A program made the position numbers and the translations under genes. The notes beneath the pieces are model-generated. The model made no database searches. It was given only the letters and a program-made list of their open reading frames with translations, and was not told where the DNA came from. DNA of 64,000 nt from a bacterium (GTDB lineage Bacteria; UBA8248). The stretch is taken from positions 1,984,001 to 2,048,000 of the forward strand of contig OZ253442.1 in assembly GCA_965261085.1 (NCBI GenBank), given 5' to 3'. Each line of letters opens with the position of its first letter. Positions within the stretch are counted from its first letter, which is position 1. Below are positions 1 to 64,000 of this stretch, piece by piece.

Positions 1-2
1 GC

Positions 3-221
3 GCTTCATGTCTGGTGGTGGAGGATTCCGTCGCAGGCGTGCGCTCGGGCAATGCCGCAGGCATGAGGACGCTCGCGGTGACGACGAGCTATCCCGCCGA
101 AAAGCTCGGTGAGGCCGACCGCGTGGTGGACTCGCTGGAGGAAACAGTGGACCCGGGTGGTCTGGCCGCCTGGTTCGCCGCTCTTCCGCCCGTCCCGTCC
201 CAAGGCGAAGGGGAGAGGTAG
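3..221 (+). CDS. HAD-family phosphatase, 3' part (5' end outside window)
   Basis: Frame open from window start; CLVVEDSxxGVxSGxAAGM is the HAD motif IV region; stop abuts def start. Confidence 0.8.
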   Translation, partial: ASCLVVEDSVAGVRSGNAAGMRTLAVTTSYPAEKLGEADRVVDSLEETVDPGGLAAWFAALPPVPSQGEGER

Positions 222-755
222 ATGTCCATTCTGAAAGTCGCCCGCATGGGCCACCCCGTCTTGCGCGAAAAGGCGCGCGAGTTGACGCTGCAGGAGCTTG
301 GGAGTCCCGAACTCGCGGACCTCGTCGAGGACATGATCGAGACCATGGCCGAATACGCGGGCGTAGGCTTGGCCGCCCCGCAGGTGCACCACGGGCTCAG
401 GGTGTTCGTCATGCAGACGGACCCGGATGATGAGGAGACGCTGCGCGTGGCGGTGAACCCCAGGCTCACGCCATTAGGCGAGGAGGGTTGGGAGGATTGG
501 GAGGGGTGCCTCAGCATCCCCGACATTCATGGCCGCGTGCCGCGCAGCACGAGTGTGCGTCTGGAAGCTCTGGACGCGGAGGGACGCGCCTATACCGAGG
601 AGTTGGAAGGATTCGCCGCGCGCGTCTGCCAGCATGAGTACGATCATCTCGACGGGTATATCTTCATCGACAGGATGGGGGATTTCACCACCCTTTGTTT
701 TGGGGAGGAATATCGCAGGTATCACGCCCCGAGACCGAAGGAAGAGGCGGAGTAG
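222..755 (+). CDS. def: Peptide deformylase
   Basis: Motifs GVGLAAPQV, EGCLS, HEYDH. Confidence 0.97.
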   Translation: MSILKVARMGHPVLREKARELTLQELGSPELADLVEDMIETMAEYAGVGLAAPQVHHGLRVFVMQTDPDDEETLRVAVNPRLTPLGEEGWEDWEGCLSIPDIHGRVPRSTSVRLEALDAEGRAYTEELEGFAARVCQHEYDHLDGYIFIDRMGDFTTLCFGEEYRRYHAPRPKEEAE

Positions 756-985
756 ATCACTCAGGCGCACGCTCGGGCTCACACGATGTCTAGGCACAGG
801 GCTTGTCCAAACCCGGACTTCACGCCATCACATCAAGGGAAAGGCCCGTACACAATACTAGGGTGCAAGAGCAGCATGAAGGGGGCGACGCAAATATGGC
901 TATCACAGGAACGGCTCGTCCATAAGATCGCCGTCGCCCACTGGCGCGGATTCTAGGCTAGCTTTCAGCAGGTTTATCTTCACGC

Positions 986-1801
986 CTAAAAACCATAAAA
1001 CATCTTCCGAACTAAGGAAGGTACTCGAACCGAATCAGAGTCATTGCATTTCAAACACTTTTCCCATGAATTCAAATAGTCTTCAAAAGTTTCGTTTTCA
1101 TGAACATTCCAATAATTTAGATATCCACAGTCCGCCCAAAGAGAAGGAGCACTCTGGAAATGCTCCAAGAGGGCAAGGGCTACAACCACATTGCGGTCGC
1201 GAAGATAAGAATCGGCTTCCATATCCTTAAGTTTTAATGCGAACCATTCTGGTAAATGTATACTTAAAATATTATTGTATTCTTCTGGGGTCATGTATTG
1301 CAGTACAGCACTCTCACAATATATTGCGTGGTTTGGTGCAAATTCTGCTGCGCCCTTTACATTCTCAGGTGGGTTGGTTTTCCAAGATTCTGACAGCTCA
1401 TGCAAAACAAATAACGACGCCATTTCGCAAAGACTTTCCTCAAACCAACAATGGCGATGTACTTTGTTGCGATTGTAGTTCGTCATTACATGGCACAGTT
1501 TGTGCGAGAACTGATAGACGTATTGGCACCAATTCCTATTTTGAGCATTAATACGGATTTGATAAGGACAGGAATCTAAAAGGACTCTGGGTAAATCTTT
1601 CCACCAAGAGACTTCAATTCGTTCGTCAGGTAACTTACCGAAAGCACCTACAAGCGCGCAGAAGACAGACTCCAAGACAGAAGGAATTGCAACATCCAGA
1701 TACGGTTTCTCGTTTCCTTTATGGGTTAGCCAACTATCCACATCAACTATTAGATATTGCGACATTTTTTGTGCCTCCAATTTGTCTGCGTAGTTCGTCA
1801 C
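986..1801 (-). CDS. AT-rich hypothetical protein, zincin-like (HExxH degenerated to HKLCH)
   Basis: 271-aa ORF, AT-richer than neighbours; YQFSHKLCH...WFEESLCE pattern. Confidence 0.7.
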   Translation of the reverse strand: MTNYADKLEAQKMSQYLIVDVDSWLTHKGNEKPYLDVAIPSVLESVFCALVGAFGKLPDERIEVSWWKDLPRVLLDSCPYQIRINAQNRNWCQYVYQFSHKLCHVMTNYNRNKVHRHCWFEESLCEMASLFVLHELSESWKTNPPENVKGAAEFAPNHAIYCESAVLQYMTPEEYNNILSIHLPEWFALKLKDMEADSYLRDRNVVVALALLEHFQSAPSLWADCGYLNYWNVHENETFEDYLNSWEKCLKCNDSDSVRVPSLVRKMFYGF

Positions 1802-1900
1802 TCACCCCTCCGAAGTGTGCCCTATCGGCAAGCGGCGGCGGTGCCATCAGCGGCCCATGCGCCGCCGTGCGCGGAAAAGGCAGGCCCTCCCCCCCGGTTC

Positions 1901-2206
1901 TTAGGCATTTTCCCGTTTTCTTCGCAGGTTTTCACGCCTAGCTTCTGGTATCTCATTCGCGGTGATGATCTGTTCCTGCCCAGATGGGGAAGTAATTGTG
2001 ATCTCAAACCCTTCAAGCCATCTATCATCATGATTCGGGTATTCATCAATGAGCTTCTCGATGGTTTCATAGGCTATTCTTCTCGCTTCCGTTTCAGCAA
2101 AACATTCCTTGGCGTTGAGATATTTCAGTTCGTCGACACCTAAGTTGTTAAGGTGATAATCTTCATATTTCGTGATTTTGAGTGTCCACTTCATCGCCTC
2201 GCTCAT
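1901..2206 (-). CDS. Hypothetical protein (~101 aa)
   Basis: ATG at 2206 preceded by strong SD (AAGGAGGG); AT-richer ORF. Confidence 0.6.
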   Translation of the reverse strand: MSEAMKWTLKITKYEDYHLNNLGVDELKYLNAKECFAETEARRIAYETIEKLIDEYPNHDDRWLEGFEITITSPSGQEQIITANEIPEARRENLRRKRENA

Positions 2207-2464
2207 CCGTCTCCCTCCTTTATCAGTGGTCGAACCATGCGACGTTATCATCCGGGCGAGATCATATCATGCCCGCCCGGCCATGTAATGAAATTGACGG
2301 CGCGCATAAAAAAATCCCTTTCCGCTTTCGGCATGGAGCATGAAGCCCTGTTTTGCCGATTTCCCCCGATGAAGGGGAGCGGGAAAAAAAATTTTCTCCC
2401 CGCCGCGTAGTCGGTTCCCTTTCCCCGCCACTCATCGAGGCCGCGCCGGATTCATCAAGCCCGC

Positions 2465-2632
2465 CGCGACCTTGCGCGCAGCGAGGGACGGCAGCTTCAG
2501 GCCCTGGTCGATGAGGCGCTGGCCGATCTGATCGAAAAACGCAGAGGGAGCAGGCCGCGCGCCCATGTGATGGCGGTATATCAGGCGAGTTACGAGAGGT
2601 TCGCGCCGCTTTACAAAAAACTCGCTGAATGA
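2465..2632 (+). pseudogene. 5'-truncated RHH-type antitoxin of the kind found upstream of Doc/Fic toxins
   Basis: Reads RDLARSEGRQLQALVDEALADLIEKRRGSRPRAHVMAVYQASYERFAPLYKKLAE*; no start codon; overlapping ATGA begins MTGYL (Doc-like start) and then runs into the def duplicate. Confidence 0.6.
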
Positions 2633-2644
2633 CGGGCTATTTGA

Positions 2645-2731
2645 TTCATCGACAGGATGCGCGATTTCACTTCTCTTTGCTTCGGCGAGGAATACCGCAG
2701 ATATCACGCCCCGAGGCCCAAGGCGGAGTGA
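2645..2731 (+). repeat. Diverged duplicate of def 3' end (663-755)
   Basis: Encodes FIDRMRDFTSLCFGEEYRRYHAPRPKAE* vs FIDRMGDFTTLCFGEEYRRYHAPRPKEEAE* in def. Confidence 0.93.
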
Positions 2732-2922
2732 GGGGTACGGGCCTCTGTCTTGCCCTTTCGTTTGTTGAACGCGGGTTCATCCGCCGCATCCTCTACGGAT
2801 AGGAATTCCAGTTCCACGCAACAGGTGTTGCAAATGGGGCCGGACCCGAAGGTGCCCTCATCGAACACGTGTCCTTGAAACTGGTGTCGGCAGGTTGGGC
2901 AAATCCAGATGTATTGGCTCAT
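2704..2922 (-). CDS. Small Zn-ribbon protein
   Basis: CPTC...CNTC; SD AAGGAG upstream. Confidence 0.6.
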   Translation of the reverse strand: MSQYIWICPTCRHQFQGHVFDEGTFGSGPICNTCCVELEFLSVEDAADEPAFNKRKGKTEARTPHSALGLGA

Positions 2923-3061
2923 GCCGGTCTCCTTCGGCGGTTTTGGCTCGTGAGAGAGATATGTCGCTCTCCTATATTCTTAATATAGGTTTCGAAGCGA
3001 ACATTTCGCCACAAAAAAAGCCCGGATTATTTTCGGCGAGGTTTCAGACTGGATGAGAGGA

Positions 3062-3087
3062 CGACCCGGGCGGGTTCGCCCGGGTCG
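3062..3087. terminator. Strong hairpin downstream of tRNA-Leu
   Basis: CGACCCGGGCG-GGTT-CGCCCGGGTCG perfect 11-bp stem; no clear U-tract. Confidence 0.55.
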
Positions 3088-3107
3088 CGTATAAAGCGAA
3101 GGTATCT

Positions 3108-3194
3108 TGGTGCCCAAGGCCGGACTCGAACCGACACGGGGTTGCCCCCACTAGCCCCTCAAGCTAGCGTGTCTACCTGTTCCACCACTTGGGC
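3108..3194 (-). tRNA. tRNA-Leu(GAG)
   Basis: GCCCAAG acceptor stem, anticodon arm CTAGC-TTGAGGG-GCTAG, long variable arm, GTTCGAGTC T-loop, encoded CCA. Confidence 0.97.
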
Positions 3195-3364
3195 ATGTGT
3201 CCCCGGATATTCCAAGCGAAACATCGGGGCATGAGGCTATATAGCGTTGCGCGCGCCGGGCTGTCAACGCCCTTTATACATGGACTTGAGCGGCGCTTCG
3301 CACCCGCGAGCCAAACCGCGTTCAGGTGTTGCGCATGGAGGCGGCCGCCCTCCCGCCGATGATG

Positions 3365-4867
3365 CTATCTGGAGTTCGCCCTCGGGTTCATGGCGTCGCG
3401 CAGGCCCTCGCCGAAGAGGTTGAAGGCGAGCATGACGATGAGTATCGCAAAACCCGGGATGAAGGTGAGCCAGGGGGCGTCGAAGATGTATTTCTTCCCG
3501 TCCGAGAAGATGTTCCCCCAACTCGCCTGGGGCGGCGGAACGCCGAAGCCGAGAAAACTCAGGCTCGCTTCGGTGAGAATCGCGCCCGCGATTCCGATGG
3601 TGGCCGAGACCAGCACGGGCGCCATCGAATTGGGGATCAAGTAGCGGAAGATGATGAGCCTGTCCGAACCGCCCGTGGCGCGCGCGGACTCCACAAAGGG
3701 CTGTTCCCTCAGCGAGAGCACCTCCGCGCGCACGAAACGCGCAGGCCCCACCCAGCCGAGGACGCCGATGACCACCATGATGATCCAGATGTTGGGCGTC
3801 ACGAGGGCCAGGATGGTGAGCAGCACGAAAAACGAGGGGAACGAAAGCTGCACGTCCACGATGGTGGTGTAGATGATGTCCACCTTGGGCAGCCGGAATT
3901 TATGAAGAAGCGTGGTGACGTCGAATCTCTGGTAGAAATAAACGCAAACCACGGCGCCTGAGAGACTCAGCCACAGGTGCGCGGCATGGCCCGGATAGGC
4001 GAGGTAGAGGCCCGAGAGCAAGAGGAGAAAATAGATGGCTCCCCCGCCCGTGATAGCGCTTAGGGAAACGCCGTCCGCCGCGCTTTCCTCCGCGTTTCTG
4101 CCCTGCGCCCCGCCGAAGGCGGCGAGCGTTACGAGACAGGCCAAGCCTAAGAATCCTTCTTTCCAATAGGGCGTGCGCACCTGAAGACCGAAATCAGATG
4201 CGAAGCCGCTGAACTCGAAAGGCTCGAACGCGCCGAGCGCAAGTCCTAAGAGCGCGCCGAAGATCATGCCCTCCAGGAACAGCGAGCGGCCGCCGCGGCG
4301 CACCGATAGCCCCAGACCTGCGCCCGTCATGGAAAACAGCAGCGTCAGGAACCCTAACTCGTTCCACACGGCGTAGCCCGCGAGACCGGCGCCGATGAAG
4401 CCGAACAGGGGCGCGCCGCTTGGCTTGATCTCTCCGTAAAACCCGGCGATCCCGCCTATCGCGACTCCCAGAAACGTGGCGATGCCGATGGCTACGAAGC
4501 CCACCGACATCGAGATGAAGGTGCCCTCGAGCATTCTGGCGAACACGTCGCGGCCCAGATCATCCGTGCCGAACACGTAAATCCCCAGGCGCGGGAGGTT
4601 TTCCCTGGGGATCTCCCCCACCTTCGGGGCGGAGAGGGGGGCTTTCAGCTTGTCCGGCAGGCGCACGACGTTGGCGTCGAACATCGGCTCGCTCATGAGG
4701 GCGGAATTGACGAAGCCGAGCGCCGCCAGCGCGAAGAAGAAGGCCAGCACGCCGCCGCCCACCATCGCCATCCGGTTTCGCTGGAGATGCCGCCATACGC
4801 GCTGGCCGGGGGTGAGTTCTTCCCCCATCTCCTCAATCATCTCGCGCATATCTAGTGTTTCGTTCAC
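3365..4867 (-). CDS. Peptide/nickel ABC transporter permease (OppC/DppC type) with large membrane insertion
   Basis: FGTDDLGRDVFAR, EAA loop (FVESARATG), C-terminal FNLFGEGLRDAMNP; GTG start at 4867 overlaps the upstream permease stop. Confidence 0.88.
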   Translation of the reverse strand: MNETLDMREMIEEMGEELTPGQRVWRHLQRNRMAMVGGGVLAFFFALAALGFVNSALMSEPMFDANVVRLPDKLKAPLSAPKVGEIPRENLPRLGIYVFGTDDLGRDVFARMLEGTFISMSVGFVAIGIATFLGVAIGGIAGFYGEIKPSGAPLFGFIGAGLAGYAVWNELGFLTLLFSMTGAGLGLSVRRGGRSLFLEGMIFGALLGLALGAFEPFEFSGFASDFGLQVRTPYWKEGFLGLACLVTLAAFGGAQGRNAEESAADGVSLSAITGGGAIYFLLLLSGLYLAYPGHAAHLWLSLSGAVVCVYFYQRFDVTTLLHKFRLPKVDIIYTTIVDVQLSFPSFFVLLTILALVTPNIWIIMVVIGVLGWVGPARFVRAEVLSLREQPFVESARATGGSDRLIIFRYLIPNSMAPVLVSATIGIAGAILTEASLSFLGFGVPPPQASWGNIFSDGKKYIFDAPWLTFIPGFAILIVMLAFNLFGEGLRDAMNPRANSR

Positions 4868-5859
4868 AGGCGGATCCTCGGGTCGACGATGACGAGCAGG
4901 ATGTCGGATATAAAGGTGCCGATAACGACCAGGATGGCGGAGATGAAGTTCAGGCTTAATATCACCGGATAATCCCGCGCCAGCACGGCCTCGAAGCCCA
5001 GGCGGCCCATGCCGGGCCACGCAAAAATGTTCTCGATGATGACCGAGCCGCCGATCAGCCCCGGCAGGATGAGGCCGAACATGGTGACGAAGGGCAGCGC
5101 CGCGTTTCTCAAGACGTGCACGTAGTTCACGGTGTTCTCATCCAGCCCCTTGGAGTGGGCCGTGCGGATGAAGTCCGAATCCACCACCTCTATCATCTGT
5201 CCGCGAACGTAACGTGAAAGCACGGCGATGCCGCCGACCGCGCCCACGAGGCTGGGCAGCACCAGATGCCAGATGCGGTCGTTGATTCTGAACAGGGGAG
5301 AGGAGTCGCCCCGGCCGAAGGTCTCGATTCCCAGGACGGAAACTTCCAGGCCCGGCACGCGGTAGTCGACGAAGGGCAGCGTGAATCCCTGAACCACGGC
5401 GATGATGAGGATGTAGGCGAGAAAAAAGCTCGGCATCGAGATCATGAGATAACTCATGAAGGTGGTGGAGCGGTCGAAAAAGGTGTAGCGCCGCAGTGCG
5501 CCCGCGATTCCCAGCGGAAACGAGAGGCACCAGGTGATGATGGTGCCTACGATGAACAGGGGCAGGCTGATCAGGAAGCGCCGCCATATTTTCCCGAAAA
5601 CGGGCTGGTTGTCCTTTAGGCTCGTGAGCTCGCCGGTGAAGAATTTCTTGTAAAAGAGCCAGTATTGCACCGGAAGCGGCTTGTCGAGATCGAAGGCGGC
5701 GCGGTAGCGCGCGAGGTCTTCTTGCGTGAAGCGCGGGTTCAAGGGGTCGATCTGGCTCGGCTCCCCGGGCGCCAGGTGAATGATGAGAAAACTCACGATC
5801 GAGATGATGAAGAGCGTCACTAGCTTGAACAGCGTCGTGCGGATGATGTAGGCGCCCAT
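4864..5859 (-). CDS. Peptide ABC transporter permease (OppB/DppB type)
   Basis: LDKPLPVQY, DFIRTAHSKGL, IENIFAWPGMG, RDYPVI, DPRIRL. Confidence 0.93.
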   Translation of the reverse strand: MGAYIIRTTLFKLVTLFIISIVSFLIIHLAPGEPSQIDPLNPRFTQEDLARYRAAFDLDKPLPVQYWLFYKKFFTGELTSLKDNQPVFGKIWRRFLISLPLFIVGTIITWCLSFPLGIAGALRRYTFFDRSTTFMSYLMISMPSFFLAYILIIAVVQGFTLPFVDYRVPGLEVSVLGIETFGRGDSSPLFRINDRIWHLVLPSLVGAVGGIAVLSRYVRGQMIEVVDSDFIRTAHSKGLDENTVNYVHVLRNAALPFVTMFGLILPGLIGGSVIIENIFAWPGMGRLGFEAVLARDYPVILSLNFISAILVVIGTFISDILLVIVDPRIRL

Positions 5860-5860
5860 T

Positions 5861-7936
5861 TTAGTTCTCGAATTGGGGGATTCGGGGGAACTTGATCCAT
5901 TCGTTGAAATCGAAGGAGTAGCTTCCCGTGATGGTGGAGCGGATTTTCTGCGGGCGTATTTTTCCGTCTCTCAAGCGTCTGGCGATGGCGATTTTTCTGT
6001 CGAGCAGCGCCGTCCATTTGCCGACGTACAGGAACGTGTAGGGCTGATCCGCGGCGATGATGCGGTGGAGCGCATGCGCCTGGCGAACCTGCGTCGCGAG
6101 GTCGTATTCCTGGCGGATCTTGATGATGAGCTCATCGGCCTTGGGATTTTTGTAGCCCACGAAATTGAGCTGGCCCTTGTTCGTCTGGCTCGAATGCCAG
6201 ATCTGGTAGAGGTCGGGGTCCAAACCCATGCTCCAGCCGAGGACGACCGCGTCGAAATTGAGCTGGTTGACGTGCTTTCGGATGAACACGGCCCACTCGA
6301 CTTGCGAGAAAGTGATTTTTACGCCGATCTTCTTCCAGGAGTCCTGCACCACGGTGCCGACGGCGCGCCTGATCTCGTTGCCGTGGTTCGTCATCAGGTT
6401 GAAGGCCAGGGGCTTGCCGTTTTTCATCAGGATTCCGTCTTTTTTCTTGAATCCCGCCTCGTGCAGCAAACGCACCGCCCTCTTAGGGTCGTAGGGCAGG
6501 GGTTTGATTTTTTTGTTGTAATGCGGGCCTTGTTTCACGAACGGGCCGGTAATGTCCTCGGCCTCGCCGTTCAGCACGTAGCGGTGAATCTGTTTGGTGT
6601 TCACCGCCAGCCCCAGCGCGCGGCGCACGCGCGCGTCCTGAAACGGCCAGCGCCGGTGGTTGTAGCCGACGTAGGTGAACCCGAAGCCGAGGCCCGAGAA
6701 CACCTGGAACCTCGGGTCTTTCTTGAGCCGCTCGACCTGATGGGCGCCTGCTCCGTAGCGGTCCACGGTGCCCGCGTAGAAGGTAATCTCCTGCGTGAGG
6801 GGGTCGGGCAGGATTCTGTAGACATATTCGTGGTATTCGGGCGGCCCCTCCCAGTAGTCCTCGTTCCGCGCGAGCCGGATGAGTTCGTCCGAGCGCCATT
6901 CCTTGAAGACGAACGGCCCCGTGCCGACGGGTTTTCTGTTGAACGCGCTGTCGCGCAGGCTGAAAGTCTTTGAGTCTTTGCCCTTGCTCTTGGCTTCTTG
7001 GGCGAGCTTTTGGGCGTTCAGTAGATGCTCGGGCAGCATCCCCATGGCCCAGGTGCCGAAAGCGGGGGAGTAGAGACGCTTGTAGGTGACTTTTACGGTG
7101 AACCTGTCGGGCGTCTCCACGCGCTTGACGGGTTCGTAATCGGGCACCCTCGGGGAGAGGTTTTTGGGATTGATGATCGCATTATAGGTGAAGCGCACGT
7201 CGCCCGAGTCGAATTCGTGGCCGTCGTGGAAGCGCACGCCGCGTCTGAGCTGGAAGATGATGACGGGGTTGTGCTCGGTGAGAATCACGCGCCGCGCGGC
7301 GGCAGGACGCAGTTTTTCGGGCAGTTTGGTCTTGACGTAGCGAGCGGGGTCTTTGGCGATGCCGTTTTTCCCGAGCCACTTTTCAAGGTGTTTGAACAAG
7401 TCCTGATCCACGTTCTTGAGCGTCATCTTCACGCGCTCGGGATAGGCGATGACGACCTCTTTGCGGCCCGGTTTTTTCTTCCCCTTGGGCGGCGGGGTGC
7501 GAATGGCGGTTTTCTGCTCGGCGGGAGGGCTAACCTCGATTTTTTCGATGTTTTTAAGCCACGCGGCTTCGCCAACGTCGCGCGCCCGCGCGATGCGCGC
7601 CGCCAGGGCCTTGGCGCCCGGGCCCTCGGGGTGGGGCACGAAGAACGCTTCTTCGTAGATTTCCCAAGAGGTGGCCAGCCGGCCCCGATAGGAGAGGTCG
7701 CGATCCCTGTCGATGAGGCCCTCGAATATCTGGTCGACGATGTCGCCGCTCGCCGTGTCGGCATGAAGAATGGGGTTCAGGATTTGGGCGTCGCCGATGG
7801 AGCCGGTGATGAACTGGCGGAGGCGCTCATCGCCTCCCTTGGTCTGGTCGGAAAACGTCGGTACCCAGAAGTAGGACTGAAACAAGACGGCCGCGATGAG
7901 AATGGGAAGCAACAGCAGGAGGCGCTTGATCAGCAT
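5861..7936 (-). CDS. ABC transporter substrate-binding protein, family 5
   Basis: LRRGVRFHDGHEFDSGDVRFT, PVGTGPF, DARVRRAL; N-terminal membrane anchor. Confidence 0.92.
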   Translation of the reverse strand: MLIKRLLLLLPILIAAVLFQSYFWVPTFSDQTKGGDERLRQFITGSIGDAQILNPILHADTASGDIVDQIFEGLIDRDRDLSYRGRLATSWEIYEEAFFVPHPEGPGAKALAARIARARDVGEAAWLKNIEKIEVSPPAEQKTAIRTPPPKGKKKPGRKEVVIAYPERVKMTLKNVDQDLFKHLEKWLGKNGIAKDPARYVKTKLPEKLRPAAARRVILTEHNPVIIFQLRRGVRFHDGHEFDSGDVRFTYNAIINPKNLSPRVPDYEPVKRVETPDRFTVKVTYKRLYSPAFGTWAMGMLPEHLLNAQKLAQEAKSKGKDSKTFSLRDSAFNRKPVGTGPFVFKEWRSDELIRLARNEDYWEGPPEYHEYVYRILPDPLTQEITFYAGTVDRYGAGAHQVERLKKDPRFQVFSGLGFGFTYVGYNHRRWPFQDARVRRALGLAVNTKQIHRYVLNGEAEDITGPFVKQGPHYNKKIKPLPYDPKRAVRLLHEAGFKKKDGILMKNGKPLAFNLMTNHGNEIRRAVGTVVQDSWKKIGVKITFSQVEWAVFIRKHVNQLNFDAVVLGWSMGLDPDLYQIWHSSQTNKGQLNFVGYKNPKADELIIKIRQEYDLATQVRQAHALHRIIAADQPYTFLYVGKWTALLDRKIAIARRLRDGKIRPQKIRSTITGSYSFDFNEWIKFPRIPQFEN

Positions 7937-7982
7937 CGTCGGCCCTCAGCGCGCGCGAACAGCGGAACCAGTCTCGCCCGCC

Positions 7983-8291
7983 CTATTTCTTCACCGGGGC
8001 GGCGGGTTTCGCAGGCGCGGCCCTCACCGGTGCGGCGGGCACTATCGAGGCGCCCTCATTGGCGTTATGCGAGCCGATGTAGGTGAGCATAAGCGAGGTC
8101 ACCATGAAGAGAACGGCTGCGCCGGTCGTGAGCTTGCTCAGAAAGTTCACGGGTCCCCGCGCGCCGAACATCGTATCGCTCGATCCGCCGAAAGCGGCGC
8201 CCATACCGCCGCCTTTTCCCGCCTGGAGAAGTACGGAGAGGATCAGGCAAAGCGCTACGGCCACATGCAAAACGGTCAATACTATCGTCAT
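7983..8291 (-). CDS. secG: Preprotein translocase subunit SecG
   Basis: VLLQAGKGGGMGAAFGG, two TM helices, follows tpiA. Confidence 0.95.
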   Translation of the reverse strand: MTIVLTVLHVAVALCLILSVLLQAGKGGGMGAAFGGSSDTMFGARGPVNFLSKLTTGAAVLFMVTSLMLTYIGSHNANEGASIVPAAPVRAAPAKPAAPVKK

Positions 8292-8304
8292 TTTCTCACT
8301 CTTT

Positions 8305-9087
8305 TCATGTTTGTCCCGAACTTATCCGGGCCGCGCGGATGATTTTCAGAAAATCTTCGCCCTTCAGACTCGCTCCGCCGATGAGACCCCCATCGATGTC
8401 GGGTTGCGAGAACAACTCCGCGGCATTATCCGGTTTCACGCTACCGCCGTATAAGATACGCGTTTCTTGCGCGCATTCCAAGCCGAAAACTCCCTCGAGC
8501 CGCTCGCGGATGAAGGCGTGCGCCTCCTGGGCCTGCCCGGGCGTGGCCGTGAGGCCCGTGCCGATGGCCCACACGGGTTCATACGCGATGATGAGGCCGC
8601 CGGCGGGAGGGGAGGTGAACGCGCCCTGGATCGAGAGTTCCACCTGATGGGCGATGCGCGCGAGCGTGGTCCCGGCCCGTCTCGTGGAAAACGGCTCCCC
8701 GAGGCAGATGATCGGCACGAGACCGCCCGCGCTCGCCGCCGCCGCCTTGCGGGCGATGAGGGCGTCTCCTTCTCCCATTATCTCGCGCCTTTCGCTGTGC
8801 CCGAGAATAACGTGGGTCGCACCCGCATCCTTGAGCATCAAGACGCTCACCTCGCCAGTGTAGGCGCCATCGGGGTGATGGGAGCAGTTTTGCCCGGCGA
8901 CGCCGACAGCGCTACCTGACACCGCCTCCGTCACCGCCGAAAGGGCGAGATACGGGGGACCCAGGAGGACGTCCACGCCGGAGAAGTTCTCCTCCGCGAC
9001 GCCCTGGGCCACCTCGCGCGCGAGCGTTCGCGCCTCGTCAATCGTCTTGTTCATCTTCCAGTTGCCGGCCACGAGGGCGCGCCGCAT
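8305..9087 (-). CDS. tpiA: Triosephosphate isomerase
   Basis: AGNWKMN, GHSERR, AYEPVWAIGTG, YGGSV. Confidence 0.98.
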   Translation of the reverse strand: MRRALVAGNWKMNKTIDEARTLAREVAQGVAEENFSGVDVLLGPPYLALSAVTEAVSGSAVGVAGQNCSHHPDGAYTGEVSVLMLKDAGATHVILGHSERREIMGEGDALIARKAAAASAGGLVPIICLGEPFSTRRAGTTLARIAHQVELSIQGAFTSPPAGGLIIAYEPVWAIGTGLTATPGQAQEAHAFIRERLEGVFGLECAQETRILYGGSVKPDNAAELFSQPDIDGGLIGGASLKGEDFLKIIRAARISSGQT

Positions 9088-9117
9088 CGTGAGTTCCTCT
9101 TTTTCTTTTCGGGATTT

Positions 9118-10341
9118 TTAGTGCTTGTCCGTCAGACAGGCGAGGCCGGGAAGCTCCTTGCCCTCGAGCAGTTCCAGGAAGGCGCCGCCGCCCGTGCTGA
9201 TGTATGAAATGCGGCGCGATTCCCCCGCCGCGTGAACGGCCACGTCCGTATCGCCGCCGCCCACTATCGTCAGCGCGTAGGAATTCGCCACGTGGTTCAC
9301 CATGGCGTAGGTGCCGCGCGAGAAGGCATCCACCTCGAACACGCCCATCGGACCGTTCCAGATGATGGTTTTCGCGTCCTGGAGCACCTCGCCGAACAAA
9401 GTGGTGCTCGCGGGTCCGATGTCGAGCGCGTACCAGTCCTCGGGCACTTCCTGCGCGGGCACCACCTTGGTTTCCGCCGAGGCCTCGAACTTGTCCGCGA
9501 TCACGTAGTCGCTGGGAAGGTAGAACTTCACCTCCAACTCCTGCGCCTTGTTCATGATCGAGCGCGCCGTGTCCACCATGTGCTCCTCGACCAGGCTGTT
9601 TCCCATCTCGTAGCCCAGCGCGCGATGGAAGGTGCCCGCCATGCCGCCTCCGATGATGATCTTGTCCATTTTTGGGAGAATGCGCTCGACGATGCCGATT
9701 TTCGCGCTCGCCTTCGCGCCGCCGAGAATCGCCACCACGGGGCGCATCGGGTTGTTCACCGCGCCGCTTAAGTAGCTCACTTCCTTGATCATCAGAAAAC
9801 CGGCGCCGGCGGGATTCAGGAACTTCGTGATCGCCGACATCGAAGCATGGTGGCGGTGGGCGTTGCCGAACGCATCGCCGATGTAGACATCGGCCAGGGA
9901 GGCGAGCTTTTGGGCGAACTTCTCGTCGTTTTTCTCCTCTCCCGGATGAAAGCGGAGGTTCTCCAGCAGGAGAACCTCGCCGGCTTTCATCTCCTCCACC
10001 ATGCCCCTGGTATCTGCTCCCGTGCAGGTGAGTGCTAAGGGACATTCCTTCTCCAGCAGCCGGGCCAGGCGTTTTGCGACCGGGGCGAGGGAGCTTTTCG
10101 CTTCGAACCTTCCCTTGGGCCGGCCGAGATGGGAGCCGATGACGACCCGCGCTCCCTCATCCAGAAGATAGTTGATGGTGGGCAGGGCGGCTCTGATGCG
10201 GGCGTCGTCGATGATGTGCCCTTGATCGTCGAGCGGCACGTTGAAATCGACGCGCAGGAAAACCCGCTTGCCCGCGACGTCGATATCCTCGACGCCGAGT
10301 TTCGGGTCACCGTTTTCAATGTTGCTCGTGATTGTCCCCAT
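9118..10341 (-). CDS. pgk: Phosphoglycerate kinase
   Basis: RVDFNVP, SHLGRP, LLENLRF, WNGPMG, STGGGA; start taken at MGTITS. Confidence 0.97.
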   Translation of the reverse strand: MGTITSNIENGDPKLGVEDIDVAGKRVFLRVDFNVPLDDQGHIIDDARIRAALPTINYLLDEGARVVIGSHLGRPKGRFEAKSSLAPVAKRLARLLEKECPLALTCTGADTRGMVEEMKAGEVLLLENLRFHPGEEKNDEKFAQKLASLADVYIGDAFGNAHRHHASMSAITKFLNPAGAGFLMIKEVSYLSGAVNNPMRPVVAILGGAKASAKIGIVERILPKMDKIIIGGGMAGTFHRALGYEMGNSLVEEHMVDTARSIMNKAQELEVKFYLPSDYVIADKFEASAETKVVPAQEVPEDWYALDIGPASTTLFGEVLQDAKTIIWNGPMGVFEVDAFSRGTYAMVNHVANSYALTIVGGGDTDVAVHAAGESRRISYISTGGGAFLELLEGKELPGLACLTDKH

Positions 10342-10355
10342 TACACCTAAGCCTC

Positions 10356-11387
<1,032 letters not shown>

Positions 11388-11548
11388 TTAGGGGATATGA
11401 ATAATAGTTTCGTTCTGGCTTTACGGGCGTCCATTGACTCCTGCGGGGTCGAATTCTACCCGATACGATGGGCGGCTCCAAGTGCGCCCGGAGGTTTTTT
11501 CCTCCCTCATGTCCTGTAATGCTCCCTGGAGGCGAGAAAAGCCGAAAA

Positions 11549-13267
11549 TTATTTTTTTCTTTTTTGTTTTCGGGTCGCATCCTCATCGATTTCAAAGCCC
11601 GGCGCTTTTCCCAGAACCACGCCGTAGACCGCCTCCGCCGCCTTAGGGGAGACGAAGCCGCGTAAAACGTCGGCCCGCACGTCCTTAGGCTCGCGCTCCC
11701 TGGGGTCGCCCCATCCGCCGCCGCCGGGGGTGGAGACGCGAATCGCATCGCCGCTCGCAAACGCCGTGGACGCGCCGACCGCGGGCGCCTGCGCGCTCTT
11801 TTTCCCGGAGAGGTGGCGCATTTCATACGGCTTTCCGGGCGATGCGCCTGCGCCGCCTGCGGGGCCCGCCTCAGCACTTCCCGCAGCGCTCGCCGATACG
11901 CCGTCGATGAGCATGCGGTATTCCCGAAAAACGCCCAGGCCGCCGCGCCGCGCGCCCGCGCCGCCCGAGTCCTGCGCCAGCCCCATCGACTCGACCCTCA
12001 CCGGATAACGCGCCTCCATCACCTCGACGGGCATGCCGCCGGTCGCGCCGAGCGGGGGAACGGCGGATGCCCCGTCCCCCTCCATGTGCGCGCCCGCGCC
12101 TGCGCCCAGGGCTTCTCTCAGCAGGTGAAAGCCGCCTTTTTCGTCATGTCCCCAAAAGCTGAGCGTTCTCAGGTTGTCGAAGCCGGTGGGCGTGCGTCCG
12201 CCCGATGCCTCGAAGAGCGCCTCGCCGAACGCCGAGAGCAACTTTCCGAGAGTGAGCGCTCTTAAGCCCGTCGGCGCTGGGAAGCGGGGAGTGAGTATCG
12301 TGCCGGGTTCGGGCAACTGAACCTGGAACGCCCGCAAGGCCCCATCGTTCAAGGGAACTTCGCTCATGCCGTCCTGAAGGTGGAGCAGCATGGGGGCGAG
12401 GAGTCGGGTCAGGAACTGCGCACCATCACCTTCTAATGGACAGTTGATGGGGCCGCGCGCCTGGGGGGCTGCGTCTAGTCCGATATGCAGGGCGTCTGTG
12501 CGCCGCGTGAGCGTGAGCGTGAGTTCATGGGGGCCGTTTACGCCGTCTGATTCGACAGCGGTGCGGGCCGTCCAGCTTTTTTCGGGAAGCTGCGGGATGA
12601 GCTGGCCGCGAAACGCGAGTTCGCATTCTCTGAGCAAATCGGCGAAACAGGCCGAGAGGTTCTCCGCCCCGTATCTTCGCGTCAAATCCTTGAGCCGCGC
12701 AGCACCGATGCGGAGCGCGCCGAGTTGCGCGTCGATGTCATCGCCCAGTAGATGGGCCTGGCGGCTGTTCCTCATGAGCAGGGTTTTGATGTCCTGTACA
12801 ACCTCATCCCCACGGGCTATCCGCACCGGCGGGATGAGGATGCCCTCGTGATAGCTCTCGCGCGAGCCGACGCTCGCCCCGCCGGGCAGCGCGCCGCCCA
12901 GGTCGTCATGGCGTCCCCTGATCTGCAAAAAGGCGATGAGCGCGCCCTCTGCGAACAGGGGGCGGGTAAGGCACAACTCGGAAGCCTCGCCCAGGCCCGA
13001 AGGCGGCATGTAGGGGTCGTTATGGAGAAAAACGTCGCCCTCGGCCATTTCGGGATACGCGCGGATGATGGGCGCGGGGCCGGTGGCCAGCACCCGCCCG
13101 GTGAGCGCGCGCCCGAAGCGGTCGAACAGGCAGACCGAGAAATCGCCCGCGTCGCGCAGCGAGGGGCTGCGCCAGATGCGCGCGAGGAGGTCTTCGACCT
13201 CTTCTTCGACCGCGCGCAGGGCGCCTGCCAGAATTTCACTCACAATCGGGTTCGCGTTCATCTCCAC
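11549..13267 (-). CDS. Hydantoinase B/oxoprolinase family protein
   Basis: HNDPY, EGILIPPVRI, DSGGAGARRGGLG, TPGGGGWGDP. Confidence 0.88.
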   Translation of the reverse strand: MEMNANPIVSEILAGALRAVEEEVEDLLARIWRSPSLRDAGDFSVCLFDRFGRALTGRVLATGPAPIIRAYPEMAEGDVFLHNDPYMPPSGLGEASELCLTRPLFAEGALIAFLQIRGRHDDLGGALPGGASVGSRESYHEGILIPPVRIARGDEVVQDIKTLLMRNSRQAHLLGDDIDAQLGALRIGAARLKDLTRRYGAENLSACFADLLRECELAFRGQLIPQLPEKSWTARTAVESDGVNGPHELTLTLTRRTDALHIGLDAAPQARGPINCPLEGDGAQFLTRLLAPMLLHLQDGMSEVPLNDGALRAFQVQLPEPGTILTPRFPAPTGLRALTLGKLLSAFGEALFEASGGRTPTGFDNLRTLSFWGHDEKGGFHLLREALGAGAGAHMEGDGASAVPPLGATGGMPVEVMEARYPVRVESMGLAQDSGGAGARRGGLGVFREYRMLIDGVSASAAGSAEAGPAGGAGASPGKPYEMRHLSGKKSAQAPAVGASTAFASGDAIRVSTPGGGGWGDPREREPKDVRADVLRGFVSPKAAEAVYGVVLGKAPGFEIDEDATRKQKRKK

Positions 13268-15405
13268 GCCGCTCCCACGCCGTGAGCGCCCGTCGGCCTG
13301 CCTGCGCGCTCGTCGCGCTCGAAGACTTGCGATCGAAAGCGCATCACCAGATTCCCGTACCTGTCCACCCGGGCTTCCTGCCTGGGGAAGATCGCCGTGG
13401 TGCTGCCGAAACTTTCCACGACAGCGGGCCCCGGGATGTAGTTACCCTCCCGAAGCCTCTCCCGGTAGTAGACCGGCGTATCGTGAAATCCGCCCAGCTC
13501 CTTGAACCAGACGAGGCGCGCGCCCTTGTAGGCCTCCTCGGGGTTGTCATTCCCTGCAGGAATCAGGGGCAGGTTGGGCGGCTCCGTCATGCCGACGCCC
13601 GTGACGCGCAGATGCACGATTTCGACCGGACGGCTCCCCTTGTGATTGTAGGTGTAGCGGCGCTGATAGAGCATGTGGAAGCGCTCGAAAACTTCCGCCA
13701 GAACCGGCGGGGTGAGGTAGCCCCCGGGCACGTCGACTTCGATCTCGGTGGCCTCTCCCTGGTAGCGCATCTCTGCGGTGCGCCGCATCATCCGCCGGTG
13801 GGCAGGGATGCCCTCGTTTTCGAGGCCCGCCGCCGCCTGGGCTTCGAGCTTCTCATACGCATCGCCCAGGACTTCCAGGTTGACGTTCTCTTCTGATTGG
13901 TAATGCGCCGCCGCGTGGTCGTTCACGAGGTCGACGACCTCCAGCCCGAAGGCGCTCGTCATGCCCGCGAAGGGCGGCACGATGACGGTGTCGATTTCGA
14001 GCAGTTCGGCTACGAGGCCGGCTGTTAGAGGGCCTGAGCCGCCGAAGGCCATCAGGGCGAAGTTTTTGGGAGAAATGCCCCTTTGCACCGTCGCGCGCCG
14101 CACGGCGTGGGTCTGGTTCCATGCGGCGATTTCCACCACGCCCGAGGCCATCTCGTGGGGGTTCATGTCGAACCCGCGCGCAAGCTCGCGCATGGCCTTC
14201 ATGGCGAGCGCCTTGTTGAGCTTCACCTCACCCCCCGCCAGATGGAGCGGACTGCGGGCGAGAAGCAGGTTCGCGTCGGTGAGGGTGGGATCCTCCCCTC
14301 CCTTTCCGTAGCAGATGGGGCCCGGGTCCGCGCCTGCGCTCCTGGGACCTACGCGCAGCCTCCCCTCGGGGCTTCGCCATGCGATGGAGCCGCCCCCCGT
14401 GCCGATGGTGACGACGTCGATCATCGGCATCCTCAAGAGAAACTCATCGAGTTGGTGCCGGGTGGCGCGCTTGGCCTCGCCGCCCTCGATGACGGCGATG
14501 TCCGTGGAGGTGCCGCCCCCGTCCAGGGTGATGAGCTGTTCGTGTCCGGAGAGTTTTCCCAGGTAGGCGGCGGAAAGGGCGCCTGCGGCGGGACCCGAGA
14601 GCACGGTGCCTATCGGCCGCTTGGCGATTTCACGCGCGGTGGAAACCCCGCCGTTGCTTTTCATGATCATAAAGGGCGCGCCGCCCAGGGTTTCTTCGAT
14701 TTTCTTCGAGGCGCTCTCGATGTACGCCTTGATGCGCGGCTTGATGCACGCATCGAGCAGGGTGGTGATGGCGCGTTCGTACTCGCCGGGTTCGGGGATC
14801 ACCTCGCTCGATATGCTCACGAAACATTCCGGGTATTCGCGCTCGAAGGCCTCTAAAATGATGCGCTCGTGCGCCGGGTTTGCGTAAGCGTGCAGTAGGC
14901 AGACGCCCACGGAGCCGATCCCTTGGGCCTTGAACCATTTGGCGAGCTTTATCGCGTCTCCTTCATTGATGGGTTCGAGAACCTCGCCTGATGCGGAGAT
15001 TCTCTCTTTCGCCTCCCGGATACGCTCGGGGGGGACCAGCGCGTCGCGGGGTTTCTGGAGCAGGGAGGCGGCGTAGTGGGCTTTCGCCTTGCCGTTCGCA
15101 CCCCCGATTTCGAGCAGGTGGCGGAACCCGCCCGTGACGATGAAGCCCATATCCTCGAAACGGCGCTCCAGGATGGCGTTCGTCGCCACAGTCGTGCCGT
15201 GGAACACGCCGTTCACCATGGCGGGGCGAATCTTGGTTTCAGACAGAATTTTCTTGATGCCCTGGATCAAGCCCTCGCTGAAGTCTGCGGGCGTCGTCGG
15301 CGTCTTGGTGGTGAAGACCTCGCCCGTGTCCGAGCGCACGCCGACCACGTCGGTGAACGTGCCGCCCGTATCGATGCCGATGCGAAGTCCGCGTTTGGAA
15401 GTCAT
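13258..15405 (-). CDS. Hydantoinase A/oxoprolinase family protein
   Basis: IDTGGTFTD, HGTTVATNA, SGPAAG, GPRSAGADPGP. Confidence 0.92.
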   Translation of the reverse strand: MTSKRGLRIGIDTGGTFTDVVGVRSDTGEVFTTKTPTTPADFSEGLIQGIKKILSETKIRPAMVNGVFHGTTVATNAILERRFEDMGFIVTGGFRHLLEIGGANGKAKAHYAASLLQKPRDALVPPERIREAKERISASGEVLEPINEGDAIKLAKWFKAQGIGSVGVCLLHAYANPAHERIILEAFEREYPECFVSISSEVIPEPGEYERAITTLLDACIKPRIKAYIESASKKIEETLGGAPFMIMKSNGGVSTAREIAKRPIGTVLSGPAAGALSAAYLGKLSGHEQLITLDGGGTSTDIAVIEGGEAKRATRHQLDEFLLRMPMIDVVTIGTGGGSIAWRSPEGRLRVGPRSAGADPGPICYGKGGEDPTLTDANLLLARSPLHLAGGEVKLNKALAMKAMRELARGFDMNPHEMASGVVEIAAWNQTHAVRRATVQRGISPKNFALMAFGGSGPLTAGLVAELLEIDTVIVPPFAGMTSAFGLEVVDLVNDHAAAHYQSEENVNLEVLGDAYEKLEAQAAAGLENEGIPAHRRMMRRTAEMRYQGEATEIEVDVPGGYLTPPVLAEVFERFHMLYQRRYTYNHKGSRPVEIVHLRVTGVGMTEPPNLPLIPAGNDNPEEAYKGARLVWFKELGGFHDTPVYYRERLREGNYIPGPAVVESFGSTTAIFPRQEARVDRYGNLVMRFRSQVFERDERAGRPTGAHGVGAAWR

Positions 15406-15421
15406 GGTGTTAAGGTCTCAC

Positions 15422-15844
15422 CTAGCGGGTGAACAGGAATGCGGCCAGAGCGGCGCAGAGCAGTCCGCCCATCTTGGCGGGCGTGAACCCCTCGCCCAGA
15501 AAGAGCGCCGCCAGCACCGCCGTGATGCCGGGATACAGCGCCGAAAGCGCCACCACGCCCGCCGTCTGGCCCTCGGCCTTCGACAGCGCCAGCACCAAAA
15601 AGAGCATGGCCAGCAGGGTGGCCAGCGTGGCGACCACGGGCAGCCACATGATGTCCGCGCGCATCGGCGGCAGGGGGAACTGCCTGCTCGCCACGGCGAT
15701 GACGACGACGACCGCGGTGGTCACGCCCATTCCCATCAGGTGGGGCATGGCGCCCAGGCGTTCCTGGCCCAGCTTCATGAAAAATCCCCAGACGCCGAAA
15801 CACAAGACGGCGAGAAGGGTGAGGCTCAAGGCGGTCGTATTCAT
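15422..15844 (-). CDS. EamA/DMT family small transporter
   Basis: Five hydrophobic helices, LYPGITAVLAALFLGE. Confidence 0.8.
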   Translation of the reverse strand: MNTTALSLTLLAVLCFGVWGFFMKLGQERLGAMPHLMGMGVTTAVVVVIAVASRQFPLPPMRADIMWLPVVATLATLLAMLFLVLALSKAEGQTAGVVALSALYPGITAVLAALFLGEGFTPAKMGGLLCAALAAFLFTR

Positions 15845-16099
15845 CGTCAAGTCCCCCAAAAATGTTTTCCGGGCGCGGCGGGCCGTTTGCCCGAGAAGGT
15901 GGTTTTCCGGTCAACTCACCGCAAAGCGGCTTTATACAGCAAGATAGGGACGAGGAAAAGATGAGGATTTCGTGATTTCAAGAAAACCGCCGCGAAAAAA
16001 GCGCAGGCATCGCGATATGGCCCCGGGTTCGCACGGCGGGGCAGGTAGGTGTTTCGCGTTTGCCTCGCGTTTTGGTAGATTCCCGGTGTCGATGGAGCG

Positions 16100-16990
16100 A
16101 TGAATTTTACACCAAGCACTATAGGTGATTCCGTGCAGATAACATCCCATGTGCATTGCCTCTGGCTGGAATTCGAGATCAAGACGCCCACAGGTGAACG
16201 AATCCCCCGGTTCGTGACTTCCTATATCCTTGCGGGCGAGACGCTCACCGTAATCGATACGGGCGTGGCCTCCACTGCATCCGAGATATTCGATTACATC
16301 GAATCCATCGGCCGAAAGCCGGAAGAAATTGCGCACGTCCTGCTCACGCATTCTCATTTCGACCACATCGGCGGCAACGGCCTGATTGCGACGCGGGCGG
16401 GGCCGAAGTTCCTTGGACCCGAAGCGGAGAGGCGGATGATTGAGGATTTGGACTATCAGCACGACGTTCGTCCGGTGGGCAGAATGCGCGATGCGGTATC
16501 GGGCCCCGTGAAGCTCGCCGGTTTTCTCACCGGGGGCGATGAGATATCGCCGGGAGGCGTACCCGTCCGGGTGATTCATACGCCGGGGCATTCTGCGGGG
16601 AGCCTCTCTTTCTTCATGCCCGAGGACGGCGCGCTCATCTGCGGGGACGTGCTGCCCGAACCCGGCACGCTGCCGATTTATGAGAGCGTGGCGGACACAT
16701 TGGCGAGCCTTGAGAAGCTGAAGGCTCTTGAAGGGGTGAACGTCCTGCTCTCCGCCATGAGCCGGGCAGTCTCGCGCGATGAGGCGGTTCCCAACCACAT
16801 CGAGAGCGGGGCGGGTTATTTGAGAGAGATCGACGGGCTGATCCGTGAGGTTTTATCCCAAAAAGGCGGCGACGTTTCACCCCAAGATGCGGCGGAGTTC
16901 GTTTACGAACGCCTGGGTCTCCCGCGCGCCGGCCTGATTCCCATCGTATTGCGCAGCATGAAGGCCCATATTGAGGCGGGGCCGATTTGA
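16100..16990 (+). CDS. MBL-fold metallo-hydrolase
   Basis: THSHFDHIGG, TPGHSAG, ICGD; exact start uncertain. Confidence 0.88.
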   Translation: MNFTPSTIGDSVQITSHVHCLWLEFEIKTPTGERIPRFVTSYILAGETLTVIDTGVASTASEIFDYIESIGRKPEEIAHVLLTHSHFDHIGGNGLIATRAGPKFLGPEAERRMIEDLDYQHDVRPVGRMRDAVSGPVKLAGFLTGGDEISPGGVPVRVIHTPGHSAGSLSFFMPEDGALICGDVLPEPGTLPIYESVADTLASLEKLKALEGVNVLLSAMSRAVSRDEAVPNHIESGAGYLREIDGLIREVLSQKGGDVSPQDAAEFVYERLGLPRAGLIPIVLRSMKAHIEAGPI

Positions 16991-17014
16991 TACGAAGAGA
17001 TTTCTTCCGACCAT

Positions 17015-18325
17015 TTGCGAAACGAGGAGCCGGTTTTGAGCCTGCATCTGTATTCAAAAAGTTTTGAAGCGCCGCTCGGCGATAAGGGAAAAGATGACCT
17101 CTGGCGCGAGAAAAAAGATCTTCTGGACGACCCCGCACAGTGCGCGGAACTGATAGCGGGGTATCAGGCGGGGCCGGGAGAGCCCTGGTTCGCCACCGAG
17201 CGCGCAGACGTTGCGGGCATGGAGGCGAAACTCGGAGCCGCGCAGGGCAAGGAGCACGTCGTCGTGGTCGGAAACGGGGGGTCGATACGAAACGTCTGGG
17301 CGCTCTATCTGGCGCTTTCAGGGCGGGGATTTTCCAGAAAACTGCACCTGCTCGACGGCACGGACATGAGTGGATTGTTTGGAGAACTGCTGCGCGGAGA
17401 CGGCGCGTTTGATCCAGAGAACACGCTCGTCGTTCCGGTGAGCAAATCCGGTAACACCGAAAACGTGATTCAGGAAACAGCCCTTTTGATGGAGCGCGGC
17501 TATCCGGCCCTGGCGATTACCTCCTCGGGCCCGAGCAAGCTGGCCGAGATGGTCGCCGAAGCACGGCTCGACACCTTTCCGCATCCGGACGACGTGGGCG
17601 GGCGTTTCACCGCCGCCCAGAACAACGCGCTCCTGCCCTTGGCCATGCTGCACGGGAATACGGCGCTGGCGGGGGAGATAGATGCCGCCTTCGCCGCCGC
17701 TCACGGAAAACTCGGAGCCGTAGTACCCCTAAGCGAGAACATGGCGAAACACCTGGCGCTCGAACTCTGGCGGGCGGAGAACGCCGGTTACACGGAGGTT
17801 TTCATGCCGATTTACGCCCATGCGCTCTCAGGCTTAGGTGAACTCATCGTGCAACTCGTTCATGAGAGCTACTGCAAGGGCGGGCGCGGGCAGACGATTC
17901 TCTGGGCGGGCGCGCCCGAGAGCCAGCACCATACGAACCAGAGATATTTCGGTGGCCGTGAGAACATCGTGGGCTTATCAATATGCGTCGGGAACTTTCA
18001 GGAGGATGCACGCCTGGCGGGCGGGGTCACCTGCACGGAATTTCTCCAGATGGAGCACGCGGGCGTCGTGGCGGAAGCCGAGAGCAGGGGAACGCCCCAC
18101 ATGGTGCTCACCCTCGATTCGTTGGCCGCCGCCGAGGTTTGCGGTCTCATCGCGCTCTGGCAGTGGGTGGCCGTATACGGCGGTCTGCTGCGCGGGGTGA
18201 ATCCCTTCGATCAGCCTGCGGTGGAGGGAAGCAAGGGGGCCACGCTCGAGATGTTCGAGAGTTTCGGGGACGAAACGAAGCGAAGTCTCGCCCGGTTTGT
18301 TCGGGATGCGGGGTATTCGCTGTAG
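17015..18325 (+). CDS. pgi: Glucose-6-phosphate isomerase (short, divergent type)
   Basis: VVGNGGS, VSKSGNT, VGGRFT, QLVHES, VNPFDQPAVEGSK. Confidence 0.82.
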   Translation: MRNEEPVLSLHLYSKSFEAPLGDKGKDDLWREKKDLLDDPAQCAELIAGYQAGPGEPWFATERADVAGMEAKLGAAQGKEHVVVVGNGGSIRNVWALYLALSGRGFSRKLHLLDGTDMSGLFGELLRGDGAFDPENTLVVPVSKSGNTENVIQETALLMERGYPALAITSSGPSKLAEMVAEARLDTFPHPDDVGGRFTAAQNNALLPLAMLHGNTALAGEIDAAFAAAHGKLGAVVPLSENMAKHLALELWRAENAGYTEVFMPIYAHALSGLGELIVQLVHESYCKGGRGQTILWAGAPESQHHTNQRYFGGRENIVGLSICVGNFQEDARLAGGVTCTEFLQMEHAGVVAEAESRGTPHMVLTLDSLAAAEVCGLIALWQWVAVYGGLLRGVNPFDQPAVEGSKGATLEMFESFGDETKRSLARFVRDAGYSL

Positions 18326-18376
18326 GACCCGAGTTTCAGTATCTGTCATTCCGGCGCATGCGCGGTTTTGTAAATT

Positions 18377-18978
18377 ACTCCCCCTTGAGGGTCAATCCCG
18401 ATTGAAGAATGAGGGATTGTCGCAGAAGCCGAGCCCTTTGGGGGGCTGTTGAAAAAGTTATGATTTCGTGATTCGGCGTATGGAGCCGACTGGGGAGGTA
18501 GGAGACATGACTCCCCCCTTGAGGGGGAGTCGCAGAAGCCGAGCGTTTTTTGCGCGAAGGCTGATGCGGTGAGGGGTATGCTTCTAAAATAAAAGCTCCC
18601 CCCACCGGCGCGGCTTCGGACTCTGTCCTCGCCTTGCCGACTCCCCCTCAAGGGGGGAGTCATTTCATAAGCATATGTCGATTGAGAAATTCATTCCCTG
18701 TTTTTGGGGGACTTTTTCAACAGCCCCCTTTGGGCGAAGGCTGATGCGGTGGGGGGGCAATCGCGACCGAAGAGGGAGCGATTGCTTAGGGATGAAAAAA
18801 ATAACGGGCGGACATAAGGGTCCGCTTTCACAAAAAGCGCAGCCCCTCCTTTCTCAGTCGGTCGGGGAATCCCTCCTTTATCAGTTGGAATTCACCCCCC
18901 ACCGGCTCGTTTGCGGGCTTCGCCCTTACCTCACCGACGGACTTTCCCCTCGGAAAGCCCGACCCTCAAGGGGGGAGT
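18377..18978. repeat. Cluster of REP-like palindromes (CTCCCCCTTGAGGGGGAG family)
   Basis: Repeated units ...GTCGCAGAAGCCGAGC...GCGAAGGCTGATGCGGTG and inverse CCCCCCACCGG...CCCTCAAGGGGGGAGT; perfect 26-bp IR at 18507-18532/18638-18663. Confidence 0.8.
18441..18728. mobile_element. 288-bp MITE with IS1182-like ends
   Basis: Perfect 18-bp TIR GGGGGCTGTTGAAAAAGT/ACTTTTTCAACAGCCCCC; TTTG target duplication; removal restores a REP unit. Confidence 0.85.
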
Positions 18979-19064
18979 GTTCCCACACCTGCATGAGGGG
19001 GAGTGATTTTGAATATCTCAAGGGGTTAATCCCTCAGCCTCGGTTGGAAATATCCCCCTCTCTA

Positions 19065-20033
19065 CTACCTACGCAACAAATTTTCTTGCACCGATTCCGT
19101 CTCCCGCTTCGGGGCCTTGAGCGGCAGGCCGAGCACGCGGGCCGGGTTTTTGTGCAGCATCGTCTCTATCTCGCTGGGTTTGATGCCGTTTTCCAGCATG
19201 AGCTGAACGAACACGCGCAGGCCCTCCCAGGGGGGCGCGTTGTGCAGTTGGCCGAGATCCGTCGATAGAATCGTGCGCGCGGGGCCTACCGCCTTCACCA
19301 TCTTCGCCTGCTCCTTCACGGAGATGGGCGGGGCGCTCTTATCCGTAGGGTATGCGCCCCAGTGGGTGAAGCAGAAGATCGCCAGATGCTCGATGTACGC
19401 CCCCATTTTTGCGAATTCCACCTGCTGTTCAATGGATGCGTCCACGATGTATTCGGGATGCTGCACGATGATGTGCTTCACTCCTTCTTCTTTCGCGAGG
19501 GGGATTAAGGCGCGCACCTCATCCACGCTCAGGTGTCCCGTGCTCAGGCAGATTCCCGCATCGGCGATGAGTTTGCAGATGGTTCTGACTTCCGCGTGTA
19601 TTTTGGCGCGCTTCTCGTCGGAGAAGATGGTGAGGCCCTTCTCTTGGAGCTTCACGCCTTGTACCTGCTTCATGCCCGGAAAATGCGGCGCGCCCAGTTT
19701 TTCCAAGTGGTTCAGCGCGTTGATGGTGGGCATCCACACCATCTTCGCCCCCATCTTGATGGCGGTGTCCACCGCGAAGGGGTTGAAACCGCCCACCGGG
19801 CTGTTGAGCGTAATGCCCCCGTAGATTTCGATGGCGTCGCCCATCACCTCGCGCACGATGGGGATGCGGCCCGACGTATCGCCGTGGTGAAACTTGAACA
19901 CAACGCCGCGCATCCCTGCCGAAGCCGCCCCGCGCGCGCACTCGATGTGGTCGCAGACGCGCGGGAACAGGCTGGGCGATGCGTGGATGTGGGTGTCGAT
20001 TGCGCCGTGCAGCAGCCTCTGGTCTTCTCTCAT
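19065..20033 (-). CDS. Amidohydrolase-fold protein (DUF6282-like)
   Basis: IDTHIH, STGHL, VQHP, STDLGQ TIM-barrel metal motifs. Confidence 0.8.
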   Translation of the reverse strand: MREDQRLLHGAIDTHIHASPSLFPRVCDHIECARGAASAGMRGVVFKFHHGDTSGRIPIVREVMGDAIEIYGGITLNSPVGGFNPFAVDTAIKMGAKMVWMPTINALNHLEKLGAPHFPGMKQVQGVKLQEKGLTIFSDEKRAKIHAEVRTICKLIADAGICLSTGHLSVDEVRALIPLAKEEGVKHIIVQHPEYIVDASIEQQVEFAKMGAYIEHLAIFCFTHWGAYPTDKSAPPISVKEQAKMVKAVGPARTILSTDLGQLHNAPPWEGLRVFVQLMLENGIKPSEIETMLHKNPARVLGLPLKAPKRETESVQENLLRR

Positions 20034-20228
20034 GCTTGTACTCTCCAGTTTTCATGTGGAATAAGACGGCCTCAAGGCTACAGAATCGCCGCCCTTCGGG
20101 CAACGCGAATCCCTCTTTCACCCCACCCGGCGTTGCGGCTATAGTATCGCCGCACCCACCGGAATGAACGAGCGCAGGACGGCGATAAAAATTTTGATGA
20201 AACGATTGTGTGAAAGGAGCAGTGCAGA

Positions 20229-21038
20229 ATGAAAATCGGTTATGTGGTCGCAACGCCCGACGTGACGACGCCGCTCATGCCCGCGGTGCGCGGCGCGTTC
20301 CGGGACAATCTCACTTTTTTGGCGGATTTGGGCTTTGACGGCGTGGAACTCGCGATTCGCGACACCGCCGCTTTCGATAAGGACGAACTGCGCCGCACGC
20401 TCAAGAAATCGGGACTGGAAGTCTCCCTCATCGGCACGGCGCCGATTTCCTATCAGGACGAGATTGAACTCTGCCACCCCGACGCGGATGCGCGCGCCAA
20501 GGCCCTGGAGCGCCTTTTCGGGCACATCGATTTCGCGGGCGAGTTGGGTTGTCCGGTGAACATCGGCCGCTTCCGGGGGAATCTGCTGGAAGACGAGCGA
20601 AGAGGGGAGTCCGAAGCCTGGATGTGGGATTCGCTCCGTGCGGGTGCGGACAGGGCAGGGGAGCGCGGCATACGCATGCTCTTCGAGCCGCACCACCGCT
20701 TCAACACGAACTTCGTGCGCTCCACCCAAGATGGCCTCGCGTTTCTCGACGAAATGAACCACGAGGCGATGGGTTTTCTGATCGACAGCTTTCACATGAA
20801 CATCGAGGACGCCTCCTTCGCGGGATCGATCCGCGAGGCGGGCGCGCGGATCGATTACTTTCACATAGCAGACAACACGCGCACCTACCCGGGTTCGGGC
20901 CATATTCCCTTTGGTGAGATCATCGCCGCGCTAAAAGAGGTGGGCTATGGGGGCTATCTCTCCGCCCAGCTCGCCCAGAAGCCCGACTTCGAGACGGCGG
21001 CGACCAGAACGATGGAATATCTTAAGGCGCGCCTGTGA
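20229..21038 (+). CDS. Sugar phosphate isomerase/epimerase (IolO/xylose-isomerase-like TIM barrel)
   Basis: GFDGVEL, FEP, DSFHMNIE, HIADN, PGSGH. Confidence 0.88.
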   Translation: MKIGYVVATPDVTTPLMPAVRGAFRDNLTFLADLGFDGVELAIRDTAAFDKDELRRTLKKSGLEVSLIGTAPISYQDEIELCHPDADARAKALERLFGHIDFAGELGCPVNIGRFRGNLLEDERRGESEAWMWDSLRAGADRAGERGIRMLFEPHHRFNTNFVRSTQDGLAFLDEMNHEAMGFLIDSFHMNIEDASFAGSIREAGARIDYFHIADNTRTYPGSGHIPFGEIIAALKEVGYGGYLSAQLAQKPDFETAATRTMEYLKARL

Positions 21039-21060
21039 TTCTCGTGATTTCGGAGGTGAG

Positions 21061-21831
21061 ATGATGATAGAGCAATTCAGGATGGATGGCCGCGTCGCCC
21101 TCGTGACGGGCGGCACGTCGGGCATCGGCCTGGCGATAGGCAAGGCGCTTGCGGGGGCGGGGGCGCGGGTCGTGCTCTCGGGCCGCTCTGCCGAGCGCGG
21201 CGACGAGGCGCTGGAGGCCTTTCGGGCGGATAATCTGGATGCTGATTTCCTCTCTTGCGACGTGGCGGACTCAAGGGAGGTTTCCGCGATGGTGAGGGAG
21301 GTGGTCTCAGTCCACGGGGGGCTGAACGTTCTGGTGAACAGTGCTGCGATCAACATCGTGAAGCCGGCCCTCGACCACACGCCGGAGGATCTGGACGCGC
21401 TCCTGGCCTCGAACGTGCGCGGGGCGTTTCTGTGCGCGCAAGAGGCCGCCAGGGCGATGGTCGCTCAGGGAGGCGGCGGAAAAATCGTTCTCTTGACCTC
21501 CATGGTGGCCGAGCGCGCGGTGCCGAACCAGTCCGCCTACATCGCCACCAAGGGCGCGGTCGTCTCCTTGACGCGCGCGCTGGCGCTCGAGTGGGCGCCG
21601 CACGGGATTCAGGTGAACGCCCTGGGGCCGCAACTCACAAAAACGCCGATGACGGGCGGCTTGTTCGCCAATCCCGATAAAATGGCGGAAGTCTTCGCGC
21701 GAACGCCTGCGGGACGCGCGGGCTTGCCCGAGGATTTGACGGGAGCCGCACTCTTCCTGTGCTCTTCCGCTTCCGATTATCTCACCGGACAGCACATCAT
21801 AGTGGACGGCGGCCGCGCCGCCGCCGGGTGA
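21061..21831 (+). CDS. SDR oxidoreductase (gluconate 5-dehydrogenase/KduD-like)
   Basis: TGGTSGIG, YIATK, VDGG; SD GGAGGT before 21061. Confidence 0.9.
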   Translation: MMIEQFRMDGRVALVTGGTSGIGLAIGKALAGAGARVVLSGRSAERGDEALEAFRADNLDADFLSCDVADSREVSAMVREVVSVHGGLNVLVNSAAINIVKPALDHTPEDLDALLASNVRGAFLCAQEAARAMVAQGGGGKIVLLTSMVAERAVPNQSAYIATKGAVVSLTRALALEWAPHGIQVNALGPQLTKTPMTGGLFANPDKMAEVFARTPAGRAGLPEDLTGAALFLCSSASDYLTGQHIIVDGGRAAAG

Positions 21832-21915
21832 TATTGATGTGCCACGATTTTTGAGCGGACGACACACCCTTATAGCTTTCGCCCTTAACCCCTTTGCCCG
21901 TGTGGAGTTGCGTCT

Positions 21916-22149
21916 TCATTTTGGGGTTGGTGTGCGGGAGGATTGCAACTGCCCGGTAAGGAATTTGAGATCTCGCGCCGTGAGGTCCACCCTCTCCTCT
22001 ACTTTCTTCATGCGATCTTCAATTCCCACAAGTATGCCGTCAATTCTCCCGAGTTTTTCGCGGATGCCGCCCATTTCGCCGTAGACGAACGCGAAGGCCG
22101 CCAGAGTCGTGAGCACGACGCCCAGAAAGCCGATCCAAGTGTCTTTCAT
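21916..22149 (-). CDS. Small TM + coiled-coil hypothetical protein
   Basis: SD CAGGGAGG; N-terminal TM followed by heptad repeats. Confidence 0.6.
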   Translation of the reverse strand: MKDTWIGFLGVVLTTLAAFAFVYGEMGGIREKLGRIDGILVGIEDRMKKVEERVDLTARDLKFLTGQLQSSRTPTPK

Positions 22150-22317
22150 TCTGAATCCTCCCTGGGTCCTTGCGTTTGTGTCCACCCTCGCGTGAATCGA
22201 AAACAATATCGCAATTCGAGCCGCAACGGTCAACAGACCGCCTTAGAGGAGTTGATTCGCACCCGAACGCTCGTTGTCACTACCGCGGCTGGAAATATGC
22301 GTTCGCCCCCGCTTCGC

Positions 22318-24087
22318 CTACTCCCCCTCTTTTGGCGGAATAATCGGCAGGAGCAGATAGGGGTCGCGTCCGCCGCCGGCGTGTAAGGTCACCTTGTTGT
22401 TAAAAATCGCCGCCGGGCGGGCGTCCGGATCGTTGTGCGTCATGCCGCCCGTGCCTTTGGTGGAGTAGTGGAACTGTTTTCCGAACTCGCTGAGCTCGCC
22501 CGTGTATTCATAGTCCTTCCCGCGCACGGTGAACGCCACCTGCCAGCCGGCGGGAACGACGATGCACGAGGTGACGATCTCCACGTCGCACTCATACGTC
22601 TCGCCGGGCGTGAGCTTTTCCGCCTTGTCGTGGGGATGATAGGGGCGGTAGAAGGTGCTCTTCTCAGGGTCCAGGGCGCGGTGCGAGACGCGCAGCCAGC
22701 CGTTGGCAATCGGCGTGTGCGGGTCGGTTGAGCCCATGAAGGTGAGCTCCTTGCCGTCCGGGTCGAATACGCGGACGATGATGAACAAATCGGCGTCTTC
22801 CGTCGATGAGGAGACGAAGAGTTTGGACGCCATCGGCCCCGTGATTTCAGTTTCCTCTTCCATCGGGGGCATCCTGAACGTCACGCCCTCACCCATGCCG
22901 TCATACTCGATGGTTGTTTCTCCCGCGACGGGTTCCCTGCTGAGCGCCTTGTTCTTAAGATCGAGATAGAACTTCGTCCACTGCGTGCGCGCCAGCGGCC
23001 ATTCGTTCTCGTAGCGGTGGACGAATTTCGGCCCCGGGTGGCGGACGTTGAGCGCCACGCGCGGGGTCTCCTCCCAGCCGTTGTCGATTCCTTTCAGGAA
23101 ATAGTCGAAAAAGCGCTTTTGAAGATCCAGCCCGTAGGCGCTCGAAAAGAGCGACCAATGCGAATCCCCGTGGGTTTCCAGCCACTTCTGCTCGGAGGGC
23201 GTTTCGATATAGCCGTTGAAATTCCCGCGCGGGTGAATGCCTTGTCCGCCCCAGTTCGCGCAGGTGAGAAGCGGCAGGGTGACTTTCGAGAGGTCGCCTG
23301 AGCGGTCCCGGTGCCACTGATCGTCGAAGGGATGTTTTTTGAGCTCCTGGAAAGCGTTGATGCGGTTTTGCGCGAGTTGTTCTTCCGTGAGCGTGACGGG
23401 GCCTGCGGCGGATTCTCCCGTCACGGGGTGTTTCCTCGCGTTCTCACCGCGTCCGTACTGGACGTTCATCACCTGGACCTTGGACCACTGCTCGGTGAAC
23501 TGGCTCAGGATGCCCCCGTGATAGCCCGAATCGCGGTAGGTGTCGTTCCCGCCCTCCCAGGGGATGATGGCGGTGAGGTGGGGGGGCTTTCGGCCCGCGA
23601 TGCGCCACTGGTTGCGCGAGTAGTAGGAGATGCCCAGCATCCCCACCTTGCCGTTGCTCCACTCCTGCACGCCCGCCCACTCGATGCACTCATAGAGGTC
23701 GTCGATCTCCCGGGGCGAGTTGGGCTGCATGAAGCCGGGAGACCAGCCCGCCCCGCGCGAGTCCACGCGAACGCAGACGTAGCCGTGCGGAATCCAGCAC
23801 TCGGGGTCCGTCACCTCCCAGTTCTGGTATTTGTTGGTGGACATTTCGAGAATTTCCGGATAATCCACCACCATCTTGTTCCACTGGTGGTGATAGCCCT
23901 CCTGGTAGGCCACCCCCTTGGCGTAGATGCCGTAGGTCAGGATGACGGGGTATTTCCCCTCCTCGATGGGCCGGAAAACGTCGGCGCGAAGCACGAGGCC
24001 GTCGTCCATCTCGATGGGCTGGTGCCAGGTGATTCGCATTCCGTCGCGATCCTCGGTTCGTGTGTTTACTTGGGGGGCCTCACTCAT
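22318..24087 (-). CDS. CocE/NonD family hydrolase
   Basis: DSRGAGWSPG, WSNGKVGMLGISY, PepX_C-like C-terminus. Confidence 0.92.
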   Translation of the reverse strand: MSEAPQVNTRTEDRDGMRITWHQPIEMDDGLVLRADVFRPIEEGKYPVILTYGIYAKGVAYQEGYHHQWNKMVVDYPEILEMSTNKYQNWEVTDPECWIPHGYVCVRVDSRGAGWSPGFMQPNSPREIDDLYECIEWAGVQEWSNGKVGMLGISYYSRNQWRIAGRKPPHLTAIIPWEGGNDTYRDSGYHGGILSQFTEQWSKVQVMNVQYGRGENARKHPVTGESAAGPVTLTEEQLAQNRINAFQELKKHPFDDQWHRDRSGDLSKVTLPLLTCANWGGQGIHPRGNFNGYIETPSEQKWLETHGDSHWSLFSSAYGLDLQKRFFDYFLKGIDNGWEETPRVALNVRHPGPKFVHRYENEWPLARTQWTKFYLDLKNKALSREPVAGETTIEYDGMGEGVTFRMPPMEEETEITGPMASKLFVSSSTEDADLFIIVRVFDPDGKELTFMGSTDPHTPIANGWLRVSHRALDPEKSTFYRPYHPHDKAEKLTPGETYECDVEIVTSCIVVPAGWQVAFTVRGKDYEYTGELSEFGKQFHYSTKGTGGMTHNDPDARPAAIFNNKVTLHAGGGRDPYLLLPIIPPKEGE

Positions 24088-24152
24088 GCGTAGTTCCTTT
24101 CATTGGCTTTGAAAAAACGGATTCTCATCATTTTGTTCCGGTTGCGCCGCGC

Positions 24153-24863
24153 CTAGACGCTGATGGAATCGCCCGGCTCCATCACGGTTATCTCCGGCGA
24201 AAGTCCCCGCGCCGCGACTTCTTCTGCGAACTGCTCCGGCGTGCCCGTGAGCGGCGGGAAGGTCGAATGGTGGATGGGCACGACCCGCTGTGCGCCTAAG
24301 AGCTCGACGGCCAGGGCCGCCTCGCGCGGGTCCATCGTGAACCGGCTGCCGATGGGCAGGAGGCACAGATCGGGCGCATACAGGTCGCCGATGATCTTCA
24401 TGTCGCCGAAAACGGCGGTATCCCCCGCGTGGTAGACCCTCTTGCCATCCTCGAAGGTCAAAATGAGGCCCGCAGGCTCTCCGGCGTAGACGCCCGGATC
24501 GTTATAGCTCGAACTGTGCATGGCGTGGGTGAGCGTGACGCCGATGCCGCCGAAATCCACCGTGCCGCCCTTGCCCATCGCCCCCGCGTGCTCTTCGGCA
24601 AAACCCTCGTTCTGGGCGATCAGGTTCACCAGCTCATAGGGGCCCGCCACCGGACATCCGCCCTGGCCGTACACGTCCATGACGGCGGCGATGTGATCGA
24701 AATGGCCGTGGGTGAGGGCGATCAAGTCCGCTTTCTGCGGGCTTTGCTGATCCTCGGGGCAGCGCGGGTTTCCGTTGAGCCAGGGGTCGATGTAGAACGT
24801 CTGGCCCCCGTTTGACTGCCCGATGAAAGTGGAATGTCCCAGATATGTGAGAGTTGCGCCCAT
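24153..24863 (-). CDS. Metal-dependent hydrolase (UPF0173-like MBL fold)
   Basis: YLGHSTF, THGHFDH, YHAGDT, LPIG, PIHH. Confidence 0.9.
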   Translation of the reverse strand: MGATLTYLGHSTFIGQSNGGQTFYIDPWLNGNPRCPEDQQSPQKADLIALTHGHFDHIAAVMDVYGQGGCPVAGPYELVNLIAQNEGFAEEHAGAMGKGGTVDFGGIGVTLTHAMHSSSYNDPGVYAGEPAGLILTFEDGKRVYHAGDTAVFGDMKIIGDLYAPDLCLLPIGSRFTMDPREAALAVELLGAQRVVPIHHSTFPPLTGTPEQFAEEVAARGLSPEITVMEPGDSISV

Positions 24864-25052
24864 GATAATCCTCCGTATCGGTTTGCGGGTTTCGGCATCG
24901 ACCGCAAGCGGGCTTCTTTTGCGGCGTCGGTTTGTGTTCCAATGCTCAAAGAATCGAATGTTCGAATTCGGCGCATTATAGTCCCGAATATCTCTTCGTG
25001 AAAGAGTTTGCGGGGGTTTAGCGTCATTCCGGGTTTTCGGGCGCGCGTGAGG

Positions 25053-25535
25053 ATGAAAAGCGTGAAGACAAGGCCCATGAGAATCGACGACGTAGAGCAG
25101 GTGTACGCCATCGAGCAACGCTCCTTTCCGCTTCCGTGGTCGAGAGAAAGTTTTATCCGGGAGATATGCGAGATCGATAATTCCCACCTTCTTGTCGTGA
25201 CGGAAGATGGAGACCGCTCAGGCTCCCCCGAAGACTCAGGCGCCGGCGTGATGGGTTACGCCTGCTGGTGGGAGGTGGTGGGTGAGTGTCACGTCACGAA
25301 TTTCGCGGTCGCGCCCGCACACAGGCGAAGGGGGGTGGCTGATTTCCTGCTCGAAAGAATTCTCGAGGACGCGAGGGGTAGGGGCCTCGTTCGCGCGACG
25401 CTCGAGGTGCGCCTGGGCAACGCCGCCGCCATCGCCTTGTATGAGAAATGGGGGTTCACGGCGGCGGCCATGCGCCCGCGCTATTATCCCGACAACCGCG
25501 AAGACGCCCTGGTGATGTGGAAAGAAAGAATTTGA
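25053..25535 (+). CDS. rimI: Ribosomal protein S18 alanine N-acetyltransferase
   Basis: IEQRSFPLPWS, AVAPAHRRRG, LEVR..N..A..LY, YY...EDALVM. Confidence 0.9.
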   Translation: MKSVKTRPMRIDDVEQVYAIEQRSFPLPWSRESFIREICEIDNSHLLVVTEDGDRSGSPEDSGAGVMGYACWWEVVGECHVTNFAVAPAHRRRGVADFLLERILEDARGRGLVRATLEVRLGNAAAIALYEKWGFTAAAMRPRYYPDNREDALVMWKERI

Positions 25536-25631
25536 AGCGGCACTTAAATCTCTAATGACAAACATATTGTAATTTGTTAGATTAGGCGCGCGTGACATGG
25601 ATTCACGCCCAAAAAGAGCGCGGGATTTCTC

Positions 25632-26255
25632 ATGATTTCCTTCACCATGCCCGATATCGCCATCGCCATCCTCGTCGGTGGGTTCCTCATTCGCGGTTGC
25701 GTGCGCGGTTTTTTTCGCGAAGCATTCTCCGTGGTCGCGCTCGGAATCGCGGTTCTCATCACCATGCAGTTCAGCGGCCTCGCGCTCTCTTACGCCTCCT
25801 ATTTCCTCGGGGAGAGGGCCTGGCTCGATTCGCTCACCAAACCGATGCTCTTCCTGGGCTCATGGGTGATTTCCGCCTGGTTCTTCCGCATGATGTTCGG
25901 CGTTTTGTCGATCGCCGCGCCCGCATTGTTCTCGCGGCTCGGCGGCGGCCTCTTCGGGTGCGTCAAGGGGGCCTTTTTCGTCGGCCTGGGGTTGACGGCT
26001 CTCGATGCCCATGCACCCGGCTTTTCGCCCGGCAGCGGCGGCGGACATACGCTCGTGCCCTATATGCGGCAGGTGAGCGCCTATATCGAAAGGCTCGACC
26101 TCGTGGATATCGAGGAGAAGATAAACGCCGTCAAGGAGAAACTCGACGAGAAGCTCGACTCGGCCAAAGAGGGCGTCCAGAGCATGAAGAATAAACTCGA
26201 TGGCGGGGCGAGCGGCGCGAGCGGGGAGGGCGGGGTAAGGGAGTTGAAGAGGTAG
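25632..26255 (+). CDS. cvpA: CvpA (colicin V production) family membrane protein
   Basis: RGCVRGFFRE, RLGGGLFGCVKG. Confidence 0.82.
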   Translation: MISFTMPDIAIAILVGGFLIRGCVRGFFREAFSVVALGIAVLITMQFSGLALSYASYFLGERAWLDSLTKPMLFLGSWVISAWFFRMMFGVLSIAAPALFSRLGGGLFGCVKGAFFVGLGLTALDAHAPGFSPGSGGGHTLVPYMRQVSAYIERLDLVDIEEKINAVKEKLDEKLDSAKEGVQSMKNKLDGGASGASGEGGVRELKR

Positions 26256-26431
26256 GGGGGGTAGGCTAGTTAATGTGATGAGTGAGTGAAAATCTGATAA
26301 CGGTCATTTCAGTTTGACTCCTTGTAACTCCACAATGTCACAACAAGATTCGCAAAAAGTTTGCTTGAGCTACATCTTGCATTCTAAGTGAGGGATGCGG
26401 AGTTAATTCTCGACATGAAAGGCGATGCCAC

Positions 26432-27676
26432 ATGACATGGGGCGGTTCTCTACAAAGGAATTATCTGTTTTCAGAATATGAAATATCTTCCCTGCTTACA
26501 GGGCAGGAGAAAGCTGTGCGCGACGAGGTTGCTTCCATTGATGGGAATCGTCTGCTCAACACAAGCGTTGACGACTTATGTGGATACTTCGTTAAAAAAT
26601 ATAGACTTCATCCACCTATCTTGTTGGAGGATAAGGCTGTCGTCGATCCGCAAGAAACGCAGATCGATGTCAGTCAGGACCCTGACCGCTTTGTTCGGGA
26701 TCCCTCGCGTCCACTCTACGTAACTGGTACTCGGGTCACATTTGAAATCCCTATTGAAGGGGACGCCAATTTCTTCAAGGTCCAAGCCAGCACTTCTACC
26801 TATTCACCTCCCGTAGCTGATATCCAGGGCAACACCCTTTTGCTGAGTGTATCTGGAACTAATCTAACCCCCGAGGGTACGAAATCCCAGATAGATCGAT
26901 CGCTGGATGAAATAAAACAGCATCTTGGTTGGATTGAAAACGATGTGAAGCCGTTTAATGAGCGACTCGAATCCTTGGCGAGGGAAGCAATTAAAGCTCG
27001 TCGACAGAAATTGCTCGCTGATCAAAATCTGGTCGCCTCTCTTGGATTTCCATTAAAACGACGTGACGATGCTCCAACAACCTATGTGGCACCCGAAGTG
27101 CGTCGCAAGGCCATTCCAGAGTTGCCAAAGGCAAGTTCGACCCCATTCCAACCTGAGCCCGAACTTGATATGGAGAACTATGAGCACATACTGAAAGTGT
27201 GTTCCAACATGGTGCAGGTCATGGAGCGGAGCCCGAGCGCGTTCCCGGACATGAAGGAGGAAGATCTTCGGACCCACTTTTTGGTTCAGTTGAACGGTCA
27301 TTATGAAGGAAAGGCTACAGGAGAAACCTTCAATTTTTCAGGCAAGACAGATATATTGATTCGGGAGCAAGATCGGAACATCTTCATCGCTGAGTGCAAA
27401 TTTTGGAGCGGTCCGAAGGGATTGCTTGAGACTATTGATCAAATCCTTGGCTACGCGAATTGGCGCGACACCAAGACGGCCATTCTGCTCTTTAACCGCA
27501 ATAAGAACTTCAGCCGGATTTTGGAGGAAATTCCCAAAATTGTTGAAAGCCACCCTAAATGTAAACGTCAGCGGGAATATGCATCGGAAACCAGTTTCAG
27601 GTTTACCTTAGGGCATAAAGATGACGAAAATCGCGAACTCCTTTTGACAATTTTCGCGTTTAATGTCCCGAAGTGA
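26432..27676 (+). CDS. Hypothetical protein with C-terminal PD-(D/E)xK nuclease domain
   Basis: AT-richer; E...GKTDILI...IAECKFW...DQILGY. Confidence 0.75.
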   Translation: MTWGGSLQRNYLFSEYEISSLLTGQEKAVRDEVASIDGNRLLNTSVDDLCGYFVKKYRLHPPILLEDKAVVDPQETQIDVSQDPDRFVRDPSRPLYVTGTRVTFEIPIEGDANFFKVQASTSTYSPPVADIQGNTLLLSVSGTNLTPEGTKSQIDRSLDEIKQHLGWIENDVKPFNERLESLAREAIKARRQKLLADQNLVASLGFPLKRRDDAPTTYVAPEVRRKAIPELPKASSTPFQPEPELDMENYEHILKVCSNMVQVMERSPSAFPDMKEEDLRTHFLVQLNGHYEGKATGETFNFSGKTDILIREQDRNIFIAECKFWSGPKGLLETIDQILGYANWRDTKTAILLFNRNKNFSRILEEIPKIVESHPKCKRQREYASETSFRFTLGHKDDENRELLLTIFAFNVPK

Positions 27677-27710
27677 TACTTGGTTAAAGTGGGGATCGCG
27701 TGAAAAAACG

Positions 27711-27740
27711 CAATCCCTCCCTCCTCGGTCAGTATTGGCC
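27711..27740 (+). repeat. Copy of dispersed 7-13-7 motif
   Basis: CAATCCC-TCCCTCCTCGGTC-AGTATTG-GCC, 3 bp from vapC stop. Confidence 0.7.
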
Positions 27741-27743
27741 CCC

Positions 27744-28151
27744 TCAACACCCCATCACTTGCGCGTGGCCCTGCCCGCCGTATTCGAGCAGGCGGGCGTC
27801 GCGCGTCACCAGCGTGTAGCCGAACTCCCGAACCGTGGCGAGGAGAATGCGGTCTGCCGGGTCGGCGGGAGGGTCGCCGGGGAGGCCGGCCGAAGCGATC
27901 AGCACCGAAGGCGGCAACTCGGCCAGCGCGACGCTAGGCAACGCGCAGAAGCGCTCGAACCAGATATCGGGACTCATGGCGAGCGCGATTTTTCCCTTCG
28001 CGGCGAGGGTGGCGATTTCCCGTGCGCTCATGGGGGAGACGAAAAGCTCTCCATCACGCGCTTTGGGCAATTCGCTCGCGGCGGGCTCAAGGAGGCGCGC
28101 GCCTTCGGCAATCCAAATCACCGCGCAGGTATCGAGGAGAAAGGCAGGCAT
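27744..28151 (-). CDS. vapC: VapC PIN-domain toxin
   Basis: LLDT, E, DPADRIL, LVTRD. Confidence 0.9.
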   Translation of the reverse strand: MPAFLLDTCAVIWIAEGARLLEPAASELPKARDGELFVSPMSAREIATLAAKGKIALAMSPDIWFERFCALPSVALAELPPSVLIASAGLPGDPPADPADRILLATVREFGYTLVTRDARLLEYGGQGHAQVMGC

Positions 28152-28157
28152 GGTGGG

Positions 28158-28562
28158 CTATCGCGCGGCGTCCCATTCCTCATCGGCGGGGGAAGTCAAG
28201 TCTACGCCCGGCGCGATCGTCACCGTGCCCTTGAGCGCACCGAAGATAGTCGGGAAATAACCGGCATCGGTCGCTTCTGAGGTGTCGGCCCCGTTTGGAG
28301 CTTCTCGCCCGTGGCTGGTCTTTGTCGATGATTTTCGGAATACCAGTTTGCGGCCCGCCATGTCCACCGTCTTGTAGCCCGCATCGATCCAGGCGTGGGT
28401 GATGACGCTGTTCGTGGGGTTGTTCGACCACCACGCGCGATACTTGAAGGCCGAAGGCGGCAGCTTCACTCCGACGATGCGCTCGATTCCATCGAACGAG
28501 ATGGGCACCGACGCCCGCCCGGATGCGCGAAGATGAGCCGTCAAAGGTTCGTATTTGGACAT
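28158..28562 (-). CDS. Putative antitoxin: KYxPL...WWSN domain (DUF7662-like) plus VapB-type C-terminal tail
   Basis: Directly upstream of vapC; tail IFGALKGTVTIAPGVDLTSPADEEW typical of VapC-binding antitoxin tails. Confidence 0.7.
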   Translation of the reverse strand: MSKYEPLTAHLRASGRASVPISFDGIERIVGVKLPPSAFKYRAWWSNNPTNSVITHAWIDAGYKTVDMAGRKLVFRKSSTKTSHGREAPNGADTSEATDAGYFPTIFGALKGTVTIAPGVDLTSPADEEWDAAR

Positions 28563-28584
28563 GGAGGAGGCTCCGAATAGTTAG

Positions 28585-28621
28585 TGTTGATTTTTTTTTA
28601 ACAAATCAACATATCTGTCAA
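28585..28621 (-). promoter_or_regulatory. TA promoter with palindromic operator
   Basis: TTGACA at 28616-28621 (minus); TGTTGATTT-N9-AAATCAACA at 28585-28611. Confidence 0.6.
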
Positions 28622-28699
28622 ATGAAAACGATAGCTTTCGTTTCGGTGGGTGGTTCTCTGATGAGCGAAGTCGCCTCGCCTAAGCGCCACGCCCTGCGC

Positions 28700-29107
28700 T
28701 CATGAACTCAATGTCTCCACCAACACCGCTCCTTCCATCTGCGCCGCTCCCCTGTCGAAGGTGTAGAGGGGGGCGGCTCCGCGCCGGTTGGCGGCCGCTA
28801 CGATCATGAGGTCGGAAAAACCGGGGCCGCCTCTCCGGTAGCTGAAGGCGGCGCGGGCCACGTCGTCGGCCGCCTCGAGTTCTAATTCCTCGGTGGCGAC
28901 CAACTCTTCCAGCACCGCCGCAATCCGCTCACGGGAGAACCGATACGCCCGCTCCAGCACCCAGACGAGTTCGACCGCAACCTCGCGGCAGACGAAACCG
29001 GGCCTCTCGGCGGTAAGCCCCGCCAGCAACGCTTGGGCCGCTTCGGCCTGCCCCGCGTCGTCGGCCACCAAGTACCGGACCAGGACGTTCGTATCGAGCG
29101 CGATCAC
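28700..29107 (-). CDS. vapC: VapC PIN-domain toxin
   Basis: MIALDTNVLVRYL, FSD, LYTFD. Confidence 0.9.
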   Translation of the reverse strand: MIALDTNVLVRYLVADDAGQAEAAQALLAGLTAERPGFVCREVAVELVWVLERAYRFSRERIAAVLEELVATEELELEAADDVARAAFSYRRGGPGFSDLMIVAAANRRGAAPLYTFDRGAAQMEGAVLVETLSS

Positions 29108-29337
29108 GCCTCACCGGCCCCTTCGGCGATAGCGCGCTCCATGTCTTCCAGTGTTCTGGGCGGGCCGTCGTGTTTGAGCGCGCCGAACAGCCGGGCGAGG
29201 GGCCGTACCGGCAGAATGCGCACCTCATCGCCCGAGACGACGTAGCGCACGCGATCACCGGGCCGCACGCCGAGCGCCTCCCGTACGGACTTTGGCAGCG
29301 TCGTCTGGCCCTTGGACGTAATCGTGGATTCAATCAT
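29104..29337 (-). CDS. AbrB/MazE-family antitoxin
   Basis: ITSKGQTTLPKSVREALGVRPGD; GTGA overlap with toxin. Confidence 0.9.
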   Translation of the reverse strand: MIESTITSKGQTTLPKSVREALGVRPGDRVRYVVSGDEVRILPVRPLARLFGALKHDGPPRTLEDMERAIAEGAGEA

Positions 29338-29559
29338 CTGCGGAACCCTCCTATTCCTTACAATATATAATAATGCCTTACTTTATGTAAATTACAAGGA
29401 GAAATGGAATTCGAGTTTCCCTCTCATATGCATAGGAGTAATCCAGTGCGATTTGAGGTCATGCCCGATTCAAGGGGTACTTCACCAAGCCGCCATGCAT
29501 TACTCCGCATTCGCCGTGGTGGGGTTTTCGTCGGGATGGGGCACAATCCCTTCCTCATC

Positions 29560-31081
29560 GGGGTTGTTGAAAAACCCCTGACTCTATGCTTGGATGTATG
29601 GATATTACGCGCCCGAGAAGGGAATATCCGCGATGTTGGGACGCAAGAACCGCGCCCAGATGGATTTGTTCATCACCGGTTCGCTGGAGAGGTTGATTCC
29701 CGAGGATCACATATTGGCCCGCGTGAACCGCGTTCTGGACCTGAGTTGGCTGCGCGAGGAAGTGGCGGATTGTTATTGCGCGGACAACGGCCGTCCTGGG
29801 ATCGACCCCGAAGTGGCGGTTCGGTTGATGTTGGCGGGCCTTCTGCTGGGGTTCGTGCACGACCGTCGGTTGATGCGCGAGGCGCAGGTGAACATCGCGA
29901 TCCGGTGGTTCATCGGTTACGGGCTGGAGGATCGGCTGCCGGATCATTCGAGCCTGACGCGGATACGGCAGCGCTGGGGGGAGGCCCGGTTCCGGGAGAT
30001 ATTCCGCCGCACGGTCCGTGCGTGCCTGGATGCGAAGGTGGCCAAGGCCGAAGTCGTGCACGTGGACGCCTCATTGATCCGCGCGGACGTGAGTTGGGAG
30101 AGTCTGGTGGAGCGTCACGTGGACGAGGTGATAGCGGAGAACCCCGTCGAGGAGGAGGCCGGGAAGAAGGGTGGAGGAGGCCGCCGTGGCGGGGGTTCCG
30201 GGAAGGTGAGCCGGACGGACCCGGACGCGCGGCTGGCGAGAACGGGCGGGGGATTCGAGCCGAGCTACAAGCAGCACGCTGTGGTGGACGACACGCGCGG
30301 GGTGGTGCTCGACGTATCGGTGACGGAGGGTACGGTGAACGAGCGTGAGGTGCTCGAATCGCAGGTGGAAGCGGTATGCGAGGTATCGGGGCGCGCGCCC
30401 GCGATGGTGACGGCGGACTCTGGCTACGCCTACTCGAAGGTCTACGCGGCCCTGGAGCGCCGGGGTGTGGCCGCGCTCATTCCGGCGAAGAGGGAACCCT
30501 CGCAGAGCCGTGTTCCGTTGCGCCTGTTCCGCTACGACGCGCGGCACGACATCGTGAAGTGTCCGCGCGGCAAGATACTGAGCCCCCGTCGGCCCGCAAA
30601 GGGGGGGCGTTATTATCGTTCGAAGACCCGTGATTGCGCGGGCTGCGCGCTTCGCGAGGATTGCCTGCCGAAGGCGTGGTCGAGCAAGGTGGTGTTGGTT
30701 CCGCATGCGTATCCGGCGCTGTTGCGCGCGCGCCGGCGCCATGCGCGATGGAGGGAGGAGGAGCGGCGGATGTACCGGCGTCATATGTGGCGCTCGGAGG
30801 GCTACCACGGCGAGGCGAAGACCTGGCACGGGCTTGCGCGCGCGGTGCGGCGCGGTCTTGAGAACATGAAGATACAGTCCTACCTGACGGCGGCGGCGAT
30901 CAACCTCAAGCGGCTCTCCGCCGCACTTGCTGCAAGGTTATTCGCCCTCTGGAGGGCCTGGTCGGCCCGGGAAGAGCCTCTGTGCGTCCATCGCGGCCTC
31001 GCAAGCTGCGCGGGCTTCCTGTCCGCCGCCGCGTGACCCTCCATACCGCCCGCTCCCGAAACCGGGTTATTCAACAACCCC
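29560..31081 (+). mobile_element. IS1182-family insertion sequence, intact
   Basis: TIRs GGGGTTGTTGAAAAACCC / GGGTTATTCAACAACCCC (17/18); 5-bp TSD TCATC (29555-29559, 31082-31086). Confidence 0.93.
29633..31036 (+). CDS. IS1182-family DDE transposase
   Basis: GRPGIDP, PDHSSL, VDAS, TDPDAR, ADSGY, AINLKRL. Confidence 0.92.
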   Translation: MLGRKNRAQMDLFITGSLERLIPEDHILARVNRVLDLSWLREEVADCYCADNGRPGIDPEVAVRLMLAGLLLGFVHDRRLMREAQVNIAIRWFIGYGLEDRLPDHSSLTRIRQRWGEARFREIFRRTVRACLDAKVAKAEVVHVDASLIRADVSWESLVERHVDEVIAENPVEEEAGKKGGGGRRGGGSGKVSRTDPDARLARTGGGFEPSYKQHAVVDDTRGVVLDVSVTEGTVNEREVLESQVEAVCEVSGRAPAMVTADSGYAYSKVYAALERRGVAALIPAKREPSQSRVPLRLFRYDARHDIVKCPRGKILSPRRPAKGGRYYRSKTRDCAGCALREDCLPKAWSSKVVLVPHAYPALLRARRRHARWREEERRMYRRHMWRSEGYHGEAKTWHGLARAVRRGLENMKIQSYLTAAAINLKRLSAALAARLFALWRAWSAREEPLCVHRGLASCAGFLSAAA

Positions 31082-31272
31082 TCATCAGGCGGGATTGACC
31101 CGCGGCAAGCTCTACGGCATTGCCAGGAACGCAGCGCCGGACTTAGGCGAGAAGAACGACCGCAGGTGGCTTATTTGCGGAGTAAAGCGACAACGGCGGT
31201 AAAATCAGCGGGCCTTGAATCGTGGGTCCAGGTAATTCCGTAACCAGTCTCCGACCAGATGCCGCCTCCGGC

Positions 31273-32121
31273 TTAGGCCGCCGCCGTTATCCGCCGCTTG
31301 ATGAATTCGTCAAACTTTTCCACCATCTGCGGCGTGTACCTGGCCCATTCCTCCGGCGGCGCGGAATCAACGTCGAGAACCGGCATACCGAGATCGACCA
31401 GTTCGCTCCCGGGAATGAGCTTCTGGGTGTCGAACGAAGCTTCGCGCCGATGGTGGCGGTCATTCCCGCAGAACAATAGCGCGGGAACCTTTATGTTTCT
31501 CAAGTCCTCCTCGCTCGCTCCGACCATCGGCTGGTTTGCGCCCGATATGAAGGAGATCATCCAGCGCACCATGACTTCGATGAAATCCTTAGGATCCATC
31601 GCCGTCAGGATATCGCGATTTCGTGGATTTTCCCTGATGCGCTCTGAGAAGAACTCCGTTTCGCAGACTGCCTCCATGCCGCCGAGGCCGGCCGCCTTGA
31701 TATATTCGCTGTGATATTGAACGCCGAGATTCAAGGTGGCATACGCGCCTCCGGACATTTTCCAGAGCAACAACCCGGAGACGGCTTCGGGGTGACGGAT
31801 GGCGAAGGTGACCGAGGTCCGGCAGCCGGACGATACGCCGCCGGCGACGCAGGGCTGTGCGCCGAGTTGTTTCGTCAACTCGAACAGATCGTCGGCCCAT
31901 TCGTCGAACTCGGAAACACCGCCCGAGATTCCGACATCCGACGCGCCGCAATTGCGGCGATCAAAAATCAGGACGCGATAGCCCTTTCCGGCGAGCGCCT
32001 CGGCCATCTCCTGAATCCCTTCCATCCCCCGCCGTCCTCCGGGCGCCAACGCAACCCAGGAGCCCGTATCCCCAAGCACTTCGTAGTTCATCTGAATTCC
32101 GCGTATCTGCACTACCGGCAT
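31273..32121 (-). CDS. Alpha/beta hydrolase
   Basis: DRRNCGASD, GGVSSG nucleophile elbow. Confidence 0.85.
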   Translation of the reverse strand: MPVVQIRGIQMNYEVLGDTGSWVALAPGGRRGMEGIQEMAEALAGKGYRVLIFDRRNCGASDVGISGGVSEFDEWADDLFELTKQLGAQPCVAGGVSSGCRTSVTFAIRHPEAVSGLLLWKMSGGAYATLNLGVQYHSEYIKAAGLGGMEAVCETEFFSERIRENPRNRDILTAMDPKDFIEVMVRWMISFISGANQPMVGASEEDLRNIKVPALLFCGNDRHHRREASFDTQKLIPGSELVDLGMPVLDVDSAPPEEWARYTPQMVEKFDEFIKRRITAAA

Positions 32122-32178
32122 TGTTGGTTACCCCCTGAACGGCTTGCATGTCTAATTTCGAGACACCTATGCCTCGCG

Positions 32179-32658
32179 TCAGCCGGTGGCCTCGAGTTCT
32201 TTACCGTTGATAACGACGGGATCGGCGGCTAGAAGCGTGAACGCGATAACACAGGGCTCCGTACCGTTATTGATCCAGTTGTGAATCGCGCCATGCTGCA
32301 CACACACATCGCCTTCCTTCAGATGTACGATGACGCCATCATCGAGTTCCATGTCTATCTCGCCCTTCATGATCACCACGTAGTCGAGCGAATGGGTCCG
32401 GTGCATTCGGGCCGTAACGCCGGGACTGTATTTCGTGACCCTGATCTTCGAGGCCGTCGAACCCGGCGGCCCGGATTCCATCGCCTTGCCGTCGGCGCCG
32501 GTATTCAGGTCGGCCGGATATACGTCGGTAGCCCATATGCCATGCCCCTCGTTTCCGGGCCTGTTTGAGCGGGGCTCGCTCATCAGCTCGTCGATCTTGA
32601 CGACAGCCTTGCCGTTCTCATCGTGCCCGGTAACGACCCGTCTTACCGAAAATGCCAC
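32179..32658 (-). CDS. Cupin domain protein
   Basis: RRVVTGHDENG, MHRTHSLDY, HNWIN. Confidence 0.88.
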   Translation of the reverse strand: MAFSVRRVVTGHDENGKAVVKIDELMSEPRSNRPGNEGHGIWATDVYPADLNTGADGKAMESGPPGSTASKIRVTKYSPGVTARMHRTHSLDYVVIMKGEIDMELDDGVIVHLKEGDVCVQHGAIHNWINNGTEPCVIAFTLLAADPVVINGKELEATG

Positions 32659-32688
32659 CTTTGTATCTCCTTTTCCCTCATGAGCCCG

Positions 32689-33570
32689 TCACTGGCGTTT
32701 CCCTGTTTCCCCGTGCGCATTGGAGCCATGCGCGCCATCAACGGAAAACAGCAATTGATTCCTGGATGGCGGCATATACCTATCTCTGAGATGCCTGAGG
32801 CCCGGGCCAAACGATTTTTCAAGAATTTTGCTATGTTTCCCGTAAATTTCAGCCAAATAGAACTCATGAAGAAAATATCCTTCGATCACATAGACCATGG
32901 ACTGATTGCGAGAATAGGAACCTCCCCATTCCTCTCCCGAAACGGCTACCAGCATATCGGTGGAATCCACCGACATCGAAATTTTGGTATTGGACAAAGA
33001 GGTGACTTTGATGCCGGTGCTCTCGTGGGGGATCACGATAAATTCAGGATACCGTTCGATTTTTTCGGCAGCGTCATTATAGAGAATCAGTATGACCTCG
33101 ACTCCACGGCCCGCCGCGCTTTTGAGGTCTTCCAAATAAGAATCGACCGCTCCCTCAAACGCTTTTATCCAGACGTGGCGTTTTGCGCCTGCAATCATTT
33201 CCGAAATTTTATTTTGAATTTTCTTTTTTCCAACCAACATCCAGATATACATCTGATCGTTCGAATCGGACTTCTTCTTCAAAACCGTGGAAAGTTCATC
33301 GCAAATCTTCCGGGTATTATCGACGACGCCCAGGAGATATTCCTCGGGATCGCGGGGGATGTATCGCACGGGGTCTTCACTAATGGGCTGCACAGCTCCT
33401 TTTGACTCCAAGGATTTAAGAACGTCATACGCATTGCTTCGGGGAAGCTGGGCAGCCTTGCTTATTTCGTAGCCGGTCGCGGGGTGGCGTTCACAAATGG
33501 CCAGATAAACACGGGATTCATGATCGGTAAAACCGAGTTGTCTCAGGCTATGTAGAATCTCCTGCGACAT
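32689..33570 (-). CDS. TrmB family transcriptional regulator
   Basis: LGFTDHESRVY...GYEISK...PRSNAYDVL; start uncertain (33570 or 33621). Confidence 0.85.
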   Translation of the reverse strand: MSQEILHSLRQLGFTDHESRVYLAICERHPATGYEISKAAQLPRSNAYDVLKSLESKGAVQPISEDPVRYIPRDPEEYLLGVVDNTRKICDELSTVLKKKSDSNDQMYIWMLVGKKKIQNKISEMIAGAKRHVWIKAFEGAVDSYLEDLKSAAGRGVEVILILYNDAAEKIERYPEFIVIPHESTGIKVTSLSNTKISMSVDSTDMLVAVSGEEWGGSYSRNQSMVYVIEGYFLHEFYLAEIYGKHSKILEKSFGPGLRHLRDRYMPPSRNQLLFSVDGAHGSNAHGETGKRQ

Positions 33571-34302
33571 TGGCGGGGTCTCAGCGACGACATTTACTAC
33601 CTTTCCACTTGATCGGACCATTCAGATTCTCCGCTTGTCCATACATTTCTTCCGCACCGCAAATCGCCGTAAACAGATCAAGAACACCAACAGCAAACCC
33701 AACCGCAAGCGCTTCCGGTATTTCCCTGATGTGGTTGATCTGAAAATTTGACACCAAAACATCTTGCGTCTTGCGGATACCTGGCCTTATCTCTCTAAAG
33801 ACACGCCAACGACTCACGACCCGGCGGCTTTTTCGTCTGGAATGCATCAAATTTAGATTTTATTCGTTGTATTTGCAACTACTATATGAAAAGAATAGTT
33901 CTCCTTCCGCCCGTTTAGAGGCGGAGAGCGGTCTTCATCGGCGGTGAAATCCCGTTATCCTGTTGATGTCATTGGGGAATATTCGTTGTCCCGGTCTCGT
34001 TCGGGATTCGTAGTCCGCAGGATGTAATCAAAACGAAAGCGGATTCCTTAAAACTCCTGCGCACCTCAGAGCGCCCTTGTCGGACCATTGAGTAGTCAGC
34101 ACTAAATTCCGGCTTACTTCCGGTCATGATCCGCTCCGCCGCCTCCGGGAACGTCGGCTCAGGGACCACCGCTCCGCGCTCTCGTTTCAATGTAAGGTCC
34201 ATGCGATCCTGACAGATAGAACAGGCGCAACCGCCGGCCAAGTAAGATAATAGACAGAGCGCCAGGAGATTTAACTCTGATTACAGCGGGCCATCGTTTG
34301 AA

Positions 34303-35994
34303 TCAGAAAACCGGCGTCTCCCGGTAGGTGCCCCAGACCGACTTCAGTTTCTCGACGATATCTCCCATTGTTGCGCCCTCGCGCACAAGTTCAATGGTGA
34401 TGGGCATGATGTTCCGCGTCTCGTCCTTTGCGACCGAGACGAGCTTGTCCAGAAGCATCTCGACCTTGGCGTTGTCGCGTTCCTCGCGCACCCTTTTCGT
34501 CCGCGCGATCTGCCGATCGGCGGTCGTGGAATCATAGGGATGGGTCTCAATCTCCTGGTTTTCGTCCTCCTCGACCATGGTGTTGACCCCGATGACCGGC
34601 TTTTCACCGGATTGCTTGCGCAAGGCGGTCTCATAGGCGAAGTCGGCGATCTGCTTCTGGAACCAGCCTTCCTCGATCAATTTGATCGTGCCGCCATTTT
34701 CATCCACATAGTCGAGAATCTCGAAAATGCGCGTCTCGAACTCGTTGGTCAGGCTCTCGACATAGTAGGAACCGCCCACCGGATCGATGACGTTGGCGAC
34801 GTTTGTTTCCTCTGCAATTATCTGCTGCGTGCGCAAGGCCATCCGCATGGCGTCCTCGGTCGGAATCGCGAACGCTTCGTCATAGCCGTTTGTGTGCAGC
34901 GACTGGCAACCGCCAAGGACTGCGGCGAGGGCCTGGAACGCAGTGCGCACGATGTTGATCCGGTATTGCGGCTTGGTCAGGGTCGCGGCCGCGGTCTGGC
35001 AATGGAAACGAAGCCGCATCGATTCCGGGTTCTTTGCGCCAAAGCGCTCTTTCATGATCTTGGCGTAACAGCGGCGCAGCGCCCGGAACTTGGCGATCTC
35101 CTCGAACAGGTCCGCTTGCGAGACGTAGAAGAAAGCAAGCCTCGGCGCGAACTCGTCGACGTTCATGCCGATCTTTAGCACCTCCTCCACGTAGACGATC
35201 AGGTTGGCCATGGTGAAGGCGGCCTCATGCAAAGGCGAGGAGCCGGCCTCCGAGATGTGATAACCCGAGATATTGATCGGGTTGTACCGCTTCATATTGC
35301 GGCCGCAGAAGGATATGCAATCGCGCACGATGCGGACCGATGGCGCGATCGGATAGATCCACTCCTTCTGCGACATATACTCTTTCAGTATGTCCGCCTG
35401 GATGGTGCCTGAGAGCTTGTTAAGGTCGAGGCCGCGCTTCTCGGCCAGCGCCACATACATGGCGAGCAAGATCCAGGCACTGGGGTTGATGGTCATCGAT
35501 ACGGAGATGTTCTCGAGATCGATGCCGTCGAACAGCGCCTCCATGTCGGCGAGCGTATCCACGGCCACGCCTTCGCGGCCCACCTCGCCCTCGCTCAGCG
35601 GATGGTCGGAGTCGTAGCCCATGAGCGTGGGCATATCGAAGTCGGTCGATAGTCCTGTCTGCCCCTGCGAGATCAGATATTTGAAGCGTTTGTTGGTGTC
35701 TTCGCCAGTACCGAAACCGGCGATCTGGCGCATGGTCCACACCCGACTGCGATACATCGTCGGGTAGGGCCCGCGCGTAAAGGGATAGCGCCCCGGCAGA
35801 CCGATATCCTCGAGTGGCGTTTCAGCAATATCGGCAGCGGTATAGACACGCTGCACTGGAAAATCGCCGATTGTGAAGAATTGCTCCTTGCGCTCGGCTT
35901 GTTTCTTCAGGAAGGCAGCGACCTCGTTGCTCTCCCAATGCTCGAACTCGCTCCGGAGTTTCTCAAGTGAATTTAGAGTGAACATCTCGTTCAT
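34303..35994 (-). CDS. hcmA: 2-hydroxyisobutyryl-CoA mutase large subunit
   Basis: TMRQIAGFG (Ile where MCM has Tyr), STDFD; ends GTYRETPVF; ~563 aa, resembles Aquincola HcmA as recalled. Confidence 0.88.
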   Translation of the reverse strand: MNEMFTLNSLEKLRSEFEHWESNEVAAFLKKQAERKEQFFTIGDFPVQRVYTAADIAETPLEDIGLPGRYPFTRGPYPTMYRSRVWTMRQIAGFGTGEDTNKRFKYLISQGQTGLSTDFDMPTLMGYDSDHPLSEGEVGREGVAVDTLADMEALFDGIDLENISVSMTINPSAWILLAMYVALAEKRGLDLNKLSGTIQADILKEYMSQKEWIYPIAPSVRIVRDCISFCGRNMKRYNPINISGYHISEAGSSPLHEAAFTMANLIVYVEEVLKIGMNVDEFAPRLAFFYVSQADLFEEIAKFRALRRCYAKIMKERFGAKNPESMRLRFHCQTAAATLTKPQYRINIVRTAFQALAAVLGGCQSLHTNGYDEAFAIPTEDAMRMALRTQQIIAEETNVANVIDPVGGSYYVESLTNEFETRIFEILDYVDENGGTIKLIEEGWFQKQIADFAYETALRKQSGEKPVIGVNTMVEEDENQEIETHPYDSTTADRQIARTKRVREERDNAKVEMLLDKLVSVAKDETRNIMPITIELVREGATMGDIVEKLKSVWGTYRETPVF

Positions 35995-36967
35995 GGTCTC
36001 CCTCTCTTTCGAGCGTCGTCGAGAGCAATTCTTCCGCCAGAGAATAGGGATCGCTCTCTCGGCGCATAAGCTGTTCGGCAAGTTTCGCGCTCGCCGCCGC
36101 CGTAGCAACGTTAAATCGATCATACAAAAGATTTTCGGCGGTCTTGCGCAGCCGGAATTCTGCGATGCTTTTGCGCCGCGCCCGGCCCGCATCAGTATCT
36201 GAGGTCACATCGCGATGCCGGGCAATCGCCTTCAGCAGCTCGTCGAGCCCTTCTCCGGAAACAGAGCTGGTGCCGATCACGGAGACAGCCCAGTCGGATG
36301 GTTCGTGCTCGCGCATTCCGAGCGTCAGCATTTGCTTCAAATCGGTCAGCGTCCGATTGGCGTCGCTGCGGTCGCATTTCGACACTACATGGATGTCGGC
36401 GATCTCCAGAATGCCCGCCTTGATCGCCTGGATCTCGTCGCCAAGGCCGGGCGCGGAAACCACTACCGTGGTGTGGGAAGCCCGCACGATCTCGACCTCG
36501 TCCTGGCCCACGCCAACGGTTTCCAGAATGATGACCCCAAAACCGGCGGCATCAAGAATATCGACCGCCTCGAGAGCCGCGCGCGCCATGCCGCCAGTCG
36601 CCCCGTGAGTCGCCATGCTGCGGATATAAATGCCGGGATCGACCCCTATGTCGCTCATGCGAATGCGGTCTCCCAGGATGGAGCCGCCCGAAAAGGGAGA
36701 GGATGGATCAATCGCAATGATGCCGACCTTGTCGCCGCTGGCACGCAGTCTTTGCGCCAGATGGCTAACGAGCGTGGATTTTCCGCTGCCGGGTACCCCG
36801 GTTACGCCAACGACATGCGCTCGTCCGGCAAGTTTGTGAATCTGGGCGAGTGCGTCACGCGCTTCCGCCAGGCCCGACTCCGCGCGCGATATGAGGCGAC
36901 CGATCGCGGCCGGCTCGCCTGTTTGAACGCGAGAAATGAGTTCCACGGAAGGGACATAGACTCCCAT
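35963..36967 (-). CDS. meaH: MeaB/MeaH G-protein chaperone of B12 mutase
   Basis: GVPGSGKS, DPSSPFSGGSILGDRIRM, ETVGVGQDE. Confidence 0.9.
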   Translation of the reverse strand: MGVYVPSVELISRVQTGEPAAIGRLISRAESGLAEARDALAQIHKLAGRAHVVGVTGVPGSGKSTLVSHLAQRLRASGDKVGIIAIDPSSPFSGGSILGDRIRMSDIGVDPGIYIRSMATHGATGGMARAALEAVDILDAAGFGVIILETVGVGQDEVEIVRASHTTVVVSAPGLGDEIQAIKAGILEIADIHVVSKCDRSDANRTLTDLKQMLTLGMREHEPSDWAVSVIGTSSVSGEGLDELLKAIARHRDVTSDTDAGRARRKSIAEFRLRKTAENLLYDRFNVATAAASAKLAEQLMRRESDPYSLAEELLSTTLEREGDHERDVHSKFT

Positions 36968-38397
36968 CAGCGGTTTTCTTCATCCAGTTGTGTTTGCATC
37001 TCCTGGAAGACGGCCCTATCGTCGATCACGCGGCGCGCCTTGAAATCCGTTCGGGGGATCGAGCCCGGCTCGACGATCTCCACGGCCGTCCGCAGCCCGA
37101 GCACCTTCTGCAATTGGCGCTCAACCTCAGTGCAGAACCGGGCGGCGCCGTCAGCATTGGCGAAGGTCTCGGTGTCGGCCTCGACGCTCAACAGTAACTC
37201 GTCCATTGCCGCCTCGCGGCTGATCACGATCCGGTGCTCTCCGCCATAGTGCGCAAGTTCGTTGAGCGCGGCGTCTATCTCGCTTGGATAAACATTCTCG
37301 CCGCGGATCGTGAACATGTCATCGATGCGCCCGAAAATACCGTGCGGCAGGCGCGGATAGGTCCGTCCACACGGGTTCAGTTCGTTGACCCATCGAGTCA
37401 GGTCCCCCGACGCCAGGCGGATCATTGGCTGAGACACGCGTTCGAGATGGGTGTACACAGGCGTTCCTCGTTCCCCGTAGGGGACCCGACGCATGGTTTC
37501 GGGATCGCACACTTCCGTGTAGACGACGTCCTGCCAGCAGAGCATTCCGTCCGTCTCGGCCGAACTTGCCACGTTCATCCACGGACTCATCTCGGCCATG
37601 GAGCCGCTGTCGTAAACCTTGGCCCCGTAGAGCCCCTCGATGCGCTCGCGGATGGCCGGGATCGAGGCGCCGGGCTCACCGGAAAAGAACATGATTTTGA
37701 GCTGCATGTCGCGAGGGTTCAGGCCCTCGTCTTCCGCGACCTGGGCGAGGCGCAGGGCGTAGGTCGGCGTACCGTAGAAGGCGGTGGGCTTCAGCATGTC
37801 GAGCCATTGCACGCAGCGCGCCGACATGCCAGACGCGCCGGCGCCAAACGGGAAAGATTTCGCACCGAGGCGTTCTGCGCCGGCGAGCGCCCCCCAGCTC
37901 CCCATATAGAGAGAAAATACAGCGGCAATACAAATCGTATCCCCGGGGCGCAGACCCATGCTCCACATGATACGCGCATGCGCGTTGGCTATAGCGCGCC
38001 AGTCGCCCTGTGAGATGGCGAAGGCAGTGGGTCGCCCGGTCGTGCCACTGGTGCCATGGATGTGAAAGACATCGTCTTCGCCCACGCAGAGGTAATCACC
38101 AAAGGGCGGATTGCGTTCCTGGGCCTCGCGCAGGTCCTTCTTGGTAAGGACCGGGACCTTCTCCTCGAAGTCCTCAAGCGACTTAAGCCGGCTCGGGTGA
38201 AAACCGGCCTCATCCCATTTGTGGCGATAGAGGGCTGCATGCTCGTAGGCATAGGCGCAGACTTGCTGAAGGCGCCCCAGGATGGCCTTCTCCCGGTCTC
38301 CCGCCGGCATTGTCTCCCGCCGGGGGAACCAGTAGCGGCTATCTGGAGCCGGCAGAAAGTTCTCGTCGTAAGCGGGTGGGAATGACCAGGACTCCAT
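36967..38397 (-). CDS. hcl: 2-hydroxyisobutyrate-CoA ligase (PaaK-like)
   Basis: HGTSGTTGRP, GRIDDM; N-terminus PAPDSRYWFPRRETMP resembles HCL as recalled. Confidence 0.85.
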   Translation of the reverse strand: MESWSFPPAYDENFLPAPDSRYWFPRRETMPAGDREKAILGRLQQVCAYAYEHAALYRHKWDEAGFHPSRLKSLEDFEEKVPVLTKKDLREAQERNPPFGDYLCVGEDDVFHIHGTSGTTGRPTAFAISQGDWRAIANAHARIMWSMGLRPGDTICIAAVFSLYMGSWGALAGAERLGAKSFPFGAGASGMSARCVQWLDMLKPTAFYGTPTYALRLAQVAEDEGLNPRDMQLKIMFFSGEPGASIPAIRERIEGLYGAKVYDSGSMAEMSPWMNVASSAETDGMLCWQDVVYTEVCDPETMRRVPYGERGTPVYTHLERVSQPMIRLASGDLTRWVNELNPCGRTYPRLPHGIFGRIDDMFTIRGENVYPSEIDAALNELAHYGGEHRIVISREAAMDELLLSVEADTETFANADGAARFCTEVERQLQKVLGLRTAVEIVEPGSIPRTDFKARRVIDDRAVFQEMQTQLDEENR

Positions 38398-38407
38398 GGA
38401 TATAGGC

Positions 38408-38815
38408 TCAGCGCGCGCCGCGCTCCTCCACGAGACGGGTCAGTGTATCGATAATCGTTTGCGGTGGCGTATCCTGCAGCAACACCTTGCTTACCCCCAT
38501 TTTCTTGAGCTGGACCACATCTTCGTCCGGCATAACACCGCCGGCCACGACGATCATGTCATCGGCGCCGTTGGTCCGAAGCAGTTCGAATATCTTGGGG
38601 AACACCGTCATCTGCACACCGGACAAGAGACTTACGCCGAGCACGTCAACGTCTTCCTGTACGGCAGCGGTCACCAACTCTTCCGGTGAGCGGTGAAGGC
38701 CAGTGTAGATCACGTCCATACCGGCGTCCCGCAGGGCACGGGCGACGATCTTGACGCCTCGGTCGTGACCGTCGAGACCCACCTTCGCCAGCAGGACGCG
38801 AATTGGTTGACTCAT
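38408..38815 (-). CDS. hcmB: B12-binding small subunit of hydroxyisobutyryl-CoA mutase
   Basis: GLDGHDRG DxHxxG motif, SLLSG. Confidence 0.88.
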   Translation of the reverse strand: MSQPIRVLLAKVGLDGHDRGVKIVARALRDAGMDVIYTGLHRSPEELVTAAVQEDVDVLGVSLLSGVQMTVFPKIFELLRTNGADDMIVVAGGVMPDEDVVQLKKMGVSKVLLQDTPPQTIIDTLTRLVEERGAR

Positions 38816-38839
38816 GGGGCGTTCCTCGTCGAGCTCTTA

Positions 38840-38890
38840 TTTGTATACGAAAACAGTAAACAACCTGCACAAAAAGCACCATACTGTCAA
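38840..38890 (-). promoter_or_regulatory. Putative hcm promoter with GntR/FadR-like box
   Basis: TTGACA at 38885-38890 (minus); TTGTATACGA palindrome-like at 38841-38850. Confidence 0.4.
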
Positions 38891-38972
38891 GGGAAACAGA
38901 ATCGACTCGCAGGAAGGAACGATCTCCTGGACGCTCTTGCTCACCCGAAGACACTCGTTGTGAAGTGACAAA

Positions 38973-39255
38973 AATAATTGCGAACGGCCTGGAAAAACCG
39001 CTGAATTTCCAGGCTGTTTCGCCCTGGAAAAATTGCCGGTTTTCGGGGGTTTTCGGGCCGAAAAACGCTCTTTAAAAGCGGCATCGCGCGCCCTGAAGCG
39101 GGCATTTAATCCCCTCGGCATTTGAAACACGCCCCGCATGGGCCGAAGCCCCCCTGGCCGTCGGGTTGAGGGTCGCGGCAGGAGACGGCGAGCTCGACGA
39201 GCACCCGGGGCGCCATGGGGCGGGTCTGCGCTTTCGAGACGGGATTCGGCCAGCC
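38973..39255. repeat. Direct repeat copy 1 (~280 bp), element-end-like
   Basis: Near-identical to 41747-42020. Confidence 0.92.
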
Positions 39256-39360
39256 GAACGGATCGGCCCACTCCCAGGGATGAGCGCGCATGGCGGCGAT
39301 GGCGTCGTGAAAGGCCGTCCAGGCGCTCCGGCGCGTGGCTCGCTCCGCGGCGTAGGCCGG
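39106..39360 (-). pseudogene. QueC-like C-terminal fragment
   Basis: SKAQ...LAVSCRDP...PCGACFKC matches QueC Zn-binding C-terminus; no intact 5' part. Confidence 0.5.
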
Positions 39361-39485
39361 CCTATGAGCGGGAGCGTAGCGCCAAACCCGGCGCGGTTCA
39401 GCGTGACAGCGATGTTCTCTGTTACAAATCTATGGTATAAAGAATCATGGAACTTCCTAGTTTAAGATAAGAAAGAGAGCAGCCA

Positions 39486-41468
39486 ATGCTGACTGTCATC
39501 AAGTCTGTGAATACCGTAAAGCTGGCCATTGCAGGGGTTGGAAATTGTGCGAGCTCGTTGGTTCAGGGCATTGCGCATTATAGGAAGGGCCGCGTCGAGG
39601 TCCTGCCCGGTCTGATGCACCCCTATATCGGGGGCTGGGGCCCGGGTGATCTGGAGGTCGTGGCCGCCTTTGACGTCGACCGCCGAAAGGTCGGGCGACC
39701 CCTGGAGGAGGCGATCTTCGCCAAGCCCAATTGCACGATGGTCTTCGAGGATGAGCTTCCCTCATCGGGCGTCGTGGTCCAGATGGGACCCGTTCTCGAC
39801 GGCGTTGCGCCACACATGGCGGATTATCCCGATGACGAGGCATTCCGTCCGGCCGATGCCGATCCGGTTGATATCGCGGATGTCTTTAAGCGAACCGGCG
39901 CGGAGGTGCTGGTCTGCTACCTGCCGGTCGGCTCGGAGCAGGCGGCGCTGCATTACGCCCAGGCCTGCCTCGACACGGGCGTTGCCATGGTGAACTGCAT
40001 ACCCGTGTTCATCGCCTCAAATCCCAGCTGGGCGGAGAAGTTCAAGATCGCTGGGGTGCCAATCGTGGGCGACGACATCAAGAGCCAAGTCGGCGCCACG
40101 ATCGCACATCGGCTCTTGACACGTCTGTTCGGCGACCGCGGTTACACCCTGGACCGCACCTATCAACTGAACACCGGCGGCAACACCGACTTCCTCAACA
40201 TGAAGGCCCTGGACCGGCTGACATCGAAGAAGGTGTCCAAGACGGAATCCGTTCAATCGCAACTCGATGTGCGCCTCGGCGGGCGCGACATCCATATCGG
40301 CCCGTCAGACTACGTGCCCTGGCAAGGCGACAACAAAGTCGCCTTTATCCGCATGGAAGGACGCGGGTTTGGCAGCGCTCCCATCGAGATCGAGATGCGC
40401 CTCTCGGTCCAGGATTCGCCCAACAGCGCCGGCGTCGTCATCGACGCCGTCCGCTGCGCCAGGCTCGGCATGGTGCGGGGTATGGCGGGTCCGCTGGAAG
40501 CGCCGTCTTCCTATTACATGAAATCGCCGCCGGTCCAGATGCGCGATTCCGTCGCCCGCGACTTGTGTGACGCGTTCATCGAAGAAGGGCGCGCCGAAGC
40601 ACCGGCGGCCCGAATCGTGAAGTCGGCGGCGGAGCAGACGCGTGTTTCAACCACGGTGGGGGAGCCTGGTGACATGACCGGAGAGGAGGCGAGCGCCGGC
40701 ATGTCCGGGCATTTCGCCAGGGTGGCGGAGGTCTACGGCACGGTCCGGACCACCGATCGGGACCCGGTACACTATATTCGCGATGCCCTGGCCGATCGGG
40801 CAAACGTGCGCGCGGCCGATATCGGATGCGGCGACGGGCGCTACGACAGGCTGCTGTTCGACCATATACCCAACCTGCACCTCGTCTGCGTGGATTCCAG
40901 CGCGCCGATGCTGGAACGACTCTTCGATTGCCTCGCTGAGGCGCGCATCGACAATTTCGTGACCCGGTTGTCCGGCGTCAACGACTTGGCGCTCGAGGAC
41001 GATTCCCTGGACGCCATCCTCACCTTCAATGCGGTGCACCATTTCAACGTTCCCGCCTTTCTGGCCAAAGCCCGGCGCGCGCTCAGAGACGCCGGCCGCC
41101 TGTTCATCTATACACGCACGCCCGAACAGAACGCGGGCACCCTATGGGGGCGTTTCTTCCCGCGCTTCACCGAGAAGGAATCGCGGCTCCACACTATCAA
41201 AAGCATGGAAGCATGGATCGCCGGGACACCCGGCCTCGAAATGGTCGAGGCGAGAGTGTTTAGATATGCCCGGACGGCAAGCCTGGACCGCCTGTTCGAA
41301 CAAATGCGGAGCCGGCACTACTCGACCTTTTCGCTCTATGACGAGCGGGAGTTCGAGGAAGCATGTCGTGGTTTCGACGAACGAATCCGCGACGCGTTCG
41401 ATGATCTCGAGGCCATTCGATGGTACGACGAGAACATCATGCTGCACCTGGTTAGAATCGAGGTCTGA
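39486..41468 (+). CDS. Inositol-3-phosphate synthase (Ino1) fused to class I SAM methyltransferase
   Basis: GVGNCASS, GDDIKSQVGAT, GGNTDFLNM, DSPNSAG; then DIGCGDGRY SAM motif I. Confidence 0.88.
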   Translation: MLTVIKSVNTVKLAIAGVGNCASSLVQGIAHYRKGRVEVLPGLMHPYIGGWGPGDLEVVAAFDVDRRKVGRPLEEAIFAKPNCTMVFEDELPSSGVVVQMGPVLDGVAPHMADYPDDEAFRPADADPVDIADVFKRTGAEVLVCYLPVGSEQAALHYAQACLDTGVAMVNCIPVFIASNPSWAEKFKIAGVPIVGDDIKSQVGATIAHRLLTRLFGDRGYTLDRTYQLNTGGNTDFLNMKALDRLTSKKVSKTESVQSQLDVRLGGRDIHIGPSDYVPWQGDNKVAFIRMEGRGFGSAPIEIEMRLSVQDSPNSAGVVIDAVRCARLGMVRGMAGPLEAPSSYYMKSPPVQMRDSVARDLCDAFIEEGRAEAPAARIVKSAAEQTRVSTTVGEPGDMTGEEASAGMSGHFARVAEVYGTVRTTDRDPVHYIRDALADRANVRAADIGCGDGRYDRLLFDHIPNLHLVCVDSSAPMLERLFDCLAEARIDNFVTRLSGVNDLALEDDSLDAILTFNAVHHFNVPAFLAKARRALRDAGRLFIYTRTPEQNAGTLWGRFFPRFTEKESRLHTIKSMEAWIAGTPGLEMVEARVFRYARTASLDRLFEQMRSRHYSTFSLYDEREFEEACRGFDERIRDAFDDLEAIRWYDENIMLHLVRIEV

Positions 41469-41475
41469 CCGGCCC

Positions 41476-41715
41476 CTGTCCGGGACACGGCTCGCGCTGG
41501 GCTTTTCCTTCATGGGCGTCGTAGCCGCGGAGATGCTGGCCGCGGACAAGGGCATCGGCTTCCTCATCATGCAGAGCACGAACATCATCGCGCCCGCTGA
41601 GATGTTTGTCGGATTTTTTATGCTGGGCTCGTTCGGCCTCATCACCGACCAACTCTTCCGAATGACCATCCACAGGCTCATGCGACGTTATATGATTTCC
41701 ATGACGCACGAATGA
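41476..41715 (+). pseudogene. C-terminal fragment of SsuC/TauC-type ABC permease
   Basis: LSGTRLALGFSFMGVVAAEM...GIGFLI; no N-terminal half. Confidence 0.7.
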
Positions 41716-41746
41716 GACAGGGGTCCGATCAGTGTAGTCGAACAAC

Positions 41747-42020
41747 AATAATTGCGGATGGCCTGGAAAAACCGCTGGATTTCCAGGTTGTTTCGCCCTG
41801 GAAAAATCGCCGGTTTTCGGGGGTTTTCGGGCCGAAAAACGCTCTTTAAAAGCGGCATCGCGCGCCCTGAAGCGGGCATTTAATCCCCTCGGCATTTGAA
41901 ATACGCCCCGCATGGGCCGAGGCCCCCCTAGCCGTCGGGTTGAGGGTCGCGGCAGGAGACGGCGAGCTCGACGAGCGCCATGGCGTGGGCCTGCGCTTTC
42001 GAGACGGGATTCGGCCAGCC
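41747..42020. repeat. Direct repeat copy 2
   Basis: Matches 38973-39255 with a 9-bp deletion and few substitutions. Confidence 0.92.
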
Positions 42021-42108
42021 CCCGGTCCCAGAAGAGGGCGTCCCCCGCCTCGACGCTCAGCGCGTCGAAGGCGCGCTTGGTAATTTTGAGTTCGCTTCTT
42101 TTGGGCAT
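42021..42108 (-). pseudogene. Tyrosine integrase N-terminal arm-binding fragment
   Basis: MPKRSELKITKRAFDALSVEAGDALFWDR, truncated at repeat copy 2. Confidence 0.7.
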
Positions 42109-42310
42109 AGACCTGCCCGGAAAAATCCGTAATCAAAACGCATACGAGCGGCATCAATCCGAGGCGTATTAAAGCATAAGTATGGCGAAAATACAAGAGA
42201 GAATTGAATCGAAATTATCAGAAATAACTGAATATAAACAGATAGTTATCGTATGAAGAGGCGTTCAGTCGTACGATTGGCAAACAGACGGATTTGTTAC
42301 AATGTCTCAG

Positions 42311-42404
42311 CTCCCTCATCAGTCGCGACAAACCCTCCCTCATCGGTCGGGTCTGACCTCCCTCATCGGTCGGGTCTGACCTCCTGCATTGGTCGAGATT
42401 GACC
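42311..42404 (+). repeat. Four tandem ~23-bp units related to the 7-13-7 motif
   Basis: CTCCCTCATCGGTCGGGTCTGAC x2 exact plus two degenerate flanking units. Confidence 0.85.
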
Positions 42405-42483
42405 ACCGTGAGGAGGTGAGGCGTACTCATCGACTCAGGCGTGACAAGGAAATATGAAAATAATCCAATTTCCTGAAAATATC

Positions 42484-42512
42484 GATAAATTCACGGGGTT
42501 TTTCGATAAATT
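42484..42512. repeat. 29-bp AT-rich box, inverted copy at 47637-47665
   Basis: GATAAATTCACGGGGTTTTTCGATAAATT is the perfect reverse complement of 47637-47665. Confidence 0.9.
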
Positions 42513-42577
42513 GATTGGATGATATGATACTTGAATTATATATTGTAAATCATTGATATAGCTGGATATATAACTTT

Positions 42578-43453
42578 TTATCTGGATGCGGAATTCACGA
42601 GATAGATGCCCGATGAGATAAGAACAGCTCCCCCGAGCATGAGCAGCGTCAGGGGTTCCGCGAGCAGCAAAGCGCCCATCAAAACCCCGAATACGGGGGT
42701 CAAGAACATGAACACGCCCACGCGGCTCGCCGGGTAGTCCGTCAGCAGCCACAGCCAGGGAATCATGGCAAAGCCCGTGCCGATGAGGCCGCTATAGCCC
42801 ACCCCGGTGAGCACGTTCGTATCCGTGAGATCGGGCCAGGGCTCGCCCCGAAGCGAGGCGATGAGAAAGAACGGGAGCACGGCCAGAAGCTGGGTCCAGG
42901 CGGTGATTCTGAAGGCGTCGAAACTCCTCAGCCTCAATTTCAGGAAAATCGACTGCACCGCCCACACAACAGCCGCCAGGACGACGATGGCGTCCCCGTA
43001 CCAGGTGGAACCGCCGGCCGAGGAGAGCTTGTCGCCAAAGAGAAACACCATGCCCAGACTCGCGGCCATGAAGCCGAAAACCGCACGGACACCCACCCTC
43101 TCATGGGGCAGAATCCACGCCGCGAGCGCCGTCAGCAACAGGGGCTGGACGTATAGGAACAACGAGGCGCGCCCCGCTGTGGTGTGGTTCACCCCGTGAT
43201 AGTAGGTGATGAACATGATGTTGTGCAGGCAGGCGTTGATCCAGAAATCGCGATTCTCCTTCCCGCCGCCCGGGTGCGGAGGCAGAACCGGCATTTTTCG
43301 GATAAACATGATCAGAAAAACGCTCGACGCCGAGATGAGGCCCCGGAGCCAGAGGAACGTAAAAGGCTCCACGCCGCGCAGGCCTATCTTGGCCGCCGGA
43401 AAGCTCAGGCCCCACAGAAAAGTGACGGTGAAAATCAAAACGAAAAATCGCAA
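42578..43453 (-). CDS. DMT/EamA transporter
   Basis: LWGLSF, two EamA repeats, FLTPVFG. Confidence 0.9.
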   Translation of the reverse strand: MRFFVLIFTVTFLWGLSFPAAKIGLRGVEPFTFLWLRGLISASSVFLIMFIRKMPVLPPHPGGGKENRDFWINACLHNIMFITYYHGVNHTTAGRASLFLYVQPLLLTALAAWILPHERVGVRAVFGFMAASLGMVFLFGDKLSSAGGSTWYGDAIVVLAAVVWAVQSIFLKLRLRSFDAFRITAWTQLLAVLPFFLIASLRGEPWPDLTDTNVLTGVGYSGLIGTGFAMIPWLWLLTDYPASRVGVFMFLTPVFGVLMGALLLAEPLTLLMLGGAVLISSGIYLVNSASR

Positions 43454-43530
43454 TTCCTGCCTGTTCCTTCAGCAAATCCGCTCTATACCGGGTATCGAAC
43501 AGCGGGTGAAATTCGGGGAAAGCGCCGCCT

Positions 43531-44154
43531 TTAGCTGTCGGACTCTTTTTTCTTCGGAAACGGCTCCAGGTCCTTCAAATCCACTTTTTGCTCCAGTTCG
43601 TCGTGACAGGCATCGCAGCGCGGCTGCGCCGTGGCCGCCACCATGAACCCTTTCGCCCTCTCGCCGTCAAGCCGGTGGCCGTTGTGGCACTGCACGCAGT
43701 TCGCCTTTAACTCCGCGTGGTCTGAAATGGCGTGAAAGGCGTCATCGGCCAGTTCCAGAAGACGCTCCTCTTCATGACACTTCACACAGTCATTATCGAG
43801 AATAGGATGGAAAACGCGCGAGGGCTGCTCATAATCGCCAATAATGAATTTATACAGATCCTTGTTCGCCAGAATCGTCGTGCGAATCATGCCCGTGATG
43901 CCCTCTTCCCCGTGACAGGAGATGCACCGCACGTCGCCCACGCTCTTATGCCATCCGCCCAGCGTCTGCACCGCGTTCTTCACGCGCGCGCCGTCATCGA
44001 GATAATCCTGATGATCCTGTAAGTGACACGCCGTGCAAAAAGGATCGTAGGACTCCACGGCGCGAATCCCGTACAACCCGCCGACCCCGGCCAAGGGGGA
44101 TAAGACAATGATCAGAATCAACCATTTCCACCATCGCCCCCAAAATCTTCGCAT
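43531..44154 (-). CDS. Membrane-anchored pentahaem cytochrome c (NapC/NirT-like N-terminus)
   Basis: N-terminal TM; CTACH, CISCH, CVKCH, CVQCH, CDACH. Confidence 0.88.
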   Translation of the reverse strand: MRRFWGRWWKWLILIIVLSPLAGVGGLYGIRAVESYDPFCTACHLQDHQDYLDDGARVKNAVQTLGGWHKSVGDVRCISCHGEEGITGMIRTTILANKDLYKFIIGDYEQPSRVFHPILDNDCVKCHEEERLLELADDAFHAISDHAELKANCVQCHNGHRLDGERAKGFMVAATAQPRCDACHDELEQKVDLKDLEPFPKKKESDS

Positions 44155-44300
44155 TTAGGTTCTCCTTGGCCATCACATGCTAACACCGCCACTCCCCACT
44201 CACCAGGATATAGAACCGCCATCCCATTTTCTGCGTGTTAGATCTTCCTCATTATAGCGCGATTTGCTAGGATGGCTCTTGATGATAGGAGGTTGATCCG

Positions 44301-44663
44301 ATGGCGAGAACAAGATTCAGCGCGAACAAACGCCGCCCGGGGCGCAGGAGCGCTCCCAAGCCGGCCGCCCTTACCGGAGAAAGCGCGAAACAGATCGCCG
44401 CGCGCCTGAAATCCTCTGCGAGCGTGGGCAAGAACGCGCAGGACTACCGGCGCAAATCGCTTGAAATTCACGGCTGGTTCTGTGCGAAATGCGGCCGGGA
44501 TTTCGATGAAAACAACCTCCATATCTTGACGGTTCACCACCGTGACGGTGACCACAAAAACAATCCGCCGGACGGGAGCAACTGGGAGAATCTGTGTGGG
44601 GAATGCCACGAGGATGAACACTCCCGCGACATGCTTGGCCGTTATCTGAGCGATGACAGTTAA
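44301..44663 (+). CDS. yajD: YajD-family HNH nuclease
   Basis: CAKCGR, LTVHHRDGDHKNNPPDGSNWENLC..CH. Confidence 0.85.
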   Translation: MARTRFSANKRRPGRRSAPKPAALTGESAKQIAARLKSSASVGKNAQDYRRKSLEIHGWFCAKCGRDFDENNLHILTVHHRDGDHKNNPPDGSNWENLCGECHEDEHSRDMLGRYLSDDS

Positions 44664-44684
44664 TAATCTAAAACACCCACCATC

Positions 44685-45971
44685 ATGATATTGTCGGTTA
44701 AGCCAACCATCGCAAAAGGAACCACCAGCGTACCCGGTTCGAAATCCCATTCCATCCGCGCCGTCGCGTTCGCATCCCTGGCTTCCGGGAAAAGCGTGAT
44801 ATCAAACCCCCTGGATTCAGAGGACGGCCTCTCGGCGGCCAGCGTCTACGCGAGCTTTGGCGCTAAAATACACAAGGAAAATGAGGTCTGGTCCGTGGAG
44901 GGTTTCGGCGCCCGGCCCAATGCGCCTCAAGGAATTCTCGACGTGGGAAATTCAGGGACCACCTGCCGGATGGCGCTCGGCACCGCCGCGCTCATACGGG
45001 AGGGCGAAGCTTGTTTCGATGGCGATCCCCAGACCAGAAAACGCCCGATGGGGCCATTGCTCGATGCCCTCCAAAACCTGGGCGCAAAGACGCAATACGG
45101 CGGCGGCTTCCTGCCCGTCACGGTGGGCGGCCCGTGGCGCGGCGGCCGGACGAAAGTGGACGGGACGACCAGTCAGTTTACGTCCTCCTTGTTGTTGAAC
45201 GCACCTTTCGGCGAGGAGACAACCATCATCGAGCCGATTGATCTGAACGAGCGCCCATACGTCGAGATGACGCTGTGGTGGCTTGATCGTCTGGGCTTAC
45301 GATACGAGCGCGATGAATACCGCAGCTTCATGGTTCCGGGCGGACAGACGCTCTCTAGATTCGAAGTTACCGTCCCCGCCGATTGGAGTTCCGCCGCCTT
45401 TCTCGTGGCCGCAGGCGCGCTGCCGGGTGGTGACGTAACGCTCGAGGGGCTGGATCTCAACGACTCTCAAGGGGATAAGGAGATTCTCAGATTCGTCGAG
45501 GAAATGGGCGCTGATGTTCTCGTCACAGAGACCAGCGTCCGAATACGCGGAAAAGCGCTGCGCGGAGGTGAATTCGACTTAAACGCCACGCCCGATCTGC
45601 TGCCAGTCATGGCCGTGCTCGGTGCGTTCGCAGATGGGGAGACCAGACTCCTCAACACGCCCCAGGCCCGCATCAAGGAAACGGATAGAATCTCCGCCAT
45701 GCGCGAAGTGCTCGAAACGTTGGGCGGTGAGGCGAGAGAACTGACGGATGGCATCATTATTAAGGGTGGCGGATTGAAGGGCGGGGCTGTTCATGGTTTC
45801 GGCGATCACCGCGTCGTCATGTCCGCAGCCATTGCCGGGCTCGCCGCCCCGGAGGGAGTATCGGTCGACACGGCGGAGGCGATGGCGGTAACATTTCCTG
45901 ATTTTTGCGAACGCATGGCGTCACTGGGCGCCGATATACAGACGAAGGATTCATTCGATGCCAATCTATGA
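44685..45971 (+). CDS. aroA: 3-phosphoshikimate 1-carboxyvinyltransferase
   Basis: PGSKS, VGNSGT, SQF, RIKETDRI, DHRVVM. Confidence 0.96.
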   Translation: MILSVKPTIAKGTTSVPGSKSHSIRAVAFASLASGKSVISNPLDSEDGLSAASVYASFGAKIHKENEVWSVEGFGARPNAPQGILDVGNSGTTCRMALGTAALIREGEACFDGDPQTRKRPMGPLLDALQNLGAKTQYGGGFLPVTVGGPWRGGRTKVDGTTSQFTSSLLLNAPFGEETTIIEPIDLNERPYVEMTLWWLDRLGLRYERDEYRSFMVPGGQTLSRFEVTVPADWSSAAFLVAAGALPGGDVTLEGLDLNDSQGDKEILRFVEEMGADVLVTETSVRIRGKALRGGEFDLNATPDLLPVMAVLGAFADGETRLLNTPQARIKETDRISAMREVLETLGGEARELTDGIIIKGGGLKGGAVHGFGDHRVVMSAAIAGLAAPEGVSVDTAEAMAVTFPDFCERMASLGADIQTKDSFDANL

Positions 45972-46290
45972 GTATGAGTGCAAGGAGTGCGGCTTTATTT
46001 CCGGCCATCTGGTGATGAAGCCGGCGGACAGGAGAAAACTCACCTGCCGCTCCTGCGGAAACAAAAAACTCAGAAAAATCATGTCGCGCTTTTCTTCTCA
46101 CCAGACCGAAGCCCAGCGGCTCGAATCGTTCGACCCATCGAAGCCGCAGGACGGTTCTTTCTACAAGGACGATCGCAACATCGGGCTCTGGGCCCAAAAA
46201 CGCGCCCAGCAGCTGGGCGTCGACCTTGGCGATTCTTTCGGTGAAACCCTGGAAAAGGGACGCTCGAAGAAAATTCTCGATAACCTATGA
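45958..46290 (+). CDS. FmdB-family Zn-ribbon protein
   Basis: MPIYEYECKECG...CRSCG. Confidence 0.85.
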   Translation: MPIYEYECKECGFISGHLVMKPADRRKLTCRSCGNKKLRKIMSRFSSHQTEAQRLESFDPSKPQDGSFYKDDRNIGLWAQKRAQQLGVDLGDSFGETLEKGRSKKILDNL

Positions 46291-46294
46291 GGTC

Positions 46295-46978
46295 ATGTTG
46301 ACCCTCGAAATTAAGATGAGCGAGGCGCTTCGCGCCGAGGCGGTGCCGCTTTGGGAAACAATCCATGAGCATTCCTTCGTTCGGGGCCTCGGTGAAGGCA
46401 CCCTGCCTCTTGCGCAATTTCGCTTCTATATGTGCCAGGACTACATTTTCTTGAAGGAATACAGCCGCGTCATCGCCCTGGCCGTCGTGAAAGCCCCCGA
46501 ACTGGCGGATATGGGGCGTTTCGCCGACCTGCTGAACGCCACGCTGAACACGGAGATGGAACTCCACCGGAGTTTTGCGGCGAAATTCGGCATATCAACC
46601 GCAGAGATTGAGGCGACAAAGCCCGCCCCCACGTGCAAGGGATACACCGATTTCCTGCTCGAGGCGGCCTATTCGGGCACGTTCGGGGAAATCGCCGCCG
46701 CCATGCTACCCTGCCAATGGGACTACGCCATCATCGGCGAGTTGCTCGCCTCCAAGGGGGTCCCTGAAAACGCGCCGCTCCACGCCGAGTGGATAGAGAC
46801 TTACGCGTCCGATGAATTCGCTCAACTCGCCCGCTGGCTGCGCGAAATGCTCGACCAAGCCGCATCGACCGCCAGCCCCGCCGAGCGTGAGCGCATGCGC
46901 GCGCACTTTCTGATGGGCACGCGATATGAATACCTCTTCTGGGATATGAGTTGGAACATGGAAGAGTGGCCCCTATAG
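46295..46978 (+). CDS. tenA: Thiaminase II
   Basis: YMCQDYIFL, PC, WIETY, EYLFW. Confidence 0.9.
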   Translation: MLTLEIKMSEALRAEAVPLWETIHEHSFVRGLGEGTLPLAQFRFYMCQDYIFLKEYSRVIALAVVKAPELADMGRFADLLNATLNTEMELHRSFAAKFGISTAEIEATKPAPTCKGYTDFLLEAAYSGTFGEIAAAMLPCQWDYAIIGELLASKGVPENAPLHAEWIETYASDEFAQLARWLREMLDQAASTASPAERERMRAHFLMGTRYEYLFWDMSWNMEEWPL

Positions 46979-46999
46979 CCCAAGCCGGATAGAGCCGAT

Positions 47000-47536
47000 A
47001 TGTCCCCCAGAACGCGAAAAGACATCCCCAACCCCAAACGGTGCACATGGGCCGAGGGCGACCCGATGATGGAGAAATACCATGACGAGGAATGGGGGTT
47101 TCCCGTCCGAACGACCCGGAAACATTTTGAACAACTGACGCTCGAAATCTTTCAGGCGGGCCTCTCCTGGCGAACCATCCTCCATAAGCGCGCGGAGTTC
47201 AGAAAGGAATTTTTGCGATTCTCACCCGAGAAGGTCGCCCTCTTCACCGAGAAGGATATTAGACGCATTCTCGGGAACACCGGCGTCGTGCGGAACCGAA
47301 AGAAAATCGAGGCGACCATCGAGAACGCCAAAAGATTCCTGGCCATCCAGAAAAAACATGGCTCGTTCAACCGCTACCTCGCCTCCCTGCCGGACGATCT
47401 ACCATCGTTACAAAAGATATTCCGCGAGGAATTCACCTTCATGGGACCCAAGATCGCAGAAGCCTATCTCGAAAGCGTGGGGAAGATACCCGAACTCCAC
47501 GATCCGCGCTGCTGGCGGAATAAAACAAATAGATAA
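47000..47536 (+). CDS. tag: DNA-3-methyladenine glycosylase I
   Basis: RCTW, YHDEEWG, FQAGLSW, RNRKKIEA. Confidence 0.93.
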   Translation: MSPRTRKDIPNPKRCTWAEGDPMMEKYHDEEWGFPVRTTRKHFEQLTLEIFQAGLSWRTILHKRAEFRKEFLRFSPEKVALFTEKDIRRILGNTGVVRNRKKIEATIENAKRFLAIQKKHGSFNRYLASLPDDLPSLQKIFREEFTFMGPKIAEAYLESVGKIPELHDPRCWRNKTNR

Positions 47537-47636
47537 CCATTTATATATCAATAAATTACATATTTGTTACTAAAGTGTATTATCATATCTGTTCACCCGT
47601 TCGTCTCTCCTCTTTTGCTTTCAGAAATACCCCGTT

Positions 47637-47665
47637 AATTTATCGAAAAACCCCGTGAATTTATC
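47637..47665. repeat. Inverted copy of the 42484-42512 box
   Basis: Perfect 29-bp reverse complement. Confidence 0.9.
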
Positions 47666-47869
47666 TAAATTTATCGAATTGTTCAGTTCATACCTGAGCG
47701 GTATGTGAGAGTTTGCGCTTCTCCTAAGAAGGCAAGATCGCGCCACTGAAGCCGAATCGCCCGTTTCATTTTCTCCCTCCTTCAATCGATGAGAACACTC
47801 TCTTTTCCCGAGCGGAATTCTCGCCTGGCTGGACCAAAACCCCGTGACGGCAAATGCGGGAAAATGCGT

Positions 47870-47921
47870 GATCAATACCGAGCGGGGAGGGAGGGATAGC
47901 CGAGCGGGGAGTGAGGGATTG
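47870..47921 (-). repeat. 7-13-7 motif copy with 22-bp tandem duplication
   Basis: CAATACC-N13-GGGATAG; units CCGAGCGGGGAGGGAGGGATAG / CCGAGCGGGGAGTGAGGGATTG. Confidence 0.75.
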
Positions 47922-48111
47922 CCGACCAAGTGGAGTGGGACACTCTCGCCCGAAGAGAAGAGTATGCGACCGGCGAGAGAGGGTGCCGCTTTCCTCCTGA
48001 GAGGACCTGCGCCATGCGGGAGATCCCGACGGCGGACTTCCAGCGGTGTTCAGGTCGGGAGTTTGTCGTCATCGACGCGCGGGGACGGGGAGGATGGGCC
48101 GAAAGTTCTCT

Positions 48112-48495
48112 TCAGGCCGTCTCGATATCGGTCTGAGCGAAGTCTTCGCCCTTGAACAGGAGCGGCTCGCCGGTGAGGTCCGCGAGGGCGTATGCGAAGC
48201 AATCGCCCAGATTCAGCCTCGCCGGATGATTCCCCCTTCCGAAGCGCCGCCAAGCGCGCCGGGCGGCCTGCGCCTGCTCCACCGTGACGGGTGCGAGTTC
48301 GATTCCCGCCGTTTCGATAAACGCATCGAGTTCCTCGCCCGCCGCCGCGCCGCCTCTGCCTTCGAGCACCATCGCCGCCTCGAGCAGCCCGACGACCGAC
48401 ATGCGGCAGTGGCCCTGCGCTATCGCCTTCTCGTAGCGCTCCGCGTCCGGCTCGCCGAACAGGACGGCCAGAAGAGCCGACGTATCGACAATCAT
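48112..48495 (-). CDS. vapC: VapC PIN-domain toxin
   Basis: MIVDTSAL, LNLGDCFAYALA, LLFKGEDF. Confidence 0.93.
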   Translation of the reverse strand: MIVDTSALLAVLFGEPDAERYEKAIAQGHCRMSVVGLLEAAMVLEGRGGAAAGEELDAFIETAGIELAPVTVEQAQAARRAWRRFGRGNHPARLNLGDCFAYALADLTGEPLLFKGEDFAQTDIETA

Positions 48496-48749
48496 CTGGG
48501 CAGTCCCCGCTCGTCATAGAGCGCATCGCCGTGTTCGACGGCGGAGGGCCCCTGCCCGACCAGCCCGGCGCAGCGCCGCCCGATGGCGTGAAGTTCGCGG
48601 GCCAGGGCGTCCGCATCGCGCCGGCGTTTTTCCCGAGCGAGGCGCTCGCGCAGCGCAAGCGTGATGGCGCCCGTCTTGCTCTCTCCCGTCAGACGGGCGA
48701 GTTCGCCCGCGAGCCGGCAGGTTTCCTCGTTCTTGATGTTGAGGCCCAT
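48492..48749 (-). CDS. vapB: VapB antitoxin (Rv0623/PSK-like)
   Basis: LNIKNEE, LARLTGES, LYDERGLP. Confidence 0.9.
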   Translation of the reverse strand: MGLNIKNEETCRLAGELARLTGESKTGAITLALRERLAREKRRRDADALARELHAIGRRCAGLVGQGPSAVEHGDALYDERGLPR

Positions 48750-48775
48750 CGCCTTTTCTCCTTGGGTGCACTCAA

Positions 48776-48805
48776 GGGTAGAATGCCTTTTCTTTTTCTA
48801 CCCTA
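48776..48805. promoter_or_regulatory. Probable VapB operator
   Basis: AGGGTAGAA-N12-TTCTACCCT palindrome upstream of vapB. Confidence 0.55.
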
Positions 48806-48981
48806 AGGCATTTCGGGACGATGGGCAAGGGGGAATTTTGAAGCTAGGGATAGGGAATTGCGGCGATGGCCCGATATCATTGAGACGGCATCGATGGTTG
48901 GAACGGTATTAGCAGTCGTCAAAAGACATATGCTAAATCGGTTGGCGAGGCCAGTAGCTTTAATGTGCAGTTGGATCAATC

Positions 48982-49140
48982 CTAATCAAATCGCACATCC
49001 GAGCGGTTGCACTGGGGACATCGGACGGGTGAAGTCGGTCGATTCTTGCTCCTCGCCTTACGCTTTTCATCTTCGTCAAGGATATTTGTCTCAAACCTGT
49101 TACCGCAATTCCTGCAAAAAAAACGTACCAGTTTAGTCAT
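48982..49140 (-). CDS. 52-aa Zn-ribbon protein coupled to TIR gene
   Basis: MTKLVRFFCRNCG...CPQC; start overlaps TIR stop (ATGACTAA). Confidence 0.75.
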   Translation of the reverse strand: MTKLVRFFCRNCGNRFETNILDEDEKRKARSKNRPTSPVRCPQCNRSDVRFD

Positions 49141-50068
49141 AGGATATCCCTGCCTGTTTGATGAACTCAGACCATAGAATCTCTGCGGCCTGTTGAGGCG
49201 AGAGCTTTTTATCTTGGTCGGAAATAAAAAACATATGGGGCCGTAGGAAAAGGTCGTATTCGTCAGCTTCAACACTAAAGCCGCCGTTTGCAGTGTTAAG
49301 TGGAGCGTTCTCCGAAAATGAGTAGTAGATGTCTGCAAAACCCATGTTACTGTTATGTGCATGTACGGTGATGTGTGCTGCTCCCCGGTTCATATGTTGG
49401 TTGACTATAGTACAAGTGAAGCTCTGCGGGTCGGCCGTAATCAAACGACCCCGAAGACCTTCGATGCTGTCAATTTCAGCGATAGCGGACTCGAAGAAGC
49501 TGTGAACTTCCTCAAATGCTTTATAGCGGAAATCTCTACGGTCAATCTCATCGAAGTCTCGTTTGACCCTATAGCGGTGACTTGCAGATACTGAAGGAGC
49601 GCTTGGTGTAACAGTCGTAGCGGGTTGAACTGCATTGTAGCTGGTTAGAATTCTTCGCAACTCTGTAACAATGTCCAAGAATGCATTGTTTTCGTTTGTC
49701 CATTCTGTGATGGGTTTTCCATCGCGCGGAAGTGCCTTTAGCTTTTTAAGTGAAGAGGCTTTCCAATCACATGGTTCAATGATTATCGGGACGACTCGCA
49801 TCTGACCAGCATCGTGGCGCTCAAGTGCTCGCATCATTTCATTATCGTAGCAATAGTCTGATGCAAGGAAATCCGGGCTTATTAGTGGTAAAAAAAGACA
49901 ACAAGACTCAAGTTGTTCGGAAATCTCCTGATCCAGATCTCCACCGGCGAGAATTTCTCGGTCATACCAGTTATTGAGTTCGCCATCACGGCGAAGCATC
50001 ACAAGATGTGTATGCAGCCGTTCTAGAACTCTTTCGTCCTTGTGAGAATATGAGATGAACGCTTTCAT
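49133..50068 (-). CDS. TIR-domain protein with uncharacterised C-terminal domain
   Basis: AFISYSHKD, SPDFLASDYCYDNE; AT-richer. Confidence 0.9.
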   Translation of the reverse strand: MKAFISYSHKDERVLERLHTHLVMLRRDGELNNWYDREILAGGDLDQEISEQLESCCLFLPLISPDFLASDYCYDNEMMRALERHDAGQMRVVPIIIEPCDWKASSLKKLKALPRDGKPITEWTNENNAFLDIVTELRRILTSYNAVQPATTVTPSAPSVSASHRYRVKRDFDEIDRRDFRYKAFEEVHSFFESAIAEIDSIEGLRGRLITADPQSFTCTIVNQHMNRGAAHITVHAHNSNMGFADIYYSFSENAPLNTANGGFSVEADEYDLFLRPHMFFISDQDKKLSPQQAAEILWSEFIKQAGISYD

Positions 50069-50241
50069 CTACTCTCTATCCTTCTCTTTTTGTTCTGATT
50101 TGTGAGTCAGCACTTTGAATTTGGTTTTGGATTCTACATGGGCGGAAAGCGGAATATATCAGAATCAATTCATTTTGCAATGGTTTGGTTAAAGCGGGTT
50201 GGCCACTTTCGTTTTTCTAATTGCGATAAACCCTCCCCCCC

Positions 50242-51354
50242 CTAACCCTCAAACCGGTAGAGCGCCATTGCGTTGTCGCGCATGATGCGCTGGCGCAGTT
50301 CGGCGTCCACTTGGCGGGGCAGGGCGTGGATAGGCGAGTCGAAATCCCAGTGGGGGTAGTCGGTGGCGAACAGGAGGATTTTCTCGGCGTGGGCCATCTC
50401 GAATATCTGGAGCAGGTGTTCATCTTTTTCGGGTTCCTCGATGGGCTGGCTCGTTACGCTGAAATGCTCATAAAAATACTCGCTCGGCAGCTTTTTGAGC
50501 CATGGGACTTCGGCGCGCATTCCCCGGTAGTTCTTGTCCAGGCGCCAGAGCAGCCCCGGAATCCAGGAGAGGCCGCCTTCTATCAGGACGATTTTTAGTT
50601 TTGGGAAGAGTTCGAACACGCCCTCGCAGATGAAGCTCACGGCGTGCGTCATGAAGCACTGGCACATGGCCGTGTGCCATTCGATGTAGTAGGTGGGCCA
50701 GCCCGAAGCCGTGGGCGGCGGCGCGTTGCCTGCGCCGGAACCCCCGAAATGTATGCCGATGGGGAGTCCGCGTTCTTCCGCCGCCTCGTATATGGGGTGA
50801 TATTTCCTCTGGCCGTAGGGGGCGTGCGAGCCCGCCGGGAATAGCACCTGCGCCATGTCGGCGCGCTCGCCGACGCGCTTTATCTCATCCACGGCGTGCT
50901 GGGGGTCCTGATGCGAGACGGTGATGGCTCCGCGCAGGCGAGCGTCTTTTTCGAGCCAGTGCTCGATGGTCCAGTCGTTATGCGCGCTTGCCAGGGCCGC
51001 GCCGAACTCGGGGATTCCCATGAAGGAGACGTTGTAATACGCCCCGTTCAGCACCCCGTAGCTCACCCCGTAGGCGTCCAGAACCTGTTCCTGAAGCATC
51101 GAGAGGCTCGAACCCGCCGGGCCGCCCGGCGGTATGGCGTCCTTGCGGACGCCGCCGCCCGCCGTCTTGGGATAAGGCGCGTTCGGCAGTTTCGTATAGT
51201 CCGTTTCTTCGACGTAGTTTCGCCACTCGGTAGGTAGGTAGGGCAGCAGGGCGTCCAGAGAAGGGGGTACGTGGTGGATGTCGGAGTCCACCATGCCGAG
51301 GCTCGTCTCCGAGACCGGCTGGGGCGTTTTTACGGCTTGCGTGGTCGTGCTCAT
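50242..51354 (-). CDS. Amidohydrolase 2 family protein
   Basis: [23 protein letters not shown]. Confidence 0.9.
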
Positions 51355-51439
51355 TATCGTTCCTCCATGCGATTTGTTTGCATTTTAGCACGAGAAAACG
51401 AGAAGCGAAGGTGTACTAGACGAACAGCAGACGTATCGA
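51345..51439. repeat. 95-bp direct repeat copy 1
   Basis: 89/95 identical to 54127-54221. Confidence 0.93.
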
Positions 51440-51681
51440 ACGATCCCTCGCGCCTTGCCCGATTCGTAGTCAGCAGGGTCGGGAGGGGAACCGGGCGGGG
51501 TACGCGGGACGAAGAGAATCAAAATATTTAGGCCTAAAGACGAAAAATTCTCAATCTTGCAAATGGTTACGAGCTTTGGCAGCGTAGACGGAAACCTTTG
51601 GACGGAGTAGCGATGGCTTTTCATGATGAACATATGAACGAGCCCGGCAGCGGCCGGCACCAGTCCCGGCCCGGTGTCCTG

Positions 51682-52578
51682 ATGGGACACGTGCCGAGTC
51701 TTCCGCCCCTCGAGGCGCTGTGCTTCTTCGAGGCGGCGGCGCGGCTGGAGAGCTTTGCCGCTGCCGCCAGGGAACTCGGCGTGACGCCGGGCGCGGTCTC
51801 GCACCGCATCAAAGCACTGGAGGAGTATCTGGGCGCCCGGCTGTTCGAACGCCGTCCCCACGAAGTGCAGCTCAACCGGCTGGGGCGGGCGTATCTGCTA
51901 GATGTCCAGCGCGTGTTCACAGAGTTGCGCGATGTGACCGAGCGGCGGCTCGGCGGCGGCGCGTTTCTGAAGCTGGTGGCGGTCGAGGCGGTGGCGGAGA
52001 AATGGCTGATGCCACGGCTGGCGGAGTTCCGGGCGGCGCACCCCGACATCGCCATCGAGTTCGAGACCGACCACCGTAAGGTCGACCCCAAGCGGCGCGA
52101 CTTCGACGTCTGGATCGCCTTCACCGGCGAGGTCGGGGGGCAGCTCCATGCCGAGACGCTGTTAGAGGAGACGCTTCTGCCGGTGTGCAGCCCGGCCCTC
52201 TTGGAGGAGCGGGGCCGGCCCGGGAAGCCGGGCGATTTGCACGGCTGGTCGCTGCTCTACGATTTGCACTGGACGTCCTACTGGGCCCACTGGTTTGCGC
52301 ATCACGGCGTGAAGCCGCCCGACCTGTCGCGGGCGCTGGGCTTCCGCCTCTACAGCATGATGGTGCAGGCCGCGGTCGAAGGTATGGGAGTGGCGCTTGG
52401 TCATTCACTGATGATCGCACGGGAGTTGGAGGAGGGACAGTTGGTGACGCTGTTCGACACCCCTGTCCCGGCGCCCGACCGCTATCTGCTGGTCACGTCG
52501 CCGGCCTCGAGACGCAAGCCCGAGGTGCGGGCGTTCAGGGAGTGGATCCTGGAGCAGAGGCTAGGCGAGGAACGATGA
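51682..52578 (+). CDS. LysR-type regulator (GcvA-like)
   Basis: LPPLEAL..FEAAARLESF..AA.EL.VTPGAVSH.IK.LE; start uncertain. Confidence 0.9.
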   Translation: MGHVPSLPPLEALCFFEAAARLESFAAAARELGVTPGAVSHRIKALEEYLGARLFERRPHEVQLNRLGRAYLLDVQRVFTELRDVTERRLGGGAFLKLVAVEAVAEKWLMPRLAEFRAAHPDIAIEFETDHRKVDPKRRDFDVWIAFTGEVGGQLHAETLLEETLLPVCSPALLEERGRPGKPGDLHGWSLLYDLHWTSYWAHWFAHHGVKPPDLSRALGFRLYSMMVQAAVEGMGVALGHSLMIARELEEGQLVTLFDTPVPAPDRYLLVTSPASRRKPEVRAFREWILEQRLGEER

Positions 52579-52648
52579 TTGCCTGAGCCTGTTTCTCTAG
52601 GGAGTGTTTTTGTGCACTTTTCTCAACTGGCAAGAAAGGGGACAAGCC

Positions 52649-54019
52649 ATGCTTAAGAGGAATCGACTTTCAATCCTAGTAATAACCGCGCTTGCGGCAG
52701 TCACTCTGGTTTTATCCGGTTGTGGCGGTGGGGATTCCAAATCGGCGGCTCGTGAGTCGATGCCGAGCACTCCGATGACAACACCGACACCGACACCGAC
52801 TCCAACACCGACTCCAACTCCAACACCGGGGGCCTGTATGGTGGGGGGTACTTTGTCCGCGGGTCAATCGTGCAGCCATGAAAGTCCCGGAAACAGATTC
52901 ACCTTTACAGTAAGAGACGATGGGAGGGGCTGCGTGGGCGGAATTTGTAGCGGCGCTGGCATTACACTCAATAACTTTTCTGCAAGAAATAACAATGATG
53001 GGAGCTGGGAAGTCACGGCCCTTCCCGGTGTCGCGATGACGCCATCAAATGGTGGCAACGCTCCCACCATTGAGCGAACCGTCGGTAACATTCAATACTT
53101 TAAGGTAGCTCAAGCCGCGCGAAACACGCCTAGGGCAGGGAGTGTAACGCAGTCCTCGGATGCAGATGCGGACGGCGTCACGGTCGATTTCGTCAACATT
53201 GAAGTAAGTGGTCCTGCCGGACAGCAAACCTACGCCGCATACTACAACGGCATGGAAGTAGTCAGCACCGCAAACGGAACTCCGGCTGAAGGTGTGGATG
53301 GGGTTCTTGATCAACCCAAGGGAACACGGCTGCATGAGCGGATAGACGGCGGCGTCGAGTTTTATCGGAGTCTGGGACAGGCGGAAGCTGCGCTACTCGG
53401 TCTTGCACCCGGAGATATCTGGATCGATGTATACACGGATCATGAAGGTGGCAATGACGCAGACTATCTCGCAGGAGGCATATGGGTGTATGCGCCGGAT
53501 AACACATCCAATCTCAATGACTACGAATATGGAGCCTTCGTTGATGGCAACGATCCGTTTCAGCAGGACAATTTGGCGGGCGTGACGGGGACTGTGACGT
53601 ATTCTCTAGAGGAAGGCGTCACCGGAGTGTTTCCGGTCGTGGAAGTAGGAAGAAATTACTTCTTTAACGCCGACGTCGCGCTTACAGCCGAGTTCGGCGA
53701 TGGCAGCGAGTTGGGAACAATTAGCGGGCGCATCCACAGTTTCAAAATCTATTTCGAGGAGGAACGAATAAACCTTCCCGAAAATCCGGTATTGACGCTG
53801 GGCAGAACCGATATCGGGAGTTCGAACAGCGGGTTCTTCACAGGCGACACCAGCATGACGTTTGACGGCAGCGACTTCACCGGCAAATGGGGCGGTCAGT
53901 TCTACGGCAACGGGGCCGACCCGACTGATGCGCCGGGTTCCGTTGCCGGAACTTTCGGCGGCGCCACCGCTGATGGAAACGAAAGTTTTCTAGGCACCTT
54001 TGGGGCCTATAAGCGGTAG
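52649..54019 (+). CDS. Surface lipoprotein with (TP)8 linker, Cys-rich module and TbpB-like C-terminal barrel
   Basis: Lipobox LSGC; GKWGGQFYG...PGSVAGTFG...FLGTFGA C-terminus. Confidence 0.8.
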   Translation: MLKRNRLSILVITALAAVTLVLSGCGGGDSKSAARESMPSTPMTTPTPTPTPTPTPTPTPGACMVGGTLSAGQSCSHESPGNRFTFTVRDDGRGCVGGICSGAGITLNNFSARNNNDGSWEVTALPGVAMTPSNGGNAPTIERTVGNIQYFKVAQAARNTPRAGSVTQSSDADADGVTVDFVNIEVSGPAGQQTYAAYYNGMEVVSTANGTPAEGVDGVLDQPKGTRLHERIDGGVEFYRSLGQAEAALLGLAPGDIWIDVYTDHEGGNDADYLAGGIWVYAPDNTSNLNDYEYGAFVDGNDPFQQDNLAGVTGTVTYSLEEGVTGVFPVVEVGRNYFFNADVALTAEFGDGSELGTISGRIHSFKIYFEEERINLPENPVLTLGRTDIGSSNSGFFTGDTSMTFDGSDFTGKWGGQFYGNGADPTDAPGSVAGTFGGATADGNESFLGTFGAYKR

Positions 54020-54049
54020 ACGCATACCGTAACACCACCAACGCAAGCT

Positions 54050-54080
54050 AGAAGGGCAGCCGCGCGGCTGCCCTTCTTTT
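54050..54080 (+). terminator. Rho-independent terminator
   Basis: AGAAGGGCAGC-CGCGCG-GCTGCCCTTCT followed by T run. Confidence 0.8.
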
Positions 54081-54126
54081 GTGATTTCCGATACCCGCGA
54101 AGAAGTCGCTTTATTCCTCGCCTTCA

Positions 54127-54221
54127 TCGTGCTCATTATCGTTCCTCCATGCGATGTCTCTGTATTTTAGCACGAGAAAACGAGAAGCGAAGGTTTCCTA
54201 GACGAACAGCAGACGTATCGA
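54127..54221. repeat. 95-bp direct repeat copy 2
   Basis: Contains TauE 3' end, intergenic spacer and amidohydrolase start codons. Confidence 0.93.
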
Positions 54222-54944
54222 TCCGCCCAGCGCGATGCTCAGCACGCACAGGTTGAACGTGCGCCCGTTCAGCCTCTCCTGCACCCATGCGCCGGCCTTG
54301 ATGCCCAGCCACAGCACGGGCAGGCCGACCATGCTCGCCCAGACGGTATCCATCGTCACCACGGAAACCTGCCAGAAGGCGACCACCTTGATGGGGTTCA
54401 TCACCGCAAAGAGAGCCCATATCGTGCTCACCAGGGTGATCTTCTCCAGTTTCTGGCTGATGAGAACGGGGGTGAGAAAAATCGCCCCGCTGTTGGCGAG
54501 CGAGGAGCAAAGCCCGCTCATGATGCCGAAGCCCCCGCCCTGCCACATCGGCAGTGGGGGAATTTCAAAGGGTCTGCCTCTTATTTCCACGAGCGTCTGG
54601 TAGGAGGCGAGGGATAAACAGATGGCGCCGATCAGGAGCTTCAGTCCCTCGCCCGGGAGCCAGGTGAGCAGCCAGACGCCGCAGGCGAGCCCGATAATGA
54701 TGCCGGGCGCCAGGAGGAACACGTAGCGCAGGTTCCACTTTCCCCAGAAATCGGGCGCCGCCCCCAGGCTCGACCAGCAACTGAACAGCGCGATGAGGCC
54801 CAGGGAGAAAGTGGGCGAGAACGCGAAAATGAGAAAGGGCGTGATGACCAGGCCCACGCCCGCTCCGAACGTGCGCACGAGAAAACCGTTGCAAAACGCC
54901 GCCGCCAGGACGAAGGCCCACTCGGCCAGGGAGAAATCCGGCAT
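54198..54944 (-). CDS. TauE/SafE sulfite-exporter family protein
   Basis: ~248 aa, 8 TM, FGAGVG motif; start MPDFS. Confidence 0.8.
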   Translation of the reverse strand: MPDFSLAEWAFVLAAAFCNGFLVRTFGAGVGLVITPFLIFAFSPTFSLGLIALFSCWSSLGAAPDFWGKWNLRYVFLLAPGIIIGLACGVWLLTWLPGEGLKLLIGAICLSLASYQTLVEIRGRPFEIPPLPMWQGGGFGIMSGLCSSLANSGAIFLTPVLISQKLEKITLVSTIWALFAVMNPIKVVAFWQVSVVTMDTVWASMVGLPVLWLGIKAGAWVQERLNGRTFNLCVLSIALGGSIRLLFV

Positions 54945-54946
54945 CG

Positions 54947-55693
54947 CTAGCTCGACTCCAGAAGAAGGCGCAGGGCGGTGACGAGGGACAAGAGCAGGAG
55001 GATGAAAATGAATCCTTTCTGGGGGATTTGACGGAGCGTCTGCTTGCCGCACCAGCTTCCGGCCCACGCCAGGGGAAAGGCGAGAGCGCCCGCCACCAGC
55101 ATGGGCGTCTGCACGACGCCCCCGAACCACAGCGAGGCGACCTTGAAGGGGTTCACCCAGAGCCATACGACGATGATGCTCGCCACTATAGCCGTTTTCG
55201 AAAGCCCCTGGCTGATGTAGAAAAGACTCAATACGAGGCCTCCCGAGTGGAACATGGCGCTGATGATTCCGCCGCCTATGCCGATTCCCACTCCCGCCGG
55301 GGGGCTGATGGGCGGCGGCTTGATATCTCCGCGCGCCTCGCGCCAGATGAGCAGCCCGGCGAAGAAGACGCAGGTTAAGCCGATGCCTTTTCTCAGCCAG
55401 TAATCGGGCAGATTCACCAGCGCGTAGACGCCGATGATGATGCCGATGTAGAAGCCGGGCACCAGGAAGCGCAGAAAGCGGCTCTCCCACTGCTTCCAGA
55501 ACATGGGGATGGCGAAAAAGTCCGTCACCCACATGATGACGGCCACGATGCCGATGATGAATCGAGTGGGCCAGAAGATGATCATGATCGGAACGAGAAA
55601 GATGCCGATCCCGGAGCTGAAGGTGGTTTTCAGAAAGCCGACGAAAAAAGCGGCGATCCCGACCGCTAGTAGCTCATGAGTCGAGTAGTCCAA
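54947..55693 (-). CDS. TauE/SafE family protein, paralogue
   Basis: GFLKTTFSSGIG, HSGG, NPFK. Confidence 0.82.
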   Translation of the reverse strand: MDYSTHELLAVGIAAFFVGFLKTTFSSGIGIFLVPIMIIFWPTRFIIGIVAVIMWVTDFFAIPMFWKQWESRFLRFLVPGFYIGIIIGVYALVNLPDYWLRKGIGLTCVFFAGLLIWREARGDIKPPPISPPAGVGIGIGGGIISAMFHSGGLVLSLFYISQGLSKTAIVASIIVVWLWVNPFKVASLWFGGVVQTPMLVAGALAFPLAWAGSWCGKQTLRQIPQKGFIFILLLLSLVTALRLLLESS

Positions 55694-55778
55694 AATATCC
55701 TCTGCTTGCCTGTGACGAAACGAGGGGCCAGCTTAGCGATTCGGGGGGTCGAGAACAAGCTCGCGGGCACGCCCGGCC

Positions 55779-56036
55779 CTAGAACTTGGTGACGTGTCCC
55801 TCGACTCCGAACAGCTTGGGTAGCAGGCCGTGGAAGTAGTAGACGTCCAGAAAGATCAGGGCGAAGAAGAGCGCGATGAAAATGAGAATCAGCCCGGCGA
55901 TGAAGCACGGGATCTGGGCGATGGCGTGAAAGACGCCCCCGATTCCGCCTTTTCTGAGCGGATAGCCGCAGTGTGGGCAGGAGGTGGCCTCGGTGCTCAG
56001 GATCCCCCCGCATTCGGGGCAGTTGAGGAGCGCCAT
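55779..56036 (-). CDS. Zn-ribbon + TM small protein
   Basis: MALLNCPECG...SCPHCGYP, then hydrophobic helix. Confidence 0.75.
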   Translation of the reverse strand: MALLNCPECGGILSTEATSCPHCGYPLRKGGIGGVFHAIAQIPCFIAGLILIFIALFFALIFLDVYYFHGLLPKLFGVEGHVTKF

Positions 56037-56037
56037 C

Positions 56038-57984
56038 TCATCGCGCCTCTTTGATGGCGTAGAGAAACTCCGGCGCCTCGATGGAAGAAGTGTCGATGTT
56101 CGCGGGGTCCTCGCCCAGATATATCTTCTTGATGGCGCCGCGCACGATCTTCGCCGAGCGCGTCTTGGGCAGCGCCTCGACGAACTTGACCTCATCGGGC
56201 CTGAGGCTTTTTCCGAGATATTTGACGGTTTCTTCCTTGAGTGTTTCTCGCAGCGCGTCGGTCGGTTCATGGCCCGCGCTCAATACCACGAAACAGCAAA
56301 GGCCCTCGCCCTTGATGGGGTGCGGCGCGCCGATGACGGCGGCCTCCACCACGGCGGGATGCCCGATGAGGGCGGATTCCACCTCGGCGGGCCCCACGCG
56401 CTTGCCCGCGACGTTGATGGTGTCGTCCGAACGCCCGAAGAGATACCACTGCCCGTCCTCATCCAGGCGCGCCCAGTCGCCGTGGTACCACACGTTCGGC
56501 CAGCGGGAGAAATACGTTTCGATGAAGCGCTCATCGTCTTTCAGGAAACCCTTGGTCATCGAGGGGACGGGCTGTTTGAGCACGAGATGGCCGATTTCCC
56601 CGCGCACGGGCCGGCCCTCTTCGTTGAACACGTCGGCGTCCGAACCCAGGGCCGGGCCGCCAAGGGAGCACGGCGTGAGCGGAACGATGGGGTAGGGCTG
56701 GAGTATGCAGCCGCAAAGCTCGGTGCCGCCCGATATGTTCATGACGGGACACCGCCCGCCGCCTACCTTTTCGAAGTACCACATGTAGGATTCCGGGTCC
56801 CAGGGCTCTCCGGTGGAGGCCAGCACGCGCAGTGAGGAGAGGTCGTGTTTTTCCACCCATTCATCGCCCATGCTGATGAGGAGCCGCACGGCGGTGGGCG
56901 AGACGCCGAAGATGGTGACCCCGTGATCGCTCAGGAGTTTCCAGAGCCTGTCGGGTTCGGGCCAGTTGGGCGCGCCATCGTAGATGAGATAAGTGCCGCC
57001 CCCGAACTGAACGCCTATCATCTCCCACGGACCCATCATCCAGCCGATGTCCGTCACCCAGAACAAGACGTCCTCATCGCGCAGGTCCATGCAATAGCGA
57101 ATCTCCTTTGACACGTTGAGCATGCAGCCCGCGTGGGTGTGCATCGTGCCTTTCGGCTTTCCGGTGGTGCCGGACGTATAGATGATGAGGGAGAGGGCCT
57201 CGGCGGGCAGGCGTTCTGTTTCGGCCTCCTCGGATTGGCCAGCGATAAAATCGTCCCAATAAACGTCGCGCCCTTTCTGCATGGGGACGCTCGTTTCGGT
57301 TCTTTGGAAGACGACGACTTTCTCGACCTGGGTCCCGGCTTCGAGCGCCTGATCCATCAGGGCCTTTACACCCACTTCCTTGCCCCGGCGCATCCCGCCG
57401 TTCGAGGTGAAGACGAGCCGCGCCTCGGCGTGGTCGAGTCGCTCGGTGACGGCTTCCGGGCCGAAGCCCGAAAAGATGGGAATCGCGATCACCCCGATTT
57501 TCAGGCACGCGAACATGGCGAAGACGGTCTCCGGGATCATGGGCATGAAGATGCCGGCGCTGTCTCCGGGGCGCATCCCCATCTCGCGCATGGCGTTCGC
57601 GAGGCGGCAGACCTGCGCGTTCATCTCCGCGTAGGTGTAACGGCGCACTTCGCCCCCGTCTCCCTCCCAGATGAGGGCCGTCTTGTCGCGCGTGGGCGTC
57701 TCAAGATGCCTGTCGATGCAGTTGTGGACGATGTTGAGCTCCCCGCCCAGGAACCACTTCGTCCAGGGCAGGCCGCCCGATGAGTCCATTACCTGGTCAT
57801 AGCGCCTGTACCAGGAGACGCCCATGTCCTTCTCAATCGCCTCCCAGAAGCGGGCGACGTCTTCCCGGAAAAAATCGAGCAACGCCTCGTAGCTCGCCAG
57901 CCCCTGTTTTTTCATGAAGCGGGCGACGTTCGAGTTTTCGAGAAAATCCTCATTGGGCCGCCAGATGATGTCCTGTACGCTCAT
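56038..57984 (-). CDS. Acetyl-CoA-synthetase-like AMP-binding enzyme
   Basis: YTSGTTGKPKG, TGEPWDP, GRSDD, PKTRSAK. Confidence 0.93.
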   Translation of the reverse strand: MSVQDIIWRPNEDFLENSNVARFMKKQGLASYEALLDFFREDVARFWEAIEKDMGVSWYRRYDQVMDSSGGLPWTKWFLGGELNIVHNCIDRHLETPTRDKTALIWEGDGGEVRRYTYAEMNAQVCRLANAMREMGMRPGDSAGIFMPMIPETVFAMFACLKIGVIAIPIFSGFGPEAVTERLDHAEARLVFTSNGGMRRGKEVGVKALMDQALEAGTQVEKVVVFQRTETSVPMQKGRDVYWDDFIAGQSEEAETERLPAEALSLIIYTSGTTGKPKGTMHTHAGCMLNVSKEIRYCMDLRDEDVLFWVTDIGWMMGPWEMIGVQFGGGTYLIYDGAPNWPEPDRLWKLLSDHGVTIFGVSPTAVRLLISMGDEWVEKHDLSSLRVLASTGEPWDPESYMWYFEKVGGGRCPVMNISGGTELCGCILQPYPIVPLTPCSLGGPALGSDADVFNEEGRPVRGEIGHLVLKQPVPSMTKGFLKDDERFIETYFSRWPNVWYHGDWARLDEDGQWYLFGRSDDTINVAGKRVGPAEVESALIGHPAVVEAAVIGAPHPIKGEGLCCFVVLSAGHEPTDALRETLKEETVKYLGKSLRPDEVKFVEALPKTRSAKIVRGAIKKIYLGEDPANIDTSSIEAPEFLYAIKEAR

Positions 57985-58001
57985 GGGTTTTCCTTAATCA
58001 G

Positions 58002-58868
58002 TCATAAAATTTTACGGTTGTAGGCCAAACGCATGAGTTCTTTTAACGCATCGGCGTGGTTCTTGATATCGCCCTTATTTAGCTGAACCTCATAAGTTTG
58101 TTTTTTGTACTCAAAGTCGAGATCGGTTTGTTCGAGTTGTTGTTCGATTTCTTGTGATTTCTCAAGAAAAACGATGAGACGAAGAAGATTTTTCCGGGGT
58201 TTAAGCCGAATCAAGCTGTTGACCCGACCATCTTTCGAGAGACCAATGTATTGTTTGTTGTACTTTGGTTCCAATTCGGCGTCGAAGTCTTTCACCATTT
58301 CCAAAAGTTGCTCGGCGAGTAAAACTGTGGCTTTGGACCCACGTTGTTCCCAATATGACCGATCCGCAGGTGGTTGTCTTTCTTCGTCCTCTTCTACCAG
58401 TCCTCGCGTCAGCTCATCCATCACGGTCGTGAATACCAGCGAGGTGTATTCTTCGATCTTCAAGGCCTGAAACTGAATCGCGACTAAAGGAATCGCGCCG
58501 TTGAAGAGGGAAACGACGTTCAGAAATCGGCTGGTGACGTTCTCCGCGACCAAAACGGCGCAATGCTCGTACTGCGGATACCGCTTTCGCTCGATATCCC
58601 AATACTCAATTGTGCGAATGATATGCGATTCGTCGGTTGCTCCGAGTTGAATTTCCACCTCATACCTGCGGTCTGTGTCCGGATCTTGGAGCAACATATC
58701 CAAACGACCTGCCCCAGGCTGTTTACGCTCGGTGTCCCTCAAAACAAGATCGCCGAGGCCGAGGAGGGAAGGATCGTCGGAGATTAGTCTCTGAACCCAT
58801 TTTTCGTCCAATTCAGGATGATTTTTCAGCCAAATTCTCTCAGGCTTAACGTATCCCCCTACACCCAT
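58002..58868 (-). CDS. NucS/DUF91-like PD-(D/E)xK protein with DUF5655-like C-terminus
   Basis: AT-richer; GRLDMLL...YEVEIQ...IIRTIEYW; start uncertain. Confidence 0.7.
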   Translation of the reverse strand: MGVGGYVKPERIWLKNHPELDEKWVQRLISDDPSLLGLGDLVLRDTERKQPGAGRLDMLLQDPDTDRRYEVEIQLGATDESHIIRTIEYWDIERKRYPQYEHCAVLVAENVTSRFLNVVSLFNGAIPLVAIQFQALKIEEYTSLVFTTVMDELTRGLVEEDEERQPPADRSYWEQRGSKATVLLAEQLLEMVKDFDAELEPKYNKQYIGLSKDGRVNSLIRLKPRKNLLRLIVFLEKSQEIEQQLEQTDLDFEYKKQTYEVQLNKGDIKNHADALKELMRLAYNRKIL

Positions 58869-58890
58869 TTCCATTCTATCTACCTCCACT

Positions 58891-60837
58891 TCACACCGCC
58901 TCCCTGATGGCGTCCAGGTGCGCGGGGTTTTCGAGCGAGTTCAGGTCCATGTGGTCCACAGGCTCGCCCAGATAGACTTTCTTGATGGCGTTGCGCACGA
59001 TTTTAGCCGATCGCGTCTTGGGCAGGGCTTTGACGAACCTGACCTCATCGGGCCTCAAGCTCTTGCCGAGATATTCGACCGCCTGATCTTTCAGCTCCTC
59101 GCGCAGGGCGTCGCTCGGCTGATAGGAGTCGTGCATGACGACGAAGCAAGTCAAGCCTTCTCCCTTCACCGGGTGCGGCGTTCCCACGACGGCGGCCTCG
59201 ATGACGCCGGGGTGCTTGATGAGTTCCGATTCGATTTCGTTGGGGCCCACGCGCTTGCCCGATACCTTGATGGTGTCGTCCGAGCGGCCGTAGAGATACC
59301 AGAGCCCCTTCTCGTCCACCTTGGCCCAGTCGCCGTGGTACCACACGCCCTCCCAGCGCGAGAAATAGGTCTCGAGGTAGCGTTCGGGCTCCTTCCAGAA
59401 ACCGTTGGTGAGCGAGGGAATGGGCTGTTTGAGCACGAGGTGGCCCACCTCGCCGCGAACCGGCTTGGCGTCTTCGCCGAACACGTCGGTGTCCGTGCCC
59501 ATGGAGGGGCCGCCCACCGTGCAAGGTGCGAGTTCCATGACGGGCAGGGGTTGTAAGAGGCAGGCGCCTATTTCCGTGCCGCCCGATATGTTCATGACGG
59601 GGCACCGCCCGCCGCCCACCTTGTTGAAATACCACATGTAGGATTCCGGGTCCCAGGGTTCGCCCGTGGAGCCGAGCACCCTGAGCGAAGAAAGATCGTG
59701 GTTTTCCACCCACTCATCGCCCGCGCTTATCAGCACGCGCACCGCCGTGGGCGAAAGGCCCAGGTGGGTGACCCCGTGTTTGGCGATGATTCGCCACAGC
59801 CTGTCGGGCGTGGGGTGGTTCGGCACGCTCTCGTACAGCAGGCACGAATGGCCGCTGAAGTGAGAGCCCACGAGTTCATAAGGCGCCATGACCCACCCGA
59901 AGTCCGTGACCCAGAAGACCGTGTCGCCGTCTCGCATGTCGAGGCAATACTTGAGTTCGCGACCCGGGCCGCTCATGAGGCCCGCGTGGGTGTAGACGGT
60001 GCCCTTGGGCTTGCCGGTGGTGCCCGAGGTGTACATGATCATCGAGACGGCGTCGGAGGGAAGGCGCGCCGTTTCGGCTTCGGTTGATTTTCCCGCAACA
60101 AACTCGTCCCAGGTGACGTCGCGTCCTTCCTTCATGGGAACGGCGTCGCCCGAGCGCTCGAGGACGACCACTTTTTCGACCTTCGTGCCGCGCTCGAGCG
60201 CTGCATCCACCGTGCCCTTCAGGGGAACCTTCTTGCCCCGGCGGACGGCGCCGTCCACCGTGAAGAGAATGCGCGCTTCTGCGTGTATGAGGCGTTCGGC
60301 CAGACCCTCGGGGCCGAAGCCCGAAAACACGGGCAGCACGGCCACCCCCGTCTTGAAGCACGCATACATGACGATGGCGGCTTCAGGCACCATGGGGAGG
60401 AACACGCCCGCCACGTCGCCGGGTTTGAGGCCCATCTCGCGCATGGCGTTCGCAAGACGTGAGACCTCCGCTGAGAGTTCGGCGTAGGTGAACGTGCGCG
60501 CTTCGCCCCCGTCGCTCTCCCAGACGAGCGCGGTCTGATCCTTGCGGCCGCCCTCCACGTGGCGGTCGATGCAGTTCAAGACGATGTTCGTCTCCCCGCC
60601 GATGAACCACTTCGCCCACGGGAAGCCGCCGCTCAGGTCGAGAAGCTCATCATAAGGCCTGTACCATTCAAGCCCCATGTCTTCGAGCACGATCTCCCAG
60701 AAGCGCCGGATGTCCTCGACCGACCACCTGAGAAACTCGCGGTAATCCGAGATGCCGAGCTTTTTCATCAGCTTGGCGACGTGGCTGTTCGTCAGAAAAT
60801 CCTCATCCGGCCGCCAAATGATGTCCGAGGCGTTCAC
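58891..60837 (-). CDS. Acetyl-CoA-synthetase-like AMP-binding enzyme, paralogue
   Basis: Same motifs as 56038-57984; GTG start after SD GGAGGG. Confidence 0.92.
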   Translation of the reverse strand: MNASDIIWRPDEDFLTNSHVAKLMKKLGISDYREFLRWSVEDIRRFWEIVLEDMGLEWYRPYDELLDLSGGFPWAKWFIGGETNIVLNCIDRHVEGGRKDQTALVWESDGGEARTFTYAELSAEVSRLANAMREMGLKPGDVAGVFLPMVPEAAIVMYACFKTGVAVLPVFSGFGPEGLAERLIHAEARILFTVDGAVRRGKKVPLKGTVDAALERGTKVEKVVVLERSGDAVPMKEGRDVTWDEFVAGKSTEAETARLPSDAVSMIMYTSGTTGKPKGTVYTHAGLMSGPGRELKYCLDMRDGDTVFWVTDFGWVMAPYELVGSHFSGHSCLLYESVPNHPTPDRLWRIIAKHGVTHLGLSPTAVRVLISAGDEWVENHDLSSLRVLGSTGEPWDPESYMWYFNKVGGGRCPVMNISGGTEIGACLLQPLPVMELAPCTVGGPSMGTDTDVFGEDAKPVRGEVGHLVLKQPIPSLTNGFWKEPERYLETYFSRWEGVWYHGDWAKVDEKGLWYLYGRSDDTIKVSGKRVGPNEIESELIKHPGVIEAAVVGTPHPVKGEGLTCFVVMHDSYQPSDALREELKDQAVEYLGKSLRPDEVRFVKALPKTRSAKIVRNAIKKVYLGEPVDHMDLNSLENPAHLDAIREAV

Positions 60838-60853
60838 TTGAATGTACCCTCCG

Positions 60854-61669
60854 CTATTTTCTGGCGTTATCGTTCGTCCACACCTTGAAACCATGCGCGA
60901 CGTACTCATCGACCACGCCCCACTTGCCGGCCTCGACCTTCGCCGGTGGGTCGTGTTCACCCGCGGCCACTTCTTCCGCGAACTGCGCCATTCGCCCGAT
61001 GATGGCGATATCCTCGCACGGGTCGGTATGGCCCGAGCAGACGAATTTCGCGTCGTTTTCTTCCGCGATTTTATCGAGCCTCCGCATCGAAGGCCCGTAT
61101 TCGGACAAGACGGCCGTGGGAACCTGAATGAACAGCGGCTGGCCGGGTTTTACGAGGTCACCCGAGATCAAGACGCGCTCTTTCTCGTCATACAAGGAGA
61201 TGCTGCAGGGCGAGTGGCCCGGCGTGTCGTAGACCTGAATTTTTCTGCCCCCAAGGTCGATTGTATCGCCTTCGGACACCGCCCAGCCGAACTTTCCGGG
61301 CGGTATGGTGAAGGTGTCGGGGTCGAACCCTTCGGGAAAAGGTTTACCGTCCCAGGTTTTTACGAAATCCCGGCAACCCGCGGTGTAGTCGTTCGCGAGC
61401 TTGTCCTTGCCGTTGGGGTGAACGCCCACCGCCTCCCATTCATGTGCCGCGCCCACGTGATCCCAGTGCGTGTGGGTGAGCACGTGCTCCACAGGCAGAT
61501 CGGTAATGGACTCGCATAGCCTGCGCACGCCGCCCACGCCGATTCCGCCGTCGAGCGAGAGGGCCTTTTCCTCTCCGACGAGCAGGAACATGTTCCACCG
61601 CCCGGCTTCTGATATCTGATAGGTGTCCGGCGCGAACTCGATGACCTCATACCAGCCTTGCGTATCCAT
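60854..61669 (-). CDS. MBL-fold metallo-hydrolase
   Basis: THTHWDHVG, TPGHS, SGD; start MDTQGW. Confidence 0.88.
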   Translation of the reverse strand: MDTQGWYEVIEFAPDTYQISEAGRWNMFLLVGEEKALSLDGGIGVGGVRRLCESITDLPVEHVLTHTHWDHVGAAHEWEAVGVHPNGKDKLANDYTAGCRDFVKTWDGKPFPEGFDPDTFTIPPGKFGWAVSEGDTIDLGGRKIQVYDTPGHSPCSISLYDEKERVLISGDLVKPGQPLFIQVPTAVLSEYGPSMRRLDKIAEENDAKFVCSGHTDPCEDIAIIGRMAQFAEEVAAGEHDPPAKVEAGKWGVVDEYVAHGFKVWTNDNARK

Positions 61670-61688
61670 GGCGTCTCGTCTATTCGGG

Positions 61689-62510
61689 TTACTTTCTCGC
61701 GTGATCCTGAATCCACACCTTGGCGCGGGGGAACACGTATTCATCCACCTCGCCCCACGCGCCGCCGTCCACCTTGGCGGGCGGGTCGTACTTGCCCGCT
61801 TCGAGATCCTCCATGTTCTGCGCCAACTCGCCGATGATGGAGGAGTCCGGGTAGGGGTCGGTGTGGCCCGAGGTGATCCAGCGCACCTCGTTCTCCGCGG
61901 CGACTTTCTCGAGTTTGCGCAGTGAGGGAGCGTAGTCGGAGAGCACCGCCGTGGGCACCTGGAGGAAGAGGTATTCCTCACAGCGAATCAGGTCGCCCGA
62001 GACGAGAATTTTCTCGCGCTCATCGTAGAGCGAGATGCTGCAAGGCGAGTGTCCGGGCGTCTCATACACGTGGAACTTCCTGTTGCCCAGGTCGAAGGTA
62101 TCGCCCTCTTCGAGCGTCCAGCCGAACGTGGCGGGCTTGATGGTGTAGGCCGCCTCGTCGAACCACTCGGGGAAGGTGTTTCCGTTGTTCTTCCACATGT
62201 TCAAAAAACCCTGCTCCAGTTTCGATAAATCGTTGGCGAGCAGGGTTTCGCCGACCGGGTGAACGCCCACCTTCTCCCATTGCGAGGCCGCCCCCACGTG
62301 GTCCCAGTGCGTGTGGGTGAGGATGAAGTCGATGGGCTTGTCCGTGATGCTCTCGTAGAGTTTCCTTAAGTTTCCGATGCCGATGCCGCCGTCGATGGCG
62401 ACCGCCTTGTCGTCTCCCACCAGGAGGAGCATGTTGAACCTGCCGCCCTCGGTGATTTGGTAGCTGCCCGGTGCGAATTCATTGACGGAATACCAGTCCT
62501 GGGTTTCCAT
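61689..62510 (-). CDS. MBL-fold metallo-hydrolase, paralogue
   Basis: THTHWDHVG, TPGHS. Confidence 0.9.
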   Translation of the reverse strand: METQDWYSVNEFAPGSYQITEGGRFNMLLLVGDDKAVAIDGGIGIGNLRKLYESITDKPIDFILTHTHWDHVGAASQWEKVGVHPVGETLLANDLSKLEQGFLNMWKNNGNTFPEWFDEAAYTIKPATFGWTLEEGDTFDLGNRKFHVYETPGHSPCSISLYDEREKILVSGDLIRCEEYLFLQVPTAVLSDYAPSLRKLEKVAAENEVRWITSGHTDPYPDSSIIGELAQNMEDLEAGKYDPPAKVDGGAWGEVDEYVFPRAKVWIQDHARK

Positions 62511-62714
62511 GGAAGCGCCTTTCTGCTTGAGGGATAAGAATTCGTTCGCCTTTCGATGGGGGCGTCCTCGCCCCTGCCATCGGTACGAATAGATGGTCTT
62601 AATCTAGCCCCATTGCCCCGCGCGAATCAAGCGAGGGCGCGGTTGGCTTAATTTAGAAATGTTGATGGTGGCATACGCCTATGCTAAAGTGTTAATGAGT
62701 GATGGATAGATGAA

Positions 62715-63038
62715 ATGCCTCGTTTTCTAGTCACAAGGAGTGAGAACATGGAGTTGCAATTTTTAGACGAACGTCCTATCAGTGTGCAGAACACAGCCAG
62801 AGTGTATCAATTTGAAGATTGCAAAGTATATCGGATAGATGGTTTTGATTATATAGAAACTAAAGATACAGTATCGTGTGCGAAGCGTCATTTTCCCCCA
62901 CTTGGATACGACCCCTGCCCTAAATGCAATCCACTAAATGATGTACATGAGGACGGAAGGTCATTAGACCCAGTCTGCCGTGTTTGTTCTCATTGCGGTG
63001 GTAGTGCAATCGTACGAAGCAACAAACCGCTGTTTTAG
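62715..63038 (+). CDS. AT-rich Cys-rich orphan protein
   Basis: CPKC and CRVCSHC; candidate promoter TTGATG-17-TAAAGT at 62662-62690. Confidence 0.5.
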   Translation: MPRFLVTRSENMELQFLDERPISVQNTARVYQFEDCKVYRIDGFDYIETKDTVSCAKRHFPPLGYDPCPKCNPLNDVHEDGRSLDPVCRVCSHCGGSAIVRSNKPLF

Positions 63039-63095
63039 CTTGTCCTAATATACTTTTCTGCCCCTAAGCTTCTCCCCTGAATAGCATTCCCGACC

Positions 63096-64000
63096 TCAGC
63101 CCTTGAATACGGGCGTCGGCTGGCTGAAAAACCGCTCGATGAGATAATAGACCAAACGATGGTTTTTCTCCTGGAGGCTGGCGTGGGCGATGCCGGGCAT
63201 CATGACGAACTGCTTGTCCGGGTTCGGCAGCAACTTGAAGAATTCCAGCAGATCATCGAGATGGGCGATTCCGTCGAACTGCCCGCGCGTAATCATCACC
63301 GAAGCGGTGATTTTTTTGGGGTTCACCAGGGGCAGGCGCTCGCACATGTCGATATACGTGCCGTTGGGGATGGTGTCGTCGAGCGCGCAGATCGCTTTTG
63401 CGTATTCATCTATGACGTCGCGGTACGCCGTGCCGGGATGATCGCGCGTGAAGATGCTCTTGATGAAAGCCGGATCGACGGGTCTTCTCGACGTGGAAGC
63501 CACGCCTTCGAATCGCTTGCTTCTCTCCTTGAGCGTGGGGCTTCCTTCGCCCGTCCACACGAAGGCGTCGAGAATCAGCCGCTTCACCCGCCTTGGGTTT
63601 TTCTGCGCGAACAAAGCGGCTCGCAGCGCGCCGGATGAAATGCCGTAGAGGTGAAGCGCGCTCGCCTTGCCGACTCGCCGTATCTCGTTCGCCGCCGCCA
63701 GGAGGTCCCTTGCGCCGCGCTCGACGCCGCAGGAGACACGCCTGGTTTTGGTGGATCTGCCGTAACCCTCGCAATCCACGCACCAGACGTCGTAGCCGCG
63801 CTCGGCGAGATAGTCCATCAAGGAGTATTCGGGCCGGCTTTTCACCTGGAGATCGAATGTGGGCGTGGAGGCCATGGATGAGCCGTGCGCGAGGAGCACG
63901 GCGCCTTGCGGCTTTGCCGGCCCCGCTTTTCGCTTTCTCCACAAGAACAAATCGGCCCCGTCGTGATGCGCCCAATGTTCGGTGCCCGTGATTTTTGTTT
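63096..64000 (-). CDS. Alpha/beta hydrolase (5' end outside window)
   Basis: HGSS, GYDVW..D.EGYGRS, GISSG; frame open to window end. Confidence 0.88.
   Translation of the reverse strand, partial: TKITGTEHWAHHDGADLFLWRKRKAGPAKPQGAVLLAHGSSMASTPTFDLQVKSRPEYSLMDYLAERGYDVWCVDCEGYGRSTKTRRVSCGVERGARDLLAAANEIRRVGKASALHLYGISSGALRAALFAQKNPRRVKRLILDAFVWTGEGSPTLKERSKRFEGVASTSRRPVDPAFIKSIFTRDHPGTAYRDVIDEYAKAICALDDTIPNGTYIDMCERLPLVNPKKITASVMITRGQFDGIAHLDDLLEFFKLLPNPDKQFVMMPGIAHASLQEKNHRLVYYLIERFFSQPTPVFKG

Follow-up and report, generated by a model that had tools for sequence, protein, structure and literature searches.

Short palindromic repeats of the REP/BIME kind, known from Enterobacteria and Pseudomonas, are described, in the parts of the literature cited here, as imperfect palindromes occurring by the hundred, nearly all of them intergenic and mostly on the 3′ side of genes (PMC1525189, PMC3116915, PMC3337134). 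According to the passages drawn from one of these sources, REPs serve as targets for insertion sequences (IS) of five families (PMC1525189). IS1272, which belongs to the IS1182 family, also targets hairpins; as far as the cited portions describe it, this element reportedly deletes the stem-loop, produces no target duplication and shows no preference for a primary sequence (PMC4923244, PMC5678879). The 64,000-nucleotide stretch of bacterial DNA analysed here (the window) carries several copies of a palindrome comparable to these systems. The hairpins are a new REP/BIME-like repeat family, previously unannotated. The reading that we hold with good confidence is that these short extragenic stem-loops form a repeat family specific to the genus, REP/BIME-like in kind, and act as an IS target.

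Hairpin copies in the window and in the genome

The strict pattern AATCCC-N13-GGGATT recovers one copy only in the window because the arms vary. A position-weight matrix (PWM) was used instead, with a threshold of 18 bits, to scan the 4.27-Mb genome (G000), the reversed genome serving as control. The scan found 270 copies at or above 18 bits in G000 against 0 in the reversed genome, which bears out the claim of the earlier note that an unannotated dispersed palindromic element is present. The features of the window are as follows.

18388-18420, minus strand: hairpin of loop subfamily TCATTCTTCAATC, fused to half of a GACTCCCCC..GGGGGAGTC palindrome (PWM, 44.7 bits)
18442-18727, no strand assigned: MITE of 286 bp with IS-like terminal inverted repeats (TIR), between hairpin copies (TIR pair scan, genome position 2002442)
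18753-18785, minus strand: hairpin with CAATCGC/GCGATTG arms, absent from the earlier list (PWM, 39.6 bits)
18866-18898, plus strand: hairpin whose arms are GAATCCC/GGAATTC, with the ACCCCCCACCGG... mosaic repeat after it (PWM, 38.2 bits)
19025-19057, plus strand: degenerate copy (PWM, 12.9 bits, under the 18-bit threshold)
27710-27742, plus strand: hairpin with a decayed 3′ arm, at the left edge of a double toxin-antitoxin block (PWM, 35.7 bits)
29544-29559, plus strand: 5′ half of a hairpin (arm and loop up to TCATC), severed by an IS (sequence)
29560-31081, plus strand: IS1182-like insertion sequence of 1522 bp, transposase ORF at 29594-31036 (Pfam)
31082-31102, plus strand: 3′ half of the hairpin, with duplicated TCATC, remaining loop, 3′ arm and ACCC tail (sequence)
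42012-42108, minus strand: remnant of the gene start of a tyrosine-recombinase element, 32 codons; context, not a repeat (tblastn to six ORF starts heading recombinase gene sets)
42304-42406, plus strand: four head-to-tail hairpin units, period 23-24 nt (TRF; PWM, 24.3, 40.9, 25.1 and 18.0 bits)
47868-47922, minus strand: two head-to-tail hairpin units, period 22 nt (TRF; PWM, 28.5 and 26.6 bits)

All the copies previously listed were found in the sequence, together with the additional one at 18753-18785, and the weak copy announced near 19027 is indeed there. The tandem amplification of two of them corresponds to the four units at 42304-42406, where a matching 3′ arm is present in part of the units only, and to the two units at 47868-47922. 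The copy described as split by an IS1182-type element is in two pieces, 29544-29559 and 31087-31100, on either side of the 1522-bp IS with its TCATC duplication; its orthologue is intact in two other members of the genus (L139:4212-4244 in G008, L141:2333-2365 in G006). The region 18370-18980 consists almost entirely of sequences that the genome contains 8-64 times, and the flanks of the copy at 18866-18898 likewise occur 8-64 times. The predicted RNA fold of the copy at 18388-18420 is a 7-bp stem (-8.8 kcal/mol), and that of the copy at 18753-18785 includes the inner 2-bp helix (-14.5 kcal/mol, z -5.75). At the orthologous place of the copy at 27710-27742, G008 has a different hairpin variant, and the DNA to the left differs between the species; the ORF on that side in the window (26432-27676) matched nothing in Pfam up to an E-value of 0.1.

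Anatomy of the unit

Each unit has an outer stem of 7 bp, then an internal loop (TC/TC), an inner stem of 2 bp and an apical pentaloop (TCNTC), and ends in a tail (ACCC). The 13-nt spacer between the arms is itself structured. In the consensus of the copies, information content is highest in the loop and the tail. The sequence of the stem is free provided that pairing holds, with 193 arm combinations among the 270 copies. Compensating variants include CAATCCC/GGGATTG (12 copies), GAATTCC/GGAATTC (10), CAATCGC/GCGATTG (10) and CAGCCCC/GGGGCTG (6), besides others, and the inner stem covaries too, with C-G followed by C-G or T-A. Mutual information peaks at the inner pairs 8-16 and 9-15 and at the outer pairs 2-22 and 4-20, and is low once the partners are slid by one position. 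In the independent genome G008, a covariance model gave 68 matches within 1.2 Mb, with 92.3% of cells paired against 70.3% in shuffles (none of 500 reaching the observed value), both sides changing in 8 of 9 pairs and slid controls giving 15.6-54.6%, the alignment (A2) being fitted to the structure of the model and hence biased toward it. Covariation among repeat copies can stem from subfamily descent or from quasi-palindrome correction rather than from selection. Folding of six single hairpins as RNA predicted moderate stability, three of the six being no better than shuffles.

The units occur singly, in head-to-tail chains, in inverted pairs with the tails outward, or within larger mosaic repeats. 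In the chains, the spacing of same-strand neighbours is quantised, with steps of 22 nt (14 pairs) or 24 nt (22 pairs). The halves of the 14 closest inverted pairs agree at only 11-20 of 25 positions. A fixed 3′ flank, of one of two kinds, is found on 96 of the 270 copies. These features bear on the possibility of orphan or degenerate CRISPR repeats. A length of about 30 nt, a palindromic sequence and the likeness to some CRISPR repeats pointed out in the earlier note would fit such an origin, but the tandem units follow each other at 22-24 nt without spacers, a spacing scan gave plain tandem repeats as its candidates and no CRISPR array, the genome has no Cas1, and no CRISPR-DR family of Rfam matched the two richest stretches at E up to 10. 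We consider the probability of a CRISPR origin to be negligible.

Intergenic placement and a possible RNA element

According to the crude gene calls made for the present analysis, 261 of the 270 copies are intergenic, in 142 intergenic regions, whereas intergenic DNA represents 17.8% of the bases. That no copy lies inside a core operon, as had been pointed out for the window, is thus true yet trivial, many copies standing beside ordinary metabolic genes. Copies are densest between convergent genes (107 copies over 135 kb of spacer, against 39 over 181 kb between divergent genes). Their orientation shows no replichore bias (p=0.13). When a dedicated enzyme flanked by hairpins was sought among the 22 genes of three hairpin-dense stretches, mostly ordinary metabolic genes were found (NAD synthase, AhpC, PhoX, GSDH and others); a few were accessory (ORF6N, HTH, SLFN/AlbA_2 and an IS1595 transposase).

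Such a placement, together with a covarying stem and a conserved loop, may evoke a cis-acting RNA element as the main reason for the motif, either a 3′ stabilising or terminating stem-loop or a loop bound by a protein or by the ribosome. The pyrimidine loop contains CCTCC-like words, and we take it to resemble an anti-Shine-Dalgarno sequence, its complement resembling a Shine-Dalgarno sequence. However, orientation with respect to the upstream gene is skewed no further than 67:48, and the distance to gene 3′ ends is that of chance (median 205 nt, against 231 nt for random positions in the same spacers). After the stem comes the tail ACCCYC and no T-run, so that by T-run and by closeness to gene 3′ ends the copies do not look like intrinsic terminators. 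A search of Rfam at the gathering threshold returned only a tRNA; at E up to 10, the two richest stretches gave only chance-level matches to miRNA, snoRNA and sRNA families. Contigs from four metatranscriptome runs cover 41400-48800 patchily and show neither ends nor strand. Finally, the rapid gain and loss of copies between species is unlike conserved regulation. An RNA function as the main reason for the motif therefore appears unlikely.

Insertion of an IS1182-like element in the pentaloop

The IS at 29560-31081 encodes a predicted transposase with DUF772, DDE_Tnp_1_6 (2.1e-19 and 3.4e-15) and DDE_Tnp_1 domains. As judged from the combination of DUF772 with DDE_Tnp_1_6 in a DDE enzyme, it would belong to the IS1182 family. 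The genome carries 23 copies of this IS, of which 21 adjoin a half hairpin, the flanks being read by eye. In 16 of the 23, the IS sits within one hairpin, in either orientation, and the 5 bp of the pentaloop are found duplicated on its two sides. Wherever a copy adjoins a hairpin, it has entered at the pentaloop. MITEs insert at hairpins likewise. A half hairpin adjoins 49 of 107 left-type and 56 of 118 right-type TIR ends, against 151 of 100000 random positions; over the whole genome, the share of IS and MITE ends that adjoin one is about 46%. Beyond the approximately 270 intact copies, several dozen others are split by IS or MITE insertions. The resident IS of the IS1182 family, like its MITEs, has this hairpin family as its specific target of insertion.

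It had also been proposed that the motif might be a transposon end. The copies would then be solo ends, remnant ends or a minimal MITE. Inverted arms, dispersal and the frequent vicinity of IS or MITE ends would agree with this: 20 of the 270 copies are at most 30 nt away from a TIR end. Yet the ends of the IS (GGGGTTGTTGAAAAACC...) bear no relation to the motif, which they interrupt; the motif is the target of the transposon instead. Moreover, when 169 hairpin pairs 450-4000 bp apart were inspected, the only clearly multi-copy interior was the IS1182-like IS itself (24 copies), five pairs having 2-3 copies. A transposon end is highly improbable.

Gene-order breaks and the recombinase-site reading

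The earlier note regarded the palindromes as borders of accessory DNA, and more precisely as sites of a recombinase delimiting small mobile modules. In this model, the motif would be the core site of a site-specific recombinase, pdif- or attC-like, framing for instance the toxin-antitoxin block. In sites of the dif type, XerC/D bind conserved arms of 11 nt that are separated by 6 nt. Several observations in the window conform to such a picture. Two direct copies do bracket the double toxin-antitoxin block, with PIN, MazE and DUF7662 genes between them. The announced integrase remnant is there, as the first 32 codons of a recombinase gene about 200 bp to the left of the array at 42304, and so is the vapBC-TIR neighbour, as a PIN and Rv0623-like pair and a TIR-domain ORF to the right of 47922. 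Two copies that stand about 100 bp from each other in G008, G006 and G004 exactly enclose, in the window, an 11.2-kb segment specific to G000; in G008, the array orthologous to that at 42304 is about 100 bp from the orthologue of the hairpin split in G000. In addition, one RNA-library contig joins 41654 to 42358, inside the hairpin array.

At the scale of the genome, gene-order breaks with respect to the closest relative affect 21 of 39 hairpin-bearing intergenic regions against 169 of 971 others, which supports the idea of accessory-DNA borders in its statistical form. The enrichment is gone for spacers of at least 300 bp in the full gene set (17 of 35 hairpin-bearing against 75 of 157 others). 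The association thus fades once long intergenic regions are compared, which weakens the recombinase reading. Many of the 142 hairpin loci are between collinear housekeeping genes, and of the 39 hairpin-bearing regions that could be tested, 18 have conserved, collinear genes on both sides. At the one junction analysed in detail, the partner sequence in G008 is the interior of a gene and has no hairpin. The arms, expected to be the part bound by a recombinase, are the variable part of the motif, with compensating pair changes, and the copies occur in both orientations and in tandem chains with 22- or 24-nt steps.

Nor did a search for a co-occurring recombinase reveal a partner. There is no tyrosine recombinase in the window, and the 22 tyrosine-recombinase matches of the genome, any intI included, are no nearer to hairpins than expected. 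With regard to attC sites, which form same-orientation arrays between cassettes downstream of intI, the copies are spread over 142 loci in both orientations. For the 19 integrase matches checked, the nearest hairpin is at a median distance of about 25 kb, and a hairpin is present within 700 nt upstream of only one of six intact recombinase elements. The recombinase-site mechanism is not supported, and we regard it as very unlikely. The association of hairpins with variable DNA is real, though statistical and indirect, and would be a secondary effect.

Distribution and turnover within the genus

The family is restricted to the genus, being found in 17 of 22 genomes inside it and in 0 of 18 outside; by abundance, 16 genomes of the genus are rich in it and 6 poor in it or devoid of it. 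A scan of genome contigs, used as a rough pointer only, gave, among the matches listed, chance single matches in unrelated phyla and many matches in a few MAGs. In the assemblies of the genus, many motif matches are at contig ends. Copy number and placement differ between sister species. An orthologous spacer is short (12-101 bp) in five repeat-poor members of the genus; in 12 others it measures 214-739 bp and its content varies. All 29 collinear spacers compared hold a hairpin in G000 or in G008, and the content differs in most; one of them shows a clean indel of a 22-nt unit. A filled and an empty site of a single unit with target duplication were looked for, and no clean case was found. Sister IS lineages in other members of the genus use other palindrome families, always at the loop apex and with a 5-bp duplication.

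Proposed mechanism and significance

The IS and its MITEs are seen to join the hairpin at the two borders of its 5-nt apical loop, which is thereby duplicated. Starting from this, several steps may be envisaged. The transposase would recognise an extruded hairpin or cruciform. Recognition by the transposase, or quasi-palindrome correction, would keep the arms complementary. Multiplication may result from local duplication of units, from transport within MITEs and mosaic repeats, and perhaps also from a function acting in trans; only 24 of the 270 copies, however, are enclosed by MITE-like TIR pairs. The link with variable DNA may arise from long permissive spacers, from IS landing followed by IS-mediated rearrangement, and from illegitimate or homologous exchange at repeats.

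It is tempting to go further and to imagine, as a speculation to which we give a low probability, that the 22-24-nt unit (arm and structured loop) is itself a minimal non-autonomous mobile element, copied by a RAYT-independent, structure-specific activity, for which the transposase of the IS1182 type, or else a route of replication or repair, would be candidates. The repeats would then be landing pads co-evolving with the IS lineages that land on them, since the sister lineages use different palindrome families while keeping the loop apex and the 5-bp duplication. If so, the genus would offer a natural series of DDE transposase re-targeting between defined hairpins.

Independently of this speculation, the family accounts for a conspicuous unannotated class of sequences that fills long intergenic regions across an uncultured genus. 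Its repeats break short-read assemblies of the genus, and annotators gain a model for masking or labelling the copies. It also shows, in a clear-cut instance, an IS1182-type element inserting at the apex of the loop and specifically in one sequence family, while related IS lineages use other palindromes; recognition of hairpin targets by a DDE transposase thereby becomes testable. Caution is advised against taking such repeats as borders of modules.

Comparison with known systems

The family corresponds to the broad definition of REPs by its high copy number, its extragenic location and its palindrome with a 7-bp stem, and to BIME-like mosaics by the alternation of palindromes with other conserved motifs. 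Mosaic clusters with other motifs, variation between related genomes and IS landing are common to both, as far as the cited parts describe REP/BIME (PMC1525189, PMC3116915, PMC3337134). Unlike in REP/BIME, the loop and the tail are conserved here, the stem is free, and head-to-tail chains have 22- or 24-nt steps. The family also differs from REPIN-RAYT systems. No match to RAYT (Y1 HUH transposase, PF01797) was found in G000 (completeness 96.27%), the control search being positive in 6 of 14 reference genomes, and the inverted pairs associate unlike variants rather than near-identical halves. With pdif/Xer sites, it shares inverted arms around a spacer and the occasional flanking of small gene blocks, but its arms are variable, its 13-nt spacer is structured and its copies are far too numerous and dispersed.

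As to the lander, specialisation on a host repeat that offers a safe intergenic site recalls IS1397 and ISKpn1 (IS3 family) and IS621 and ISPpu9/10 (IS110 family), within what the cited passages report (PMC1525189, PMC11208160). Unlike these REP inserters, the present transposase is a DDE enzyme of the IS1182 type. No bridge or seek RNA is known for such a transposase. There is also a likeness in enzyme and target to IS1272/TnSha1 of staphylococci. The transposase domains found here fit the same IS family, and IS1272/TnSha1 have, in the portions cited, a stem-loop target and both insertion orientations (PMC4923244, PMC5678879). Unlike IS1272 as reported, the present IS leaves both arms of the hairpin in place, the duplicated sequence is exactly the 5-nt apical loop, and the targets come from one sequence family.

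Hairpin copies in the window and the genome

An earlier note had described a dispersed 7-13-7 palindromic repeat in the window (7-nt arms, 13-nt spacer, one-sided ACC tail; hereafter the hairpin), and the motif was present at each place that it named, as read from the sequence there. Because the arms vary, a strict pattern with perfect arms matched a single window copy. A position-weight matrix, built iteratively over the whole genome holding the window (G000; one contig of 4,267,820 bp, 58.7% G+C), was therefore used with a cut-off of 18 bits. It recovered 270 copies in this genome, 136 on the plus and 134 on the minus strand, whereas the reversed genome gave none. A 'weaker copy' proposed near 19027 scored 12.9 bits, short of the 18-bit threshold. 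The copies discussed below include:

18753-18785 (-): extra copy, overlooked earlier and found with the matrix
29544-29559 / 31087-31100: split copy, with a 1522-bp element between the halves and TCATC on each side
42304-42395: amplified copy, period 23-24 nt (Tandem Repeats Finder)
47878-47925: amplified copy, period 22 nt (Tandem Repeats Finder)

Structure and covariation

Across the 270 copies, conservation peaks in the columns of the 'spacer' and tail, not in the arms (consensus C-AATCCC / TC CY TCNTC RG TC / GGGATT-G / ACCCYC). The arms occur in 193 combinations, and the common pairs are perfectly complementary while differing from one another on both sides. Among them are CAATCCC/GGGATTG, GAATTCC/GGAATTC, CAATCGC/GCGATTG, CAGCCCC/GGGGCTG, TGAACGC/GCGTTCG, CAGTTCC/GGAACTG and CGAACCC/GGGTTCG. 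Two further pairs covary within the 13-nt spacer: 9-15 (C-G in 117 copies, T-A in 109) and 8-16 (C-G in 160, G-C in 18, T-G in 26). Mutual information is highest of all at these two pairs, with little for partners slid by one position. Each unit thus has an outer stem of 7 bp that encloses a 2x2 internal loop (TC/TC), then an inner stem of 2 bp and, at the apex, the pentaloop TCNTC. Read from the complementary strand, this internal loop becomes tandem G·A / A·G. ViennaRNA recovers the fold in several copies, as RNA and as DNA and on both strands, with energies between about -5 and -18 kcal/mol; in decayed copies, folding is no better than that of shuffled sequences.

The structure was tested independently in G008, the closest complete relative. 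A covariance model made of 15 copies out of eight genomes gave 68 matches (E <=0.01) in 1.2 Mb of this genome. In the resulting alignment, which is biased towards the structure by being fitted to the model, 92.3% of the cells are paired as compared to 70.3 ± 1.1% in shuffles, a large margin that 0 of 500 shuffles reached. Both-side changes are seen in 8 of the 9 pairs, and slid controls bring pairing down to 15.6-54.6%.

Insertion of IS1182-type elements into hairpin loops

Two mobile elements of the window are relevant here:

29560-31081: IS1182-like insertion sequence splitting a hairpin copy; its 480-aa transposase (DUF772, DDE_Tnp_1_6, DDE_Tnp_1) has the IS1182-type architecture
18442-18727: MITE of 286 bp, with ends like those of the IS1182-type IS

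The IS has 23 long copies in G000, most of them 99.9-100% identical, whose flanking sequences were read by eye. A half hairpin adjoins at least one side of 21 of the 23 copies; 16 lie within a single hairpin, in either orientation, with a matching 5-bp duplication, and the duplicated 5 bp are always the apical pentaloop (TCNTC or its complement). The remaining two occupy unrelated sites. In two other genus members, G008 and G006, the orthologue of the hairpin split in the window is uninterrupted. In several copies the two flanking halves derive from different hairpins, or one flank is common to another copy, as expected from recombination between IS copies. A 98-bp stretch including the left half hairpin (window 29463-29560) is 100% identical to genome positions 3481755-3481852, which adjoin another IS copy whose right flank is a different hairpin; this duplication is a trace of such recombination.

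Scanning G000 for the end words of the IS gave 107 ends of the left type and 118 of the right type. MITE-like TIR pairs number about 76 (166-840 bp, main class near 192 bp). Half hairpins are abutted by 49 of the left-type and 56 of the right-type ends, whereas 151 in 100,000 positions drawn at random do so. Another 14 and 18 ends, respectively, abut a palindrome GACTCCCCC...GGGGGAGTC. Many MITEs show the same loop duplication as the IS.

Transposase relatives occur in 13 of the 22 other genus genomes, all 13 of which carry the hairpin; none was found in the five repeat-free genus genomes or in the one with a single match. Two genomes of another family of the same class also have relatives. 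When the flanks of 20 relatives were compared, none had a 7-13-7 hairpin at the insertion site. Those of the genus occupy, with 5-bp duplications, the middle of different palindromes rich in G and C (ACTCCCCCC-TTGAG-GGGGGAGT or CCCCCCTGACAAGGGGGG), apart from one copy in unique sequence, and two outgroup copies lie within a GCCGATCAT/ATCATCGGC palindrome. The ACTCCCCCC-TTGAG-GGGGGAGT palindrome is where sister lineages of the IS land in other species. The IS group therefore inserts at palindrome apices generally, the G000 lineage having specialised on the hairpin.

Genomic placement, chains and mosaics

According to a crude gene caller of our own, based on codon-usage log-odds (3596 calls, 82% coding), 261 of the 270 copies are intergenic, spread over 142 intergenic regions. 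Convergent-gene spacers hold 107 copies in 135 kb, co-directional ones 115 in 444 kb and divergent ones 39 in 181 kb. Three tests of a role tied to strand or transcript were negative in G000: orientation relative to the upstream gene shows no bias beyond 67:48, hairpins are no closer to gene 3′ ends than chance, and no strand bias follows the replichores. In three stretches dense in hairpins, most of the adjoining genes have ordinary metabolic functions.

Start-to-start distances of same-strand neighbours are sharply quantised: 14 pairs step by 22 nt and 22 pairs by 24 nt. Only the last unit of such chains has its own 3′ arm. Close neighbours on opposite strands have their tails outward in 28 cases versus 2, and the two halves of inverted pairs are unlike variants. 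One of two fixed 3′ flanks (ACCCCCCACC... or ACCCTCAAGGGGGGAGT), themselves part of larger mosaic repeats, follows 96 of the 270 copies. Nearly all of window 18370-18980 is made of sequences with 8 to >64 genome copies.

The ACTCCCCCC-TTGAG-GGGGGAGT family, distinct from the hairpin, is found at 18375-18395, 18510-18530 and 18638-18660 and genome-wide. Together with further palindrome families (GTCATTCCGGCG...CGCCGGAATGAC and GGGACAGGC...GCCTGTCCC) and a repeat of about 160 bp (33905-34063; at least 25 copies), it fills long spacers of the genus.

Distribution and turnover

A degenerate loop-plus-tail pattern was searched in 22 other genus genomes and 18 genomes outside the genus. It is present in 17 of the former (sixteen with 12-47 matches, one with a single match) and in none of the latter; the backwards control gave zero everywhere. 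Four of the five genus members devoid of the pattern are small (2.9-3.1 Mb) and one is of 8 Mb. The four small ones (G001, G007, G009, G020; 98-100% complete) are the smallest of the genus and lack the IS too; repeat-rich genomes measure 3.3-4.6 Mb. In a species-collection scan, the pattern was, among the matches listed, repeated in a few MAG records and scattered as single matches elsewhere. In fragmented assemblies, many of the matches are found no more than about 100 nt from a contig end; the repeats therefore probably break short-read assemblies.

The spacer holding the 18.4-19.0 kb cluster has the same two flanking genes in 22 of 22 genus genomes. It measures 12-101 bp in five repeat-poor genomes and 214-739 bp in twelve repeat-bearing ones, where it contains 0-3 hairpins at differing places plus other palindromic repeats. 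Comparing G000 with the first 1.2 Mb of G008, the 29 collinear spacers examined all had a hairpin in one or the other genome, with unlike content in most and a clean 22-nt unit indel in one. These differences mark the family as young and fast in its turnover.

Relation to variable regions and recombinases

The earlier note had tentatively viewed the hairpin as a recombinase site bordering accessory DNA. Locally, this holds in part. In G008, G006 and a third relative, G004, about 100 bp separate the hairpin that is split in G000 from the array (G000 42328-42406); in place of this spacer G000 has 11.2 kb, the parts of which are found elsewhere in the relatives. The DNA left of the copy at 27710 is also unlike between species. 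However, at the left junction the hairpin tail runs straight into a gene, inside its 3′ end, and the G008 version of this gene has no hairpin at the joining point; the junction resembles illegitimate joining rather than exchange from site to site.

As a mechanism, the border proposal is not supported. When G000 was compared with 1.2 Mb of G008, gene order was broken at 21 of 39 hairpin-bearing intergenic regions versus 169 of 971 others. For regions of at least 150 bp the counts are 20/38 versus 101/303 (p=0.03), and for those of at least 300 bp, 17/35 versus 75/157 (p=1); stricter gene sets gave odds ratios of 1.8-3.3. Thus, roughly one copy in two has conserved, collinear genes on both sides, and spacer length explains much of the enrichment. 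The link to variable regions is real, indirect and statistical.

None of the 22 tyrosine-recombinase matches of G000 falls within the window, and the nearest hairpin lies at a median of about 25 kb (19 of 22 matches checked). One remnant stands beside the 42304 array:

41452-42108 (-): ORF whose first 32 residues are a recombinase-element remnant, the rest being unrelated

Its N-terminus matches ORFs heading sets of tandem tyrosine-recombinase genes at six other genome places, so it is what remains of the end of such an element, located where the G000-specific 11.2-kb segment stops on the right. Of the 6 intact elements of this kind, just 1 has a hairpin in the 700 nt upstream. With a one-sided left junction and distant recombinases, a recombinase-site mechanism is unsupported.

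The other identities put forward fared no better. A CRISPR repeat is excluded: a spacing scan gave no array, its candidates being ordinary tandem repeats, and Cas1 is absent from G000. Nor does the hairpin form the end of any element that is clearly multi-copy. Of 169 pairs of hairpins at distances of 450-4000 bp, those enclosing the IS (24 copies) are the sole ones with a clearly multi-copy interior; in five pairs the interior had 2-3 copies. No Rfam family matched, even with E up to 10 allowed on the two richest stretches.

Several features of the region were recorded besides. The block 34173-41821 (methylmalonyl-CoA mutase, MeaB, AMP-binding enzyme, B12-binding protein, inositol-1-P synthase/methyltransferase) is 98-99% identical to G008, G006 and G004, as against 88-95% for neighbouring syntenic genes. 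Its two halves are permuted in G008, and the second is flanked by direct repeats of 290 bp (38960-39255, 41732-42020; 92% identical), which together suggest that species exchanged the block recently or that it passed through a circular or tandem intermediate. A single RNA-library contig joins 41654 to 42358, inside the hairpin array, skipping 703 nt; possibly DNA carry-over, it points to a variant without 41655-42357 in some population. Adjoining the 47868-47922 copies, the stretch 48112-50068 encodes a PIN toxin, an Rv0623-like antitoxin paired with it and a protein with a TIR domain (TIR_2, 4.8e-16), and a small HNH-endonuclease ORF (44424-44663) lies upstream of EPSP synthase.

Comparison with known systems

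The hairpin family is new, specific to the genus, and belongs with the extragenic stem-loop repeats of the REP/BIME class. It is unusual in that the structured loop is conserved while the stems are free, in its chaining by 22/24 nt and in that G000 has no RAYT. Its sole demonstrated role is that of a specific landing site for the IS1182-type IS and its MITEs. In the part of the literature covered, main texts, no account of extragenic palindromes in this taxon was found, and we know of no description of this hairpin family.

REPs are targeted by IS elements of five families, as stated in passages of PMC1525189, and hairpins serve as targets for IS1272/TnSha1, of the IS1182 family, in passages of PMC4923244 and PMC5678879. 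In the IS1272/TnSha1 case, the same passages describe deletion of the stem-loop with no duplication, whereas here the loop is duplicated. Such a loop-only duplication corresponds to one pathway drawn as possible in PMC5678879 (Fig 13 legend).
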